49,816 nt of DNA from Christensenellales bacterium. GTDB taxonomy: Bacteria; Bacillota; Clostridia; Christensenellales; UBA1750. Below the pieces are notes generated by a model that made no database searches, had not been told where the DNA came from, and saw only the letters and a program-made list of their open reading frames with translations. Shown here one piece after another: positions 1 to 49,816 of the stretch (position 1 is the first letter of the stretch; the number at the start of each line of letters is the position of its first letter). The position numbers were made by a program, and so were the translations under genes. The stretch spans positions 1 to 49,816 of the forward strand of contig JBNRMU010000051.1 of assembly GCA_050309765.1 (NCBI GenBank). Direction: 5' to 3'.

Positions 1-137
1 TGGTAATGCCTGGCGACAACATCAAGATGACGATCAAGCTGATCACGCCTATCGCCATTGAGGAAGGCCTGCGCTTCGCTATCCGCGAGGGCGGCCGCAC
101 GGTTGGCTCCGGCGTTGTTTCCAAGGTCATCGAGTAA
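1..137 (+). CDS. tuf: Elongation factor Tu, 3' end only (5' part lies off-window)
   Basis: Frame starting at nt 3 reads [44 protein letters not shown] with TAA at 135-137, a canonical EF-Tu C-terminus. Confidence 0.9.
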
Positions 138-168
138 GCAAAACAAAAACGGCGTAAAGCCGCAAGCG

Positions 169-213
169 CAGGGTTCGGTTCCGCATGCAGGGACCGGACC
201 CTGTTTGTTTTAT
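169..213 (+). terminator. Rho-independent terminator after tuf
   Basis: 14-bp stem CAGGGTTCGGTTCC/GGGACCGGACCCTG (two G-U pairs), loop GCATGC, followed by TTTGTTTTATT. Confidence 0.7.
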
Positions 214-280
214 TGCGGCAAAATGCGCATCAGGCGCCAAAGCAAACGGGCACATTGTGCGCTGTCATACATTATTAAGC

Positions 281-309
281 TTGTATTTGGGCATTTTTTA
301 GCGTATGAT
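281..309 (+). promoter_or_regulatory. Candidate sigma-A promoter for dnaE (TTGTAT-N17-TATGAT)
   Basis: Hexamers read at 281-286 and 304-309 with a 17-nt spacer, about 37 nt upstream of the dnaE ATG. Confidence 0.4.
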
Positions 310-345
310 TTAGGTATTCACTATGGAATAGGGGAGGGAGAAGTC

Positions 346-3300
346 ATGGCGTTTACCCATCTGCATCTGCATACGGAATACTCTTTGCTGGACGGCGCCT
401 GCCGCCTCAAGCCCCTGGTGCAGCGCGCCAAGGAGATGGGCATGGACTCCCTGGCCATCACCGACCACGGCGTGATGTACGGCGTGGTGGATTTTTACTC
501 CCTCTGCAAGGAGGCCGGCATCCATCCGATCATCGGCTGCGAAGTGTATGTGGCCACCGGCTCCCGTTTCGACAAGGACAACAGCAACCGCGAAAGCGCC
601 CACTTGATCCTGCTGTGCGAAACGCAGGAGGGCTACCAGAACTTGATCAAGCTGGTATCCGCCGGCTTTACACAAGGGTACTACTACCGCCCCCGCATCG
701 ACCATGAGCTTTTGCAGCAGCATTCCAAGGGCCTGATCGCCCTTTCCGCCTGCCTGTCCGGCGAAATTCCCCGTCTGATCTTAAACGGTCAGATGGAGGA
801 CGCCAAGGCGCTTGCCCGCAAGTACGAGGCCATGATGGGCAAGGGCAACTACTACCTGGAATTGCAGGATCACGGCATCGAGGGCGAGCGCGAGGTCGCA
901 AGCGCCCTGATCCAGATGTCCAAAGAGCTGGACATTCCCCTGGTTGCCACCAACGATGTGCATTACATCCACCAGAAGGACGCCGCCGCGCAGGAAGTGC
1001 TCATGTGCATCCAGACGGGCAAGACCCTGCAGGACGAGAACCGCATGGGGATGAACACCGACCAGCTGTATTTAAAATCCGAGGAAGAGATGGCCGCCCT
1101 GTTCCCCGAGGCGCCGGAGGCCATCCAAAACGCGCACGACATCGCCATGCGCTGCAAGGTGGACTTTGAGTTCGGCCACTACCACCTGCCGGACTTTCCC
1201 GTGCCGGGCGGCGGCAGCCATGCCGAGTACCTGCGCAAGCTCTGTTTTGAGGGCGCGCAAAAGCGCTACGGCAAGGTGGAAGGCCAGGTGCTGGAACGCC
1301 TGGAATACGAGCTTTCCGTCATCGAAAAATGCGGCTATGTGGATTATTTCCTGATCGTTTGGGACTTTGTGCGCTTTGCCAAGGAGAACGATATCCCCGT
1401 GGGCCCCGGCCGCGGCAGCGGTGCCGGCTCCATCTGCGCCTATGCCCTGACCATTACCGACATAGACCCGCTCAAGTTCGACCTGATCTTTGAGCGCTTC
1501 CTGAACCCCGAGCGCATCTCCATGCCGGACTTCGACATCGACTTTTGCTATGAGCGCCGGCAGGAGGTCATCGATTACGTGGTGCGCCGCTACGGCGAGG
1601 ATCGGGTCTCCCAGATCATCACCTTCGGCACCATGGCTGCGCGCGCGGTGGTGCGCGACGTGGGCCGCGTGCTGGGCATGTCCTATGCCGAGGTGGACGA
1701 GATCGCCAAGCTCATCCCCATGCAGCTGGGCATGACGCTGGAAAAGGCGCTGGAGCTCTCACCCGAGCTGCGCGCCATGCGCGAGAACAACGATAACGTG
1801 CACAAGCTGTTTGAATATGCCCTGGTGCTGGAGGGCATGCCCCGCCATGCCAGCACCCATGCCGCCGGCGTGGTGATCGGCGCACAGCCTTTGACGGACT
1901 TTGTGCCCCTGCAGACCAACGACGACGTGATCACCACCCAGTTCCCCATGGGTACCATCGAAAAGTTGGGCCTGCTCAAGATGGATTTCCTTGGTCTCCG
2001 GACGCTGACCATCATCAAGGATGCCATCGAGATGATCAAGGCAGACGGCGGCCCGGCCCTGGACTTCAACGAGATCGGCTACGAGGATAAAGAAACCTAC
2101 GAGATGCTCGCCAAGGGCGAGACGGACGGCGTATTCCAGCTGGAATCTGCGGGCATGCGCCGCGTGATCACGGAGCTGGGCCCCGAATCCCTGGAGGATG
2201 TGTCTGCCGTGATCTCGCTGTACCGCCCCGGTCCCATGGAGTCCATCCCCCGCTATATCCGCGGCAAAAAGGACCCCTCCACCGTGACCTATCTTTCGCC
2301 CATACTGGAAAACGTGTTAAAGGTCACCTACGGCTGCATGGTCTACCAGGAGCAGGTCATGCAGATCGTGCGCGACATGGCGGGCTATTCCATGGGTCGC
2401 AGCGACCTGGTCCGCCGCGCCATGGCCAAGAAGAAAAAGGCCGAGATGGACAAGGAAAAAGCCATCTTTGTGGACGGCCTAGTGGAGGATGGCAAGATCA
2501 TCGTGCCCGGAGCGGTGCGGCTCGGCACCTCCAAGGAGGTCGCACTGGAGGTCTTCTCCCAGATGGAGAGCTTTGCCCAGTACGCCTTTAACAAGCCGCA
2601 CGCCGCCTCCTACGCGGTGGTGGCCTACCAGACAGCCTACCTTAAATGCCATTATCCCGTGCCCTTTATGGCGGCCTGCATGAACTCCGTCGTGGGTAAT
2701 TCGGACAAGCTGGCGAGCTTTGTGCAGTACTGTAAAAAGAGCGGCATCCCGATCCTGCCGCCGGATGTAAACAAGTCCTCCGCCAGGTTCACGGTGGAAA
2801 ACGGCAGCATACGCTATGGCATGGCGGCGCTCAAGGGTGCAGGCCTGGCCGTGGTGCAGGCAATCGAAAAGGAACGGCGCGAGCGCCCCTTCAGCGATCT
2901 GTATGATTTCTGCGACCGCATGGCGCCCAAGGGCATCAACAAAAAGTGCGTCGAGTGCCTTATCAAGGCGGGCGGCATGGACAGCCTGCCCGGCAACCGC
3001 GCCCAGAAGCTGAGCGTGTACGAGCGGGCGCTGGATGGCGCCGCGCAGCGCGGCAAAAACGCCCTGGACGGGCAGCTGAGCCTCTTCGGCGACCTGATGG
3101 GCCAGGTGCAGGTGGAGCGCGCGCCGCTACCCAGGCTCCCCGAGCACCCGAAAAGGCTGCTCCTGATGATGGAAAAGGAAATGACCGGCGTTTATATCAG
3201 CGGCCACCCTTTGGACGAATACGCCGATGTTTTGCACAGGCAGAGCCAGAACATCGGTCAGCTTATACAGTATGCCGAGGAAGAGGACTGGCAGAAGTAC

Positions 3301-3777
3301 GACGGCATCCCGGTACAGATCGGTGCCATCGTGCTGGAGTCGCGCCTTGTGACGACGCGCAACAACGCGCTGATGTGCTTCCTTCGCGTGGAGGACTTTT
3401 ACGCCAGCATCGAAGCGCTGGTATTCCCCAAGGTGTATGAGCGCCTGAGCCGCTATCTGCAGGTGGACAGCGCCGTGATGCTCAGCGGCAGGCTATCCCT
3501 GCGCGAGGAAAAGCCGCCCAGCATCGTGGTGGAAAACGCCGCCCCCCTGGCGGAGCTGCCGGCAAAGGAGCAGCGGCTGTATCTGCGCCTGAGCCGCGCC
3601 GCACAGATGCCGGAGGTCATGAAGCTGCTGGAAACCTCGCCCGGTTCCTGCCAGGTGCGCGTGGTCTCCGACGGCAAGACCTATGTCCTGCCCAAGGAAA
3701 AGTTCGTGGAACCGGATGCACAGCTGCTGGAACAGGCTGCGCAGCTGCTCGGCAGGGAAAATGTGCGCCTTGCGTAG
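346..3777 (+). CDS. dnaE: DNA polymerase III alpha subunit, DnaE type (1143 aa)
   Basis: ORF 58..3777. Start moved to ATG 346 (MAFTHLHLHTEYSLLDGA, typical PHP-domain N-terminus), preceded by GGGGAGGGAG at 331-340. Polymerase-core motifs are present throughout (e.g. GLLKMDFLGLRTLT, YRPGPM). Confidence 0.93.
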   Translation: MAFTHLHLHTEYSLLDGACRLKPLVQRAKEMGMDSLAITDHGVMYGVVDFYSLCKEAGIHPIIGCEVYVATGSRFDKDNSNRESAHLILLCETQEGYQNLIKLVSAGFTQGYYYRPRIDHELLQQHSKGLIALSACLSGEIPRLILNGQMEDAKALARKYEAMMGKGNYYLELQDHGIEGEREVASALIQMSKELDIPLVATNDVHYIHQKDAAAQEVLMCIQTGKTLQDENRMGMNTDQLYLKSEEEMAALFPEAPEAIQNAHDIAMRCKVDFEFGHYHLPDFPVPGGGSHAEYLRKLCFEGAQKRYGKVEGQVLERLEYELSVIEKCGYVDYFLIVWDFVRFAKENDIPVGPGRGSGAGSICAYALTITDIDPLKFDLIFERFLNPERISMPDFDIDFCYERRQEVIDYVVRRYGEDRVSQIITFGTMAARAVVRDVGRVLGMSYAEVDEIAKLIPMQLGMTLEKALELSPELRAMRENNDNVHKLFEYALVLEGMPRHASTHAAGVVIGAQPLTDFVPLQTNDDVITTQFPMGTIEKLGLLKMDFLGLRTLTIIKDAIEMIKADGGPALDFNEIGYEDKETYEMLAKGETDGVFQLESAGMRRVITELGPESLEDVSAVISLYRPGPMESIPRYIRGKKDPSTVTYLSPILENVLKVTYGCMVYQEQVMQIVRDMAGYSMGRSDLVRRAMAKKKKAEMDKEKAIFVDGLVEDGKIIVPGAVRLGTSKEVALEVFSQMESFAQYAFNKPHAASYAVVAYQTAYLKCHYPVPFMAACMNSVVGNSDKLASFVQYCKKSGIPILPPDVNKSSARFTVENGSIRYGMAALKGAGLAVVQAIEKERRERPFSDLYDFCDRMAPKGINKKCVECLIKAGGMDSLPGNRAQKLSVYERALDGAAQRGKNALDGQLSLFGDLMGQVQVERAPLPRLPEHPKRLLLMMEKEMTGVYISGHPLDEYADVLHRQSQNIGQLIQYAEEEDWQKYDGIPVQIGAIVLESRLVTTRNNALMCFLRVEDFYASIEALVFPKVYERLSRYLQVDSAVMLSGRLSLREEKPPSIVVENAAPLAELPAKEQRLYLRLSRAAQMPEVMKLLETSPGSCQVRVVSDGKTYVLPKEKFVEPDAQLLEQAAQLLGRENVRLA

Positions 3778-3815
3778 TCTTTTGCTGAAAAAGACGAAAA
3801 ATCAGGTGTTTTTGC

Positions 3816-3844
3816 TTGAACTACGCGCTATACTGTGCTATACT
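3816..3844 (+). promoter_or_regulatory. Candidate extended -10 promoter (TTGAAC-N17-TGcTATACT) upstream of the small ORF and pfkA
   Basis: TTGAAC at 3816-3821, 17-nt spacer ending in TGC, TATACT at 3839-3844. Confidence 0.45.
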
Positions 3845-3896
3845 TCCAAACAGCTTTAAACATCGCTCTTCTGCAGAGAAAGGGGCCTCAACTTCA

Positions 3897-4121
3897 GTGA
3901 AAGCCAAGGTGAACAGCCGCGGTGCCTGGATCGTGATCCATATGGTCCGGTCCCTGTCCGCTGCGAAGCGCCTGGAGCAGAAACTGGCGGAGGAGGGCAT
4001 CCTCGTGCGGCTGCAGCCCGTGTACAAGAACCGCGGCGATGAGGACAATTATTACGAAATACTGGTTTTATCTGCGGAATCTGAGGCAGCCAGAGAAACC
4101 ATTTTTGAAAAAGGATTTTAA
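3897..4121 (+). CDS. Small hypothetical protein (about 74 aa; start uncertain, GTG 3897 or ATG 3942)
   Basis: ORF 3816..4121. AGAAAGGGG lies about 11 nt before the in-frame GTG 3897. The C-terminal part (WIVIHMVRSLSAAKRLEQKLAEEGILVRLQPV...YYEILVLSAESEAARETIF) looks like a small beta-alpha-beta domain. No family confidently recognised. Confidence 0.4.
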   Translation: MKAKVNSRGAWIVIHMVRSLSAAKRLEQKLAEEGILVRLQPVYKNRGDEDNYYEILVLSAESEAARETIFEKGF

Positions 4122-4141
4122 AAGAGGAGATACAGATAGTT

Positions 4142-5164
4142 ATGGCTATGCATAGAATCGGAATCCTGACCAGCGGCGGCGACGCGCCCGGCATGAATGC
4201 CGCTGTGCGCGCGGTGGTGCGTTCCGCGCTGTATTACGATATGGAGATACTGGGCATTCGCGACGGCTATATGGGACTGAAGCGCGACGAGGTGGAAGAG
4301 CTTTACGCCGGTTCTGTCGGCGATATCATCCATCGCGGCGGCACATTCCTCGGCACCGCGCGCCTGCCCGGCTTTGCCACCGACAGGCAGCTGCGCGAGG
4401 ACTGCTACAAGACCCTGCGCAAATACGGCATTGAGGGCCTGGTCGTCTGCGGCGGCGACGGCTCCTTCAGGGGCTCGAGCGTCCTGTATAAGGAAAGCGG
4501 CATCCCCACCGTCGGCCTGCCCGGCACCATCGACAATGACCTTGGCTACACCGATTACACCATCGGCTTTGATACCGCCGTCAACACCTGCGTGGAAAAC
4601 ATCAACAAGCTGCGCGATACCATGGCCTCCCACGGCCGCGTGTCCGTGGTGGAGGTGATGGGCCGCAACTGCGGCGACATCGCCGTGCATTCCGGCATTG
4701 CCGCCGGCGCCGAGGCCATATTGGTGCCGGAGATGAAGCTCAGCGACAAGCAGTGGCTGGAGTATATCGTCAAAAAGCTGCGCGTGTCCTTTGGCCGCGG
4801 CAAGAAGTACGGCATCATTGTCATGGCCGAGGGCGTGACCTTCCAGTCCAAGAACGAGTATTTCACCGCCGATTACATCGCCGAATGGCTGAACCAGAAC
4901 GCCGACCTTGTCGGCCAGCGGGTGGACGCCCGCGGCTGTGTCATCGGCCATGTGCAGCGCGGCGGTTCTCCCACCGCGTCGGACCGCATCCTGGCTGCCC
5001 GCATGGGCGAGGCCGCGGTGGACGCCCTGCGTGAAGGCAAGGCCAACGTGTGCGTGGGCATCCGGCGCAACCGCATAGTGACCGTGGATACCGATAAGGC
5101 GACCTCGATGAAAAACCGCGTGGACAAGCATCTGATCACCCTTGCGGATATACTGGCAAGGTAA
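4142..5164 (+). CDS. pfkA: ATP-dependent 6-phosphofructokinase
   Basis: MAMHRIGILTSGGDAPGMNAAVRAVVR..., GGDGS, and PGTIDND motifs. AAGAGGAG RBS about 12 nt upstream. Confidence 0.92.
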   Translation: MAMHRIGILTSGGDAPGMNAAVRAVVRSALYYDMEILGIRDGYMGLKRDEVEELYAGSVGDIIHRGGTFLGTARLPGFATDRQLREDCYKTLRKYGIEGLVVCGGDGSFRGSSVLYKESGIPTVGLPGTIDNDLGYTDYTIGFDTAVNTCVENINKLRDTMASHGRVSVVEVMGRNCGDIAVHSGIAAGAEAILVPEMKLSDKQWLEYIVKKLRVSFGRGKKYGIIVMAEGVTFQSKNEYFTADYIAEWLNQNADLVGQRVDARGCVIGHVQRGGSPTASDRILAARMGEAAVDALREGKANVCVGIRRNRIVTVDTDKATSMKNRVDKHLITLADILAR

Positions 5165-5178
5165 ACGTTATTAAGTTC

Positions 5179-5217
5179 AAAGCCGCTGACAAAGAGCCTT
5201 TGCAGCGGCTTTTCTTT
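5179..5217 (+). terminator. Rho-independent terminator after pfkA
   Basis: AAAGCCGCTG...CAGCGGCTTT stem followed by TCTTT. Confidence 0.65.
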
Positions 5218-5286
5218 GGCAAAAAACAGAGCGGCAGTACCGGCGTGGATCCCGCCGAACAGATTAAAACGGCGCAAGAACAGCAT

Positions 5287-5323
5287 ACGCCGCCCCTTTG
5301 ATGCAAAGGGGCGGCGTTTTTAT
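5287..5323. terminator. Strong hairpin between convergent pfkA and the MBL gene (second or bidirectional terminator)
   Basis: ACGCCGCCCCTTTG-atg-CAAAGGGGCGGCGT followed by TTTTTATT on the + strand. The T-tract on the - strand is weaker. Confidence 0.6.
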
Positions 5324-5365
5324 TCAGAAACAATGTTTTTTCGGCACTGTTTGCCTGCGCGTTTG

Positions 5366-6370
5366 TCAGGGAACGATGTGCTCCTCGCCATCCTCCCACT
5401 TGACCGGGGGCAGCGTTACCTGCACGCGGGTATAGCCCTCGCCGTAGGCCATGCCCTTCTGGGCGGGGCGGTCGGGGAAGAGATGGAACTTGATGTCCAC
5501 ATATTCCAGATCGGGGTCGCCGCGCAGGTATTTGCGGTGCATCTCCAGCAGGTTTTCCACGATGCGGATGTCCTGGCTCATGACATCGATGATGCCGCAG
5601 TAAGTGCTGTGGCCGGTGAAGATCTGGCGGAACATGCCTGCGTTGTACTGGTCGATAAATCGCTTCAGGTAGCGGATGTGCGTGCTGGCAGCATGGGTGC
5701 GCGTGCCGTTGTTGAAGTTCACGCAGTCGCCGGTGAAGGCCATCTTTTCGCCCTCGTCGATGAAATACAGGTGTCCGGGGCTGTGTCCGGGCAGATTGTA
5801 GGCGGTCACCACGCGGCCGCCGCCAAGGTCGAAGCTGTCGCCTTCCTTGATATAGCAGATCTCGGTGTCCCGGTCGCCGCGGTTGATGCAGCTTTCGTCC
5901 GGGTTCCAGATCTCCCAGTGGCCGATGTGCAGGCGGTTGTTCCAGATAAACTCGTCCATGTTAAAGTCCGGCCTGGTGAGCCAGCGGATGCTGTCCATCC
6001 CGCCTTTATCGCCGCCGCCGTGGCCCATGGGACGGGCCATATCGACCTCGGTTTTGTTGATGTAGATGCGATCGAACTGGTGCATCATGCCGATGTGGTC
6101 GGGATGGGCGTGGGTGATGACCACGTCATAGGGCTTGTCGGTCAGGCTTTCGACGATCTCGCGGAAGTTGCAGTAGCCCATGCCCGCGTCCACAACCAGG
6201 GCGCGGTCCTTGCCCTCGAGCACATACATGTTGTTGCAGCCGAACTCGTTTACGCACCAGGTCTTGTAGCCGACCTCTGTGAGGATCGGCGTTTTCAGGC
6301 CGCCGTTTGCAGGGCGCTGGGCGGCATCGTTTTTGGGCGCATTAAAGTCCTTGTAGGTGTTGCCAGCCAT
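5366..6370 (-). CDS. MBL-fold metallo-hydrolase (334 aa)
   Basis: ORF 5366..6397. Start moved to MAGNTYKDF, preceded by GAGGAGG. HxHxDH motif present (VVITHAHPDHIG). Substrate unknown. Confidence 0.75.
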   Translation of the reverse strand: MAGNTYKDFNAPKNDAAQRPANGGLKTPILTEVGYKTWCVNEFGCNNMYVLEGKDRALVVDAGMGYCNFREIVESLTDKPYDVVITHAHPDHIGMMHQFDRIYINKTEVDMARPMGHGGGDKGGMDSIRWLTRPDFNMDEFIWNNRLHIGHWEIWNPDESCINRGDRDTEICYIKEGDSFDLGGGRVVTAYNLPGHSPGHLYFIDEGEKMAFTGDCVNFNNGTRTHAASTHIRYLKRFIDQYNAGMFRQIFTGHSTYCGIIDVMSQDIRIVENLLEMHRKYLRGDPDLEYVDIKFHLFPDRPAQKGMAYGEGYTRVQVTLPPVKWEDGEEHIVP

Positions 6371-6412
6371 AGAAGGGTTCCTCCTCGTTACAATCAATTA
6401 CTTGCGTATACA

Positions 6413-6442
6413 ATTATATCACAGGGATTTTCCATTGCGCAA
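6413..6442 (-). promoter_or_regulatory. Candidate extended -10 promoter for the MBL gene (TTGCGC-N18-TGaTATAAT)
   Basis: Read on the coding strand in the mirror copy at 43375-43404. Confidence 0.45.
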
Positions 6443-6472
6443 TGGGTTTGTTTGCATTAATTTGCGGGCCAT

Positions 6473-6520
6473 GGAAAAAGAAGGGGCCTGACAAAAGCTA
6501 AAAGCTTTTGTCAGGCCCCT
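6473..6520 (-). terminator. Rho-independent terminator after the C11 peptidase gene
   Basis: Perfect 17-bp stem GGGGCCTGACAAAAGCT/AGCTTTTGTCAGGCCCC followed (on the - strand) by TTCTTTTTCC. Confidence 0.8.
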
Positions 6521-6540
6521 GGCGTTGTTTGTAGGTTGCT

Positions 6541-9018
6541 TTACGGGATTGCCGGCGTCCAGTAGCTTTGGCAATAGATGTCGGTGAACAGATACATGGC
6601 GCTGGCCCGCTCGCTGTCGATATAAACGTTGCTGATCACAAGATCCTCGCTGTATTTCAGCGGCGCATCGGTCAGGCGGTAGCTGTCCTGATATTGGCCG
6701 TCGTAGCTGTAATAATCGCAGAGGAAGTAGATTTCGTCGCCCTCTACAAGCTCCAGATCGCTCTTGGAGACGGTCTCCGTTTCGCCGTTCACATAGGCGC
6801 TGGTGGCGCCGGCGATGTAGCCGTAGGGGTTGTCGCTGTCAAAGACCAAGAGCAGGTCGGCACGGCTGCCGTTCAGCAGCACGGGCACGCGGCCGGTGAT
6901 GGTGTATTTGTCGCCGTCCTGCACGGTGTCCACGTGGTAGTAGGCTACGGGCTGGTCGTCGATGGCCAGCCAGGTGCCGTCAAAGGCGCCCAGCAGCGTG
7001 CCGTCGTTCGTGAACTCAAACACATTGTCAAGGCCCAGATCGATATAGCCCTCGCCGTCGTCATAGAAGACGTTCAGCTCCAGATCGTCCACTAGGGACC
7101 ACTGTTCTTCGGTCAGAAGCATCTGGTAAACGCCGTCGCGCTGTGTCCACACCAGTGCGGCGGGATCGAAGCGGTTCTCGGAAAGGTACTGGGTGGCGCT
7201 GTCCACGTCCAGATTGCGGCCGAGGAAGTTCGCGCTGGAACCGGAGCCGCCAAAGCCGGACAGGCCGGACACATCGCCGCCGAGCAAGCTGCCGAGCAGG
7301 CTGCCGATGTCCATGCCGGGCAGGCTCTGACCGGAGGAACCGAGCAGCGTGGGCAGGGGGGACGCCGCGCCGCCGGACACGGCCTGGCCGCCCACTTCCA
7401 TGCTGGCAAACTGCTGGATGCAACGGGTGTATTCGCTGTCCAGGCCGATGGCGTCAAAGGCGGAAACGGCGCTATCCACGCGCGAGACCTTCTGGTAGGG
7501 GAAGTAGATGGCAAGCCCGTAGGCGTCGGTCATGTTGGCAGAGGTTTTGTTGTACTTGACCGCGCCCAATATGGCCTGCGCCAGCGCGCGGCTCTGCTCG
7601 GTATCCAGATTGTGGGCCAGATGCACCAGGTCCACCTGGTCGGTCTTGCTGGAGGTGGCAAACTCGCGGGTGCTGCTGCGCGCTTTGGAAACGGTCTTGT
7701 ACTCGCTTTGCTGCAACAGATCGGAGAGATTCAGGGCAAATTCGCGGAACTTGGATGGCACGGTCTTTTCCAGCTCGGCCAGGTCCACCACGGATAGCGT
7801 GGCCTTCTGGCCGCTGCAGCGCTGGCTGCATACGCCCACAAAGTCGTCCACGATGGCCTTGCCGACCTCTACCGTGGGCATGGAGGGGTTCTGGGCAAAG
7901 GCGCTCAGCCAGTTGGTGTAGTACCAGCCGGCGCCGGGCTCCGTTTCCTCGGAGGCGACGAGATAGTCCGCATAGGGCGCCAAGGTGAGGGCGTTTTCCA
8001 GCGTGCCCATCAGGCAGGTGTCAAAGCCGATAAAATCAAAGGTCGTGCCCGCGGCAGAGAGCGCCTCGTCGATCTTTTTGAGGGTCATGGAGCCGCTGCG
8101 GGGGTTCTTTTCGTCGTAGCCGTAGCCGCTGATGGCACCGCCGCCGTGGTCCCAGAAGATGAGCTCGTTGCGGTTGGCGGGGAAGTTTTCCGTGCAGAAG
8201 TTGATGAAATGGGTCAGCGTCTTGGGGTCGGTCATGACGGCGTTGCCGTCGTTTTTGACCAGGCAGCGCAAACCGCCGTTTTCGACCTTGTAGATCTGGT
8301 TGGCAGAGCTGGAGACGACGTTGTTCTTCCACTGTTTGCTGCCGCCGGTATAGACGAGCACGTTCACATGGTCGTTCAGCTTGGCGGAGACCATCTCCAT
8401 CAGGTCGGCGGAAGCCGCGCCGCTTCTGGATTCCAGATCGGCGCCGCAGATGTATACCATGATGGTTACCTGGTCCTGGCCGTTACCCAGAATCTGGGTG
8501 CGTTTTTCGCGGGCGGAGGCATCCACGGAGGTATTGAGCTTGCCCGTGTTGGGCGTTTCGCTCCAGCCGGTGGAAACGTTGCCCGCGCCGCTGCCGAGCA
8601 GGCTGGCAAAGTCAAAGCCCTGCGCGCCGTAGGCACTTGCGCTCGTCAAACCGCTGGAGGTGCTTTGCGAGGCGCCGCCTTGACTGCTGCTGTAGGGTTG
8701 CTGTTGCTGCTGCACATAGGCGCTGCTGGGCGCGGTGACGGGTTCGGAACCGCCGCCGCCGAGCAGACCGCCCAAGGCCCCGCCGCCGCCCAGCAGCAGC
8801 ACTGCTGCGGCGATGAGGATCTTCATCAGCGAACCGCCGCCGGAGGCGCGGGTCTGTCCGGAGCTTTTGCCGGAGGACGGCGGACGCCGTCCGGAATAAT
8901 TGCCGCCGGAACCGCTGCCGTGGCCGACGGGACCACTGCCAAGCCCGCTGCCGTGTTTTTGGATGGGCTTACCGGTGCCGGTAACGTTTTTTTGTCTGCC
9001 CAAAGGTCTGTTTTGCAT
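6541..9018 (-). CDS. Membrane-anchored clostripain-family (peptidase C11) cysteine protease, 825 aa
   Basis: ORF 6541..9144. Start moved to MQNRPLGRQ, preceded by GGGAGGGAAA. Catalytic-type motifs IFWDHGGGAISGYGYD (His) and FDFIGFDTCLMG (Cys). One TM helix (ILIAAAVLLLGGGGALGGLL) follows a Gly/Ser-rich N-terminus. Confidence 0.75.
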   Translation of the reverse strand: MQNRPLGRQKNVTGTGKPIQKHGSGLGSGPVGHGSGSGGNYSGRRPPSSGKSSGQTRASGGGSLMKILIAAAVLLLGGGGALGGLLGGGGSEPVTAPSSAYVQQQQQPYSSSQGGASQSTSSGLTSASAYGAQGFDFASLLGSGAGNVSTGWSETPNTGKLNTSVDASAREKRTQILGNGQDQVTIMVYICGADLESRSGAASADLMEMVSAKLNDHVNVLVYTGGSKQWKNNVVSSSANQIYKVENGGLRCLVKNDGNAVMTDPKTLTHFINFCTENFPANRNELIFWDHGGGAISGYGYDEKNPRSGSMTLKKIDEALSAAGTTFDFIGFDTCLMGTLENALTLAPYADYLVASEETEPGAGWYYTNWLSAFAQNPSMPTVEVGKAIVDDFVGVCSQRCSGQKATLSVVDLAELEKTVPSKFREFALNLSDLLQQSEYKTVSKARSSTREFATSSKTDQVDLVHLAHNLDTEQSRALAQAILGAVKYNKTSANMTDAYGLAIYFPYQKVSRVDSAVSAFDAIGLDSEYTRCIQQFASMEVGGQAVSGGAASPLPTLLGSSGQSLPGMDIGSLLGSLLGGDVSGLSGFGGSGSSANFLGRNLDVDSATQYLSENRFDPAALVWTQRDGVYQMLLTEEQWSLVDDLELNVFYDDGEGYIDLGLDNVFEFTNDGTLLGAFDGTWLAIDDQPVAYYHVDTVQDGDKYTITGRVPVLLNGSRADLLLVFDSDNPYGYIAGATSAYVNGETETVSKSDLELVEGDEIYFLCDYYSYDGQYQDSYRLTDAPLKYSEDLVISNVYIDSERASAMYLFTDIYCQSYWTPAIP

Positions 9019-9149
9019 TCGTTTCCCTCCCAGTGAAGAGACGTATTTTGCTGAACGCGGCCGCATGAAAGACATGCGGTGTAAATGCTCTAATGAAAGC
9101 CGCCGCGCAGGCGGTGATCCGGCGCAGGCACGGCTCTTGCACACCCTTT

Positions 9150-9179
9150 ATTGTAGCAATTTGCGACCGCAATCGTCAA
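9150..9179 (-). promoter_or_regulatory. Candidate extended -10 promoter for the C11 peptidase gene (TTGACG-N18-TGcTACAAT)
   Basis: Read on the coding strand in the mirror copy at 40638-40667. Leaves a leader of about 130 nt. Confidence 0.5.
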
Positions 9180-9218
9180 TATGCAAGGCACAAAACAAAG
9201 GCGCGCAGCGCTTATTTG

Positions 9219-9250
9219 CAAAAACAAAACCGGCGTCCAAGGGACGCCGG
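9219..9250 (-). terminator. Rho-independent terminator after the SDR gene
   Basis: CCGGCGTCC-ctt-GGACGCCGG followed by TTTTGTTTTTG on the coding strand. Confidence 0.8.
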
Positions 9251-9267
9251 AATCGTTCGCATGCGCT

Positions 9268-10059
9268 TTATCTTGCGTAGAGCAGGCCCACGATCCAGTT
9301 GGATAGGCGGCGGGGCAACAGCTTTGCCAGCAGCGCTGCGCACTTGTAGGAAAAACCCAGGGCCACCAGCGGCCGGCTGCGAGGCTTTAGGGCGAGGCGA
9401 GCAATGGCCTTGCCGGCGATATCCGGCGACATGCCGCCCCTTTCGTCGCGCTCCATGCCGGCGACGGAGCGCTGGATGCGGCCGGCGTAAACGTCGTCGC
9501 CTTCCTCGGACTTGACCCGCGCGTCCGTAAAGCCGGAGGCGATATCGCCCGGGAGCACGGCGCACACCGAGATGTGAAAGGGCCGAAGCTCGTTTTGCAG
9601 GGCCAGGCAATAGGAGATGAGGGCGGACTTGCTCACGCTGTACCACAGCTGGAAGGGGATGGGCAGGATGCCGGCGATGGAGCTCACGCACACGATGCGG
9701 CCGCCGCCCTGCCGGCGCATGGCAGGCAGCACGGCGCGCGTCACGTTGTCGGTGCCGAACAGGTTCAGCTCCAGCTGGGCGTGCGAGGCAGCGGGCTGCG
9801 TGGTTTCGGCCGCGCCTGAGATGCCAAAGCCGGCGTTGTTGATAAGGATGTCGATGCGGCCCTCATTTGTCAGCACCTGATCGACCGCCTGCCGGACCTG
9901 CATTTCCTGCGTGATGTCGCAGGAAATGTGAAAGACCCCTTCGCTGGGGCGGTCGCGGCGGGAAAACTCATACACGGTCAGACCCGCTTTTTGCAGCTGC
10001 TGCGCCGTGCTGCGGCCGATGCCCTCGCTGCCGCCGGTAACGATGGCGACCTTTTTCAT
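9268..10059 (-). CDS. Classical short-chain dehydrogenase/reductase (263 aa); possible 3-keto-amino-lipid reductase by context
   Basis: ORF 9268..10152. Start at MKKVAIVTGGSEGIGRS (TGxxxGIG), with NNAG and YSVSK (YxxxK) motifs. The ATG overlaps the upstream stop as ATGA (translational coupling). Confidence 0.8.
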   Translation of the reverse strand: MKKVAIVTGGSEGIGRSTAQQLQKAGLTVYEFSRRDRPSEGVFHISCDITQEMQVRQAVDQVLTNEGRIDILINNAGFGISGAAETTQPAASHAQLELNLFGTDNVTRAVLPAMRRQGGGRIVCVSSIAGILPIPFQLWYSVSKSALISYCLALQNELRPFHISVCAVLPGDIASGFTDARVKSEEGDDVYAGRIQRSVAGMERDERGGMSPDIAGKAIARLALKPRSRPLVALGFSYKCAALLAKLLPRRLSNWIVGLLYAR

Positions 10060-11234
10060 GCCTTGGCACCTATGATGTTGCCGATGATCTCGACGGCTTC
10101 GTCGATGAGCGGCTTGGTGAGCGAGGCCATGTAACTGGTGCGCAGCAGGCACTCATTGGGCGCGGCGGCCGGCGGAAGCACGGGATTGACGTACACGCCC
10201 GCCTCGTAAAGCTGCTGGGCCTTGATGAGCGTGTTGTCCGGTTCATAGGTGTAGATAGGCACGATGGGGGTGATGGCCTCGATGATGGGCACCTGCCTGG
10301 CCTTGAGCCCGGCCCGCGCATAGGCAGCCAGATCGCGCAGCTTTTCCGGCAGCTCCGGATGGGCCTTTAAATGGCGCAGCGCCGCCTGGGCGACCGCACA
10401 GGCAGAGGGCGGGATGGAGGCGGAAAAGATAAAGGGGCGCGAGTTGTGCCGCACATAATCGCATACCTGTTCGCTGGCGGCCATATAGCCGCCCAGGCTG
10501 GCCAGGGACTTGGAGAAGGTGCCCATGATGACGTCCACCTCGTCGTCCAGACCGAAGTAGCTGGCGGTGCCGCGACCGCCCTCGCCGATCACGCCCAGGC
10601 CGTGGGCGTCGTCCACCATGACGCGCGCGCCGTACTCCCTGGCCAAACGCACGATCTCGGGGAGATTTGCGATGTCGCCACCCATGGAGAACACGCCGTC
10701 GGTCACGATGAGGATGCCGGCGTTCTCCTGGCTGACGCGCTCCAGGATGGACTTCAGGTGCTCCATGTCCGCATGGCGGTAGCGCAGCATTTTGCCATAG
10801 CTCAAGCGACAGCCGTCGTAGATGCTGGCGTGGTTTTCGCGGTCGCAGATCACATAATCGTTGTGGCCCACCAACGCGCTGATGATGCCCAGATTGGACT
10901 GAAAACCGGTGGAGAAGGTGACCGCGCTTTCCTTATGCACGAAGTCGGCCAGCTCTTTTTCCAACTCCAAATGCATCTGCAGGGTGCCGTTCAGAAAGCG
11001 CGAGCCGGAGCAGCCGGTGCCGTAGCGCTCAAAGGCCTTGATGCCGGCCTCCACGATGGAGGGTTCCGTCGTCAGCCCCAGGTAGTTGTTGGAGCCCAGC
11101 ATGATGCGGCGCTTGCCTTCCATGATGACCTCCACATCCTGCCGGGATTGCAGGGCCCGGAAATAAGGATAGATGCCCATGGCCCTGTACTCGTTCGCCT
11201 TGGTGAAGTTTGCGCATTTGTCGAATAAGTCCAT
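10056..11234 (-). CDS. PLP-dependent alpha-oxoamine synthase, serine-palmitoyltransferase-like (392 aa)
   Basis: ORF 10056..11729. Start moved to MDLFDKCANF with GGAGG 6 nt upstream. Motifs: YPYFRALQS, GSNNYLGL, NHASIYDGC, DDAHGLG, and GTFSKSLASLGG (PLP lysine). From memory these resemble bacterial SPT more than BioF or Kbl. Confidence 0.7.
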   Translation of the reverse strand: MDLFDKCANFTKANEYRAMGIYPYFRALQSRQDVEVIMEGKRRIMLGSNNYLGLTTEPSIVEAGIKAFERYGTGCSGSRFLNGTLQMHLELEKELADFVHKESAVTFSTGFQSNLGIISALVGHNDYVICDRENHASIYDGCRLSYGKMLRYRHADMEHLKSILERVSQENAGILIVTDGVFSMGGDIANLPEIVRLAREYGARVMVDDAHGLGVIGEGGRGTASYFGLDDEVDVIMGTFSKSLASLGGYMAASEQVCDYVRHNSRPFIFSASIPPSACAVAQAALRHLKAHPELPEKLRDLAAYARAGLKARQVPIIEAITPIVPIYTYEPDNTLIKAQQLYEAGVYVNPVLPPAAAPNECLLRTSYMASLTKPLIDEAVEIIGNIIGAKA

Positions 11235-11380
11235 AAGATACCTCCGTGCTATATAAATAAACTGGAATAGGAATGAGATCAGGCTATGCGTATAAAAGAT
11301 AAACAGGAAGCCATCCCAAATGGTAAACATATCAAAAATTCGACGATTTGTCTCAATTAACCCGTATCGTTCTATGCCAA

Positions 11381-11409
11381 AGTATAGCATAAATGTAAAT
11401 TCTCTGCAA
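11381..11409 (-). promoter_or_regulatory. Near-consensus extended -10 promoter for the SPT-like/SDR operon (TTGCAG-N17-TGcTATACT)
   Basis: Read on the coding strand in the mirror copy at 38408-38436. Lies about 147 nt upstream of the start codon. Confidence 0.5.
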
Positions 11410-11479
11410 ACTGCCATAAGCTTTTTAGAAAAAGGAGAGGCCGACAGATGATCCGCAGCAGTTTTTGTATTCTTTGGAA

Positions 11480-11518
11480 TGGAAAAGCGGCCCTTATCAA
11501 AGGATAAGGGCCGCTTTT
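11480..11518 (-). terminator. Rho-independent terminator after the DUF4340-like gene
   Basis: AAAAGCGGCCCTTATC...GATAAGGGCCGCTTTT followed by a T-tract on the coding strand. Confidence 0.8.
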
Positions 11519-11529
11519 GCGTATCGCTT

Positions 11530-12966
11530 TTAGGGGAGCAGCGCGCGCAATTTCGAGAGCATTTCCGCACAGTCGTCCTTGCGCACGGAAACGCCCAGGG
11601 AACCGTTTTTGCGCAGATAGTAGTCGTTGATGCTGGCGTCCAGGTATTCCACGGTGCCGCTGCTGCCATCCGTAAAGCCGTATTCAAGCACGAGGGCGGC
11701 CTTTGTGTCCGCCGGCAGTGTTTGATCATAGACGATGTTGGAGCGCTTCACGTCGCAGATGGCAAGGAACATCTCCTTGAAGGCGGCCTCGTCCACGGCG
11801 GTGCCGTCGCTGCGGGCGACCGTTGTATCTTTGCCGCTGCGATCCAAGGTGAAGGTCGTGCTTTTCCCGTCCAGCGTGACGGTCAATGCGGCAACCTGCC
11901 GATACTGGAAGATGTTGCTGAACTCGCTGACCAGGCCGGGCAATTCAAGATCGTCCAGGAAGGCGAGGCTGTCCCGGTCACCCAGGTAAACCTCCGCGCT
12001 TTCGTTGAAGCGCAGATAGCGGTTGCCCAGGTTGTCGCTGCCGCCCACGGCAATGATAACGCCGCTGTTGTCGCCGTAGGAAAGGGTGATCAGCGCCTGC
12101 GGCTGGTCCAGGCCGTACTGGGCAAAGGCAGCCTCGTCCCCGCACTCGTCCACAAAGTTCAGGAGCTTCAGCGCGCCGATATTGTGCAGATAGTTTTCCA
12201 CCTCGTCGTTGACCACATCCGTCAGGAATGGCTCGTGCAGGTACCAACTGGTGAAGCGGAAACCCGTAGGCTTGCCCATGTAATCCAACAGCAGGTCGGG
12301 CTGGCCTTCCCGCTGCAGCTCAAGGGCGACCACACTGTCCGTGTCGATGGCAAAACCGGAAACGTCGCGGAAGGCCGAACGGCCGCCGGCGTATAGATTC
12401 ACCAGCAGTGCCTTCATCAGGTAGATCTGCTCCTTGCCCGCCTCGCGCACGTAGTAATGGGCGGAGGTGGGCGCCTGATCGCCGATCTCCAGGGTAAAGT
12501 CCTTGCCATCGTAAAAGCGGATGGTGACCACGGATTTGGGCGGCTTCAGGCCGAAGGCGGCGGGATCCGTCACATCGTCTGCGGCTTGGCGCTCGGCCAG
12601 CAATTCCGCCGCGTTGGCAAAGGCGCTCTGGCAGGCGCTCTGGCTGAGCAGCGCGTCGGGGATCTCCTCGGTGTGGTACAACTCGCCGTCATAGCTTACG
12701 TGCAGGGTTTCACCCGTTGCAAGTTCTATGTCGACGGATTGAACGTTCTCCACCTCTGTGTTGGTGAACCAGACGTTTTCCCAACTGTCCTCCACCTTTG
12801 TTTCCTCGGGCCGTGTCAGCCGGTAGATGGCAAAGATGAGGATGCCAAGCAGCGCTAGGCCGGCCAGCACGTACAAAATCAATCTGCTTTTGGACGTATG
12901 GCCGGATTTGACAGTTTTTTTCAGGCTACTGCCCTGGGAAAAGGTGGATTTGGGATCCAACGGCAT
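11530..12966 (-). CDS. Membrane-anchored extracytoplasmic protein, DUF4340-like (478 aa)
   Basis: N-terminal TM helix (LILYVLAGLALLGILIFAIY) followed by a repeated beta-rich ectodomain. The pattern (FGLKPPKSVVTI..., YGLDQPQALITL...) recalls DUF4340. Family assignment is from memory only. Confidence 0.45.
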   Translation of the reverse strand: MPLDPKSTFSQGSSLKKTVKSGHTSKSRLILYVLAGLALLGILIFAIYRLTRPEETKVEDSWENVWFTNTEVENVQSVDIELATGETLHVSYDGELYHTEEIPDALLSQSACQSAFANAAELLAERQAADDVTDPAAFGLKPPKSVVTIRFYDGKDFTLEIGDQAPTSAHYYVREAGKEQIYLMKALLVNLYAGGRSAFRDVSGFAIDTDSVVALELQREGQPDLLLDYMGKPTGFRFTSWYLHEPFLTDVVNDEVENYLHNIGALKLLNFVDECGDEAAFAQYGLDQPQALITLSYGDNSGVIIAVGGSDNLGNRYLRFNESAEVYLGDRDSLAFLDDLELPGLVSEFSNIFQYRQVAALTVTLDGKSTTFTLDRSGKDTTVARSDGTAVDEAAFKEMFLAICDVKRSNIVYDQTLPADTKAALVLEYGFTDGSSGTVEYLDASINDYYLRKNGSLGVSVRKDDCAEMLSKLRALLP

Positions 12967-13030
12967 GGATGATCACGCTCCGATACGAATCTGCCGGGGA
13001 TAACATTCCCCGATTCACTGAATTGTTATA

Positions 13031-13076
13031 AACCAAAGAGAAGAGAATGCGGCCTTTCGAAAAGGAAAGGCCGCAT
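13031..13076 (-). terminator. Rho-independent terminator after the ABC permease genes
   Basis: ATGCGGCCTTTC...GAAAGGCCGCAT followed by TCTCTTCTCTTTGGTTT on the coding strand. Confidence 0.7.
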
Positions 13077-13104
13077 ACAGAACAACTTGCCATGAATGGA
13101 ACGA

Positions 13105-14046
13105 TCAGCCTTTGACAGCTCCCAGCGTCATGCCCTTTACGAAATACCTCTGCAGGAAGGGGTAAATCATGGCGATAGGCACGACGGAGATGACTGTCAT
13201 GGCAGCACGGATGGTCTGCGTCGTCACACGGCCGGATTCCTCTGTTGCCTGGGACGCAACAGCATCCATGGTAACAGAGTCGCCCGTCATGGAGTTGGCG
13301 GTATCCAGCACCTTCTTCAGCTCATACTGCAGGGTGGACAGGTCCTTGACGGAGGAGCAGTAAAGCATGGTGTCGAACCACTGGTTCCACTGCGAGACCG
13401 ACACGAACAGGCCGATGGTGGCGATAACCGGCATGGAGAGCGGGAAGATGATCTGGAACAGGATGCGGTACTCGCTGGCACCGTCGATCTTGGCGGATTC
13501 CACAAGCTCGAAGGGAATGCCGTCGATGAAAGAGCGCATGACCAGCACGTTGAAGGCGGAGATGGCATGCGGCAGGATGTACACCAGGAAGTTGTTCATC
13601 AGGCCGTAAGCGCGATAGGTCAGGAAGGTCGGGATCAGACCGCCGGATACGTACATGGTGAAGAGCACCAGCTTGGTCACAAAGCCGCGCAGCACGTAAT
13701 CGCGCCTGGTCATGACAAAGGCCAACATCATGGAAAGCGGGATGCTCAGCGCTGTGCCAAGCACGGCGCGCAGGGCGGAGATCAGGGCCGAATGCGGGAT
13801 GGACGTGGTGCGCACCAGGATCGTCTCATAGGACTTGAGGGAGAAAACCCTGGGCCAGAGATAAATGCCGCCATACACAGCATCGATGGAATCGTTGAAG
13901 GAAATGGCGATGGTGTTCAAAAACGGATACAACGTGATCACGCACACGATGAGCATGAGGATCGTGTTGATGGTATCGAAAATGGCGTTCTCTGCCTTTG
14001 CAGATAGGATGCCCATTTTCTCCTTTTGCTTAACCTGTGTTGTCAT
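13105..14046 (-). CDS. Carbohydrate ABC transporter permease (LplC/YtcP-like)
   Basis: Multi-TM protein with EAA loop VESAKIDGASEYRILFQIIFPLSMP. GGAGG RBS present. Confidence 0.85.
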   Translation of the reverse strand: MTTQVKQKEKMGILSAKAENAIFDTINTILMLIVCVITLYPFLNTIAISFNDSIDAVYGGIYLWPRVFSLKSYETILVRTTSIPHSALISALRAVLGTALSIPLSMMLAFVMTRRDYVLRGFVTKLVLFTMYVSGGLIPTFLTYRAYGLMNNFLVYILPHAISAFNVLVMRSFIDGIPFELVESAKIDGASEYRILFQIIFPLSMPVIATIGLFVSVSQWNQWFDTMLYCSSVKDLSTLQYELKKVLDTANSMTGDSVTMDAVASQATEESGRVTTQTIRAAMTVISVVPIAMIYPFLQRYFVKGMTLGAVKG

Positions 14047-14064
14047 TGAAGAGGGCCTCCTTTC

Positions 14065-15027
14065 TTACAGAAGCGAGTCGCCGTCCAGCAGCTTGGCAAA
14101 CTGGTTGCTGACAACGATCAGAACGATGGAGACCAGGGAGTTGAAGATACTCAGGGCGGAGCCCTTGCTCCACTGCTGGAACTTCATCGCGTAGTTGTAA
14201 ATGTAAACCTCAAGGGTGGTGGCCGTCTCCACGGTGGAAGCGGACATCAACACGTACACCTGTTCAAAACCGACGGAGAGCAGACGGCCGATGGAAAGCA
14301 CGAGCAAAATCTTGATCGTAGGCGCGATGGAAGGCAACGTGATGGACCAGATCTTGCGGATGCGGCTGGCGCCGTCGATGTCGGCGGATTCATACAGGCT
14401 GGGGTCAATGGCCGTCATGGCGGAGAGGTATACGATCGCTCCGTAACCGGAGTTTTTCCATACCTCCGCAAAAGCAACAACCCACCAGAACAGTTTCGGC
14501 TGTCCCATGAAGGCAATAGGCGCCTTGGTGAGCCCTAGCTTTAACAGCAATTCGTTCACGATACCGCTTTCAGGCGAAAGTGTAACGAACAGAAGGTTTG
14601 CTGCAACGACCCAGGATACGAAGTGGGGCAGGTAGGAGATGGTCTGCACCGTGCGCTTGTAGCCGGTCCAGCGGATCTCGTTGATCAGCACGGCAAGCAG
14701 CAGGGTGAAGACGTAGGAGAAGATGATCTTCAAAACACCGATACCCAGCGAGTTGCGCAGGGCACGGAAGAAGTTCTTATCGGAGAACAGATCGATAAAG
14801 TTCTTAAAGCCAACCCATTCCTGCTGCCAGAAGGTAATCTTGTTGGATGCCTTATAGTTTTGGAACGCAATCAGCCAGCCCCAAAGGGGAAAGTAGGAGA
14901 ATACGATGACGAATAAGATCGGCAAGGAGAGCACCAGCAATTGACGCTGTTTCCAAAGCCTTTGCCAGAAACCCTGTCCGCTGCCCATTCGGGTTCTGCT
15001 GCCGGCAGATTTTGTGACCGAGGTCAT
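14065..15027 (-). CDS. Carbohydrate ABC transporter permease (LplB/YteP-like)
   Basis: Multi-TM protein with EAA loop YESADIDGASRIRKIWSITLPSIAP. AAGGGGG RBS present. Confidence 0.85.
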   Translation of the reverse strand: MTSVTKSAGSRTRMGSGQGFWQRLWKQRQLLVLSLPILFVIVFSYFPLWGWLIAFQNYKASNKITFWQQEWVGFKNFIDLFSDKNFFRALRNSLGIGVLKIIFSYVFTLLLAVLINEIRWTGYKRTVQTISYLPHFVSWVVAANLLFVTLSPESGIVNELLLKLGLTKAPIAFMGQPKLFWWVVAFAEVWKNSGYGAIVYLSAMTAIDPSLYESADIDGASRIRKIWSITLPSIAPTIKILLVLSIGRLLSVGFEQVYVLMSASTVETATTLEVYIYNYAMKFQQWSKGSALSIFNSLVSIVLIVVSNQFAKLLDGDSLL

Positions 15028-15104
15028 GCGGATTTTACCCCCTTTTCATTATTTGTCCAAGGGATGAGCGTCCAATGTAAATAGGATGCTCTCTGAATGT
15101 TTGT

Positions 15105-15142
15105 AGAAGGAAAGGGGTACGTCGTGAGGACGAACCCCTTTC
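15105..15142 (-). promoter_or_regulatory. Stable intercistronic hairpin between the binding-protein and permease genes (partial terminator or mRNA stabiliser)
   Basis: GAAAGGGGTTCGTC-ctcac-GACGTACCCCTTTC (13 of 14 bp) followed by CTTCT. Read in the mirror copy at 34675-34712. Confidence 0.5.
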
Positions 15143-15182
15143 TCCGTTCAATTTTGCTTAATCAGGTATCGGAACTGACAGC

Positions 15183-16943
15183 TTAGTTCCTGTAGTTGGG
15201 AGCGCTCTCCTTGATCATCTGGGTGGCCAGCTCCTCATACTCGCGCAGAGGCAGATCGGCAAGCTTGCCAACAAACTCGTCCCAAACCTTGTCAAAGTCT
15301 TCGGGTTTGGCCATGGCCAGCTTGGGCACGTACTCCAAGGTGATCTCCAGAGCGGTCTCACCAGCGATCTTTCTGGGGTCGGAGGTGTCGATGCGCTGAC
15401 GGATGGACCAGCCGGGTTCGTGATCAGCATCATAAGAAGGATTGAACCAGCCTACGAAGGTGTCGTAGCCCCTGTCGGCATAGTGGGACAGGAACTCGAC
15501 TTCGTAAGGCTCGTAAGCGAGCTGGGCGTACTCGGGAGTGTTGGAAGGAGAAGCGATGGTCTTGCACTCGGGGAACTCCACCAGGTTGGGCCAGAAGTGG
15601 AACCAGCTCAGCTGGCTGATACCGGAGTTCTGGAGATATTCGACGTTGTTGTACTGCTTCCACTGCTCCTCGGTCTTGACGAGCTTGCCATCAGCATCGT
15701 AGTCCCAGTCGGTGCCCTGGATGCCCCAGCGCAGGACGATCTGGTTCTCTTCCTTGGCAAGGTCATCCCAGAACTGCGCAACACGGTCGGGATCCTTGCA
15801 GGATACGGTGATGGCGAAACCGGAACCGCCGCCGAACTGACGCGGGCCGCGATAACGCTCGGTGGTGACGCCGGGCAGAACCACGGGGAAAGCAACCAGC
15901 ATGCGGGAAGGATCGTTGGCCTCAAGGGCGTCCAAACCAACGGAGATCATGCTCCTCTGGTCATACAGACCGGAGATACGGCCGGAGCCGATCTTAGCCT
16001 GATACTGCTCGTCGGTCTGCATCCACATTTCGGGGTCGGCGATGCCCAGGTTCCACATGGTGTTCAGCATCTTGCAGAATTCCTTCTGGAAGTCCTGATC
16101 CATGATGATCTTGGCCTCGAGGGTGTCGGGATCAACGATGGTCAAACCGTCGTTCTGGTAGCCGACCAGGAAGCGGGAGCCGCCGTACTGGATAGCGGAA
16201 GCACGCCAGGCTTCGGAAGGCTCGGAAACGCCGATGGTGGGCTGGCCGTTGTAGGTGGGGTTCTTCTCGCAGTAGTCGATAATCAGCTGCTGCCACTCGT
16301 TAAAGTCCTTAACAACGGGATAGCCAGCCTGGGCCAGCAGATCCATGTTGAGGTAGTAACCAGCGGCGGGGTAGACGGAGTTCTCGGAGGCATGGTTGCC
16401 CAGCCAGTAGATCTCGCCGTCTTCCTGCGTCATCAGCTTCCTCTGGGAAGCGGTGTAGCAGGCGCCCAGGTTCGGCATGGTGTCCAGGTACTTGGTCAGG
16501 CCGATGAAAGCATCCGCGGCATAGAAGTCACCGGAAGCGTCGCCGGTGGTCATCATGTCGGGATACTCGCCGGCAGCGGTCAGCAGGGAAGCCTTCTGAC
16601 GAACGTCAGAACCGACCAGGTATTCGATCTCCAGGTCGACATTGGTCTTCTCGGCCAGGTACTGTCCAACGGGGGTGTCCTTCCAGGGATCCACCACGGT
16701 GGTGGCGGAGCTCATGTAGAGCATGGAGAACGTCGCGGGAGTCCTCTCCTCGCTGGCTTCTTCGACGGGAGCCTCGGCTTCTTCAGCGGGCTCGGTCGCA
16801 GTTTCAGCAGGAGTAGTGGTGGCGGACTCCGCAGGGGTGTTGTCCGCGGCGGGAGCCGGAGACTCTGCAGCAGGCGTACAGCCGACAAACAGAGAAAGCA
16901 CCAGCATCGCGATCAACACAAGAGACAAAATCTTGCGAGTCAT
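15183..16943 (-). CDS. Extracellular solute-binding lipoprotein of the sugar ABC importer (large LplA-like family, 586 aa)
   Basis: Signal peptide with lipobox LSLFVGC, then a Pro/Ala/Glu/Thr-rich linker and a large SBP domain. AGGAGGAGG RBS present. Confidence 0.85.
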   Translation of the reverse strand: MTRKILSLVLIAMLVLSLFVGCTPAAESPAPAADNTPAESATTTPAETATEPAEEAEAPVEEASEERTPATFSMLYMSSATTVVDPWKDTPVGQYLAEKTNVDLEIEYLVGSDVRQKASLLTAAGEYPDMMTTGDASGDFYAADAFIGLTKYLDTMPNLGACYTASQRKLMTQEDGEIYWLGNHASENSVYPAAGYYLNMDLLAQAGYPVVKDFNEWQQLIIDYCEKNPTYNGQPTIGVSEPSEAWRASAIQYGGSRFLVGYQNDGLTIVDPDTLEAKIIMDQDFQKEFCKMLNTMWNLGIADPEMWMQTDEQYQAKIGSGRISGLYDQRSMISVGLDALEANDPSRMLVAFPVVLPGVTTERYRGPRQFGGGSGFAITVSCKDPDRVAQFWDDLAKEENQIVLRWGIQGTDWDYDADGKLVKTEEQWKQYNNVEYLQNSGISQLSWFHFWPNLVEFPECKTIASPSNTPEYAQLAYEPYEVEFLSHYADRGYDTFVGWFNPSYDADHEPGWSIRQRIDTSDPRKIAGETALEITLEYVPKLAMAKPEDFDKVWDEFVGKLADLPLREYEELATQMIKESAPNYRN

Positions 16944-17021
16944 GGTTTACCTCCTCCTCATATTTACGTTTGCCTTTACAGTTGTCCAAGGGCAAATGCT
17001 TGGGGCAAACGATCGGGGTAA

Positions 17022-17051
17022 ATATATTCAGAAGCAGCAAGATGCTTCCAA
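17022..17051 (-). promoter_or_regulatory. Weak candidate promoter for the ABC importer operon (TTGGAA-N18-TGaATATAT)
   Basis: Read in the mirror copy at 32766-32795, about 80 nt upstream of the SBP start. Confidence 0.3.
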
Positions 17052-17672
17052 ATAACGGGAAAAGAATAGAAAACCGGCGGTCTCGACCGATTCTGAAGGG
17101 AAAGGACCTGGAACAAAAAACAACAGAATGTTGTTGGTCAAAAAACAACGATGTGAAACATGTGTATGCGCACGGCAGGCCTGCCTGGCCGGATGCATCT
17201 CAAGGGAACACATTTGCGGATCTGCTGCTTCGTGCCTGCAATCCATTAGCAAAGATGCACAAAACTCTAAGCATTATTGTATACACTTTTTCTTATTTTG
17301 ATAAGTAACTGTAAGCGATAAAACACTCACTGACAGCGAAATATAAATAGAAATGAAAAAAGACTGCACCACCTAACAAGAAGGAAAAAACATTGCACAA
17401 AAGGCTTTTTTTCCATAGTAGCAAGTATTTGCTATGGGAAGCACACAATAATAACGACCGGAAGGCATTGTATGGAAGTTGGATACACAAACAGGGTCAA
17501 GCCGCGGGCGCACCAAAGATGCGTGTGCCCCGGTGTGCCGTACCGCCTACGCAGAGACTGCTTCGACGGATGTCCTTCCGGTATCGCACAGGACGTACTG
17601 CACATCGGAAACAAGTTGTAGAAATTTATAATTTTATTGAAATGGAAGGCGGTCGCGAATATGCTTGATGCA

Positions 17673-17712
17673 TAAAAAACGGCCTGCGGCAGGAGAACCT
17701 GCAACAAGCCGT
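17673..17712 (-). terminator. Rho-independent terminator after rpmF
   Basis: ACGGCTTGTTGCAGG-ttctc-CCTGCCGCAGGCCGT followed by TTTTTT on the coding strand. Confidence 0.75.
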
Positions 17713-17786
17713 TTTTGTACCGTGTTGTCCGCCGGAAAGCAAACGAAGGATTTGCTCAGGCAGAAAGGGTTTTGCCCGAAAAAGGA

Positions 17787-17978
17787 TCAGGCGTTCTTTT
17801 CATCCGCGATCTGGATGACCTGCTTGCCGTCGTAGTAGCCGCACTTTTTGCAAACGCGGTGGGACAGCTTCATCGCGTGGCACTGGGGGCACTCGGCGAT
17901 GCCGGGCAGGGACAGGCGCCAATTGGCGCGGCGGGTATGCTTACGCTGCTTGGAGATTTTTCCCTTAGGGGTTGCCAT
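17787..17978 (-). CDS. rpmF: 50S ribosomal protein L32
   Basis: MATPKGKISKQRKHTRRANWRL...CPQCHAMKLSHRVCKKCGYY zinc ribbon. AAAGGAGGTG RBS. The ORF-track start at 18074 is an upstream extension. Confidence 0.93.
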   Translation of the reverse strand: MATPKGKISKQRKHTRRANWRLSLPGIAECPQCHAMKLSHRVCKKCGYYDGKQVIQIADEKNA

Positions 17979-18131
17979 CTGAAACACACCTCCTTTTCTT
18001 GGTGTAAATCCGTTTGTCCGCATCAAGCTGTTGGTGCGCCAAAGAGGCTTTACACCGTGCGTTTCGCTGAGCACTCGATGCTTGCGGGATTGATGATACG
18101 GGTTAATATATGGAACATTCCCCGGCCGCGT

Positions 18132-18647
18132 CTATTCGGCCGTTTCGTCCTCCTCCAGCTTCAGGGCGCCGAGCGCCGCAAAAGCGGGGTTGACAGGGGT
18201 GAGATCGCAGTTGCAGGGCCCCTCGTTCAGGTCCTTGCCGCACTTGGGGCAAAGACCCTTGCAGGTATCCTTGCAGAGGATCTGCGTGGGCATGTTCATG
18301 ACCAGGTTGCCCAGGACCATCTGGTCCAGATCGACGGCGGAGGATTCGTACAGGAAAGCGTCCGGCTCATCCTCATCCGCTTCGCGCAGATACTTTTCGG
18401 TGAAGGGGATCGAAAGCGTGAAGAACGCATCGCCCAGGCAGCGCACACAAGTGGAGCGCATGGATGCGACGATGGTGCCTTCCAGCGTGATCCTGTCCTC
18501 GATGCCCATCATTTGACCGGAAACGTGCACATCCCTGGTAAAGGAGATGTCGTCGCCGCGAAACTCGATGGGATCCATGGGCATATCCACGGCAAAGGGA
18601 AGACTCTCGCCCTGCTGCTGCAGGGCCCTCTGTACGGATAAGAGCAT
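18132..18647 (-). CDS. yceD: YceD/YlbN family (DUF177) large-subunit ribosome-associated protein
   Basis: 171 aa with the C-terminal Cys cluster CKDTCKGLCPKCGKDLNEGPCNC and the conserved position immediately upstream of rpmF. Confidence 0.85.
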   Translation of the reverse strand: MLLSVQRALQQQGESLPFAVDMPMDPIEFRGDDISFTRDVHVSGQMMGIEDRITLEGTIVASMRSTCVRCLGDAFFTLSIPFTEKYLREADEDEPDAFLYESSAVDLDQMVLGNLVMNMPTQILCKDTCKGLCPKCGKDLNEGPCNCDLTPVNPAFAALGALKLEEDETAE

Positions 18648-18677
18648 ACCTGTACCCTCACTTCGTCACGTCTCACT

Positions 18678-18706
18678 ATTATAGGCATGCAGGGCCCAAA
18701 AGTCAA
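18678..18706 (-). promoter_or_regulatory. Consensus sigma-A promoter for yceD-rpmF (TTGACT-N17-TATAAT)
   Basis: Both hexamers read exactly, at 31111-31116 and 31134-31139 in the mirror copy. Left-arm + strand shows ATTATA at 18678-83 and AGTCAA at 18701-06. Confidence 0.65.
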
Positions 18707-18744
18707 ACAGATTTTTTGTTACAGCAGCCTGCACAACGCGTTTT

Positions 18745-19938
18745 TCAGCGGCAAAGCTCCTGCGTATCGCGCGCGATGGCCAGCTCCTCGTTGGTGGAGA
18801 CGACCAGCACCTTGACCTTGCTGTCGGGGGTGGAGATGACGCCGTTGCCGCGGGTGGCGGCGTTGGCCTTTTCGTCCAGCTCCACGCCGAGGAAACCGAG
18901 TTTGGACAGCACGTCCGCGCGGACCTGCGTGTCGTTCTCGCCGATGCCGCCGGTGAAGGCGATGGCGTCCACGCCGCCCATGGCCGCCGCATAGGCGCCG
19001 ATGTACTTGCGCAGGCGGTAGCACAGCATTTCGATGGCGAGCTTGGCGCGCTCATTGCCCTCTTCCGCGGCCTTGGTGGTATCGCGCATATCGGAGGAAA
19101 CACCGGAAATGCCGAGCAGACCGGACTTCTTATTGAGGATGTTCAGCATCTCGTCGATGTTCAAACCCTCGATGTTCATCACATACTGCAGCACGGCGGG
19201 GTCCACATCGCCGGAGCGGGTGCCCATGACCATGCCTTCCAGCGGAGTGATGCCCATGGAGGTATCCGCGCACTTGCCATCCACCACGGCGGACAGGGAG
19301 GAGCCGTTGCCGAGGTGGCAGACGATCAGGCGCAGGCCCTTGCCGCCCTCATAGCCCAGGCGCTTGGCCGCCTCGGCGGAAACAAAGCGGTGGGAGGTGC
19401 CGTGGAAGCCGTAGCGGCGCACCTTGTACTTCTCGTAATATTCGTAGGGCACGGCGTACATATACGCGTAGTCGGGCATGGTCTGATGGAAAGCGGTATC
19501 GAACACCGCCACGTTGGGCTTGCCGGGCATCAGTTTTTCGCAGACCTCGATGCCGGCCAGGTTGGCGGGGTTGTGCAGGGGGCCGAGCACGAAGTTGTCA
19601 CGGATGGCCTTTTTGACGGGGCCGTCCACCACGGTGGACTTGGTGAAGTCAGCGCCGCCGTGCAGCACCCTGTGGCCGATGGCGTCGATGGAGGACAGAT
19701 CGGGGATGACGCCCTTTTCGGGGTCGGTCAAAAGCTTTACCACGAACTCCATGGCGGCGGTGTGGTCGGGAACGGGCGCCTCGATGGCGATGGGGCCCTT
19801 ATCGGACTTCTGCGAAACAGCGCCCATCGGCAGGCCGATGCGCTCCACCTGGCCCTTGGCCAGAACGGACTCGTCGTCCATATTGAAAAGCTGGTATTTC
19901 AGCGAAGAGCTGCCCGCGTTGATAACCAGGATATTCAT
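18745..19938 (-). CDS. ackA: Acetate kinase
   Basis: MNILVINAGSSSLKYQLF N-terminus, 397 aa, AGGAGGAAG RBS, directly downstream of pta. Confidence 0.95.
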   Translation of the reverse strand: MNILVINAGSSSLKYQLFNMDDESVLAKGQVERIGLPMGAVSQKSDKGPIAIEAPVPDHTAAMEFVVKLLTDPEKGVIPDLSSIDAIGHRVLHGGADFTKSTVVDGPVKKAIRDNFVLGPLHNPANLAGIEVCEKLMPGKPNVAVFDTAFHQTMPDYAYMYAVPYEYYEKYKVRRYGFHGTSHRFVSAEAAKRLGYEGGKGLRLIVCHLGNGSSLSAVVDGKCADTSMGITPLEGMVMGTRSGDVDPAVLQYVMNIEGLNIDEMLNILNKKSGLLGISGVSSDMRDTTKAAEEGNERAKLAIEMLCYRLRKYIGAYAAAMGGVDAIAFTGGIGENDTQVRADVLSKLGFLGVELDEKANAATRGNGVISTPDSKVKVLVVSTNEELAIARDTQELCR

Positions 19939-19961
19939 ACCTGTTGCTTCCTCCTATATTT

Positions 19962-20951
19962 TTATTCGTTCTGCGCCTGCACGGCGGTCAGCGCGCACAG
20001 GGAAACGATGTCGTCGCTGGAGCAGCCGCGGCTCAGGTCGTTCACGGGACGGGCCAGGCCCTGCATCACGGGGCCGATGGCGGTGGCGCCGGCCAGACGC
20101 TGCACGAGCTTATAGCCGATGTTGCCGGCTTCCAGGCTGGGGAAGATGAGCACGTTGGCCTTGCCCGCGACCTTGGAGCCGGGGGACTTGAGCTGGCCGA
20201 CCTTTTCGACCAGGGCGGCGTCGGCCTGCAGCTCGCCGTCGACATTCAGCTCGGGAGCCAGCTGCTTGACCAGCTCCGTGGCCTCGCGGACCTTGTCCAC
20301 CATATCGCCCTTGCCGGAACCCTTGGTGGAGAAGGAGAGCATGGCGACCTTGGGCTCGGCGATCTCGGCGATGGACTTGGCGGTCTCGGCGGAAGCGATG
20401 GCGATGGCGGCCAGCTGCTGCGCGTCGGGCTCGATGTTCACGGCACAGTCGGCAAAGATCATGACGCCGTCCTGGCCGTAGCTCTTATCGGGGCACTCCA
20501 TCACAAAGCAGGAAGAAGCGGTGGTCACGCCCTTTTTGGTCTTGATGATCTGAAGCGCGGGCCTGAGGGTATCGGCGGTGGAATGGATGGCGCCGGAAAC
20601 CATGCCGTCGGCCTCGTTCATCTTCATCATCATGGTGCCGAAGAAGGTCTCCTCCTGCATCTGCTGCAGGGCCTTTTCCGGGGTCATACCCTTGGCCTTG
20701 CGCAGCTCGTACAGCATGTCGGCATAAGCCTGGAGCTTGTCGCTTTTCTTGGGATCGATGATGGTGGCGCCGGTGAGGTCCTCGCCGTAGGAGCGGATCT
20801 TTTCCTCGTCGCCCAGCAGGATCAGGTCGCAGATACCTTCCTTCAAAAGAACGGCCGCGGCCTTAACGGTGCGCTCCTCCGCACCCTCGGGCAGCACGAT
20901 GCGCTTTTTGTCAACCTTTGCCTTTGCCTTGATGCGATCCATCAAACTCAT
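19962..20951 (-). CDS. pta: Phosphate acetyltransferase (short form, 329 aa)
   Basis: RIVLPEGAEERTVKAA..., GAIHSTADTLRPALQIIKT motifs. AAGGAGGAAA RBS. Confidence 0.93.
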   Translation of the reverse strand: MSLMDRIKAKAKVDKKRIVLPEGAEERTVKAAAVLLKEGICDLILLGDEEKIRSYGEDLTGATIIDPKKSDKLQAYADMLYELRKAKGMTPEKALQQMQEETFFGTMMMKMNEADGMVSGAIHSTADTLRPALQIIKTKKGVTTASSCFVMECPDKSYGQDGVMIFADCAVNIEPDAQQLAAIAIASAETAKSIAEIAEPKVAMLSFSTKGSGKGDMVDKVREATELVKQLAPELNVDGELQADAALVEKVGQLKSPGSKVAGKANVLIFPSLEAGNIGYKLVQRLAGATAIGPVMQGLARPVNDLSRGCSSDDIVSLCALTAVQAQNE

Positions 20952-21110
20952 TTACGTTTCCTCCTTAAGTTATGTGGTATACTGTACCTGGGCCTGCGCG
21001 GCCGCGGGCGTGTTTCAAGCGCTGCGCCGCAAAATGCGCGGACACTGCGCCGCATTGTCCCAAACAGATACAGTATACAGAAAAATCAACCGTTTGAAAA
21101 GGAGAATTTG

Positions 21111-22253
21111 ATGAAGGTTTGCGCAATCCTGTGTGAATACAACCCCCTGCATCGGGGCCATGCCTACCAGATCGCGCAGGCCAGGGTCAAAAGCTGTGCG
21201 GACTATGTCGTGTGCCTGATGAGCGGGCCGTTCGTGCAGCGGGGCGAACCGGCCGTTGCGGACAAGTGGACGCGTACGCAGGCGGCCCTTATGGCCGGCG
21301 TCGACCTTGTGATAGAGCTTCCGTCCCTGTTTGCCCTGCGCGCGGCGCAGGATTTCGCCTTCGGCGGAATGAGCCTGATGCACAGCCTGTCCGTGGTGAC
21401 GCATGTGAGCTTTGGCGCGGAAACGGGCGAGCTGGAAAAGCTGCTGCCCCTGCTGCAGCCGGAAACGGAGCAGCAATCCGCCAGGCTGTACAGGGCGCTG
21501 AAAGACGGCAACAGCTATCCGCGTGCTGTCGCCATCTCCCGCGCGCAGGCTTTGGAGCGCAACGACCTGCTGGCCGTGGAATATCTGCGCGCGCTGAAAA
21601 AGCTCGAAAGTCCGATCGAGCCCGTGTGCATCCCGCGCTTGAGCGAAGGGAAGGGCGGCTGCTCGTCCTCGCAGATACGCAGCCTGCTGCAGACGGATGT
21701 AGAAGCAGCCCTTGCTCTCTGCCCGGAGGAATCCGCGGCGCTCACCCGCGAGGCGCTTTTGCGCCAGGACGGAGCGGCGCAGATGGAGAACATCGAGGCG
21801 CTTTTGCTCAACAATCTGCGCCGTCTGGACGCCGCGGCCCTTTCCGCTTGCCCGGGCATGGACGAGGGCCTGGAAAACCGCGTGCTTGCCGCCGCGCAGC
21901 AGGCGAGCGATTTAAACGAGCTGCTTTCCCTCATCAAAACCAAGCGCTACACCATGGCGCGCATCAAGCGCGGCCTTTTGCACGCGCTGCTTGGCAACAC
22001 AAAACAGCTTTTGCGGGAACATCCCGCGCCGGAGTTTGCCCGCGTGCTGGGCTTTCGCGAAAGCGCGCTGCCGCTTTTGCAGGAACTGGGGCGCAGTTCC
22101 CGCGTGCCGCTCATCCTGCGGCCGGCAAAGTGGAAGAAGGACCCCCTGTACCGGCGCGAGCTGGCGGCCCAGGACCTGTGGGGCCTTTGCCAAGGCGACC
22201 CGGCCTTCCGGCGGGCGGGCAGCGATCTTACGCAGCCGCTGGTGAAGCTTTAG
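21111..22253 (+). CDS. tmcAL: tRNA(Met) cytidine acetate ligase (YlbM/TmcAL nucleotidyltransferase family), 380 aa
   Basis: Real start MKVCAILCEYNPLHRGHAYQI with AAAGGAG RBS. The first 389 codons of ORF 19944..22253 are antisense to pta and are discarded. Confidence 0.8.
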   Translation: MKVCAILCEYNPLHRGHAYQIAQARVKSCADYVVCLMSGPFVQRGEPAVADKWTRTQAALMAGVDLVIELPSLFALRAAQDFAFGGMSLMHSLSVVTHVSFGAETGELEKLLPLLQPETEQQSARLYRALKDGNSYPRAVAISRAQALERNDLLAVEYLRALKKLESPIEPVCIPRLSEGKGGCSSSQIRSLLQTDVEAALALCPEESAALTREALLRQDGAAQMENIEALLLNNLRRLDAAALSACPGMDEGLENRVLAAAQQASDLNELLSLIKTKRYTMARIKRGLLHALLGNTKQLLREHPAPEFARVLGFRESALPLLQELGRSSRVPLILRPAKWKKDPLYRRELAAQDLWGLCQGDPAFRRAGSDLTQPLVKL

Positions 22254-22310
22254 AACAAGGGTGCGCGGAAACATCCCGATGCAATAAAAACTTCAAGGAG
22301 GAAACAAAGG

Positions 22311-22679
22311 ATGAGCGGGATCAAGCGATACGAGATCCACGAGGAATGGGCCCATTCCGGTATCGTGAAGGCGGGCGACTACTGCTTTTTGAGCTACTGC
22401 GTGGGCAATATCGGCGGCAGCGTCGAGGAGCAGATCAACGGCGCCTTCGACAACATGGAGGAGAGGCTGGCGCTGGTCGGGCTCACGCTGGAAAACGTCG
22501 TGCAGATGGACTGCCTGTTCCGGGACGTGTGGAACATCCCTGTGATGGAAAAGGTCATCAAAGAGCGCTTCCACGGCAAATACCCCGCCCGCAAATCCAT
22601 CCAGACCAACTTCGCGCACGTGGGCGGTGGGGACGGCCTGCAGTTCCAGGCGGATGCCGTGGCGTACTGCGGATCATGA
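22311..22679 (+). CDS. RidA/YjgF-family protein (122 aa)
   Basis: AAGGAGGAAA RBS. Family-like pattern: EEQINGAFDNMEERLALVGLTLENVVQMDCLFRD...YPARKSIQ. Confidence 0.65.
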   Translation: MSGIKRYEIHEEWAHSGIVKAGDYCFLSYCVGNIGGSVEEQINGAFDNMEERLALVGLTLENVVQMDCLFRDVWNIPVMEKVIKERFHGKYPARKSIQTNFAHVGGGDGLQFQADAVAYCGS

Positions 22680-22759
22680 CCGGAAGGCACCATCTACCGG
22701 TATCTTTTGCGGCAGATGCGCCTGAGCCCAAAGAAAACGAATCGGGATTTGAGGAGAGA

Positions 22760-23401
22760 ATGGATTTAAGCGAAGCGGAGTTGTACAAAGAGCTGGGAGC
22801 TTTGACAAAGGAAAGAGATAGGTGGGAGGAAAACATCCCATACGTTTCCTCTCTTCTTGCCCATGAATCGGTCAAAATACGGGCCAAGGCGCTTTGGCTG
22901 TTGGGGGAGATGGGCCTTTTGTACCCTTTGGCGGCGCAAAGCGCGGTGGCCCAAATCGCCGCTTTTCTGGACAGCCCTGCGCCGCTTTTGCGGGAGCGGG
23001 CGCTGAACGCCCTGGGCAGGATCGGGCGGGGCAGCTTCCCTGTGATCGAACCGTATTGGCCGAGCCTGTTTCGCTTTGCCTGCGATGAGGAGGCAAAGGT
23101 CCGGCTGAGTTTTATTTGGGCGGCGGAAAACATCGCCATAAACACGCCCGATGTGCATGAAAAGCATATGTGCATATTTGCACAGCTTCTGCACGATGCA
23201 AACGACAGGGTGCGGATGGAGGCACCGGAAATCTTTCGCGTGCTCGGCAAACGCAGGCCGGAGTTTGTTTTGCCTTTTGTGGATAAGTTGCAAAGGATAT
23301 CGGAAACCGACGAGAATCGTGTCGTAAGGATCCACTGCCTGGGCGCGATCCGGGCCGCGGTATCGGAACGGGCGAATCCCGCCTGTCTCAGCGATAATTG
23401 A
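22760..23401 (+). CDS. HEAT/ARM-like repeat protein (213 aa)
   Basis: C-terminal segment of ORF 21212..23401, starting at MDLSEAELYKE after GAGGAG. Repeated helical units present (ESVKIRAKALWLLGEMG, LLRERALNALGRIG, DRVRMEAPEIFRVLG, NRVVRIHCLGAI). Confidence 0.6.
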   Translation: MDLSEAELYKELGALTKERDRWEENIPYVSSLLAHESVKIRAKALWLLGEMGLLYPLAAQSAVAQIAAFLDSPAPLLRERALNALGRIGRGSFPVIEPYWPSLFRFACDEEAKVRLSFIWAAENIAINTPDVHEKHMCIFAQLLHDANDRVRMEAPEIFRVLGKRRPEFVLPFVDKLQRISETDENRVVRIHCLGAIRAAVSERANPACLSDN

Positions 23402-23414
23402 AATAGGGAAATAC

Positions 23415-23453
23415 AAAAAAATACCGCCGGCAAGTCTTGCCGGCGGTATTTTG
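23415..23453. terminator. Bidirectional terminator between convergent genes
   Basis: AAAAATACCGCCGGCAAG-tc-TTGCCGGCGGTATTTT, with an A-tract on one side and a T-tract on the other. Confidence 0.8.
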
Positions 23454-23460
23454 CGTGCAA

Positions 23461-23991
23461 TCAGATCTTTTGCCTTGCGGCCTTCCTCTGCGCGACCTCC
23501 AGCATGAGCACACAGGCCCGCTGCTGCTTTAAAAAGTCGGCGAAGGGACGCACGTCGCGCATATCGCCCTGGCGCTCGTTGTAAAACTGGTAGGCGCCGT
23601 CCGCAAGCCGGCGGTAGGCCACGTAATGCAGCCCGCGCCGGTTGAGCACCAGCGCAGCGCCCAGGGGATAGGTCTTAAGCTTTTTGCTCCAGGGCCAGAC
23701 GAAATGCCAGCGGGCGAACAGGCCGTCCCTTTTCAGGCATTTGGACACGGCAAAGGGCCAAACGCCCAGGCGGCCGCCGAAAAGCGTTCCCGGCTCCATG
23801 CGGTGCAGGACCTCCTCCGGCTGGGCGTTTTTGCCCAGCAGGCGGAACAGGTTGTAGGTGGCGATCCAGCCGCAGCCGTTGAAATCGCTGAACAGGCCCG
23901 CCCGACCGAAGCGGAACAGGCCTTTTAGGGCCAGTTGGTTGACGAGGCAGGAAAATTCGGGCTCAAAGGTGCCCTTGGGCGCGCCGGTCAT
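23461..23991 (-). CDS. Hypothetical cytoplasmic protein with possible papain-fold Cys/His pair (176 aa)
   Basis: The ATG overlaps the patatin stop as ATGA. Candidate catalytic-type motifs NGCGWIATYN and GLHYVAYRR. No signal peptide. Family not recognised. Confidence 0.5.
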   Translation of the reverse strand: MTGAPKGTFEPEFSCLVNQLALKGLFRFGRAGLFSDFNGCGWIATYNLFRLLGKNAQPEEVLHRMEPGTLFGGRLGVWPFAVSKCLKRDGLFARWHFVWPWSKKLKTYPLGAALVLNRRGLHYVAYRRLADGAYQFYNERQGDMRDVRPFADFLKQQRACVLMLEVAQRKAARQKI

Positions 23992-24776
23992 GGCTGGATG
24001 CGGCGCTCAAGGGCCGCCAAAAGTGCCGGCATCTGGCGCTCGGCCTCCTCGCGGCCGATGCGGATGGTCTCCTCCGCCTGGGCGATAGAGGCCATGTTGA
24101 TGTGGGCAAGGGAGGGCACGATGTTGATATCCGAGCGGTTGACCCGCTCGCGGATGGAACACCATTCCATCACGGCAAAGGCCTGCATCATGATGGCGGT
24201 GATGTTGTCGCACTTGCTGAAGCCGCCGTGGTAGCCGACATCTACGGAGATGATGAAGTCGGCACCCATTTCACGCACGGTATCCGTCGGCACGCGCGCC
24301 ACCACGCCGCCGTCCACCAGCAGGCGGCCGTCGCGCGTGACGGGCTTGAACACGCCGGGAATGGAGATGGAGGCGCGGATGGCCTCATAGACCTTGCCTT
24401 CGGAAAGCTCCACCAGCTCGCCGCGCTCCAGGTCCGTTGCCACGGCGGTGAAGGGGATCTTGAGGTCGGAAAAATCGCGGTTGCCGGTCAGGGTGCGCAA
24501 AAGCAACTCGATGCGCTGGCCGGTGATGAACCCCATGCGGGGAACGGCCATATCGATCAGGGACTTTTCGTCCAGGGTGTAGCAGAACTTTTCCAGCAGG
24601 CGCAGGTCCATGCCCGAGCAGTAGATGCCGCCGACCACTGCGCCCATGGAGGTGCCGGCCACCATATGCACGGGAATGCCGTTTTCCTCCAGCACCTGCA
24701 AAACGCCTATGTGGGCCAGGCCGCGGAAAGCGCCGCCGCCCAGGGCAAGGCCTATTTTGAGGTTCGTATCGATCAT
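23988..24776 (-). CDS. Patatin-like phospholipase (YlbK/RssA-like), 262 aa
   Basis: MIDTNLKIGLALGGGAFRG (GGGxxG), GTSMG (GxSxG) and VDGG (DGG) motifs. AAGGGAG RBS. An alternative ATG lies 21 nt upstream. Confidence 0.85.
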   Translation of the reverse strand: MIDTNLKIGLALGGGAFRGLAHIGVLQVLEENGIPVHMVAGTSMGAVVGGIYCSGMDLRLLEKFCYTLDEKSLIDMAVPRMGFITGQRIELLLRTLTGNRDFSDLKIPFTAVATDLERGELVELSEGKVYEAIRASISIPGVFKPVTRDGRLLVDGGVVARVPTDTVREMGADFIISVDVGYHGGFSKCDNITAIMMQAFAVMEWCSIRERVNRSDINIVPSLAHINMASIAQAEETIRIGREEAERQMPALLAALERRIQP

Positions 24777-24834
24777 AAACAGGGGGACTCCCTTCATAAC
24801 TTTGTAGAAGCAGCGCGGATAGGGGGAGATCGGG

Positions 24835-24908
24835 ATGCAGCGGTTATTCAGGGCGATGCTGCCGTTTGCGATAAGCGGGTTCCTGCTCCTTATGCTGTTG
24901 CGGCCGGC
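24835..24908 (+). pseudogene. 5' fragment of a divergently transcribed gene, cut by the palindrome axis (MQRLFRAMLPFAISGFLLLMLLRP...)
   Basis: AGGGGGAG RBS at 24821-24828, ATG at 24835, then 24 codons of a signal-peptide/TM-like sequence. Reading then passes into its own reverse complement and stops at TAA 24925-24927. Confidence 0.6.
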
Positions 24909-24916
24909 GCCGGCCG
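24901..24916. other. Symmetry axis of the palindrome (between 24908 and 24909): CGGCCGGC|GCCGGCCG, with no loop or spacer
   Basis: Read directly: ...ctgttgCGGCCGGC|GCCGGCCGcaacag.... The arms abut with zero unique bases between them. Confidence 0.95.
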
Positions 24917-24982
24917 CAACAGCATAAGGAGCAGGAACCCGCTTATCGCAAACGGCAGCATCGCCCTGAATAACCGCTGCAT
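24909..24982 (-). pseudogene. Mirror copy of the truncated gene fragment
   Basis: Exact reverse complement of 24835..24908. Confidence 0.6.
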
Positions 24983-25040
24983 CCCGATCTCCCCCTATCC
25001 GCGCTGCTTCTACAAAGTTATGAAGGGAGTCCCCCTGTTT

Positions 25041-25829
25041 ATGATCGATACGAACCTCAAAATAGGCCTTGCCCTGGGCGGCGGCGCTTTCCGCGGCCTG
25101 GCCCACATAGGCGTTTTGCAGGTGCTGGAGGAAAACGGCATTCCCGTGCATATGGTGGCCGGCACCTCCATGGGCGCAGTGGTCGGCGGCATCTACTGCT
25201 CGGGCATGGACCTGCGCCTGCTGGAAAAGTTCTGCTACACCCTGGACGAAAAGTCCCTGATCGATATGGCCGTTCCCCGCATGGGGTTCATCACCGGCCA
25301 GCGCATCGAGTTGCTTTTGCGCACCCTGACCGGCAACCGCGATTTTTCCGACCTCAAGATCCCCTTCACCGCCGTGGCAACGGACCTGGAGCGCGGCGAG
25401 CTGGTGGAGCTTTCCGAAGGCAAGGTCTATGAGGCCATCCGCGCCTCCATCTCCATTCCCGGCGTGTTCAAGCCCGTCACGCGCGACGGCCGCCTGCTGG
25501 TGGACGGCGGCGTGGTGGCGCGCGTGCCGACGGATACCGTGCGTGAAATGGGTGCCGACTTCATCATCTCCGTAGATGTCGGCTACCACGGCGGCTTCAG
25601 CAAGTGCGACAACATCACCGCCATCATGATGCAGGCCTTTGCCGTGATGGAATGGTGTTCCATCCGCGAGCGGGTCAACCGCTCGGATATCAACATCGTG
25701 CCCTCCCTTGCCCACATCAACATGGCCTCTATCGCCCAGGCGGAGGAGACCATCCGCATCGGCCGCGAGGAGGCCGAGCGCCAGATGCCGGCACTTTTGG
25801 CGGCCCTTGAGCGCCGCATCCAGCCATGA
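25041..25829 (+). CDS. Patatin-like phospholipase (mirror copy)
   Basis: Exact mirror of 23988..24776. ATG 25041 lies after AAGGGAG at 25023-25029. Confidence 0.85.
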   Translation: MIDTNLKIGLALGGGAFRGLAHIGVLQVLEENGIPVHMVAGTSMGAVVGGIYCSGMDLRLLEKFCYTLDEKSLIDMAVPRMGFITGQRIELLLRTLTGNRDFSDLKIPFTAVATDLERGELVELSEGKVYEAIRASISIPGVFKPVTRDGRLLVDGGVVARVPTDTVREMGADFIISVDVGYHGGFSKCDNITAIMMQAFAVMEWCSIRERVNRSDINIVPSLAHINMASIAQAEETIRIGREEAERQMPALLAALERRIQP

Positions 25830-26356
25830 CCGGCGCGCCCAAGGGCACCTTTGAGCCCGAATTTTCCTGCCTCGTCAACCAACTGGCCCTAAAAGGCCTG
25901 TTCCGCTTCGGTCGGGCGGGCCTGTTCAGCGATTTCAACGGCTGCGGCTGGATCGCCACCTACAACCTGTTCCGCCTGCTGGGCAAAAACGCCCAGCCGG
26001 AGGAGGTCCTGCACCGCATGGAGCCGGGAACGCTTTTCGGCGGCCGCCTGGGCGTTTGGCCCTTTGCCGTGTCCAAATGCCTGAAAAGGGACGGCCTGTT
26101 CGCCCGCTGGCATTTCGTCTGGCCCTGGAGCAAAAAGCTTAAGACCTATCCCCTGGGCGCTGCGCTGGTGCTCAACCGGCGCGGGCTGCATTACGTGGCC
26201 TACCGCCGGCTTGCGGACGGCGCCTACCAGTTTTACAACGAGCGCCAGGGCGATATGCGCGACGTGCGTCCCTTCGCCGACTTTTTAAAGCAGCAGCGGG
26301 CCTGTGTGCTCATGCTGGAGGTCGCGCAGAGGAAGGCCGCAAGGCAAAAGATCTGA
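25826..26356 (+). CDS. Hypothetical Cys/His protein (mirror copy)
   Basis: Exact mirror of 23461..23991. ATGA overlap read at 25826-25829. Confidence 0.5.
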   Translation: MTGAPKGTFEPEFSCLVNQLALKGLFRFGRAGLFSDFNGCGWIATYNLFRLLGKNAQPEEVLHRMEPGTLFGGRLGVWPFAVSKCLKRDGLFARWHFVWPWSKKLKTYPLGAALVLNRRGLHYVAYRRLADGAYQFYNERQGDMRDVRPFADFLKQQRACVLMLEVAQRKAARQKI

Positions 26357-26363
26357 TTGCACG

Positions 26364-26402
26364 CAAAATACCGCCGGCAAGACTTGCCGGCGGTATTTTT
26401 TT
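26364..26402. terminator. Bidirectional terminator (mirror copy)
   Basis: Exact mirror of 23415..23453. Confidence 0.8.
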
Positions 26403-26415
26403 GTATTTCCCTATT

Positions 26416-27057
26416 TCAATTATCGCTGAGACAGGCGGGATTCGCCCGTTCCGATACCGCGGCCCGGATCGCGCCCAGGCAGTGGATCCTTACGACACGA
26501 TTCTCGTCGGTTTCCGATATCCTTTGCAACTTATCCACAAAAGGCAAAACAAACTCCGGCCTGCGTTTGCCGAGCACGCGAAAGATTTCCGGTGCCTCCA
26601 TCCGCACCCTGTCGTTTGCATCGTGCAGAAGCTGTGCAAATATGCACATATGCTTTTCATGCACATCGGGCGTGTTTATGGCGATGTTTTCCGCCGCCCA
26701 AATAAAACTCAGCCGGACCTTTGCCTCCTCATCGCAGGCAAAGCGAAACAGGCTCGGCCAATACGGTTCGATCACAGGGAAGCTGCCCCGCCCGATCCTG
26801 CCCAGGGCGTTCAGCGCCCGCTCCCGCAAAAGCGGCGCAGGGCTGTCCAGAAAAGCGGCGATTTGGGCCACCGCGCTTTGCGCCGCCAAAGGGTACAAAA
26901 GGCCCATCTCCCCCAACAGCCAAAGCGCCTTGGCCCGTATTTTGACCGATTCATGGGCAAGAAGAGAGGAAACGTATGGGATGTTTTCCTCCCACCTATC
27001 TCTTTCCTTTGTCAAAGCTCCCAGCTCTTTGTACAACTCCGCTTCGCTTAAATCCAT
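26416..27057 (-). CDS. HEAT/ARM-like repeat protein (mirror copy)
   Basis: Exact mirror of 22760..23401. Confidence 0.6.
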   Translation of the reverse strand: MDLSEAELYKELGALTKERDRWEENIPYVSSLLAHESVKIRAKALWLLGEMGLLYPLAAQSAVAQIAAFLDSPAPLLRERALNALGRIGRGSFPVIEPYWPSLFRFACDEEAKVRLSFIWAAENIAINTPDVHEKHMCIFAQLLHDANDRVRMEAPEIFRVLGKRRPEFVLPFVDKLQRISETDENRVVRIHCLGAIRAAVSERANPACLSDN

Positions 27058-27137
27058 TCTCTCCTCAAATCCCGATTCGTTTTCTTTGGGCTCAGGCGCA
27101 TCTGCCGCAAAAGATACCGGTAGATGGTGCCTTCCGG

Positions 27138-27506
27138 TCATGATCCGCAGTACGCCACGGCATCCGCCTGGAACTGCAGGCCGTCCCCACCGCCCACGTG
27201 CGCGAAGTTGGTCTGGATGGATTTGCGGGCGGGGTATTTGCCGTGGAAGCGCTCTTTGATGACCTTTTCCATCACAGGGATGTTCCACACGTCCCGGAAC
27301 AGGCAGTCCATCTGCACGACGTTTTCCAGCGTGAGCCCGACCAGCGCCAGCCTCTCCTCCATGTTGTCGAAGGCGCCGTTGATCTGCTCCTCGACGCTGC
27401 CGCCGATATTGCCCACGCAGTAGCTCAAAAAGCAGTAGTCGCCCGCCTTCACGATACCGGAATGGGCCCATTCCTCGTGGATCTCGTATCGCTTGATCCC
27501 GCTCAT
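27138..27506 (-). CDS. RidA/YjgF-family protein (mirror copy)
   Basis: Exact mirror of 22311..22679. Confidence 0.65.
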   Translation of the reverse strand: MSGIKRYEIHEEWAHSGIVKAGDYCFLSYCVGNIGGSVEEQINGAFDNMEERLALVGLTLENVVQMDCLFRDVWNIPVMEKVIKERFHGKYPARKSIQTNFAHVGGGDGLQFQADAVAYCGS

Positions 27507-27563
27507 CCTTTGTTTCCTCCTTGAAGTTTTTATTGCATCGGGATGTTTCCGCGCACCCTTGTT

Positions 27564-28706
27564 CTAAAGCTTCACCAGCGGCTGCGTAAGATCGCTGCCC
27601 GCCCGCCGGAAGGCCGGGTCGCCTTGGCAAAGGCCCCACAGGTCCTGGGCCGCCAGCTCGCGCCGGTACAGGGGGTCCTTCTTCCACTTTGCCGGCCGCA
27701 GGATGAGCGGCACGCGGGAACTGCGCCCCAGTTCCTGCAAAAGCGGCAGCGCGCTTTCGCGAAAGCCCAGCACGCGGGCAAACTCCGGCGCGGGATGTTC
27801 CCGCAAAAGCTGTTTTGTGTTGCCAAGCAGCGCGTGCAAAAGGCCGCGCTTGATGCGCGCCATGGTGTAGCGCTTGGTTTTGATGAGGGAAAGCAGCTCG
27901 TTTAAATCGCTCGCCTGCTGCGCGGCGGCAAGCACGCGGTTTTCCAGGCCCTCGTCCATGCCCGGGCAAGCGGAAAGGGCCGCGGCGTCCAGACGGCGCA
28001 GATTGTTGAGCAAAAGCGCCTCGATGTTCTCCATCTGCGCCGCTCCGTCCTGGCGCAAAAGCGCCTCGCGGGTGAGCGCCGCGGATTCCTCCGGGCAGAG
28101 AGCAAGGGCTGCTTCTACATCCGTCTGCAGCAGGCTGCGTATCTGCGAGGACGAGCAGCCGCCCTTCCCTTCGCTCAAGCGCGGGATGCACACGGGCTCG
28201 ATCGGACTTTCGAGCTTTTTCAGCGCGCGCAGATATTCCACGGCCAGCAGGTCGTTGCGCTCCAAAGCCTGCGCGCGGGAGATGGCGACAGCACGCGGAT
28301 AGCTGTTGCCGTCTTTCAGCGCCCTGTACAGCCTGGCGGATTGCTGCTCCGTTTCCGGCTGCAGCAGGGGCAGCAGCTTTTCCAGCTCGCCCGTTTCCGC
28401 GCCAAAGCTCACATGCGTCACCACGGACAGGCTGTGCATCAGGCTCATTCCGCCGAAGGCGAAATCCTGCGCCGCGCGCAGGGCAAACAGGGACGGAAGC
28501 TCTATCACAAGGTCGACGCCGGCCATAAGGGCCGCCTGCGTACGCGTCCACTTGTCCGCAACGGCCGGTTCGCCCCGCTGCACGAACGGCCCGCTCATCA
28601 GGCACACGACATAGTCCGCACAGCTTTTGACCCTGGCCTGCGCGATCTGGTAGGCATGGCCCCGATGCAGGGGGTTGTATTCACACAGGATTGCGCAAAC
28701 CTTCAT
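27564..28706 (-). CDS. tmcAL: tRNA(Met) cytidine acetate ligase (mirror copy)
   Basis: Exact mirror of 21111..22253. Confidence 0.8.
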   Translation of the reverse strand: MKVCAILCEYNPLHRGHAYQIAQARVKSCADYVVCLMSGPFVQRGEPAVADKWTRTQAALMAGVDLVIELPSLFALRAAQDFAFGGMSLMHSLSVVTHVSFGAETGELEKLLPLLQPETEQQSARLYRALKDGNSYPRAVAISRAQALERNDLLAVEYLRALKKLESPIEPVCIPRLSEGKGGCSSSQIRSLLQTDVEAALALCPEESAALTREALLRQDGAAQMENIEALLLNNLRRLDAAALSACPGMDEGLENRVLAAAQQASDLNELLSLIKTKRYTMARIKRGLLHALLGNTKQLLREHPAPEFARVLGFRESALPLLQELGRSSRVPLILRPAKWKKDPLYRRELAAQDLWGLCQGDPAFRRAGSDLTQPLVKL

Positions 28707-28865
28707 CAAATTCTCCTTTTCAAACGGTTGATTTTTCTGTATACTGTATCTGTTTGGGACAATGCGGCGCAGTGTCCGCGCATTTTGCGGCGCAGCGCTT
28801 GAAACACGCCCGCGGCCGCGCAGGCCCAGGTACAGTATACCACATAACTTAAGGAGGAAACGTAA

Positions 28866-29855
28866 ATGAGTTTGATGGATCGCATCAAGGCAAAGGCAAA
28901 GGTTGACAAAAAGCGCATCGTGCTGCCCGAGGGTGCGGAGGAGCGCACCGTTAAGGCCGCGGCCGTTCTTTTGAAGGAAGGTATCTGCGACCTGATCCTG
29001 CTGGGCGACGAGGAAAAGATCCGCTCCTACGGCGAGGACCTCACCGGCGCCACCATCATCGATCCCAAGAAAAGCGACAAGCTCCAGGCTTATGCCGACA
29101 TGCTGTACGAGCTGCGCAAGGCCAAGGGTATGACCCCGGAAAAGGCCCTGCAGCAGATGCAGGAGGAGACCTTCTTCGGCACCATGATGATGAAGATGAA
29201 CGAGGCCGACGGCATGGTTTCCGGCGCCATCCATTCCACCGCCGATACCCTCAGGCCCGCGCTTCAGATCATCAAGACCAAAAAGGGCGTGACCACCGCT
29301 TCTTCCTGCTTTGTGATGGAGTGCCCCGATAAGAGCTACGGCCAGGACGGCGTCATGATCTTTGCCGACTGTGCCGTGAACATCGAGCCCGACGCGCAGC
29401 AGCTGGCCGCCATCGCCATCGCTTCCGCCGAGACCGCCAAGTCCATCGCCGAGATCGCCGAGCCCAAGGTCGCCATGCTCTCCTTCTCCACCAAGGGTTC
29501 CGGCAAGGGCGATATGGTGGACAAGGTCCGCGAGGCCACGGAGCTGGTCAAGCAGCTGGCTCCCGAGCTGAATGTCGACGGCGAGCTGCAGGCCGACGCC
29601 GCCCTGGTCGAAAAGGTCGGCCAGCTCAAGTCCCCCGGCTCCAAGGTCGCGGGCAAGGCCAACGTGCTCATCTTCCCCAGCCTGGAAGCCGGCAACATCG
29701 GCTATAAGCTCGTGCAGCGTCTGGCCGGCGCCACCGCCATCGGCCCCGTGATGCAGGGCCTGGCCCGTCCCGTGAACGACCTGAGCCGCGGCTGCTCCAG
29801 CGACGACATCGTTTCCCTGTGCGCGCTGACCGCCGTGCAGGCGCAGAACGAATAA
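28866..29855 (+). CDS. pta: Phosphate acetyltransferase (mirror copy)
   Basis: Exact mirror of 19962..20951. Confidence 0.93.
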   Translation: MSLMDRIKAKAKVDKKRIVLPEGAEERTVKAAAVLLKEGICDLILLGDEEKIRSYGEDLTGATIIDPKKSDKLQAYADMLYELRKAKGMTPEKALQQMQEETFFGTMMMKMNEADGMVSGAIHSTADTLRPALQIIKTKKGVTTASSCFVMECPDKSYGQDGVMIFADCAVNIEPDAQQLAAIAIASAETAKSIAEIAEPKVAMLSFSTKGSGKGDMVDKVREATELVKQLAPELNVDGELQADAALVEKVGQLKSPGSKVAGKANVLIFPSLEAGNIGYKLVQRLAGATAIGPVMQGLARPVNDLSRGCSSDDIVSLCALTAVQAQNE

Positions 29856-29878
29856 AAATATAGGAGGAAGCAACAGGT

Positions 29879-31072
29879 ATGAATATCCTGGTTATCAACG
29901 CGGGCAGCTCTTCGCTGAAATACCAGCTTTTCAATATGGACGACGAGTCCGTTCTGGCCAAGGGCCAGGTGGAGCGCATCGGCCTGCCGATGGGCGCTGT
30001 TTCGCAGAAGTCCGATAAGGGCCCCATCGCCATCGAGGCGCCCGTTCCCGACCACACCGCCGCCATGGAGTTCGTGGTAAAGCTTTTGACCGACCCCGAA
30101 AAGGGCGTCATCCCCGATCTGTCCTCCATCGACGCCATCGGCCACAGGGTGCTGCACGGCGGCGCTGACTTCACCAAGTCCACCGTGGTGGACGGCCCCG
30201 TCAAAAAGGCCATCCGTGACAACTTCGTGCTCGGCCCCCTGCACAACCCCGCCAACCTGGCCGGCATCGAGGTCTGCGAAAAACTGATGCCCGGCAAGCC
30301 CAACGTGGCGGTGTTCGATACCGCTTTCCATCAGACCATGCCCGACTACGCGTATATGTACGCCGTGCCCTACGAATATTACGAGAAGTACAAGGTGCGC
30401 CGCTACGGCTTCCACGGCACCTCCCACCGCTTTGTTTCCGCCGAGGCGGCCAAGCGCCTGGGCTATGAGGGCGGCAAGGGCCTGCGCCTGATCGTCTGCC
30501 ACCTCGGCAACGGCTCCTCCCTGTCCGCCGTGGTGGATGGCAAGTGCGCGGATACCTCCATGGGCATCACTCCGCTGGAAGGCATGGTCATGGGCACCCG
30601 CTCCGGCGATGTGGACCCCGCCGTGCTGCAGTATGTGATGAACATCGAGGGTTTGAACATCGACGAGATGCTGAACATCCTCAATAAGAAGTCCGGTCTG
30701 CTCGGCATTTCCGGTGTTTCCTCCGATATGCGCGATACCACCAAGGCCGCGGAAGAGGGCAATGAGCGCGCCAAGCTCGCCATCGAAATGCTGTGCTACC
30801 GCCTGCGCAAGTACATCGGCGCCTATGCGGCGGCCATGGGCGGCGTGGACGCCATCGCCTTCACCGGCGGCATCGGCGAGAACGACACGCAGGTCCGCGC
30901 GGACGTGCTGTCCAAACTCGGTTTCCTCGGCGTGGAGCTGGACGAAAAGGCCAACGCCGCCACCCGCGGCAACGGCGTCATCTCCACCCCCGACAGCAAG
31001 GTCAAGGTGCTGGTCGTCTCCACCAACGAGGAGCTGGCCATCGCGCGCGATACGCAGGAGCTTTGCCGCTGA
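29879..31072 (+). CDS. ackA: Acetate kinase (mirror copy)
   Basis: Exact mirror of 18745..19938. Confidence 0.95.
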   Translation: MNILVINAGSSSLKYQLFNMDDESVLAKGQVERIGLPMGAVSQKSDKGPIAIEAPVPDHTAAMEFVVKLLTDPEKGVIPDLSSIDAIGHRVLHGGADFTKSTVVDGPVKKAIRDNFVLGPLHNPANLAGIEVCEKLMPGKPNVAVFDTAFHQTMPDYAYMYAVPYEYYEKYKVRRYGFHGTSHRFVSAEAAKRLGYEGGKGLRLIVCHLGNGSSLSAVVDGKCADTSMGITPLEGMVMGTRSGDVDPAVLQYVMNIEGLNIDEMLNILNKKSGLLGISGVSSDMRDTTKAAEEGNERAKLAIEMLCYRLRKYIGAYAAAMGGVDAIAFTGGIGENDTQVRADVLSKLGFLGVELDEKANAATRGNGVISTPDSKVKVLVVSTNEELAIARDTQELCR

Positions 31073-31110
31073 AAAACGCGTTGTGCAGGCTGCTGTAACA
31101 AAAAATCTGT

Positions 31111-31139
31111 TTGACTTTTGGGCCCTGCATGCCTATAAT
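31111..31139 (+). promoter_or_regulatory. Consensus promoter TTGACT-N17-TATAAT for yceD-rpmF (mirror copy)
   Basis: Read directly: TTGACT 31111-31116, TATAAT 31134-31139. Confidence 0.65.
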
Positions 31140-31169
31140 AGTGAGACGTGACGAAGTGAGGGTACAGGT

Positions 31170-31685
31170 ATGCTCTTATCCGTACAGAGGGCCCTGCAGC
31201 AGCAGGGCGAGAGTCTTCCCTTTGCCGTGGATATGCCCATGGATCCCATCGAGTTTCGCGGCGACGACATCTCCTTTACCAGGGATGTGCACGTTTCCGG
31301 TCAAATGATGGGCATCGAGGACAGGATCACGCTGGAAGGCACCATCGTCGCATCCATGCGCTCCACTTGTGTGCGCTGCCTGGGCGATGCGTTCTTCACG
31401 CTTTCGATCCCCTTCACCGAAAAGTATCTGCGCGAAGCGGATGAGGATGAGCCGGACGCTTTCCTGTACGAATCCTCCGCCGTCGATCTGGACCAGATGG
31501 TCCTGGGCAACCTGGTCATGAACATGCCCACGCAGATCCTCTGCAAGGATACCTGCAAGGGTCTTTGCCCCAAGTGCGGCAAGGACCTGAACGAGGGGCC
31601 CTGCAACTGCGATCTCACCCCTGTCAACCCCGCTTTTGCGGCGCTCGGCGCCCTGAAGCTGGAGGAGGACGAAACGGCCGAATAG
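31170..31685 (+). CDS. yceD: YceD/DUF177 protein (mirror copy)
   Basis: Exact mirror of 18132..18647. Confidence 0.85.
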   Translation: MLLSVQRALQQQGESLPFAVDMPMDPIEFRGDDISFTRDVHVSGQMMGIEDRITLEGTIVASMRSTCVRCLGDAFFTLSIPFTEKYLREADEDEPDAFLYESSAVDLDQMVLGNLVMNMPTQILCKDTCKGLCPKCGKDLNEGPCNCDLTPVNPAFAALGALKLEEDETAE

Positions 31686-31838
31686 ACGCGGCCGGGGAAT
31701 GTTCCATATATTAACCCGTATCATCAATCCCGCAAGCATCGAGTGCTCAGCGAAACGCACGGTGTAAAGCCTCTTTGGCGCACCAACAGCTTGATGCGGA
31801 CAAACGGATTTACACCAAGAAAAGGAGGTGTGTTTCAG

Positions 31839-32030
31839 ATGGCAACCCCTAAGGGAAAAATCTCCAAGCAGCGTAAGCATACCCGCCGCGCCAATTGGCG
31901 CCTGTCCCTGCCCGGCATCGCCGAGTGCCCCCAGTGCCACGCGATGAAGCTGTCCCACCGCGTTTGCAAAAAGTGCGGCTACTACGACGGCAAGCAGGTC
32001 ATCCAGATCGCGGATGAAAAGAACGCCTGA
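31839..32030 (+). CDS. rpmF: 50S ribosomal protein L32 (mirror copy)
   Basis: Exact mirror of 17787..17978. ATG 31839 lies after AAAGGAGGTG at 31821-31830. Confidence 0.93.
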   Translation: MATPKGKISKQRKHTRRANWRLSLPGIAECPQCHAMKLSHRVCKKCGYYDGKQVIQIADEKNA

Positions 32031-32104
32031 TCCTTTTTCGGGCAAAACCCTTTCTGCCTGAGCAAATCCTTCGTTTGCTTTCCGGCGGACAACACGGTAC
32101 AAAA

Positions 32105-32144
32105 ACGGCTTGTTGCAGGTTCTCCTGCCGCAGGCCGTTTTTTA
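32105..32144 (+). terminator. rpmF terminator (mirror copy)
   Basis: Exact mirror of 17673..17712. Confidence 0.75.
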
Positions 32145-32765
32145 TGCATCAAGCATATTCGCGACCGCCTTCCATTTCAATAAAATTATAAATTTCTACA
32201 ACTTGTTTCCGATGTGCAGTACGTCCTGTGCGATACCGGAAGGACATCCGTCGAAGCAGTCTCTGCGTAGGCGGTACGGCACACCGGGGCACACGCATCT
32301 TTGGTGCGCCCGCGGCTTGACCCTGTTTGTGTATCCAACTTCCATACAATGCCTTCCGGTCGTTATTATTGTGTGCTTCCCATAGCAAATACTTGCTACT
32401 ATGGAAAAAAAGCCTTTTGTGCAATGTTTTTTCCTTCTTGTTAGGTGGTGCAGTCTTTTTTCATTTCTATTTATATTTCGCTGTCAGTGAGTGTTTTATC
32501 GCTTACAGTTACTTATCAAAATAAGAAAAAGTGTATACAATAATGCTTAGAGTTTTGTGCATCTTTGCTAATGGATTGCAGGCACGAAGCAGCAGATCCG
32601 CAAATGTGTTCCCTTGAGATGCATCCGGCCAGGCAGGCCTGCCGTGCGCATACACATGTTTCACATCGTTGTTTTTTGACCAACAACATTCTGTTGTTTT
32701 TTGTTCCAGGTCCTTTCCCTTCAGAATCGGTCGAGACCGCCGGTTTTCTATTCTTTTCCCGTTAT

Positions 32766-32795
32766 TTGGAAGCATCTTGCTGCTTCTGAATATAT
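32766..32795 (+). promoter_or_regulatory. Weak candidate promoter for the ABC importer (mirror copy)
   Basis: TTGGAA 32766-32771, TGAATATAT 32787-32795. Confidence 0.3.
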
Positions 32796-32873
32796 TTACC
32801 CCGATCGTTTGCCCCAAGCATTTGCCCTTGGACAACTGTAAAGGCAAACGTAAATATGAGGAGGAGGTAAACC

Positions 32874-34634
32874 ATGACTCGCAAGATTTTGTCTCTTGTG
32901 TTGATCGCGATGCTGGTGCTTTCTCTGTTTGTCGGCTGTACGCCTGCTGCAGAGTCTCCGGCTCCCGCCGCGGACAACACCCCTGCGGAGTCCGCCACCA
33001 CTACTCCTGCTGAAACTGCGACCGAGCCCGCTGAAGAAGCCGAGGCTCCCGTCGAAGAAGCCAGCGAGGAGAGGACTCCCGCGACGTTCTCCATGCTCTA
33101 CATGAGCTCCGCCACCACCGTGGTGGATCCCTGGAAGGACACCCCCGTTGGACAGTACCTGGCCGAGAAGACCAATGTCGACCTGGAGATCGAATACCTG
33201 GTCGGTTCTGACGTTCGTCAGAAGGCTTCCCTGCTGACCGCTGCCGGCGAGTATCCCGACATGATGACCACCGGCGACGCTTCCGGTGACTTCTATGCCG
33301 CGGATGCTTTCATCGGCCTGACCAAGTACCTGGACACCATGCCGAACCTGGGCGCCTGCTACACCGCTTCCCAGAGGAAGCTGATGACGCAGGAAGACGG
33401 CGAGATCTACTGGCTGGGCAACCATGCCTCCGAGAACTCCGTCTACCCCGCCGCTGGTTACTACCTCAACATGGATCTGCTGGCCCAGGCTGGCTATCCC
33501 GTTGTTAAGGACTTTAACGAGTGGCAGCAGCTGATTATCGACTACTGCGAGAAGAACCCCACCTACAACGGCCAGCCCACCATCGGCGTTTCCGAGCCTT
33601 CCGAAGCCTGGCGTGCTTCCGCTATCCAGTACGGCGGCTCCCGCTTCCTGGTCGGCTACCAGAACGACGGTTTGACCATCGTTGATCCCGACACCCTCGA
33701 GGCCAAGATCATCATGGATCAGGACTTCCAGAAGGAATTCTGCAAGATGCTGAACACCATGTGGAACCTGGGCATCGCCGACCCCGAAATGTGGATGCAG
33801 ACCGACGAGCAGTATCAGGCTAAGATCGGCTCCGGCCGTATCTCCGGTCTGTATGACCAGAGGAGCATGATCTCCGTTGGTTTGGACGCCCTTGAGGCCA
33901 ACGATCCTTCCCGCATGCTGGTTGCTTTCCCCGTGGTTCTGCCCGGCGTCACCACCGAGCGTTATCGCGGCCCGCGTCAGTTCGGCGGCGGTTCCGGTTT
34001 CGCCATCACCGTATCCTGCAAGGATCCCGACCGTGTTGCGCAGTTCTGGGATGACCTTGCCAAGGAAGAGAACCAGATCGTCCTGCGCTGGGGCATCCAG
34101 GGCACCGACTGGGACTACGATGCTGATGGCAAGCTCGTCAAGACCGAGGAGCAGTGGAAGCAGTACAACAACGTCGAATATCTCCAGAACTCCGGTATCA
34201 GCCAGCTGAGCTGGTTCCACTTCTGGCCCAACCTGGTGGAGTTCCCCGAGTGCAAGACCATCGCTTCTCCTTCCAACACTCCCGAGTACGCCCAGCTCGC
34301 TTACGAGCCTTACGAAGTCGAGTTCCTGTCCCACTATGCCGACAGGGGCTACGACACCTTCGTAGGCTGGTTCAATCCTTCTTATGATGCTGATCACGAA
34401 CCCGGCTGGTCCATCCGTCAGCGCATCGACACCTCCGACCCCAGAAAGATCGCTGGTGAGACCGCTCTGGAGATCACCTTGGAGTACGTGCCCAAGCTGG
34501 CCATGGCCAAACCCGAAGACTTTGACAAGGTTTGGGACGAGTTTGTTGGCAAGCTTGCCGATCTGCCTCTGCGCGAGTATGAGGAGCTGGCCACCCAGAT
34601 GATCAAGGAGAGCGCTCCCAACTACAGGAACTAA
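32874..34634 (+). CDS. Solute-binding lipoprotein (mirror copy)
   Basis: Exact mirror of 15183..16943. Confidence 0.85.
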   Translation: MTRKILSLVLIAMLVLSLFVGCTPAAESPAPAADNTPAESATTTPAETATEPAEEAEAPVEEASEERTPATFSMLYMSSATTVVDPWKDTPVGQYLAEKTNVDLEIEYLVGSDVRQKASLLTAAGEYPDMMTTGDASGDFYAADAFIGLTKYLDTMPNLGACYTASQRKLMTQEDGEIYWLGNHASENSVYPAAGYYLNMDLLAQAGYPVVKDFNEWQQLIIDYCEKNPTYNGQPTIGVSEPSEAWRASAIQYGGSRFLVGYQNDGLTIVDPDTLEAKIIMDQDFQKEFCKMLNTMWNLGIADPEMWMQTDEQYQAKIGSGRISGLYDQRSMISVGLDALEANDPSRMLVAFPVVLPGVTTERYRGPRQFGGGSGFAITVSCKDPDRVAQFWDDLAKEENQIVLRWGIQGTDWDYDADGKLVKTEEQWKQYNNVEYLQNSGISQLSWFHFWPNLVEFPECKTIASPSNTPEYAQLAYEPYEVEFLSHYADRGYDTFVGWFNPSYDADHEPGWSIRQRIDTSDPRKIAGETALEITLEYVPKLAMAKPEDFDKVWDEFVGKLADLPLREYEELATQMIKESAPNYRN

Positions 34635-34674
34635 GCTGTCAGTTCCGATACCTGATTAAGCAAAATTGAACGGA

Positions 34675-34712
34675 GAAAGGGGTTCGTCCTCACGACGTAC
34701 CCCTTTCCTTCT
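34675..34712 (+). promoter_or_regulatory. Intercistronic hairpin (mirror copy)
   Basis: Exact mirror of 15105..15142. Confidence 0.5.
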
Positions 34713-34789
34713 ACAAACATTCAGAGAGCATCCTATTTACATTGGACGCTCATCCCTTGGACAAATAATGAAAAGGGGGTAAAATCCGC

Positions 34790-35752
34790 ATGACCTCGGT
34801 CACAAAATCTGCCGGCAGCAGAACCCGAATGGGCAGCGGACAGGGTTTCTGGCAAAGGCTTTGGAAACAGCGTCAATTGCTGGTGCTCTCCTTGCCGATC
34901 TTATTCGTCATCGTATTCTCCTACTTTCCCCTTTGGGGCTGGCTGATTGCGTTCCAAAACTATAAGGCATCCAACAAGATTACCTTCTGGCAGCAGGAAT
35001 GGGTTGGCTTTAAGAACTTTATCGATCTGTTCTCCGATAAGAACTTCTTCCGTGCCCTGCGCAACTCGCTGGGTATCGGTGTTTTGAAGATCATCTTCTC
35101 CTACGTCTTCACCCTGCTGCTTGCCGTGCTGATCAACGAGATCCGCTGGACCGGCTACAAGCGCACGGTGCAGACCATCTCCTACCTGCCCCACTTCGTA
35201 TCCTGGGTCGTTGCAGCAAACCTTCTGTTCGTTACACTTTCGCCTGAAAGCGGTATCGTGAACGAATTGCTGTTAAAGCTAGGGCTCACCAAGGCGCCTA
35301 TTGCCTTCATGGGACAGCCGAAACTGTTCTGGTGGGTTGTTGCTTTTGCGGAGGTATGGAAAAACTCCGGTTACGGAGCGATCGTATACCTCTCCGCCAT
35401 GACGGCCATTGACCCCAGCCTGTATGAATCCGCCGACATCGACGGCGCCAGCCGCATCCGCAAGATCTGGTCCATCACGTTGCCTTCCATCGCGCCTACG
35501 ATCAAGATTTTGCTCGTGCTTTCCATCGGCCGTCTGCTCTCCGTCGGTTTTGAACAGGTGTACGTGTTGATGTCCGCTTCCACCGTGGAGACGGCCACCA
35601 CCCTTGAGGTTTACATTTACAACTACGCGATGAAGTTCCAGCAGTGGAGCAAGGGCTCCGCCCTGAGTATCTTCAACTCCCTGGTCTCCATCGTTCTGAT
35701 CGTTGTCAGCAACCAGTTTGCCAAGCTGCTGGACGGCGACTCGCTTCTGTAA
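34790..35752 (+). CDS. ABC permease, LplB-like (mirror copy)
   Basis: Exact mirror of 14065..15027. Confidence 0.85.
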   Translation: MTSVTKSAGSRTRMGSGQGFWQRLWKQRQLLVLSLPILFVIVFSYFPLWGWLIAFQNYKASNKITFWQQEWVGFKNFIDLFSDKNFFRALRNSLGIGVLKIIFSYVFTLLLAVLINEIRWTGYKRTVQTISYLPHFVSWVVAANLLFVTLSPESGIVNELLLKLGLTKAPIAFMGQPKLFWWVVAFAEVWKNSGYGAIVYLSAMTAIDPSLYESADIDGASRIRKIWSITLPSIAPTIKILLVLSIGRLLSVGFEQVYVLMSASTVETATTLEVYIYNYAMKFQQWSKGSALSIFNSLVSIVLIVVSNQFAKLLDGDSLL

Positions 35753-35770
35753 GAAAGGAGGCCCTCTTCA

Positions 35771-36712
35771 ATGACAACACAGGTTAAGCAAAAGGAGAAA
35801 ATGGGCATCCTATCTGCAAAGGCAGAGAACGCCATTTTCGATACCATCAACACGATCCTCATGCTCATCGTGTGCGTGATCACGTTGTATCCGTTTTTGA
35901 ACACCATCGCCATTTCCTTCAACGATTCCATCGATGCTGTGTATGGCGGCATTTATCTCTGGCCCAGGGTTTTCTCCCTCAAGTCCTATGAGACGATCCT
36001 GGTGCGCACCACGTCCATCCCGCATTCGGCCCTGATCTCCGCCCTGCGCGCCGTGCTTGGCACAGCGCTGAGCATCCCGCTTTCCATGATGTTGGCCTTT
36101 GTCATGACCAGGCGCGATTACGTGCTGCGCGGCTTTGTGACCAAGCTGGTGCTCTTCACCATGTACGTATCCGGCGGTCTGATCCCGACCTTCCTGACCT
36201 ATCGCGCTTACGGCCTGATGAACAACTTCCTGGTGTACATCCTGCCGCATGCCATCTCCGCCTTCAACGTGCTGGTCATGCGCTCTTTCATCGACGGCAT
36301 TCCCTTCGAGCTTGTGGAATCCGCCAAGATCGACGGTGCCAGCGAGTACCGCATCCTGTTCCAGATCATCTTCCCGCTCTCCATGCCGGTTATCGCCACC
36401 ATCGGCCTGTTCGTGTCGGTCTCGCAGTGGAACCAGTGGTTCGACACCATGCTTTACTGCTCCTCCGTCAAGGACCTGTCCACCCTGCAGTATGAGCTGA
36501 AGAAGGTGCTGGATACCGCCAACTCCATGACGGGCGACTCTGTTACCATGGATGCTGTTGCGTCCCAGGCAACAGAGGAATCCGGCCGTGTGACGACGCA
36601 GACCATCCGTGCTGCCATGACAGTCATCTCCGTCGTGCCTATCGCCATGATTTACCCCTTCCTGCAGAGGTATTTCGTAAAGGGCATGACGCTGGGAGCT
36701 GTCAAAGGCTGA
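35771..36712 (+). CDS. ABC permease, LplC-like (mirror copy)
   Basis: Exact mirror of 13105..14046. Confidence 0.85.
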   Translation: MTTQVKQKEKMGILSAKAENAIFDTINTILMLIVCVITLYPFLNTIAISFNDSIDAVYGGIYLWPRVFSLKSYETILVRTTSIPHSALISALRAVLGTALSIPLSMMLAFVMTRRDYVLRGFVTKLVLFTMYVSGGLIPTFLTYRAYGLMNNFLVYILPHAISAFNVLVMRSFIDGIPFELVESAKIDGASEYRILFQIIFPLSMPVIATIGLFVSVSQWNQWFDTMLYCSSVKDLSTLQYELKKVLDTANSMTGDSVTMDAVASQATEESGRVTTQTIRAAMTVISVVPIAMIYPFLQRYFVKGMTLGAVKG

Positions 36713-36740
36713 TCGTTCCATTCATGGCAAGTTGTTCTGT

Positions 36741-36786
36741 ATGCGGCCTTTCCTTTTCGAAAGGCCGCATTCTCTTCTCTTTGGTT
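36741..36786 (+). terminator. Terminator after the permease genes (mirror copy)
   Basis: Exact mirror of 13031..13076. Confidence 0.7.
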
Positions 36787-36850
36787 TATAACAATTCAGT
36801 GAATCGGGGAATGTTATCCCCGGCAGATTCGTATCGGAGCGTGATCATCC

Positions 36851-38287
36851 ATGCCGTTGGATCCCAAATCCACCTTTTCCCAGGGCAGTAGCCTGAAAAA
36901 AACTGTCAAATCCGGCCATACGTCCAAAAGCAGATTGATTTTGTACGTGCTGGCCGGCCTAGCGCTGCTTGGCATCCTCATCTTTGCCATCTACCGGCTG
37001 ACACGGCCCGAGGAAACAAAGGTGGAGGACAGTTGGGAAAACGTCTGGTTCACCAACACAGAGGTGGAGAACGTTCAATCCGTCGACATAGAACTTGCAA
37101 CGGGTGAAACCCTGCACGTAAGCTATGACGGCGAGTTGTACCACACCGAGGAGATCCCCGACGCGCTGCTCAGCCAGAGCGCCTGCCAGAGCGCCTTTGC
37201 CAACGCGGCGGAATTGCTGGCCGAGCGCCAAGCCGCAGACGATGTGACGGATCCCGCCGCCTTCGGCCTGAAGCCGCCCAAATCCGTGGTCACCATCCGC
37301 TTTTACGATGGCAAGGACTTTACCCTGGAGATCGGCGATCAGGCGCCCACCTCCGCCCATTACTACGTGCGCGAGGCGGGCAAGGAGCAGATCTACCTGA
37401 TGAAGGCACTGCTGGTGAATCTATACGCCGGCGGCCGTTCGGCCTTCCGCGACGTTTCCGGTTTTGCCATCGACACGGACAGTGTGGTCGCCCTTGAGCT
37501 GCAGCGGGAAGGCCAGCCCGACCTGCTGTTGGATTACATGGGCAAGCCTACGGGTTTCCGCTTCACCAGTTGGTACCTGCACGAGCCATTCCTGACGGAT
37601 GTGGTCAACGACGAGGTGGAAAACTATCTGCACAATATCGGCGCGCTGAAGCTCCTGAACTTTGTGGACGAGTGCGGGGACGAGGCTGCCTTTGCCCAGT
37701 ACGGCCTGGACCAGCCGCAGGCGCTGATCACCCTTTCCTACGGCGACAACAGCGGCGTTATCATTGCCGTGGGCGGCAGCGACAACCTGGGCAACCGCTA
37801 TCTGCGCTTCAACGAAAGCGCGGAGGTTTACCTGGGTGACCGGGACAGCCTCGCCTTCCTGGACGATCTTGAATTGCCCGGCCTGGTCAGCGAGTTCAGC
37901 AACATCTTCCAGTATCGGCAGGTTGCCGCATTGACCGTCACGCTGGACGGGAAAAGCACGACCTTCACCTTGGATCGCAGCGGCAAAGATACAACGGTCG
38001 CCCGCAGCGACGGCACCGCCGTGGACGAGGCCGCCTTCAAGGAGATGTTCCTTGCCATCTGCGACGTGAAGCGCTCCAACATCGTCTATGATCAAACACT
38101 GCCGGCGGACACAAAGGCCGCCCTCGTGCTTGAATACGGCTTTACGGATGGCAGCAGCGGCACCGTGGAATACCTGGACGCCAGCATCAACGACTACTAT
38201 CTGCGCAAAAACGGTTCCCTGGGCGTTTCCGTGCGCAAGGACGACTGTGCGGAAATGCTCTCGAAATTGCGCGCGCTGCTCCCCTAA
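36851..38287 (+). CDS. DUF4340-like membrane-anchored protein (mirror copy)
   Basis: Exact mirror of 11530..12966. Confidence 0.45.
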   Translation: MPLDPKSTFSQGSSLKKTVKSGHTSKSRLILYVLAGLALLGILIFAIYRLTRPEETKVEDSWENVWFTNTEVENVQSVDIELATGETLHVSYDGELYHTEEIPDALLSQSACQSAFANAAELLAERQAADDVTDPAAFGLKPPKSVVTIRFYDGKDFTLEIGDQAPTSAHYYVREAGKEQIYLMKALLVNLYAGGRSAFRDVSGFAIDTDSVVALELQREGQPDLLLDYMGKPTGFRFTSWYLHEPFLTDVVNDEVENYLHNIGALKLLNFVDECGDEAAFAQYGLDQPQALITLSYGDNSGVIIAVGGSDNLGNRYLRFNESAEVYLGDRDSLAFLDDLELPGLVSEFSNIFQYRQVAALTVTLDGKSTTFTLDRSGKDTTVARSDGTAVDEAAFKEMFLAICDVKRSNIVYDQTLPADTKAALVLEYGFTDGSSGTVEYLDASINDYYLRKNGSLGVSVRKDDCAEMLSKLRALLP

Positions 38288-38298
38288 AAGCGATACGC

Positions 38299-38337
38299 AA
38301 AAGCGGCCCTTATCCTTTGATAAGGGCCGCTTTTCCA
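38299..38337 (+). terminator. Terminator after the DUF4340-like gene (mirror copy)
   Basis: Exact mirror of 11480..11518. Confidence 0.8.
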
Positions 38338-38407
38338 TTCCAAAGAATACAAAAACTGCTGCGGATCATCTGTCGGCCTCTCCTTTTTCTAAAAAGCTTA
38401 TGGCAGT

Positions 38408-38436
38408 TTGCAGAGAATTTACATTTATGCTATACT
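38408..38436 (+). promoter_or_regulatory. Extended -10 promoter of the SPT-like/SDR operon (mirror copy)
   Basis: TTGCAG 38408-38413, 17-nt spacer ending in TGC, TATACT 38431-38436. Confidence 0.5.
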
Positions 38437-38582
38437 TTGGCATAGAACGATACGGGTTAATTGAGACAAATCGTCGAATTTTTGATATGTTTACCATTTG
38501 GGATGGCTTCCTGTTTATCTTTTATACGCATAGCCTGATCTCATTCCTATTCCAGTTTATTTATATAGCACGGAGGTATCTT

Positions 38583-39761
38583 ATGGACTTATTCGACAAA
38601 TGCGCAAACTTCACCAAGGCGAACGAGTACAGGGCCATGGGCATCTATCCTTATTTCCGGGCCCTGCAATCCCGGCAGGATGTGGAGGTCATCATGGAAG
38701 GCAAGCGCCGCATCATGCTGGGCTCCAACAACTACCTGGGGCTGACGACGGAACCCTCCATCGTGGAGGCCGGCATCAAGGCCTTTGAGCGCTACGGCAC
38801 CGGCTGCTCCGGCTCGCGCTTTCTGAACGGCACCCTGCAGATGCATTTGGAGTTGGAAAAAGAGCTGGCCGACTTCGTGCATAAGGAAAGCGCGGTCACC
38901 TTCTCCACCGGTTTTCAGTCCAATCTGGGCATCATCAGCGCGTTGGTGGGCCACAACGATTATGTGATCTGCGACCGCGAAAACCACGCCAGCATCTACG
39001 ACGGCTGTCGCTTGAGCTATGGCAAAATGCTGCGCTACCGCCATGCGGACATGGAGCACCTGAAGTCCATCCTGGAGCGCGTCAGCCAGGAGAACGCCGG
39101 CATCCTCATCGTGACCGACGGCGTGTTCTCCATGGGTGGCGACATCGCAAATCTCCCCGAGATCGTGCGTTTGGCCAGGGAGTACGGCGCGCGCGTCATG
39201 GTGGACGACGCCCACGGCCTGGGCGTGATCGGCGAGGGCGGTCGCGGCACCGCCAGCTACTTCGGTCTGGACGACGAGGTGGACGTCATCATGGGCACCT
39301 TCTCCAAGTCCCTGGCCAGCCTGGGCGGCTATATGGCCGCCAGCGAACAGGTATGCGATTATGTGCGGCACAACTCGCGCCCCTTTATCTTTTCCGCCTC
39401 CATCCCGCCCTCTGCCTGTGCGGTCGCCCAGGCGGCGCTGCGCCATTTAAAGGCCCATCCGGAGCTGCCGGAAAAGCTGCGCGATCTGGCTGCCTATGCG
39501 CGGGCCGGGCTCAAGGCCAGGCAGGTGCCCATCATCGAGGCCATCACCCCCATCGTGCCTATCTACACCTATGAACCGGACAACACGCTCATCAAGGCCC
39601 AGCAGCTTTACGAGGCGGGCGTGTACGTCAATCCCGTGCTTCCGCCGGCCGCCGCGCCCAATGAGTGCCTGCTGCGCACCAGTTACATGGCCTCGCTCAC
39701 CAAGCCGCTCATCGACGAAGCCGTCGAGATCATCGGCAACATCATAGGTGCCAAGGCATGA
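38583..39761 (+). CDS. SPT-like alpha-oxoamine synthase (mirror copy)
   Basis: Exact mirror of 10056..11234. GGAGG at 38572-38576, ATG at 38583. Confidence 0.7.
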   Translation: MDLFDKCANFTKANEYRAMGIYPYFRALQSRQDVEVIMEGKRRIMLGSNNYLGLTTEPSIVEAGIKAFERYGTGCSGSRFLNGTLQMHLELEKELADFVHKESAVTFSTGFQSNLGIISALVGHNDYVICDRENHASIYDGCRLSYGKMLRYRHADMEHLKSILERVSQENAGILIVTDGVFSMGGDIANLPEIVRLAREYGARVMVDDAHGLGVIGEGGRGTASYFGLDDEVDVIMGTFSKSLASLGGYMAASEQVCDYVRHNSRPFIFSASIPPSACAVAQAALRHLKAHPELPEKLRDLAAYARAGLKARQVPIIEAITPIVPIYTYEPDNTLIKAQQLYEAGVYVNPVLPPAAAPNECLLRTSYMASLTKPLIDEAVEIIGNIIGAKA

Positions 39762-40549
39762 AAAAGGTCGCCATCGTTACCGGCGGCAGCGAGGGCATCG
39801 GCCGCAGCACGGCGCAGCAGCTGCAAAAAGCGGGTCTGACCGTGTATGAGTTTTCCCGCCGCGACCGCCCCAGCGAAGGGGTCTTTCACATTTCCTGCGA
39901 CATCACGCAGGAAATGCAGGTCCGGCAGGCGGTCGATCAGGTGCTGACAAATGAGGGCCGCATCGACATCCTTATCAACAACGCCGGCTTTGGCATCTCA
40001 GGCGCGGCCGAAACCACGCAGCCCGCTGCCTCGCACGCCCAGCTGGAGCTGAACCTGTTCGGCACCGACAACGTGACGCGCGCCGTGCTGCCTGCCATGC
40101 GCCGGCAGGGCGGCGGCCGCATCGTGTGCGTGAGCTCCATCGCCGGCATCCTGCCCATCCCCTTCCAGCTGTGGTACAGCGTGAGCAAGTCCGCCCTCAT
40201 CTCCTATTGCCTGGCCCTGCAAAACGAGCTTCGGCCCTTTCACATCTCGGTGTGCGCCGTGCTCCCGGGCGATATCGCCTCCGGCTTTACGGACGCGCGG
40301 GTCAAGTCCGAGGAAGGCGACGACGTTTACGCCGGCCGCATCCAGCGCTCCGTCGCCGGCATGGAGCGCGACGAAAGGGGCGGCATGTCGCCGGATATCG
40401 CCGGCAAGGCCATTGCTCGCCTCGCCCTAAAGCCTCGCAGCCGGCCGCTGGTGGCCCTGGGTTTTTCCTACAAGTGCGCAGCGCTGCTGGCAAAGCTGTT
40501 GCCCCGCCGCCTATCCAACTGGATCGTGGGCCTGCTCTACGCAAGATAA
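39758..40549 (+). CDS. Short-chain dehydrogenase/reductase (mirror copy)
   Basis: Exact mirror of 9268..10059. ATGA overlap at 39758-39761. Confidence 0.8.
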   Translation: MKKVAIVTGGSEGIGRSTAQQLQKAGLTVYEFSRRDRPSEGVFHISCDITQEMQVRQAVDQVLTNEGRIDILINNAGFGISGAAETTQPAASHAQLELNLFGTDNVTRAVLPAMRRQGGGRIVCVSSIAGILPIPFQLWYSVSKSALISYCLALQNELRPFHISVCAVLPGDIASGFTDARVKSEEGDDVYAGRIQRSVAGMERDERGGMSPDIAGKAIARLALKPRSRPLVALGFSYKCAALLAKLLPRRLSNWIVGLLYAR

Positions 40550-40566
40550 AGCGCATGCGAACGATT

Positions 40567-40598
40567 CCGGCGTCCCTTGGACGCCGGTTTTGTTTTTG
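40567..40598 (+). terminator. Terminator after the SDR gene (mirror copy)
   Basis: Exact mirror of 9219..9250. Confidence 0.8.
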
Positions 40599-40637
40599 CA
40601 AATAAGCGCTGCGCGCCTTTGTTTTGTGCCTTGCATA

Positions 40638-40667
40638 TTGACGATTGCGGTCGCAAATTGCTACAAT
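40638..40667 (+). promoter_or_regulatory. Promoter of the C11 peptidase gene (mirror copy)
   Basis: TTGACG 40638-40643, TACAAT 40662-40667. Confidence 0.5.
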
Positions 40668-40798
40668 AAAGGGTGTGCAAGAGCCGTGCCTGCGCCGGAT
40701 CACCGCCTGCGCGGCGGCTTTCATTAGAGCATTTACACCGCATGTCTTTCATGCGGCCGCGTTCAGCAAAATACGTCTCTTCACTGGGAGGGAAACGA

Positions 40799-43276
40799 AT
40801 GCAAAACAGACCTTTGGGCAGACAAAAAAACGTTACCGGCACCGGTAAGCCCATCCAAAAACACGGCAGCGGGCTTGGCAGTGGTCCCGTCGGCCACGGC
40901 AGCGGTTCCGGCGGCAATTATTCCGGACGGCGTCCGCCGTCCTCCGGCAAAAGCTCCGGACAGACCCGCGCCTCCGGCGGCGGTTCGCTGATGAAGATCC
41001 TCATCGCCGCAGCAGTGCTGCTGCTGGGCGGCGGCGGGGCCTTGGGCGGTCTGCTCGGCGGCGGCGGTTCCGAACCCGTCACCGCGCCCAGCAGCGCCTA
41101 TGTGCAGCAGCAACAGCAACCCTACAGCAGCAGTCAAGGCGGCGCCTCGCAAAGCACCTCCAGCGGTTTGACGAGCGCAAGTGCCTACGGCGCGCAGGGC
41201 TTTGACTTTGCCAGCCTGCTCGGCAGCGGCGCGGGCAACGTTTCCACCGGCTGGAGCGAAACGCCCAACACGGGCAAGCTCAATACCTCCGTGGATGCCT
41301 CCGCCCGCGAAAAACGCACCCAGATTCTGGGTAACGGCCAGGACCAGGTAACCATCATGGTATACATCTGCGGCGCCGATCTGGAATCCAGAAGCGGCGC
41401 GGCTTCCGCCGACCTGATGGAGATGGTCTCCGCCAAGCTGAACGACCATGTGAACGTGCTCGTCTATACCGGCGGCAGCAAACAGTGGAAGAACAACGTC
41501 GTCTCCAGCTCTGCCAACCAGATCTACAAGGTCGAAAACGGCGGTTTGCGCTGCCTGGTCAAAAACGACGGCAACGCCGTCATGACCGACCCCAAGACGC
41601 TGACCCATTTCATCAACTTCTGCACGGAAAACTTCCCCGCCAACCGCAACGAGCTCATCTTCTGGGACCACGGCGGCGGTGCCATCAGCGGCTACGGCTA
41701 CGACGAAAAGAACCCCCGCAGCGGCTCCATGACCCTCAAAAAGATCGACGAGGCGCTCTCTGCCGCGGGCACGACCTTTGATTTTATCGGCTTTGACACC
41801 TGCCTGATGGGCACGCTGGAAAACGCCCTCACCTTGGCGCCCTATGCGGACTATCTCGTCGCCTCCGAGGAAACGGAGCCCGGCGCCGGCTGGTACTACA
41901 CCAACTGGCTGAGCGCCTTTGCCCAGAACCCCTCCATGCCCACGGTAGAGGTCGGCAAGGCCATCGTGGACGACTTTGTGGGCGTATGCAGCCAGCGCTG
42001 CAGCGGCCAGAAGGCCACGCTATCCGTGGTGGACCTGGCCGAGCTGGAAAAGACCGTGCCATCCAAGTTCCGCGAATTTGCCCTGAATCTCTCCGATCTG
42101 TTGCAGCAAAGCGAGTACAAGACCGTTTCCAAAGCGCGCAGCAGCACCCGCGAGTTTGCCACCTCCAGCAAGACCGACCAGGTGGACCTGGTGCATCTGG
42201 CCCACAATCTGGATACCGAGCAGAGCCGCGCGCTGGCGCAGGCCATATTGGGCGCGGTCAAGTACAACAAAACCTCTGCCAACATGACCGACGCCTACGG
42301 GCTTGCCATCTACTTCCCCTACCAGAAGGTCTCGCGCGTGGATAGCGCCGTTTCCGCCTTTGACGCCATCGGCCTGGACAGCGAATACACCCGTTGCATC
42401 CAGCAGTTTGCCAGCATGGAAGTGGGCGGCCAGGCCGTGTCCGGCGGCGCGGCGTCCCCCCTGCCCACGCTGCTCGGTTCCTCCGGTCAGAGCCTGCCCG
42501 GCATGGACATCGGCAGCCTGCTCGGCAGCTTGCTCGGCGGCGATGTGTCCGGCCTGTCCGGCTTTGGCGGCTCCGGTTCCAGCGCGAACTTCCTCGGCCG
42601 CAATCTGGACGTGGACAGCGCCACCCAGTACCTTTCCGAGAACCGCTTCGATCCCGCCGCACTGGTGTGGACACAGCGCGACGGCGTTTACCAGATGCTT
42701 CTGACCGAAGAACAGTGGTCCCTAGTGGACGATCTGGAGCTGAACGTCTTCTATGACGACGGCGAGGGCTATATCGATCTGGGCCTTGACAATGTGTTTG
42801 AGTTCACGAACGACGGCACGCTGCTGGGCGCCTTTGACGGCACCTGGCTGGCCATCGACGACCAGCCCGTAGCCTACTACCACGTGGACACCGTGCAGGA
42901 CGGCGACAAATACACCATCACCGGCCGCGTGCCCGTGCTGCTGAACGGCAGCCGTGCCGACCTGCTCTTGGTCTTTGACAGCGACAACCCCTACGGCTAC
43001 ATCGCCGGCGCCACCAGCGCCTATGTGAACGGCGAAACGGAGACCGTCTCCAAGAGCGATCTGGAGCTTGTAGAGGGCGACGAAATCTACTTCCTCTGCG
43101 ATTATTACAGCTACGACGGCCAATATCAGGACAGCTACCGCCTGACCGATGCGCCGCTGAAATACAGCGAGGATCTTGTGATCAGCAACGTTTATATCGA
43201 CAGCGAGCGGGCCAGCGCCATGTATCTGTTCACCGACATCTATTGCCAAAGCTACTGGACGCCGGCAATCCCGTAA
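40799..43276 (+). CDS. Clostripain-family C11 peptidase (mirror copy)
   Basis: Exact mirror of 6541..9018. Confidence 0.75.
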   Translation: MQNRPLGRQKNVTGTGKPIQKHGSGLGSGPVGHGSGSGGNYSGRRPPSSGKSSGQTRASGGGSLMKILIAAAVLLLGGGGALGGLLGGGGSEPVTAPSSAYVQQQQQPYSSSQGGASQSTSSGLTSASAYGAQGFDFASLLGSGAGNVSTGWSETPNTGKLNTSVDASAREKRTQILGNGQDQVTIMVYICGADLESRSGAASADLMEMVSAKLNDHVNVLVYTGGSKQWKNNVVSSSANQIYKVENGGLRCLVKNDGNAVMTDPKTLTHFINFCTENFPANRNELIFWDHGGGAISGYGYDEKNPRSGSMTLKKIDEALSAAGTTFDFIGFDTCLMGTLENALTLAPYADYLVASEETEPGAGWYYTNWLSAFAQNPSMPTVEVGKAIVDDFVGVCSQRCSGQKATLSVVDLAELEKTVPSKFREFALNLSDLLQQSEYKTVSKARSSTREFATSSKTDQVDLVHLAHNLDTEQSRALAQAILGAVKYNKTSANMTDAYGLAIYFPYQKVSRVDSAVSAFDAIGLDSEYTRCIQQFASMEVGGQAVSGGAASPLPTLLGSSGQSLPGMDIGSLLGSLLGGDVSGLSGFGGSGSSANFLGRNLDVDSATQYLSENRFDPAALVWTQRDGVYQMLLTEEQWSLVDDLELNVFYDDGEGYIDLGLDNVFEFTNDGTLLGAFDGTWLAIDDQPVAYYHVDTVQDGDKYTITGRVPVLLNGSRADLLLVFDSDNPYGYIAGATSAYVNGETETVSKSDLELVEGDEIYFLCDYYSYDGQYQDSYRLTDAPLKYSEDLVISNVYIDSERASAMYLFTDIYCQSYWTPAIP

Positions 43277-43296
43277 AGCAACCTACAAACAACGCC

Positions 43297-43344
43297 AGGG
43301 GCCTGACAAAAGCTTTTAGCTTTTGTCAGGCCCCTTCTTTTTCC
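43297..43344 (+). terminator. Terminator after the C11 gene (mirror copy)
   Basis: Exact mirror of 6473..6520. Confidence 0.8.
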
Positions 43345-43374
43345 ATGGCCCGCAAATTAATGCAAACAAACCCA

Positions 43375-43404
43375 TTGCGCAATGGAAAATCCCTGTGATA
43401 TAAT
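43375..43404 (+). promoter_or_regulatory. Promoter of the MBL gene (mirror copy)
   Basis: TTGCGC 43375-43380, TGATATAAT 43396-43404. Confidence 0.45.
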
Positions 43405-43446
43405 TGTATACGCAAGTAATTGATTGTAACGAGGAGGAACCCTTCT

Positions 43447-44451
43447 ATGGCTGGCAACACCTACAAGGACTTTAATGCGCCCAAAAACGATGCCGCCCAG
43501 CGCCCTGCAAACGGCGGCCTGAAAACGCCGATCCTCACAGAGGTCGGCTACAAGACCTGGTGCGTAAACGAGTTCGGCTGCAACAACATGTATGTGCTCG
43601 AGGGCAAGGACCGCGCCCTGGTTGTGGACGCGGGCATGGGCTACTGCAACTTCCGCGAGATCGTCGAAAGCCTGACCGACAAGCCCTATGACGTGGTCAT
43701 CACCCACGCCCATCCCGACCACATCGGCATGATGCACCAGTTCGATCGCATCTACATCAACAAAACCGAGGTCGATATGGCCCGTCCCATGGGCCACGGC
43801 GGCGGCGATAAAGGCGGGATGGACAGCATCCGCTGGCTCACCAGGCCGGACTTTAACATGGACGAGTTTATCTGGAACAACCGCCTGCACATCGGCCACT
43901 GGGAGATCTGGAACCCGGACGAAAGCTGCATCAACCGCGGCGACCGGGACACCGAGATCTGCTATATCAAGGAAGGCGACAGCTTCGACCTTGGCGGCGG
44001 CCGCGTGGTGACCGCCTACAATCTGCCCGGACACAGCCCCGGACACCTGTATTTCATCGACGAGGGCGAAAAGATGGCCTTCACCGGCGACTGCGTGAAC
44101 TTCAACAACGGCACGCGCACCCATGCTGCCAGCACGCACATCCGCTACCTGAAGCGATTTATCGACCAGTACAACGCAGGCATGTTCCGCCAGATCTTCA
44201 CCGGCCACAGCACTTACTGCGGCATCATCGATGTCATGAGCCAGGACATCCGCATCGTGGAAAACCTGCTGGAGATGCACCGCAAATACCTGCGCGGCGA
44301 CCCCGATCTGGAATATGTGGACATCAAGTTCCATCTCTTCCCCGACCGCCCCGCCCAGAAGGGCATGGCCTACGGCGAGGGCTATACCCGCGTGCAGGTA
44401 ACGCTGCCCCCGGTCAAGTGGGAGGATGGCGAGGAGCACATCGTTCCCTGA
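43447..44451 (+). CDS. MBL-fold metallo-hydrolase (mirror copy)
   Basis: Exact mirror of 5366..6370. Confidence 0.75.
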   Translation: MAGNTYKDFNAPKNDAAQRPANGGLKTPILTEVGYKTWCVNEFGCNNMYVLEGKDRALVVDAGMGYCNFREIVESLTDKPYDVVITHAHPDHIGMMHQFDRIYINKTEVDMARPMGHGGGDKGGMDSIRWLTRPDFNMDEFIWNNRLHIGHWEIWNPDESCINRGDRDTEICYIKEGDSFDLGGGRVVTAYNLPGHSPGHLYFIDEGEKMAFTGDCVNFNNGTRTHAASTHIRYLKRFIDQYNAGMFRQIFTGHSTYCGIIDVMSQDIRIVENLLEMHRKYLRGDPDLEYVDIKFHLFPDRPAQKGMAYGEGYTRVQVTLPPVKWEDGEEHIVP

Positions 44452-44493
44452 CAAACGCGCAGGCAAACAGTGCCGAAAAAACATTGTTTCTGA

Positions 44494-44530
44494 ATAAAAA
44501 CGCCGCCCCTTTGCATCAAAGGGGCGGCGT
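44494..44530. terminator. Hairpin terminator between convergent genes (mirror copy)
   Basis: Exact mirror of 5287..5323. Confidence 0.6.
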
Positions 44531-44599
44531 ATGCTGTTCTTGCGCCGTTTTAATCTGTTCGGCGGGATCCACGCCGGTACTGCCGCTCTGTTTTTTGCC

Positions 44600-44638
44600 A
44601 AAGAAAAGCCGCTGCAAAGGCTCTTTGTCAGCGGCTTT
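44600..44638 (-). terminator. pfkA terminator (mirror copy)
   Basis: Exact mirror of 5179..5217. Confidence 0.65.
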
Positions 44639-44652
44639 GAACTTAATAACGT

Positions 44653-45675
44653 TTACCTTGCCAGTATATCCGCAAGGGTGATCAGATGCTTGTCCACGCG
44701 GTTTTTCATCGAGGTCGCCTTATCGGTATCCACGGTCACTATGCGGTTGCGCCGGATGCCCACGCACACGTTGGCCTTGCCTTCACGCAGGGCGTCCACC
44801 GCGGCCTCGCCCATGCGGGCAGCCAGGATGCGGTCCGACGCGGTGGGAGAACCGCCGCGCTGCACATGGCCGATGACACAGCCGCGGGCGTCCACCCGCT
44901 GGCCGACAAGGTCGGCGTTCTGGTTCAGCCATTCGGCGATGTAATCGGCGGTGAAATACTCGTTCTTGGACTGGAAGGTCACGCCCTCGGCCATGACAAT
45001 GATGCCGTACTTCTTGCCGCGGCCAAAGGACACGCGCAGCTTTTTGACGATATACTCCAGCCACTGCTTGTCGCTGAGCTTCATCTCCGGCACCAATATG
45101 GCCTCGGCGCCGGCGGCAATGCCGGAATGCACGGCGATGTCGCCGCAGTTGCGGCCCATCACCTCCACCACGGACACGCGGCCGTGGGAGGCCATGGTAT
45201 CGCGCAGCTTGTTGATGTTTTCCACGCAGGTGTTGACGGCGGTATCAAAGCCGATGGTGTAATCGGTGTAGCCAAGGTCATTGTCGATGGTGCCGGGCAG
45301 GCCGACGGTGGGGATGCCGCTTTCCTTATACAGGACGCTCGAGCCCCTGAAGGAGCCGTCGCCGCCGCAGACGACCAGGCCCTCAATGCCGTATTTGCGC
45401 AGGGTCTTGTAGCAGTCCTCGCGCAGCTGCCTGTCGGTGGCAAAGCCGGGCAGGCGCGCGGTGCCGAGGAATGTGCCGCCGCGATGGATGATATCGCCGA
45501 CAGAACCGGCGTAAAGCTCTTCCACCTCGTCGCGCTTCAGTCCCATATAGCCGTCGCGAATGCCCAGTATCTCCATATCGTAATACAGCGCGGAACGCAC
45601 CACCGCGCGCACAGCGGCATTCATGCCGGGCGCGTCGCCGCCGCTGGTCAGGATTCCGATTCTATGCATAGCCAT
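44653..45675 (-). CDS. pfkA: 6-phosphofructokinase (mirror copy)
   Basis: Exact mirror of 4142..5164. Confidence 0.92.
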   Translation of the reverse strand: MAMHRIGILTSGGDAPGMNAAVRAVVRSALYYDMEILGIRDGYMGLKRDEVEELYAGSVGDIIHRGGTFLGTARLPGFATDRQLREDCYKTLRKYGIEGLVVCGGDGSFRGSSVLYKESGIPTVGLPGTIDNDLGYTDYTIGFDTAVNTCVENINKLRDTMASHGRVSVVEVMGRNCGDIAVHSGIAAGAEAILVPEMKLSDKQWLEYIVKKLRVSFGRGKKYGIIVMAEGVTFQSKNEYFTADYIAEWLNQNADLVGQRVDARGCVIGHVQRGGSPTASDRILAARMGEAAVDALREGKANVCVGIRRNRIVTVDTDKATSMKNRVDKHLITLADILAR

Positions 45676-45695
45676 AACTATCTGTATCTCCTCTT

Positions 45696-45920
45696 TTAAA
45701 ATCCTTTTTCAAAAATGGTTTCTCTGGCTGCCTCAGATTCCGCAGATAAAACCAGTATTTCGTAATAATTGTCCTCATCGCCGCGGTTCTTGTACACGGG
45801 CTGCAGCCGCACGAGGATGCCCTCCTCCGCCAGTTTCTGCTCCAGGCGCTTCGCAGCGGACAGGGACCGGACCATATGGATCACGATCCAGGCACCGCGG
45901 CTGTTCACCTTGGCTTTCAC
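45696..45920 (-). CDS. Small hypothetical protein (mirror copy)
   Basis: Exact mirror of 3897..4121. Confidence 0.4.
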   Translation of the reverse strand: MKAKVNSRGAWIVIHMVRSLSAAKRLEQKLAEEGILVRLQPVYKNRGDEDNYYEILVLSAESEAARETIFEKGF

Positions 45921-45972
45921 TGAAGTTGAGGCCCCTTTCTCTGCAGAAGAGCGATGTTTAAAGCTGTTTGGA

Positions 45973-46001
45973 AGTATAGCACAGTATAGCGCGTAGTTCA
46001 A
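45973..46001 (-). promoter_or_regulatory. Candidate promoter (mirror copy of 3816..3844)
   Basis: Exact mirror. Confidence 0.45.
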
Positions 46002-46039
46002 GCAAAAACACCTGATTTTTCGTCTTTTTCAGCAAAAGA

Positions 46040-49000
46040 CTACGCAAGGCGCACATTTTCCCTGCCGAGCAGCTGCGCAGCCTGTTCCAGCAGCTGTGCA
46101 TCCGGTTCCACGAACTTTTCCTTGGGCAGGACATAGGTCTTGCCGTCGGAGACCACGCGCACCTGGCAGGAACCGGGCGAGGTTTCCAGCAGCTTCATGA
46201 CCTCCGGCATCTGTGCGGCGCGGCTCAGGCGCAGATACAGCCGCTGCTCCTTTGCCGGCAGCTCCGCCAGGGGGGCGGCGTTTTCCACCACGATGCTGGG
46301 CGGCTTTTCCTCGCGCAGGGATAGCCTGCCGCTGAGCATCACGGCGCTGTCCACCTGCAGATAGCGGCTCAGGCGCTCATACACCTTGGGGAATACCAGC
46401 GCTTCGATGCTGGCGTAAAAGTCCTCCACGCGAAGGAAGCACATCAGCGCGTTGTTGCGCGTCGTCACAAGGCGCGACTCCAGCACGATGGCACCGATCT
46501 GTACCGGGATGCCGTCGTACTTCTGCCAGTCCTCTTCCTCGGCATACTGTATAAGCTGACCGATGTTCTGGCTCTGCCTGTGCAAAACATCGGCGTATTC
46601 GTCCAAAGGGTGGCCGCTGATATAAACGCCGGTCATTTCCTTTTCCATCATCAGGAGCAGCCTTTTCGGGTGCTCGGGGAGCCTGGGTAGCGGCGCGCGC
46701 TCCACCTGCACCTGGCCCATCAGGTCGCCGAAGAGGCTCAGCTGCCCGTCCAGGGCGTTTTTGCCGCGCTGCGCGGCGCCATCCAGCGCCCGCTCGTACA
46801 CGCTCAGCTTCTGGGCGCGGTTGCCGGGCAGGCTGTCCATGCCGCCCGCCTTGATAAGGCACTCGACGCACTTTTTGTTGATGCCCTTGGGCGCCATGCG
46901 GTCGCAGAAATCATACAGATCGCTGAAGGGGCGCTCGCGCCGTTCCTTTTCGATTGCCTGCACCACGGCCAGGCCTGCACCCTTGAGCGCCGCCATGCCA
47001 TAGCGTATGCTGCCGTTTTCCACCGTGAACCTGGCGGAGGACTTGTTTACATCCGGCGGCAGGATCGGGATGCCGCTCTTTTTACAGTACTGCACAAAGC
47101 TCGCCAGCTTGTCCGAATTACCCACGACGGAGTTCATGCAGGCCGCCATAAAGGGCACGGGATAATGGCATTTAAGGTAGGCTGTCTGGTAGGCCACCAC
47201 CGCGTAGGAGGCGGCGTGCGGCTTGTTAAAGGCGTACTGGGCAAAGCTCTCCATCTGGGAGAAGACCTCCAGTGCGACCTCCTTGGAGGTGCCGAGCCGC
47301 ACCGCTCCGGGCACGATGATCTTGCCATCCTCCACTAGGCCGTCCACAAAGATGGCTTTTTCCTTGTCCATCTCGGCCTTTTTCTTCTTGGCCATGGCGC
47401 GGCGGACCAGGTCGCTGCGACCCATGGAATAGCCCGCCATGTCGCGCACGATCTGCATGACCTGCTCCTGGTAGACCATGCAGCCGTAGGTGACCTTTAA
47501 CACGTTTTCCAGTATGGGCGAAAGATAGGTCACGGTGGAGGGGTCCTTTTTGCCGCGGATATAGCGGGGGATGGACTCCATGGGACCGGGGCGGTACAGC
47601 GAGATCACGGCAGACACATCCTCCAGGGATTCGGGGCCCAGCTCCGTGATCACGCGGCGCATGCCCGCAGATTCCAGCTGGAATACGCCGTCCGTCTCGC
47701 CCTTGGCGAGCATCTCGTAGGTTTCTTTATCCTCGTAGCCGATCTCGTTGAAGTCCAGGGCCGGGCCGCCGTCTGCCTTGATCATCTCGATGGCATCCTT
47801 GATGATGGTCAGCGTCCGGAGACCAAGGAAATCCATCTTGAGCAGGCCCAACTTTTCGATGGTACCCATGGGGAACTGGGTGGTGATCACGTCGTCGTTG
47901 GTCTGCAGGGGCACAAAGTCCGTCAAAGGCTGTGCGCCGATCACCACGCCGGCGGCATGGGTGCTGGCATGGCGGGGCATGCCCTCCAGCACCAGGGCAT
48001 ATTCAAACAGCTTGTGCACGTTATCGTTGTTCTCGCGCATGGCGCGCAGCTCGGGTGAGAGCTCCAGCGCCTTTTCCAGCGTCATGCCCAGCTGCATGGG
48101 GATGAGCTTGGCGATCTCGTCCACCTCGGCATAGGACATGCCCAGCACGCGGCCCACGTCGCGCACCACCGCGCGCGCAGCCATGGTGCCGAAGGTGATG
48201 ATCTGGGAGACCCGATCCTCGCCGTAGCGGCGCACCACGTAATCGATGACCTCCTGCCGGCGCTCATAGCAAAAGTCGATGTCGAAGTCCGGCATGGAGA
48301 TGCGCTCGGGGTTCAGGAAGCGCTCAAAGATCAGGTCGAACTTGAGCGGGTCTATGTCGGTAATGGTCAGGGCATAGGCGCAGATGGAGCCGGCACCGCT
48401 GCCGCGGCCGGGGCCCACGGGGATATCGTTCTCCTTGGCAAAGCGCACAAAGTCCCAAACGATCAGGAAATAATCCACATAGCCGCATTTTTCGATGACG
48501 GAAAGCTCGTATTCCAGGCGTTCCAGCACCTGGCCTTCCACCTTGCCGTAGCGCTTTTGCGCGCCCTCAAAACAGAGCTTGCGCAGGTACTCGGCATGGC
48601 TGCCGCCGCCCGGCACGGGAAAGTCCGGCAGGTGGTAGTGGCCGAACTCAAAGTCCACCTTGCAGCGCATGGCGATGTCGTGCGCGTTTTGGATGGCCTC
48701 CGGCGCCTCGGGGAACAGGGCGGCCATCTCTTCCTCGGATTTTAAATACAGCTGGTCGGTGTTCATCCCCATGCGGTTCTCGTCCTGCAGGGTCTTGCCC
48801 GTCTGGATGCACATGAGCACTTCCTGCGCGGCGGCGTCCTTCTGGTGGATGTAATGCACATCGTTGGTGGCAACCAGGGGAATGTCCAGCTCTTTGGACA
48901 TCTGGATCAGGGCGCTTGCGACCTCGCGCTCGCCCTCGATGCCGTGATCCTGCAATTCCAGGTAGTAGTTGCCCTTGCCCATCATGGCCTCGTACTTGCG

Positions 49001-49471
49001 GGCAAGCGCCTTGGCGTCCTCCATCTGACCGTTTAAGATCAGACGGGGAATTTCGCCGGACAGGCAGGCGGAAAGGGCGATCAGGCCCTTGGAATGCTGC
49101 TGCAAAAGCTCATGGTCGATGCGGGGGCGGTAGTAGTACCCTTGTGTAAAGCCGGCGGATACCAGCTTGATCAAGTTCTGGTAGCCCTCCTGCGTTTCGC
49201 ACAGCAGGATCAAGTGGGCGCTTTCGCGGTTGCTGTTGTCCTTGTCGAAACGGGAGCCGGTGGCCACATACACTTCGCAGCCGATGATCGGATGGATGCC
49301 GGCCTCCTTGCAGAGGGAGTAAAAATCCACCACGCCGTACATCACGCCGTGGTCGGTGATGGCCAGGGAGTCCATGCCCATCTCCTTGGCGCGCTGCACC
49401 AGGGGCTTGAGGCGGCAGGCGCCGTCCAGCAAAGAGTATTCCGTATGCAGATGCAGATGGGTAAACGCCAT
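46040..49471 (-). CDS. dnaE: DNA polymerase III alpha subunit (mirror copy)
   Basis: Exact mirror of 346..3777. Confidence 0.93.
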   Translation of the reverse strand: MAFTHLHLHTEYSLLDGACRLKPLVQRAKEMGMDSLAITDHGVMYGVVDFYSLCKEAGIHPIIGCEVYVATGSRFDKDNSNRESAHLILLCETQEGYQNLIKLVSAGFTQGYYYRPRIDHELLQQHSKGLIALSACLSGEIPRLILNGQMEDAKALARKYEAMMGKGNYYLELQDHGIEGEREVASALIQMSKELDIPLVATNDVHYIHQKDAAAQEVLMCIQTGKTLQDENRMGMNTDQLYLKSEEEMAALFPEAPEAIQNAHDIAMRCKVDFEFGHYHLPDFPVPGGGSHAEYLRKLCFEGAQKRYGKVEGQVLERLEYELSVIEKCGYVDYFLIVWDFVRFAKENDIPVGPGRGSGAGSICAYALTITDIDPLKFDLIFERFLNPERISMPDFDIDFCYERRQEVIDYVVRRYGEDRVSQIITFGTMAARAVVRDVGRVLGMSYAEVDEIAKLIPMQLGMTLEKALELSPELRAMRENNDNVHKLFEYALVLEGMPRHASTHAAGVVIGAQPLTDFVPLQTNDDVITTQFPMGTIEKLGLLKMDFLGLRTLTIIKDAIEMIKADGGPALDFNEIGYEDKETYEMLAKGETDGVFQLESAGMRRVITELGPESLEDVSAVISLYRPGPMESIPRYIRGKKDPSTVTYLSPILENVLKVTYGCMVYQEQVMQIVRDMAGYSMGRSDLVRRAMAKKKKAEMDKEKAIFVDGLVEDGKIIVPGAVRLGTSKEVALEVFSQMESFAQYAFNKPHAASYAVVAYQTAYLKCHYPVPFMAACMNSVVGNSDKLASFVQYCKKSGIPILPPDVNKSSARFTVENGSIRYGMAALKGAGLAVVQAIEKERRERPFSDLYDFCDRMAPKGINKKCVECLIKAGGMDSLPGNRAQKLSVYERALDGAAQRGKNALDGQLSLFGDLMGQVQVERAPLPRLPEHPKRLLLMMEKEMTGVYISGHPLDEYADVLHRQSQNIGQLIQYAEEEDWQKYDGIPVQIGAIVLESRLVTTRNNALMCFLRVEDFYASIEALVFPKVYERLSRYLQVDSAVMLSGRLSLREEKPPSIVVENAAPLAELPAKEQRLYLRLSRAAQMPEVMKLLETSPGSCQVRVVSDGKTYVLPKEKFVEPDAQLLEQAAQLLGRENVRLA

Positions 49472-49507
49472 GACTTCTCCCTCCCCTATTCCATAGTGAA
49501 TACCTAA

Positions 49508-49536
49508 ATCATACGCTAAAAAATGCCCAAATACAA
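49508..49536 (-). promoter_or_regulatory. Candidate dnaE promoter (mirror copy)
   Basis: Exact mirror of 281..309. Confidence 0.4.
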
Positions 49537-49603
49537 GCTTAATAATGTATGACAGCGCACAATGTGCCCGTTTGCTTTGGCGCCTGATGCGCATTTTGCC
49601 GCA

Positions 49604-49648
49604 ATAAAACAAACAGGGTCCGGTCCCTGCATGCGGAACCGAACCCTG
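49604..49648 (-). terminator. tuf terminator (mirror copy)
   Basis: Exact mirror of 169..213. Confidence 0.7.
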
Positions 49649-49679
49649 CGCTTGCGGCTTTACGCCGTTTTTGTTTTGC

Positions 49680-49816
49680 TTACTCGATGACCTTGGAAAC
49701 AACGCCGGAGCCAACCGTGCGGCCGCCCTCGCGGATAGCGAAGCGCAGGCCTTCCTCAATGGCGATAGGCGTGATCAGCTTGATCGTCATCTTGATGTTG
49801 TCGCCAGGCATTACCA
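49680..49816 (-). CDS. tuf: Elongation factor Tu 3' end (mirror copy)
   Basis: Exact mirror of 1..137. Confidence 0.9.

Follow-up and report, generated by a model that had tools for sequence, protein, structure and literature searches.

Contigs that are palindromic over their entire length have been reported before. In SPAdes assemblies such contigs (81 of them) were judged to be assembly errors (PMC9455707), and those found in single-cell assemblies were likewise called assembly errors (bioRxiv 10.1101/2023.06.06.543983). Rahman and Medvedev (2022, PMC9528984) describe palindromic unitigs, which arise from lonely inverted loops and are output whole by SPAdes and MEGAHIT. In multiple displacement amplification (MDA), inverted forms account for more than 85% of chimeras, and more than 70% of junctions are primed at a complementarity of 2-21 nt (Lasken and Stockwell 2007, PMC1855051). 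Chimeric fragments can also form from short reverse-complementary regions through end repair with T4 polymerase (PMC8458033), and inverted repeats and GGC motifs are a cause of Illumina sequencing errors, of varying coverage and of gaps in assemblies (PMC3141275). Short inverted repeats also seed origin-dependent inverted-repeat amplification (ODIRA) and the symmetric tandem inversion duplication (sTID) of Salmonella, according to PMC4689423, which cites Kugelberg 2010.

The window considered here (the whole stretch of 49,816 nt that was analysed) is one complete deposited NCBI contig; the proteins of the window are recorded on a single NCBI contig whose length is also 49,816. The palindrome fills the entire contig and no longer record surrounds it. 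The first-pass annotation had read the window as a perfect spacerless palindrome of 2 x 24,908 bp and proposed its alignment with its own reverse complement. We ran this alignment and found no mismatch at any of the 49,816 positions. The arms abut between 24908 and 24909 (hereafter the axis), with no spacer or unique loop, and the sequence there reads ...GTTGCGGCCGGC on the left and GCCGGCCGCAAC... on the right. The total length is even, the base counts are symmetrical (G = C = 14,662; A = T = 10,246) and all arm genes are present as mirror pairs. Identity across 24,908 bp cannot have arisen by chance. As judged from the sequence and its relatives, the window is almost certainly a fold-back artefact of sequencing or assembly and not a real duplication.

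The arm carries 22 genes, each written twice in the contig (Table 1). Profile matches bear out the gene content proposed in the first-pass annotation, namely the C-terminus of EF-Tu, dnaE, pfkA, rpmF, ackA and pta. The genes for the SDR and the alpha-oxoamine synthase overlap by 4 nt. Both ends of the contig lie in tuf and, as had been noted, at the same base. This had been taken as a sign of folding back. An independent JGI contig also breaks in tuf, at window position 55, only 54 nt from the window end. The outer ends are an ordinary assembly break.

Table 1. Features of the 49,816-nt window, with the basis of each assignment
Feature	Position	Strand	Basis or remark
Arm 1	1-24908		genuine single-copy chromosomal segment; true genome runs on past 24915
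Arm 2	24909-49816		exact reverse complement of arm 1 (x -> 49817-x); very probably an artefactual copy
tuf (EF-Tu) 3' end, last 44 codons and stop	3-137	+	matches positions 351-394 of the NCBIfam EF-Tu profile (394 in all)
tuf, mirror copy	49680-49814	-	reverse complement of 3-137
dnaE (DNA polymerase III alpha)	346-3777	+	NF005298 with 1664 bits, which exceeds the cutoff; the contig of 99.7% identity has Pfam PHP and DNA_pol3_alpha
pfkA (6-phosphofructokinase)	4142-5164	+	PF00365
Metallo-beta-lactamase-fold protein	5366-6370	-	PF00753
Peptidase C11 (clostripain-like) protein	6541-9018	-	PF03415; TIGR02806 match weak
SDR	9268-10059	-	PF00106
BioF/Kbl-family alpha-oxoamine synthase	10056-11234	-	PF00155; top NCBIfam match serine palmitoyltransferase, below cutoff
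DUF4340 protein	11530-12966	-	Pfam, contigs L001 and L005
ABC permease, first	13105-14046	-	Pfam, contigs L001 and L005
ABC permease, second	14065-15027	-	Pfam, contigs L001 and L005
Solute-binding protein	15183-16943	-	Pfam, contigs L001 and L005
rpmF	17787-17978	-	PF01783
yceD	18132-18647	-	PF02620
ackA	18745-19938	-	PF00871
pta	19962-20951	-	PF01515
HIGH_NTase1 nucleotidyltransferase	21111-22253	+	Pfam, contig L001
RidA	22311-22679	+	Pfam, contig L001
HEAT-repeat protein	22760-23401	+	Pfam, contig L001
176-aa protein	23461-23991	-	family match absent
Patatin-like phospholipase, divergent from ylbJ	23988-24776	-	PF01734; NF007623 RssA-like, E 2e-44
ylbJ-like gene, first 24 2/3 codons (MQRLFRAMLPFAISGFLLLMLLRP...)	24835-24908	+	truncated at axis
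ylbJ-like fragment, mirror copy	24909-24982	-	
Native perfect palindrome GGCCGGC-GCCGGCC	24902-24915		14 bp, 100% GC; centre at axis; present in unfolded same-species contigs
Chimeric 30-codon ORF (MQRLFRAMLPFAISGFLLLMLLRPAPAATA, then stop)	24835-24927	+	read from sequence; product of fold-back
Chimeric 30-codon ORF, mirror copy	24890-24982	-	

The locus was compared with a same-species set of four contigs from three other samples (97-99.8% identity to the window). JGI contig 3300001682|SAHD_10002615 is 99.7-99.8% identical and colinear over window positions 55-24915. Across their overlaps with the window, the Logan contigs SRR31093300_16688 and SRR29910021_499098 are 97.1% and 99.4% identical. 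These three cross the axis; the fourth (ENA ERZ926431, 98.6% identical, single copy) spans only 18680-22224 and stops short of it. The window alignments of all three crossing contigs end at 24915, that is, at the axis plus 7 nt, where the native palindrome ends. The same palindrome is present at the same place in each of them and is followed by ATGCAGGGCGCGCGGGAGG..., with no fold-back; read across the axis, the unfolded sequence is GGCCGGCGCCGGCC-ATGCAGGGCGCGCGGG. In the JGI contig the true sequence runs at least 3.4 kb beyond the axis, and the real locus is thus not confined to the roughly 24.9 kb that had been proposed. Ten contigs of a related species carry the locus once, in the order rsmD-coaD-x-ylbJ/patatin-...-pta-ackA-rpmF, and none of the ten has an inverted self-match. 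A further related taxon is represented by one short contig, which also carries it once, with the same divergent patatin/ylbJ pair. Every retrieved assembly of the locus is therefore single copy and all those reaching the axis point continue into an intact ylbJ-like gene, which supports the earlier claim of a fold-back artefact of a single-copy locus. An inverted second copy or fold-back junction is absent from the three crossing same-species contigs and the 11 related ones, and the exact junction pattern gave no matches in viral contigs.

The axis is intragenic, 74 nt past the ATG at 24835 of a gene preceded by the ribosome binding site GGGGGAGA (24823-24829). The product is a YlbJ-like membrane protein matching TIGR02871 YlbJ (E 1e-43). 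When intact the gene has the same start and encodes 366 aa (L001 2431-3531, minus strand); this exact protein was found on four contigs. P0035 and P0001 are intact copies. Beyond the axis the true order is the rest of the ylbJ-like gene, a 149-aa gene, coaD and rsmD. In the window the gene breaks off at codon 25, and the reverse complement of the arm stands in place of the remainder. The resulting 30-codon chimeric ORF is no real gene, and no record of a product matching it was found.

The 14-bp palindrome belongs to the normal gene, in which it codes for R-P-A-P-A at codons 23-27 (YlbJ-like protein). Six spacerless palindromes of at least 14 bp occur in 28.3 kb, and the one at the axis is the only one that is 100% GC and forms the most stable self-duplex of the set (-24.1 kcal/mol). 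The 60-nt segment centred on the axis lies at the 96th GC percentile within the contig, and there are five GGC motifs within the 60-nt stretch around it. A random break would strike such a palindrome with P of about 2e-4. Since the axis falls on one of these six, folding back was probably seeded by the palindrome. The inverted junction thus lies at a short reverse-complementary sequence that is native in three unfolded contigs, as in a fold-back chimera.

The palindrome could also be explained by a very recent inverted duplication in the cells of this strain, in which the 14-bp palindrome allowed a 3' end or nascent strand to snap back and be extended into a giant palindrome. We consider this very unlikely. 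The junction does coincide exactly with a native inverted repeat that is short, a known seed of such events (PMC4689423); this position is, however, common to the in vitro mechanisms and therefore does not discriminate. No remainder of the ylbJ-like gene from an NCBI source was found in the protein collection, which speaks for a duplication; this would be expected from a gap in coverage or a contig left unbinned, but also from a genuine loss. A tandem inversion duplication retains the original continuation, so that a branch would be expected at the axis instead of the clean turn seen. In addition, the event would truncate a conserved gene of a sporulation family (ylbJ-like), the junction is missing from the three same-species contigs that cross this point and from the 11 related ones, and the palindrome is the whole contig, as with the reported artefacts. 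In bacteria the centre of a long spacerless palindrome is cleaved by SbcCD, and in Salmonella such junctions are remodelled. Cleavage or deletion would be expected at the centre of this 25-kb palindrome, yet it is untouched. A real junction would require that a broken or stalled end was copied into a perfect inverted duplication of at least 2 x 24.9 kb before remodelling of the SbcCD type, which we hold to be very unlikely indeed. Palindromic amplification in yeast is a comparable event. If true, this would be a natural bacterial case of palindromic amplification of core genes, in the genome of one of the Clostridia from the environment or the gut. An in vivo junction at a short palindrome would have an identical appearance in a contig.

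A further source could be one long molecule whose two strands were read in succession, down the first and back up the second, because a SMRTbell hairpin adaptor was missed or because a nanopore read ran on into the complementary strand where the fragment ended. Nanopore reads can reach the total length of about 50 kb, and in nanopore ligation libraries 0.18-7.33% of the reads are inverted-repeat chimeras (PMC13141652). This origin is nevertheless extremely unlikely: only native sequence is present at the axis, with no adaptor or foreign sequence found, and a fragment would be expected to end at a random position, whereas the axis bisects a native palindrome (again P of about 2e-4). The absence of mismatches between two passes of 24,908 bp is unlike a single raw long read and implies a consensus or graph path, and the outer ends match the tuf assembly break seen also in an independent short contig. 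The first-pass annotation had also suggested a covalently closed hairpin end, in this case the telomere of a linear replicon sequenced around its tip. Reading round the tip would yield a perfect spacerless palindrome, but the axis lies within a coding sequence that continues normally in the three same-species contigs (in the JGI contig for at least 3.4 kb), which refutes the suggestion and leaves it a vanishing probability. Moreover, the arm bears core chromosomal genes and synteny across the axis is kept in related species. No protelomerase or recombinase family was matched among the arm genes (25 kb examined).

The contig is very probably a palindromic unitig, whose second arm would not exist in the organism; for the status of the junction we rely on the other assemblies. 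Among the fold-back routes listed in the first-pass annotation, the native palindrome at the axis speaks for template switching, while the same palindrome, the absence of an adaptor and the lack of mismatches speak against a missed adaptor or read-through. The evidence favours self-priming or template switching seeded by the palindrome, followed by formation of a palindromic unitig. It fits self- or cross-priming while the library was prepared or the DNA amplified, or a dead end that the assembler joined to itself. Strands terminating at the palindrome or close to it would fold back, or pair with a second copy of the same strand, through the 14-bp GC duplex, and the paired ends could be extended by a polymerase (the end-repair polymerase, PCR or phi29). 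The resulting molecules and reads would consist of the arm, the palindrome and the reverse-complemented arm, and in the de Bruijn graph the k-mers of such chimeric reads would form an 'inverted loop'. The true continuation may have been missing or pruned at this GC-rich and GGC-rich inverted repeat, in which case the loop would be the sole exit of the node. An assembler that pushes through loops, in the style of SPAdes and MEGAHIT, would then retrace the same unitig backwards. The walk would halt where the graph branches in tuf, a conserved gene, and both contig ends would for this reason fall at the same base. In a purely computational variant, the assembler may have used the 14-nt palindromic overlap to join a dead-end tip with the reverse complement of that tip; the verdict would be the same. 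Because 14 bp alone is too short for an inverted loop at the usual k (at least 21), the scheme assumes either chimeric reads or a join by short overlap.

For biology the palindrome carries very little weight, the locus being an ordinary single-copy Clostridia one. For the quality of the data it matters more. Twenty-two genes, including dnaE, rpmF, pfkA, pta and ackA, are reported twice and the genome size is inflated by 24.9 kb, as are estimates of single-copy-marker duplication (contamination) and counts of paralogues and of the pangenome. The true neighbours (the ylbJ-like gene, coaD and rsmD) are hidden and a false 30-codon ORF is added. A whole-contig palindrome, with its axis on a short native palindrome that other assemblies cross, offers a diagnostic of fold-back artefacts that is simple and general. 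For such contigs the remedy is to retain one arm.

Compared with the systems described above, the window shares with sTID and ODIRA a large palindromic junction centred exactly on a short inverted repeat. As described in PMC4689423, however, those events give a triplication with two junctions, keep the original continuation and have perfect centres that are quickly remodelled, whereas here there is one pristine junction in a complete contig, absent from the other samples examined. The likeness to MDA and end-repair chimeras (PMC1855051, PMC8458033) is an inverted junction at short complementarity, the 14 nt found here falling within the range of 2-21 nt. MDA chimeras mostly have a deletion between the inverted segments; there is none here because the seed is itself palindromic. 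In the theory of palindromic unitigs (PMC9528984) the loops arise from genuine genomic palindromes. The native one here, at 14 bp, falls short of k-1 at the usual values of k. With palindromic unitigs and whole-contig palindromes the window has in common that the whole contig is its own reverse complement, of even length and spacerless, with mirror gene pairs and with both ends at the same genomic position; it shares a GC-rich genome with the M. bovis cases. It is almost certainly an artefact of a known kind, and the locus is an ordinary single-copy segment of a Clostridia chromosome.

The window matches its own reverse complement without exception (0 mismatches over 49,816 positions, G=C and A=T), and the two arms meet directly at 24908|24909 (the axis) with no loop between them, as the first-pass annotation had claimed. 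Composition and skew profiles are mirrored about the window centre, as a palindrome demands. NCBI-derived entries for the window's own proteins name one contig of 49,816 nt, so the palindrome is the entire deposited record. The fold-back junction reads ...CTTATGCTGTTGCGGCCGGC|GCCGGCCGCAACAGCATAAG... and lies within an ORF, 74 nt from the ATG (24835; RBS GGGGGAGA). Exact protein look-ups gave no record for the resulting chimeric 30-aa product, nor for the window's patatin protein. Two other ORFs span the axis only because the frame upstream of patatin remains open.

Independent same-species assemblies, recovered via exact-protein look-ups, provide the native form of this locus. The JGI metagenome contig 3300001682|SAHD_10002615 (28,310 nt) is colinear with window 55..24915 at 99.7-99.8% identity in a single match, and extends 3,450 nt past the matched region with sequence that is absent from the window. 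Two Logan contigs have the same pattern (SRR31093300_16688 at 97.1% and SRR29910021_499098 at 99.4%). The alignment ends at 24915 (axis + 7 nt) in 3/3 axis-crossing contigs. Past this point these un-folded contigs read ATGCAGGGCGCGCGGGAGG..., which is the remainder of a 366-aa gene whose ATG is equivalent to window 24835; the native junction is ...CTTATGCTGTTGCGGCCGGCGCCGGCC-ATGCAGGGCGCGCGGGAGGGGCTGC... The 366-aa protein, identical on four contigs, is a member of the YlbJ sporulation membrane protein family (TIGR02871 match at E 1e-43, under the equivalog cutoff), and its gene precedes a 149-aa gene, coaD and rsmD. SAHD_10002615 is itself a scaffold, with a run of approximately 110 N between rsmD and the next gene (about 608-717 of locus L001, roughly 2.7 kb past the axis point). 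A further same-species contig, ENA ERZ926431 (98.6%), carries one copy of the pta-ackA region and ends short of the axis.

Ten assemblies of a related species (approximately 80% nucleotide identity), including the NCBI MAGs GCA_944383925.1 and GCA_964315815.1, share the gene order rsmD-coaD-x-ylbJ | patatin-...-pta-ackA-yceD-rpmF, and an inverted self-match was found in 0/10. In ENA ULXP01082885.1, from another related taxon, a divergent patatin/ylbJ pair is present and the protein runs through the axis-equivalent point. Since the same-species contigs read on and the related loci are syntenic without inverted self-match, the real genome almost certainly holds the segment once and does not turn at the axis, in agreement with the single-copy claim of the first-pass annotation. 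The related species lacks the three genes of the interval between patatin and HIGH_NTase1 (L009-L018 at about 7400-7650). Past rpmF its synteny with the window stops: an ABC-F protein and ClpB take the place of the window's sugar ABC transporter. Exact scans with arm sequence adjoining the axis gave 0 matches in genome contigs (28 nt) and 0 in metagenome contigs (24 nt). These two collections do not contain the species even in un-folded form, and the scans are therefore uninformative both ways. The fold-back junction pattern had 0 matches in viral contigs. Among GTDB representative genomes, the YlbJ-like protein has only a 31%-identical relative (L004) and there is no close species representative.

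A perfect 14-bp palindrome, GGCCGGC|GCCGGCC, is present in the un-folded contigs with its midpoint precisely at the axis; it codes for R-P-A-P-A at the N-terminus of the YlbJ-like protein. The 28.3-kb reference contains six spacerless perfect palindromes of at least 14 bp (about 2 are expected in shuffles). That at the axis is the only one of 100% GC and forms a more stable self-duplex than any other (nearest-neighbour dG37 -24.1 kcal/mol; others -15.3 to -20.4). The probability that a random breakpoint falls at the centre of such a palindrome is about 2e-4, and we therefore consider that the fold-back was directed by the 14-bp palindrome. A 60-nt segment with the axis at its centre ranks at the 96th percentile of the contig for GC, and a 60-nt stretch about the axis has five GGC motifs, within and adjoining the inverted repeat. 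The peptide context, LLRPAPAMQG, also occurs in a 58%-identical YlbJ-like homologue (P0002). The R-P-A-P-A motif is conserved outside the species, and the palindrome may be also. In a more distant homologue (P0003, on contig L006) PDSSMQG is in place and the palindrome is absent.

The arm is an ordinary Clostridia chromosome segment of roughly 59% GC. It carries no tRNA or tmRNA gene and no Rfam family, so the axis is not explained by an RNA element, and no phage, plasmid, linear-replicon or recombinase signs are found among its contents. The best NCBIfam match of the alpha-oxoamine synthase is serine palmitoyltransferase (NF047600, 518 bits, under the 640 cutoff) and, with its downstream dehydrogenase, it could form a sphingoid-base-type lipid operon. 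N-terminally, the C11 (clostripain-like) peptidase has an extended low-complexity region, rich in Gly, Ser and Gln, that contains a membrane-anchor-like stretch; on a near-identical contig its start is called later (825 aa) than that of the longest ORF (867 aa). The many long antisense ORFs opposite real genes are high-GC by-products, not genes.

Features of the arm, in arm order, and ORFs at the axis or antisense to genes
Feature	Window coordinates	Remark
tuf	1-137	last 44 codons
dnaE		
small ORF		
pfkA		
metallo-beta-lactamase-fold protein		
C11 peptidase	6541-9144 (-)	
SDR and BioF/Kbl-family acyltransferase (alpha-oxoamine synthase)	9268-11234 (-), mirror 38583-40549 (+)	SDR downstream of synthase, 4-nt overlap
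DUF4340 protein		
sugar-type ABC transporter		
rpmF		
yceD		
ackA		
pta		
HIGH-motif nucleotidyltransferase		
RidA	22311-23991 (interval)	
HEAT-repeat protein	22311-23991 (interval)	
176-aa protein	22311-23991 (interval)	no Pfam/NCBIfam match
patatin-like phospholipase		
native palindrome	24902-24915	centred on axis
fake 30-codon ORF	24835-24927	product of fold-back
ORF spanning axis	23988-25715 (-)	
ORF spanning axis	24102-25829 (+)	
antisense ORF	4118-5131 (-)	faces pfkA
antisense ORF	5216-6460 (+)	
antisense ORF	13096-14007 (+)	
antisense ORF	15420-17021 (+)	

A strand with its 3' end at or just past the palindrome could fold on itself or, alternatively, pair with a second copy of the same strand via the 14-bp all-GC duplex. 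A proofreading polymerase would then trim any 3' tail and extend, giving the arm, the palindrome and the reverse-complemented arm without a spacer. In a purely computational variant, an assembler might link a dead-end tip and the reverse complement of that tip via the 14-nt overlap; some gap-closing steps take overlaps of about 10 nt. Chimeras formed during MDA are inverted in >85% of cases, with >70% of junctions primed at 2-21 nt complementarity (PMC1855051), and end repair at short reverse-complementary regions also yields artefact chimeric fragments (PMC8458033). In a de Bruijn graph, a k-mer with a self-reverse-complementary (k-1)-suffix generates an inverted loop and, if this is the sole exit, a palindromic maximal unitig, which SPAdes and MEGAHIT emit whole and ABySS splits (minia is mixed; PMC9528984). 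By the same logic, the native palindrome alone would be enough only at k = 15, far under the usual k, and we rejected this route. With chimeric molecules, the inverted loop would become the node's sole exit if the true continuation were missing or pruned. In Illumina data, inverted repeats and GGC motifs cause sequence-specific errors, uneven coverage and gaps in assemblies (PMC3141275), and the axis is prone to such a loss because of its high GC and its GGC motifs at an inverted repeat. The walk back along the unitig would stop at the next branch, in the conserved gene tuf, so that both window ends would fall at the same base. The window (1-137) and the JGI contig (L005 1-83) end 54 nt from each other, both within the final 140 nt of tuf, which suggests that both contigs stop where the graph branches in this conserved and possibly two-copy gene. 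The perfect palindrome, its extent over the entire contig, the native palindrome at the axis, the true continuation and the tuf break are observed, whereas we infer that chimeric molecules formed, that the true path was lost and that the assembler behaved in this way.

The first-pass annotation had listed, among long-read artefacts, a missed hairpin adaptor and read-through onto the complementary strand. Both the adaptor route and nanopore read-through are disfavoured: foreign sequence is absent at the axis, which lies on a native palindrome, and the arms have zero mismatches. Another of its suggestions, a closed hairpin end (telomere) at the axis, is refuted by contigs that read through the axis, which is, moreover, inside coding sequence. 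A real snap-back duplication in vivo would start at the palindrome, a seed of the type described in PMC4689423 (citing Kugelberg 2010). However, the junction occurs in no other sample, its centre is unaltered, the event would destroy a conserved gene, and the palindrome makes up the entire contig, like reported artefacts; we regard such a duplication as very improbable.

The palindrome is almost certainly an artefact of a known kind and not a biological feature. As a consequence, the public record includes 22 doubled genes and a fake ORF, and the real neighbours have been lost from the contig. Whole-contig palindromes count among published assembly errors, from M. bovis assembled with SPAdes (81 contigs; PMC9455707) and from single-cell genomes (bioRxiv 10.1101/2023.06.06.543983). 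The window resembles these, and the palindromic unitigs of graph theory (PMC9528984), as one more example; in addition, it turns at a native 14-bp GC palindrome.

What the first reader, a model, noticed from the sequence alone, without database searches (positions are those of the whole stretch)
9268..11234. Translationally coupled SPT-like alpha-oxoamine synthase plus SDR: possible sphingoid- or capnoid-type amino-alcohol lipid pathway in a Clostridia-like genome
Seen: a 392-aa PLP enzyme (mirror copy 38583..39761) ends in an ATGA overlap with a 263-aa classical SDR (mirror 39758..40549). The pair has its own near-consensus promoter and terminator, so it is a self-contained two-gene operon. 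Established knowledge: alpha-oxoamine synthases condense an amino acid with an acyl-CoA or acyl-ACP. In sphingolipid and sulfonolipid (capnine) pathways the 3-keto product is next reduced by an NAD(P)H-dependent reductase, which is exactly this gene logic. From memory, the motifs NHASIYDGC, GTFSKS(L/V)...GG around the PLP lysine, and the C-terminal GVYVN...PPA.P...LLR match bacterial serine palmitoyltransferase (e.g. the Sphingomonas enzyme) better than BioF (GTLSKA) or Kbl (GTLGKA). No bioA/bioD/bioB or tdh genes are adjacent. Inference: the product may be a long-chain amino alcohol. Such lipids are best known from Bacteroidota and some Proteobacteria, so a Firmicute example would be worth testing. 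The substrate amino acid cannot be told from the sequence.
Basis: partly seen in the sequence, partly recalled or inferred. Interest (0 to 1): 0.6.

Follow-up and report, generated by a model that had tools for sequence, protein, structure and literature searches.

The report
Sphingoid-base gene pair in gut Clostridia
An uncultured gut-type Clostridium carries a two-gene operon that closely resembles the first two enzymes of sphingolipid synthesis in Bacteroides, and the same pair is common in its order, so Gram-positive gut anaerobes may also make sphingosine-like lipids, though no chemistry has been done.

Summary
A 392-aa alpha-oxoamine synthase (AOS, 11234..10056, minus strand) overlaps a 263-aa classical SDR (10059..9268) by ATGA. 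A promoter-like site and a strong terminator flank the pair. The "mirror copy" is an artefact: the whole contig is a perfect reverse-complement palindrome, so the genome has one copy.

The AOS is SPT-like, not BioF, Kbl or a cysteate acyltransferase:
- Its best family and best solved structure are Bacteroidota-type serine palmitoyltransferase (Sphingobacterium SPT, 50% identity, TM 0.96).
- 17 of 19 listed SPT active-site and pocket residues are identical.
- It falls in an SPT-like clade (99/94 support), apart from Kbl, BioF and HemA.
- The genome lacks bioB, bioA, bioD and tdh.

The SDR scores best against Bacteroides 3-ketosphinganine reductase KdsR. Both proteins score below NCBI's curated cut-offs.

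The AOS occurs in 120 of 401 sampled genomes of the order, and 110 of these also have a KdsR-like SDR. In 56 of 75 assessable named MAG loci the SDR is adjacent, in three different arrangements. No ceramide synthase partner was found.

One cultured carrier exists, Christensenella sp. MSJ-20. I found no paper reporting SPT in Clostridia. This scan has already flagged the same pair in other genomes.

Likely product: a sphinganine-type long-chain base. This is inferred, not shown.

The parts
11381..11410 (-). Promoter-like site: TTTGCA, 18-nt spacer, TATACT, with TG extended -10
   Evidence: 9 of 12 matches. It lies about 147 nt upstream of the AOS start. This is a consensus match only.
11235..11380 (-). 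AT-rich 5' leader (the 11235-11529 intergenic stretch is 39% GC against 59% for the genome), with GGAGG 6 nt before the start codon
   Evidence: No Rfam family reached threshold. It folds no better than shuffled sequence, z = +1.25.
10056..11234 (-). SPT-like alpha-oxoamine synthase, 392 aa (P0001); PLP lysine K242 in GTFSKS
   Evidence: NF047600 518 bits. PDB 3A2B/8GUH E 2e-121. AF2 pLDDT 93.5 and TM 0.96 to 3A2B. SPT-like clade with 99/94 support.
9268..10059 (-). KdsR-like classical SDR, 263 aa (P0002); start overlaps the AOS stop (ATGA)
   Evidence: NF049977 KdsR 214 bits over its full length is the best family. TGxxxGIG, NNAG, Ser and YxxxK are conserved in 87 orthologs; Arg34 after strand 2 suggests NADPH.
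9230..9250 (-). Intrinsic terminator-like hairpin followed by TTTTGTTTTT
   Evidence: 9-bp stem, 8 GC pairs, 3-nt loop.
38583..40549 (+). Mirror image of the same two genes; an assembly artefact, not a second locus
   Evidence: the window is identical to its own reverse complement. The centre is at 24908/24909.

Best explanation
The pair is a self-contained two-gene operon for making a sphingoid long-chain base.

Step 1 (inferred from homology): the PLP enzyme condenses an amino acid with a long-chain fatty acyl thioester (acyl-CoA or acyl-ACP). The amino acid is most likely L-serine. CO2 is lost and a 3-keto long-chain base (3-ketosphinganine type) is formed.

Step 2 (inferred): the translationally coupled SDR, probably NADPH-dependent, reduces the 3-keto group to give a sphinganine-type amino diol. 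This is the eukaryote-like and Bacteroides KdsR-like order of steps.

The fate of the base is unknown. It could stay free, be N-acylated to a ceramide, or receive a head group. No ceramide synthase partner was identified.

Shown here: gene structure, family relationships, active-site conservation, fold, gene linkage and co-occurrence. Not shown: any substrate, product or lipid.
For: AOS:
- Best NCBIfam family is CFB-type SPT at 518 bits, against beta-proteobacterial SPT 391, BioF 373 and Kbl 364.
- Best PDB sequence hit is S. multivorum SPT at 409 bits. S. paucimobilis SPT scores 282, Kbl 242, cysteate acyltransferases 225-227 and BioF about 200.
- The AF2 model (pLDDT 93.5) matches 3A2B at TM 0.96, rmsd 1.5, 50% identity.
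- S. multivorum SPT residues listed in PMC10196870 and PMC13692747 are kept: N49, Y51, G77, S78, F80, L81, N114, H135, S183, D208, A210, H211, T239, S241, K242, F270 and R365. Only A79->S76 and M271->I269 differ.
- In the careful ML tree the Oscillospirales clade groups with Phocaeicola SPT and ACP-linked proteobacterial SPT-like enzymes (99/94). Kbl (100/100) and BioF/HemA are separate.

SDR:
- KdsR is its best family and aligns over the full length.
- The catalytic tetrad is conserved.

Coupling:
- The SDR is adjacent in 56 of 75 assessable named MAG loci, in three different arrangements.
- Order-wide, 110 of 120 AOS-positive genomes have a KdsR-like SDR, against 95 of 281 AOS-negative genomes.
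- Five AOS-positive genomes with no adjacent SDR each carry an unlinked copy scoring 222-246 bits.
- Five AOS-negative genomes reach at most 107 bits.

Alternatives weakened:
- No bioB, bioA or bioD over cut-off and no true tdh.
- Relatives G008 and G009 carry a separate canonical tdh-kbl pair as well as this pair.

Possible acyl-CoA source: a long-chain-fatty-acid-CoA-ligase-like gene elsewhere in the genome.
Against: - Both proteins score below NCBI's curated equivalog cut-offs (518 < 640; 214 < 400).
- The tree has only one Bacteroidota SPT reference and no cysteate acyltransferase.
- KdsR-like SDRs also occur in 95 genomes without the AOS, so the SDR family is broader than this pathway.
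- No ceramide synthase, dedicated ACP or head-group gene is linked. No third gene is conserved in 100 loci.
- I found no report of sphingolipids in Clostridia in the library searched.
- Acyl chain length and the amino-acid substrate cannot be read from sequence. Ala79->Ser76 sits next to the substrate side chain.
Confidence: 0.6

Rival explanations
1. Same chemistry, different amino acid. The AOS would use glycine or alanine, giving 1-deoxy or 1-desoxymethyl long-chain bases, or cysteate, giving a capnine-type sulfonolipid base. The SDR would still reduce the ketone.
For: SPTs accept alanine and glycine at low efficiency (PMC10196870). Ala79, next to the substrate side chain, is Ser76 here. 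The cysteate enzymes belong to the same superfamily and also work with a ketoreductase (PMC13692747, PMC11211663).
Against: The serine-contacting network of S. multivorum SPT is otherwise identical. Cysteate acyltransferases score only 225-227 bits against 409 for SPT. The SPT-type FQSN (Asn117) motif is kept; the CFAT paper describes the corresponding local feature as absent from CFAT, whose side-chain pocket is remodelled.
Confidence: 0.15
2. A short- or medium-chain pathway. The AOS would condense an amino acid with a short acyl-CoA such as acetyl-, propionyl- or butyryl-CoA. The SDR would interconvert the aminoketone and a small amino alcohol or hydroxy amino acid. This would be a Kbl/Tdh-like catabolic or signalling module, not a lipid pathway.
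For: The gene order AOS then dehydrogenase mirrors kbl-tdh. Butyrate-type anaerobes are rich in short acyl-CoAs (general knowledge). No lipid-specific partner genes are linked.
Against: The AOS lies outside the Kbl clade, which has 100/100 support. Relatives have a separate canonical tdh-kbl pair. The SDR matches KdsR over its full length, including the C-terminal part that FabG-type matches do not cover. The fold and pocket residues match a palmitoyl-CoA-using enzyme.
Confidence: 0.12
3. BioF: 8-amino-7-oxononanoate synthase for biotin synthesis, as some database records name close homologs.
For: Some sources name homologs '8-amino-7-oxononanoate synthase'. The bioF model scores 373 bits.
Against: That score is below the bioF cut-off of 426. 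E. coli BioF is on a distant branch. No bioB, bioA or bioD over cut-off was found in a genome that is 94% complete.
Confidence: 0.03

Closest known systems
Bacteroidota-type serine palmitoyltransferase (S. multivorum SPT, PDB 3A2B/8GUH; Bacteroides/Phocaeicola Spt; NCBIfam NF047600)
   Same: About 50% identity over the full length. Same fold (TM 0.96). Identical GTFSKSLASLGG PLP motif. 17 of 19 listed active-site and pocket residues are identical. Soluble, stand-alone enzyme with no dedicated ACP gene next to it.
   Different: The score of 518 bits is below the 640-bit equivalog cut-off. It forms its own Bacillota clade. Ala79->Ser and Met271->Ile. The host is a Gram-positive-type anaerobe with no outer membrane. 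Activity is untested.
Bacteroides thetaiotaomicron 3-ketosphinganine reductase KdsR (BT_0972; NF049977; PMC9278070)
   Same: Classical SDR of the same length. Best-scoring family, aligned end to end. Intact catalytic tetrad and an NADPH-type signature. The implied order of steps (reduce, then acylate) is the same.
   Different: Only 214 bits against a cut-off of 400. Here it is fused into one operon with the SPT, which I understand is not the case in B. thetaiotaomicron (locus tags BT_0870 and BT_0972, from my own knowledge). Related SDRs also occur in genomes without the AOS.
Proteobacterial sphingolipid clusters (Caulobacter Spt-ACP-CerR-bCerS; Roseomonas and Pseudomonas loci L041, L042)
   Same: An SPT-like AOS starts the pathway and is clustered with a reductase.
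   Different: Those clusters use a dedicated ACP, an acyl-ACP synthetase or FAAL, and an epimerase-family reductase (CerR) that acts after N-acylation (PMC11087976). None of these is linked here.
Cysteate fatty acyltransferase plus 3-ketocapnine reductase (sulfonolipid/capnine pathway)
   Same: Same enzyme superfamily and the same condensation-then-reduction logic.
   Different: Much lower similarity (225-227 bits). The remodelled cysteate pocket is not seen here; the serine-type motif is retained.
Kbl-Tdh threonine cleavage pair
   Same: An AOS gene followed by a dehydrogenase gene.
   Different: Different AOS clade. Tdh is a zinc MDR enzyme, not a classical SDR. Relatives carry a genuine tdh-kbl pair in addition to this pair.

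Membership tests
Bacterial serine palmitoyltransferase (CFB type, NF047600) | Whole-protein score over the curated equivalog cut-off (640 bits) | tested here: not met
   518 bits. It is the best family but below cut-off. All hits in the own GTDB family are also below it.
Bacterial serine palmitoyltransferase (CFB type, NF047600) | Fold-type I AOS with the PLP lysine in the SPT-characteristic G-T-F-S-K-S motif, plus the His/Asp/His PLP cage | tested here: met
   K242 in GTFSKS; H135, D208 and H211 present. These are invariant in 41 orthologs.
Bacterial serine palmitoyltransferase (CFB type, NF047600) | Serine-binding network of S. multivorum SPT (Asn52, Tyr54, Gly80, Ser81, Asn117, Ser185, Thr241, Ser243, Met271, Arg for the carboxylate) | tested here: met
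   All identical except Met271->Ile269, which Phocaeicola SPT also has. The neighbouring Ala79 is Ser76 (PMC10196870).
Bacterial serine palmitoyltransferase (CFB type, NF047600) | Phylogenetic placement with known SPTs, apart from Kbl, BioF and HemA | tested here: met
   SPT-like clade with UFBoot 99 / SH-aLRT 94. The reference set is small: one Bacteroidota SPT and no cysteate acyltransferase.
Bacterial serine palmitoyltransferase (CFB type, NF047600) | Closest structure is an SPT | tested here: met
   3A2B at TM 0.96, rmsd 1.5, 50% identity. Kbl and BioF structures show 29-36% identity.
Bacterial serine palmitoyltransferase (CFB type, NF047600) | Condenses L-serine with a long-chain acyl thioester; the organism contains sphingoid bases | not testable with these tools
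   Needs an enzyme assay and lipidomics.
3-ketodihydrosphingosine reductase KdsR (NF049977) | Score over the curated cut-off (400 bits) | tested here: not met
   214 bits. It is the best family; the next is PRK06179 at 184. Orthologs in the order score about 213-307 bits.
3-ketodihydrosphingosine reductase KdsR (NF049977) | Classical SDR with a Gly-rich dinucleotide motif and the Asn-Ser-Tyr-Lys tetrad | tested here: met
   TGGSEGIG, NNAG, Ser in VSS and YSVSK are conserved in 87 orthologs.
3-ketodihydrosphingosine reductase KdsR (NF049977) | Functional association with an SPT | tested here: met
   ATGA overlap here. Adjacent in 56 of 75 assessable loci. Co-occurs in 110 of 120 AOS-positive genomes against 95 of 281 AOS-negative ones. 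Related genomes are not independent samples.
BioF (8-amino-7-oxononanoate synthase) | Score over the bioF cut-off, and a biotin pathway (bioA, bioD, bioB) in the genome | tested here: not met
   373 < 426 bits. No bioB, bioA or bioD over cut-off in a genome that is 94% complete.
Kbl (glycine C-acetyltransferase) | Score over the Kbl cut-off, placement in the Kbl clade, and a partner threonine dehydrogenase | tested here: not met
   364 < 460 bits. Outside the 100/100 Kbl clade. The best Tdh-like hit in the genome is 34% identical.
Cysteate fatty acyltransferase (CFAT / SulA / CapB) | Remodelled side-chain pocket and closer similarity to CFAT than to SPT | tested here: not met
   225-227 bits against 409 for SPT. 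The SPT-type FQSN motif with Asn117 is retained.

The most novel reading that the evidence does not exclude
Oscillospirales and scattered other Bacillota, including wall-less Bacilli-type MAGs, are an overlooked second source of sphingoid bases or sphingolipids in gut, rumen and digester communities. They would use an SPT-KdsR operon without the known bacterial ceramide synthase, so any N-acylation would need an enzyme of a new kind.
Probability: 0.45. Interest if true: 0.75.

Novelty: new member of a known kind. Interest (0 to 1): 0.55.

Why it matters
Gut bacterial sphingolipids enter host lipid metabolism and shape immunity. They are currently attributed mainly to Bacteroidota (PMC10865984, PMC10191378).

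If about 30% of Oscillospirales species also make sphingoid bases, three things follow. Host-microbe sphingolipid budgets and metagenomic 'spt' counts would need revision. Sphingolipids would be shown to have a role in bacteria that lack an outer membrane. There would be a reason to look for an unknown ceramide-forming enzyme.

The claim can be tested directly, because a cultured carrier exists (Christensenella sp. MSJ-20) and an E. coli co-expression assay for SPT plus KdsR is published (PMC9278070).

Tried and rejected
- Riboswitch or T-box in the AT-rich leader that might name the substrate: no Rfam match and no stable fold.
- Linked third gene (ACP, ligase, N-acyltransferase): none is conserved in 21 loci of up to 19 kb (20 fetched plus the window's unique half) or in 80 loci with 3-kb flanks. 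A MarR/FabT-like regulator lies upstream in 9 of 100 loci.
- Ceramide synthase search. My guess that bCerS belongs to PF13444 was wrong, because Caulobacter does not ring for that family. The hypothetical protein in the Roseomonas cluster has no NCBIfam model. There is no Condensation-domain protein in the genome. So 'no CerS found' is weak evidence.
- Recent horizontal transfer. The pair's GC3 (0.84) equals that of housekeeping genes. The contig is correctly binned: dnaE is 81-82% identical to the same-genus genomes. Those two genomes lack both genes, but synteny ends after pfkA, so a clean insertion or deletion could not be shown.
- Named references for S. multivorum, S. paucimobilis and cysteate enzymes could not be put in the tree, because no sequence reference was available. 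PDB-based scores were used instead.
- The search for related loci returned only Bacillota-type MAGs and no Bacteroidota.
- Stankeviciute et al. 2022 is not held in the library.
Full report
**What is in the sequence**

On the minus strand an ATG at 11234, preceded by GGAGG, opens a 392-codon frame that ends at TGA 10058..10056. The ATG of a 263-codon frame lies at 10059..10057, so the two genes overlap by ATGA.

A 9-bp, GC-rich hairpin followed by a T-run sits 18 nt after the second stop. A promoter-like site (TTTGCA-18-TATACT with a TG extended -10, 9 of 12 matches) lies about 147 nt upstream of the first start. The AT-rich leader between them matches no Rfam family and folds no better than shuffled sequence.

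The 49,816-base window is a whole contig of a genome assembly that is 94% complete in 187 contigs, and it is exactly its own reverse complement. Only 24,908 bases are unique, and the genome has one alpha-oxoamine synthase (AOS).

The neighbours are housekeeping or unrelated genes: dnaE, pfkA, an MBL-fold protein, a C11 peptidase, a DUF4340 protein with ABC transporter genes, and ackA.

**The first enzyme**

Among NCBI's curated families the best match is the Bacteroidota (CFB) serine palmitoyltransferase (SPT):

| Family | Bits |
|---|---|
| CFB-type SPT | 518 |
| Beta-proteobacterial SPT | 391 |
| BioF | 373 |
| Kbl | 364 |

The 518 bits is below that model's 640-bit cut-off.

Among solved structures the best sequence match is Sphingobacterium multivorum SPT:

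| Structure | Bits |
|---|---|
| S. multivorum SPT | 409 (E 2e-121) |
| S. paucimobilis SPT | 282 |
| Kbl | 242 |
| Cysteate acyltransferases | 225-227 |
| BioF | about 200 |

An AlphaFold model built on 41 orthologs (pLDDT 93.5) superposes on 3A2B at TM 0.96 with 50% identity. Kbl and BioF structures share 29-36% identity.

The residues that hold PLP and L-serine in the S. multivorum enzyme (PMC10196870) are present: N49, Y51, G77, S78, F80, L81, N114, H135, S183, D208, A210, H211, T239, S241, K242, F270 and R365. Only Ala79->Ser76 and Met271->Ile269 differ. The Asn117-containing FQSN motif is retained; the CFAT structure paper reports the corresponding local feature as absent from cysteate enzymes (PMC13692747).

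In a careful ML tree of 40 proteins, the Oscillospirales sequences group with Phocaeicola SPT and ACP-linked proteobacterial SPT-like enzymes (UFBoot 99 / SH-aLRT 94). E. coli and Paracoccus Kbl form a separate 100/100 clade, together with two Oscillospirales paralogs. E. coli BioF and Agrobacterium HemA lie further out. The reference set is small, and I had no cysteate enzyme sequence to include.

**Ruling out the ordinary roles**

The genome has no bioB, bioA or bioD over cut-off. It has no true threonine dehydrogenase; the best hit is 34% identical.

In two genomes of the same family, the Kbl-clade paralog sits next to a Tdh that is 63-65% identical to the E. coli enzyme. The SPT-like gene with its SDR lies elsewhere in those genomes. 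The two systems therefore coexist and are distinct.

**The second enzyme**

The SDR's best family is the Bacteroides 3-ketodihydrosphingosine reductase KdsR. It scores 214 bits, aligned end to end, against a cut-off of 400. The next family scores 184.

The glycine motif, NNAG, the catalytic Ser and YxxxK are conserved in 87 orthologs. So is an Arg after strand 2, which suggests NADPH use.

**Linkage and distribution**

The AOS was found in 120 of 401 sampled genomes of the same order, covering 67 of 173 genera, at 50-77% identity. In the window's own GTDB family it was found in 4 of 20 genomes, counting the window's own, and in neither of the two same-genus genomes. Outside the order it was found in 9 of 300 genomes sampled from the rest of the phylum.

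Among 80 named MAG loci, the SDR was placed as follows:

| Position of the SDR | Loci |
|---|---|
| Directly downstream of the AOS | 46 |
| Upstream, same strand | 5 |
| Upstream, divergent | 5 |
| Not within 3 kb | 19 |
| Locus ends at a contig end | 5 |

Five AOS-positive genomes without an adjacent SDR each have an unlinked KdsR-like SDR of 222-246 bits. Five AOS-negative genomes reach at most 107 bits.

Order-wide, 110 of 120 AOS-positive genomes have a KdsR-like SDR, against 95 of 281 AOS-negative genomes (odds ratio about 21). Related genomes are not independent samples, and the SDR family is clearly broader than the AOS.

No third gene is conserved near the pair. A MarR/FabT-like regulator lies upstream in 9 of 100 loci.

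The named relatives are almost all uncultured MAGs: Faecousia sp. (84% identity), Oscillospiraceae, Ruminococcaceae, Christensenellales, and also Acholeplasmataceae, Izemoplasmatales and Bacilli MAGs. One carrier is cultured: Christensenella sp. MSJ-20, protein QWT54904.1.

**Origin**

The contig is correctly binned. Its dnaE is 81-82% identical to the two same-genus genomes. The pair's GC3 equals that of the housekeeping genes. Synteny with the same-genus genomes ends just after pfkA, so gain and loss cannot be told apart.

**Mechanism and limits**

The most economical reading has two steps. Serine, or a close analogue, is condensed with a long-chain acyl thioester to give a 3-keto base. The ketone is then reduced to a sphinganine-type base. 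This is the eukaryote-like and Bacteroides KdsR-like order of steps (PMC9278070).

A long-chain-fatty-acid-CoA-ligase-like gene and an MbcS-like ligase elsewhere in the genome could supply acyl-CoA. Acyl-ACP is equally possible.

I could not identify a ceramide synthase. My family guess failed its control, there is no Condensation-domain protein, and I had no bCerS reference. The fate of the base therefore remains open.

From memory only, and not verified here: a phosphosphingolipid was described in Acholeplasma axanthum around 1970. That would fit the homologs found in Acholeplasmataceae MAGs.

**Literature and earlier notes**

Nine full-text searches found no paper that reports SPT or sphingolipids in Clostridia. 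A tenth query was rejected as malformed. Reviews attribute gut sphingolipids to Bacteroidota. [quoted passage not shown]

This scan has flagged the same pair on other genomes before, and follow-up agents reached the same reading. Some of those loci carry extra ligase, ACP and acyltransferase genes that are not present here.

**Verdict**

This is a new, untested member of a known pathway type in an unexpected phylum.

Noticed in passing
window 1-49816 (centre 24908/24909): The whole contig is a perfect reverse-complement palindrome with 0 mismatches. This is a fold-back assembly artefact, so every gene in the window appears twice and copy numbers read from this contig are doubled.
   Followed up: yes
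window 11235-11529: The intergenic region upstream of the AOS is 39% GC in a 59% GC genome and includes a 147-nt leader. It has no Rfam match and no stable predicted structure, so its role is unexplained.
   Followed up: partly
L008 and L009 (G008:C97, G009:C55): Same-family genomes carry a canonical tdh-kbl pair (Tdh 63-65% identical to E. coli Tdh) in addition to the SPT-like/SDR pair.
   Followed up: yes
L040 (NZ_CP141089.1, E. coli KE47, 2921235-2922383): A 4.9-Mb record filed as a 'plasmid' is evidently a chromosome. It encodes an AOS that clusters with a Pseudomonas plasmid AOS, which is flanked by fatty acyl-AMP ligase, epimerase-family reductase and carrier-protein genes (L042). This is a proteobacterial SPT-like cluster.
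   Followed up: partly
L043 (Phocaeicola dorei conjugative plasmid pBdorCL06T03-3, 3803-5035): A very divergent AOS (long branch) lies next to a TetR regulator and near a MAC/perforin-domain protein on a conjugative plasmid. Its function is unknown.
   Followed up: no
G024:C1:172254-173420: The AOS ortholog (56% identity) in this genome has one in-frame TGA, and no KdsR-like SDR was found in that genome. It may be a decaying copy or a recoded codon.
   Followed up: no
window 6541-9144 (-): An 867-aa protein with a clostripain-family (peptidase C11) domain lies directly downstream of the operon's terminator. It has its own promoter-like site at 9179..9150.
   Followed up: no
L115:2555-3001 and 8 other loci: A 148-aa MarR-family regulator with weak similarity to the fatty-acid regulator FabT lies immediately upstream of the AOS in 9 of 100 loci. 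It is absent from this window.
   Followed up: partly

Follow-up and report, generated by a model that had tools for sequence, protein, structure and literature searches.

Based on the perfect palindromy of an entire contig, the read-through of the native chromosome in four assemblies, the breakpoint that these share, the presence and stability of a native palindrome at the axis and the position of both outer ends inside tuf, all of which were observed directly, we propose that the 49,816-base window is an artefact seeded at a native palindrome and does not mark a biological centre such as a telomere or a replication origin; we place the probability of this reading at about 0.87. The window, by which we mean the whole stretch of DNA that was analysed, is a complete deposited contig, as an NCBI-sourced contig of exactly 49,816 bp is listed in a protein cluster for the patatin encoded here. 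Aligned with its reverse complement it shows 0 mismatches across two arms of 24,908 bases each, and the axis of this symmetry, which lies between positions 24908 and 24909 (with GCGGCCGGC on its left and GCCGGCCGC on its right), is the exact midpoint of the window. Both attributes of a fold-back contig, namely self-reverse-complementarity (49,816 of 49,816 bases identical) and an axis at the midpoint, are present. The left arm (1..24908) is the exact reverse complement of the right, while the right arm (24909..49816) and the native chromosome of the species are collinear. Arguments from GC skew were dropped, as the reversal of skew at the axis is imposed by the palindrome itself.

The native form of the locus was reached through a search with the patatin-like protein encoded next to the axis, which found P0001 and P0119 and in which a 99%-identical cluster led to contigs from four independent samples. 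These are two Logan assemblies, SRR31093300 (L005, 97.1% nucleotide identity) and SRR29910021 (L007, 99.44% nucleotide identity), the ENA assembly ERZ926431 (L008, 97.3% nucleotide identity), and JGI 3300001682, whose 28,310-bp contig SAHD_10002615 (L006/L009) is fully syntenic and 99.67% identical over 10,928 bp. All four of these same-species assemblies (L005-L008) are collinear with one arm, and in each of the four the homology to the window ends at the same base, 24902, 7 nt past the axis. Beyond this breakpoint they read straight through into different sequence, comprising an intact divergent gene of 362-366 aa, a gene for a 149-aa protein, coaD and rsmD. The divergent gene is called at 362-366 aa in three of the assemblies and at 312 aa, from an internal start, in L008 (73..1011), over identical DNA. 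Scans of genome and metagenome contigs with the patatin protein returned only relatives of at most 76% identity, which are informative for synteny and too distant for mapping of the breakpoint; one of these (L002, 76% amino acid identity on the patatin) displays the same divergent arrangement, with a gene of 374 aa.

The intact divergent protein starts with MQRLFRAMLPFAISGFLLLMLLRPAPA, continues with ...RPAPAMQGAREGLLVF... (MQGAREGLLVF...) and extends to 362-366 aa. Its residues 11-314 match TIGR02871 (spore_ylbJ) with an E-value of 1.1e-43 and 149.7 bits; as this score does not reach the curated cutoff of 304.65, we refer to the gene as YlbJ-like. The order rsmD-coaD-ylbJ at the native locus is the arrangement known from Bacillus. 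At the C-terminus of the YlbJ-like protein we observed a length polymorphism of 4 residues (12 bp) between strains, with ...LLLMRQLMRLISLRR contrasting with ...LLLMRLISLRR in a comparison of L006 (2431..3531) and L007 (2072..3172) with L005 (2456..3544) and L008 (73..1011); judged from the sequences, it looks like a small tandem duplication.

What remains of this gene in the window is a small open reading frame on each side of the axis. In the left arm an RBS-like motif, AGGGGGAG, at 24821-24828 precedes an ATG at 24835 on the forward strand, from which the frame reads MQRLFRAMLPFAISGFLLLMLLRP and then APAATA before the stop codon at 24925-24927. The native part of this truncated ylbJ-like gene (24835..24927) covers 24835..24915, whereas the last codons, for the residues ATA and the stop (24916..24927), are the gene's own antisense. 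The mirror copy, which belongs to the right arm, occupies 24890..24982 on the reverse strand with its ATG at 24982, a position equivalent to 3544 of L005. The patatin-like phospholipase itself is present as a 262-aa right-arm copy (25041..25829, forward strand; PF01734, E 8e-33; 99% identical to P0001) and as the mirror copy produced by the palindrome (23988..24776, reverse strand). Two further frames of 575 aa run across the axis (24102..25829 on the forward strand and its mirror, 23988..25715, on the reverse strand). In the forward-strand frame, antisense sequence from the left-arm patatin gene and from the start of ylbJ is continuous in frame with the right-arm patatin, and the reverse-strand frame is the mirror image of this. 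Neither is a gene; they appear in the window because no stop codon interrupts the patatin frame where it runs antisense through the 5' end of ylbJ. In the native L008 contig the patatin call (309 aa in place of 262; 1079..2008) likewise starts 2 nt before the palindrome, in the ylbJ antisense frame.

Most of this local anatomy had been anticipated in the original prediction. The reversal that it placed 132 bp upstream of each patatin copy agrees with the axis and with the patatin ATG at 25041, the divergent frame with its RBS, its ATG at 24835 and its stop at 24927 has precisely those coordinates, and the two 575-aa frames (23988..25715 on the reverse and 24102..25829 on the forward strand) do exist, cross the axis and are chimeras with antisense patatin sequence. 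Its description of a reversal around 24777..25040 is correct in every coordinate; the symmetry, however, is not local and spans the whole contig. The 24 codons that the truncated gene was said to retain have to be revised to 27 (MQRLF...LLRPAPA), with identity to the native gene through 24915, because the native gene itself contains a 14-bp palindrome that straddles the axis. The N-terminus that it read as a typical signal-peptide or transmembrane start belongs to a multi-pass membrane protein, whose first transmembrane helix it forms, and is not a secretion signal.

This 14-bp palindrome is central to our interpretation. It is perfect, consists entirely of G and C, and is centred on the axis at 24902..24915 (GGCCGGCGCCGGCC, with GGCCGGC to the left and GCCGGCC to the right). 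In all four conspecific assemblies it is native, in the context ...CCCTGCAT followed by the 14-mer and GCAACAGCATAAGG..., and it lies 68-81 nt into the ylbJ-like gene, where it encodes RPAPA. The window and each of the conspecific loci (L005-L008) contain a single copy of the 14-mer, and none of 100 shuffles has one; it is not found in the relatives of 76% identity, and no relative shows symmetry longer than 14 bp. Of the 28,364 centres in a 28.4-kb native composite, only 6 have a perfect palindrome with a half-length of at least 7 (P = 2.1e-4 per centre), and the axis palindrome is the most stable of the 33 perfect palindromes of at least 10 bp, with a self-duplex dG of -25.2 kcal/mol (the next has -21.7) and a Tm of about 66 C. 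A strand ending in the 14-mer can also snap back on itself, forming a 5-bp stem with a 4-nt loop. The junction is situated at a short native self-complementary microhomology, and this placement of the axis at the native 14-mer is beyond chance. As the fold-back took place at the single best self-annealing site of the region, the event bears the mark of annealing and not of a random break. The longest other perfect palindrome in the arm is the 16-bp GGAATGGGCCCATTCC at 27459..27474 (mirror 22343..22358), which falls within the RidA-family gene; its stability is below that of the palindrome at the axis, and no fold-back is seen there.

These comparisons also bear out the wider argument of the original prediction. 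It had held that part of the central motif, for instance CCGGCGCC, was native, and the native microhomology turns out to be longer, namely GGCCGGCGCCGGCC at 24902..24915. It had further suggested that a short native inverted repeat provided the microhomology for fold-back or template switching, a view supported by the location of the native 14-bp palindrome exactly on the axis. It had proposed alignment to an intact homologue of the gene beginning MQRLFRAMLPF..., and had reckoned that its case would fail if the relatives had no such gene or shared the palindromic centre; the gene is intact in L005-L008, with homology to one arm ending at 24902 in all four, and the extended palindrome is found in no related genome. 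Its reading of the axis as a junction and not an evolved centre is in agreement with the native read-through in the four assemblies and with the outer ends inside tuf.

We then examined the gene content of the arm, compiled from Pfam scans of its large open reading frames and from the precomputed annotation of the syntenic JGI contig (L006/L009). Outward from the axis the right arm codes for the patatin-like phospholipase, a 176-aa protein, a HEAT-repeat protein, RidA, TmcAL (HIGH_NTase1), Pta and AckA, followed by YceD, RpmF (L32), a solute-binding protein (SBP), two ABC permeases, a DUF4340 protein, an aminotransferase and an SDR protein, and thereafter by a C11 peptidase of the clostripain family, a protein with the metallo-beta-lactamase fold, Pfk, a 101-aa protein, DnaE and the 3' end of tuf. 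These are chromosomal housekeeping genes only, and they include the single-copy essential genes dnaE, rpmF, pfk, ackA and pta. Neither Pfam scans of the main open reading frames nor the Pfam hits of the L006/L009 genes revealed any protelomerase, integrase, phage or plasmid gene in the arm, searches of phage and plasmid collections gave no match to it, and tRNA and Rfam scans of one arm yielded no hits. The nearest named relatives of the patatin protein in a protein search are from Christensenellaceae and Christensenellales metagenome-assembled genomes, at 47-64% identity. The arm is ordinary chromosome of an uncultured Clostridia (Christensenellales-like) lineage. Between the rpmF (L32) gene and the solute-binding-protein gene there is a stretch of 48% G+C (17001..18000, mirror 31817..32816) within an arm of approximately 59% G+C, and it includes an 88-aa open reading frame without a family hit.

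At their outer ends the two arms stop at one and the same genomic base. The last 135 bases of each arm represent the 3' end of tuf, encoding the C-terminal domain of EF-Tu and the stop codon (3..137 on the forward strand, PF03143, E 4e-16; mirror copy at 49680..49814 on the reverse strand). The same-species JGI contig ends 55 bp short of this point, so that the shared position of the two ends is one where assemblies break; assemblies of this organism thus seem to break repeatedly at tuf, as would be expected of a conserved or duplicated gene.

In light of these observations we posit that the artefact most probably arose in two steps, through chimeric molecules and the subsequent traversal of an assembly graph, with the remainder of the probability for an artefact divided between a purely computational join and ligation at a restriction site. 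A count of k-mers is instructive in this regard. For k up to 15 all k-mers that span the axis are native, whereas from k = 17 upward k-15 non-native k-mers are needed: the junction sequence of the window is TGTTGCGGCCGGCGCCGGCCGCAACA (TGTTGCGGCCGGC and GCCGGCCGCAACA on the two sides of the axis), whereas the native one is CCCTGCATGGCCGGCGCCGGCCGCAACA. As k-mers absent from the native genome are required at k of 17 or more, the junction probably derives from real fold-back molecules. In the first step, a strand ending at or just past the palindrome would have become single-stranded, for instance during strand-displacement amplification, end repair or fragmentation, and its self-complementary 3' end could have annealed to the identical 14-mer on a complementary or displaced strand, forming 14 G:C pairs; alternatively, the 3' end may have snapped back on itself through the 5-bp stem and 4-nt loop. 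Extension by a polymerase would then have recopied the patatin side as its reverse complement, giving rise to fold-back molecules devoid of the rest of ylbJ. In the second step, as the geometry of the contig suggests, the k-mers of the junction would have linked the unitig of the arm to its own reverse complement, creating an “inverted loop”. The assembler would have spelled through this loop and walked back along the same path, with both ends stopping at the same base in tuf. Such a traversal would write the arm twice, make the two arms identical to the base and place both contig ends at the same position in tuf.

A graph containing both the native and the fold-back path would branch at the palindrome, and the fold-back path would be output only if the native edge were missing or weaker. 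In this context we observed an NCBI-sourced contig of 15,343 bp with the native left flank of this species, coding for CoaD, RsmD and the 149-aa protein (P0133, P0137, P0138); relative to the JGI copy, CoaD and RsmD have 98-99% amino acid identity and the 149-aa protein is identical. No NCBI-sourced YlbJ protein is present in the protein cluster collection. The 15,343-bp contig may come from the same assembly as the window, and the body of ylbJ, approximately 1 kb, may be missing there; if so, the inverted loop was left without a competing edge. That a drop in coverage across the GC-rich, hairpin-prone stretch favoured the fold-back path is only a guess.

If no chimeric molecule is invoked, an assembler or contig merger might have used the 14-bp overlap alone to connect the arm with its reverse complement. 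A k-mer with a palindromic (k-1)-suffix does create an inverted loop (PMC9528984), and the nativeness of every axis-spanning k-mer up to k = 15 is in keeping with such a join. However, a native palindromic (k-1)-mer exists at the axis for k of up to 15 only, and k = 15 is too small for building a contig of 49.8 kb; at k of 17 or more the non-native k-mers would have to be supplied, and sequencing error could do so only through three specific substitutions in a single read. The usual starting k of metagenome assemblers is at least 21, and overlap mergers normally need more than 14-15 bp. We therefore regard this purely computational origin as unlikely. The axis is also the centre of GGCGCC, the site of NarI, KasI and SfoI, and of GCGC, the site of HhaI and HinP1I, and reasoning from the sequence, the self-ligation of two copies of a fragment cut there would regenerate the site and yield a perfect palindrome, as might occur by head-to-head ligation in a proximity-ligation library. 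Such a cut, however, would require no more than 4-6 bp of symmetry, and the native symmetry amounts to 14 bp; the chance of the 4-5 additional matched pairs is approximately 1e-3 to 4e-3, as calculated from the per-step match rate in the palindrome-centre count of the native composite. These five enzymes are not usual in the preparation of metagenome libraries, and we consider a ligation of this kind very improbable. HpaII (CCGG), an enzyme used for meta3C, was ruled out as a source of the junction, as the axis would be shifted by 3 bp and the junction sequence would differ.

The alternatives in which the palindrome is a product of living cells have to contend with the native loci. A real inverted duplication or palindromic amplicon might have formed in the strain or in a subpopulation by a template switch or by fold-back break repair at the 14-mer. 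Short, stable inverted repeats are the expected substrate of fold-back inversion and palindromic amplification, and the junction does lie at a short and very stable one; moreover, the seeming absence of the ylbJ body from the NCBI-sourced proteins, with the coaD and rsmD flank on a separate contig of 15.3 kb, would fit such a rearrangement. A recent duplication would also give identical arms, so that arm identity alone does not discriminate. Nevertheless, the four conspecific assemblies are native and do not show the structure, the product would lose the adjoining chromosome, and the termination of both arms at the same base of tuf is a mark of graph traversal and not of a duplication boundary. 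Bacteria are not known to maintain a perfect palindrome of tens of kb that lacks a spacer, because their SbcCD-type nucleases cleave long palindromes. Furthermore, polymerases acting in vitro make exactly this type of junction at high frequency (PMC1855051). An in vivo duplication is, in our estimate, decidedly unlikely, and we are equally doubtful that a giant palindromic molecule of at least 50 kb was made in cells and was abundant enough to outcompete the native junction in the assembly graph. Finally, a perfect palindrome with zero spacer is also the form expected of a head-to-head replicative dimer of a replicon with hairpin ends, and the axis could on this account be the hairpin telomere or resolution site of a linear replicon of the N15 or Borrelia type, or else an origin or terminus of replication. 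Against this stand the lack of any protelomerase, phage or plasmid gene in the arm and of any match in the phage and plasmid collections, the fact that the axis cuts through a conserved gene, found intact in the four conspecific assemblies and in one more distant relative, and the placement of the other “end” inside tuf, together with the absence of a palindrome longer than 14 bp from all relatives. On the grounds of native read-through, gene content and tuf-internal outer ends we exclude the telomere or origin reading, its residual probability being negligible.

The axis is accordingly of minor biological interest, being neither a telomere, nor an origin, nor any other evolved element, and its significance lies in its practical consequences. 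The deposited contig carries every gene twice, including the single-copy markers dnaE, rpmF, pfk, ackA and pta, and these duplicated markers would inflate the estimates of contamination or duplication for a bin that holds the contig. The two spurious 575-aa frames and the two truncated ylbJ fragments can likewise spread into protein databases. The identity of the contig with its own reverse complement provides a simple test by which such records can be flagged automatically, and the present example, in which the fold-back junction settled on the available self-complementary site of greatest stability (14 bp, all G:C), is a fully resolved case that should be useful for artefact filters.

Among known systems, the replicons with hairpin telomeres and palindromic resolution sites (N15 telRL, Borrelia) share with the window a perfect palindrome that has no spacer at a centre. 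In contrast, the window has no protelomerase and consists of chromosomal genes, its axis falls in a gene that is intact in relatives, and its other end lies in tuf. The formation of palindromes in vivo, in which a large perfect palindrome grows from a short inverted repeat with loss of the distal sequence, follows the same logic at the junction, but the conspecific genomes are native in this case and the contig geometry points to graph traversal. In the literature on palindromic contigs in metagenome assemblies we found no paper describing exactly this class; Chen et al. 2020 (PMC7111523) mention only artefacts of direct concatenation. Closer parallels come from the individual steps that we propose. 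Long-read data contain fold-back artefact reads that can tangle assembly graphs (the Breakinator paper, PMC12870357), and like the window these are near-perfect palindromes with a central breakpoint and often with no intervening sequence. Its authors assign no role to microhomology (zero occurrences of the term), whereas the axis here is a native palindrome; with zero differences between them, the arms are more in keeping with a k-mer graph or with high-accuracy reads than with noisy long ones.

Palindromic unitigs are known to result from inverted loops in de Bruijn graphs, and both SPAdes and MEGAHIT are reported to continue spelling across a palindrome (Rahman & Medvedev 2022, PMC9528984). 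The window resembles such unitigs in being exactly self-reverse-complementary and in having both ends at the same dead end of the graph. While that work treats true genomic palindromes, the (k-1)-palindrome of the window is non-native for k above 15, and it would therefore have been supplied by chimeric reads. For these, the inverted chimeras of multiple displacement amplification (MDA) offer a comparable model: inverted forms make up more than 85% of MDA chimeras, and their priming involves 2-21 nt of complementarity (Lasken & Stockwell 2007, PMC1855051). Like the junction of the window they represent an inverted repeat of nearby sequence, which arises once a displaced 3' end has primed on sequence complementary to it. 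The 14 nt of complementarity at the axis falls within this range, at the site that is the most stable self-complementary one in 28 kb. Most MDA chimeras have a deletion between the inverted segments, whereas the priming site here is itself palindromic and no spacer separates the arms.
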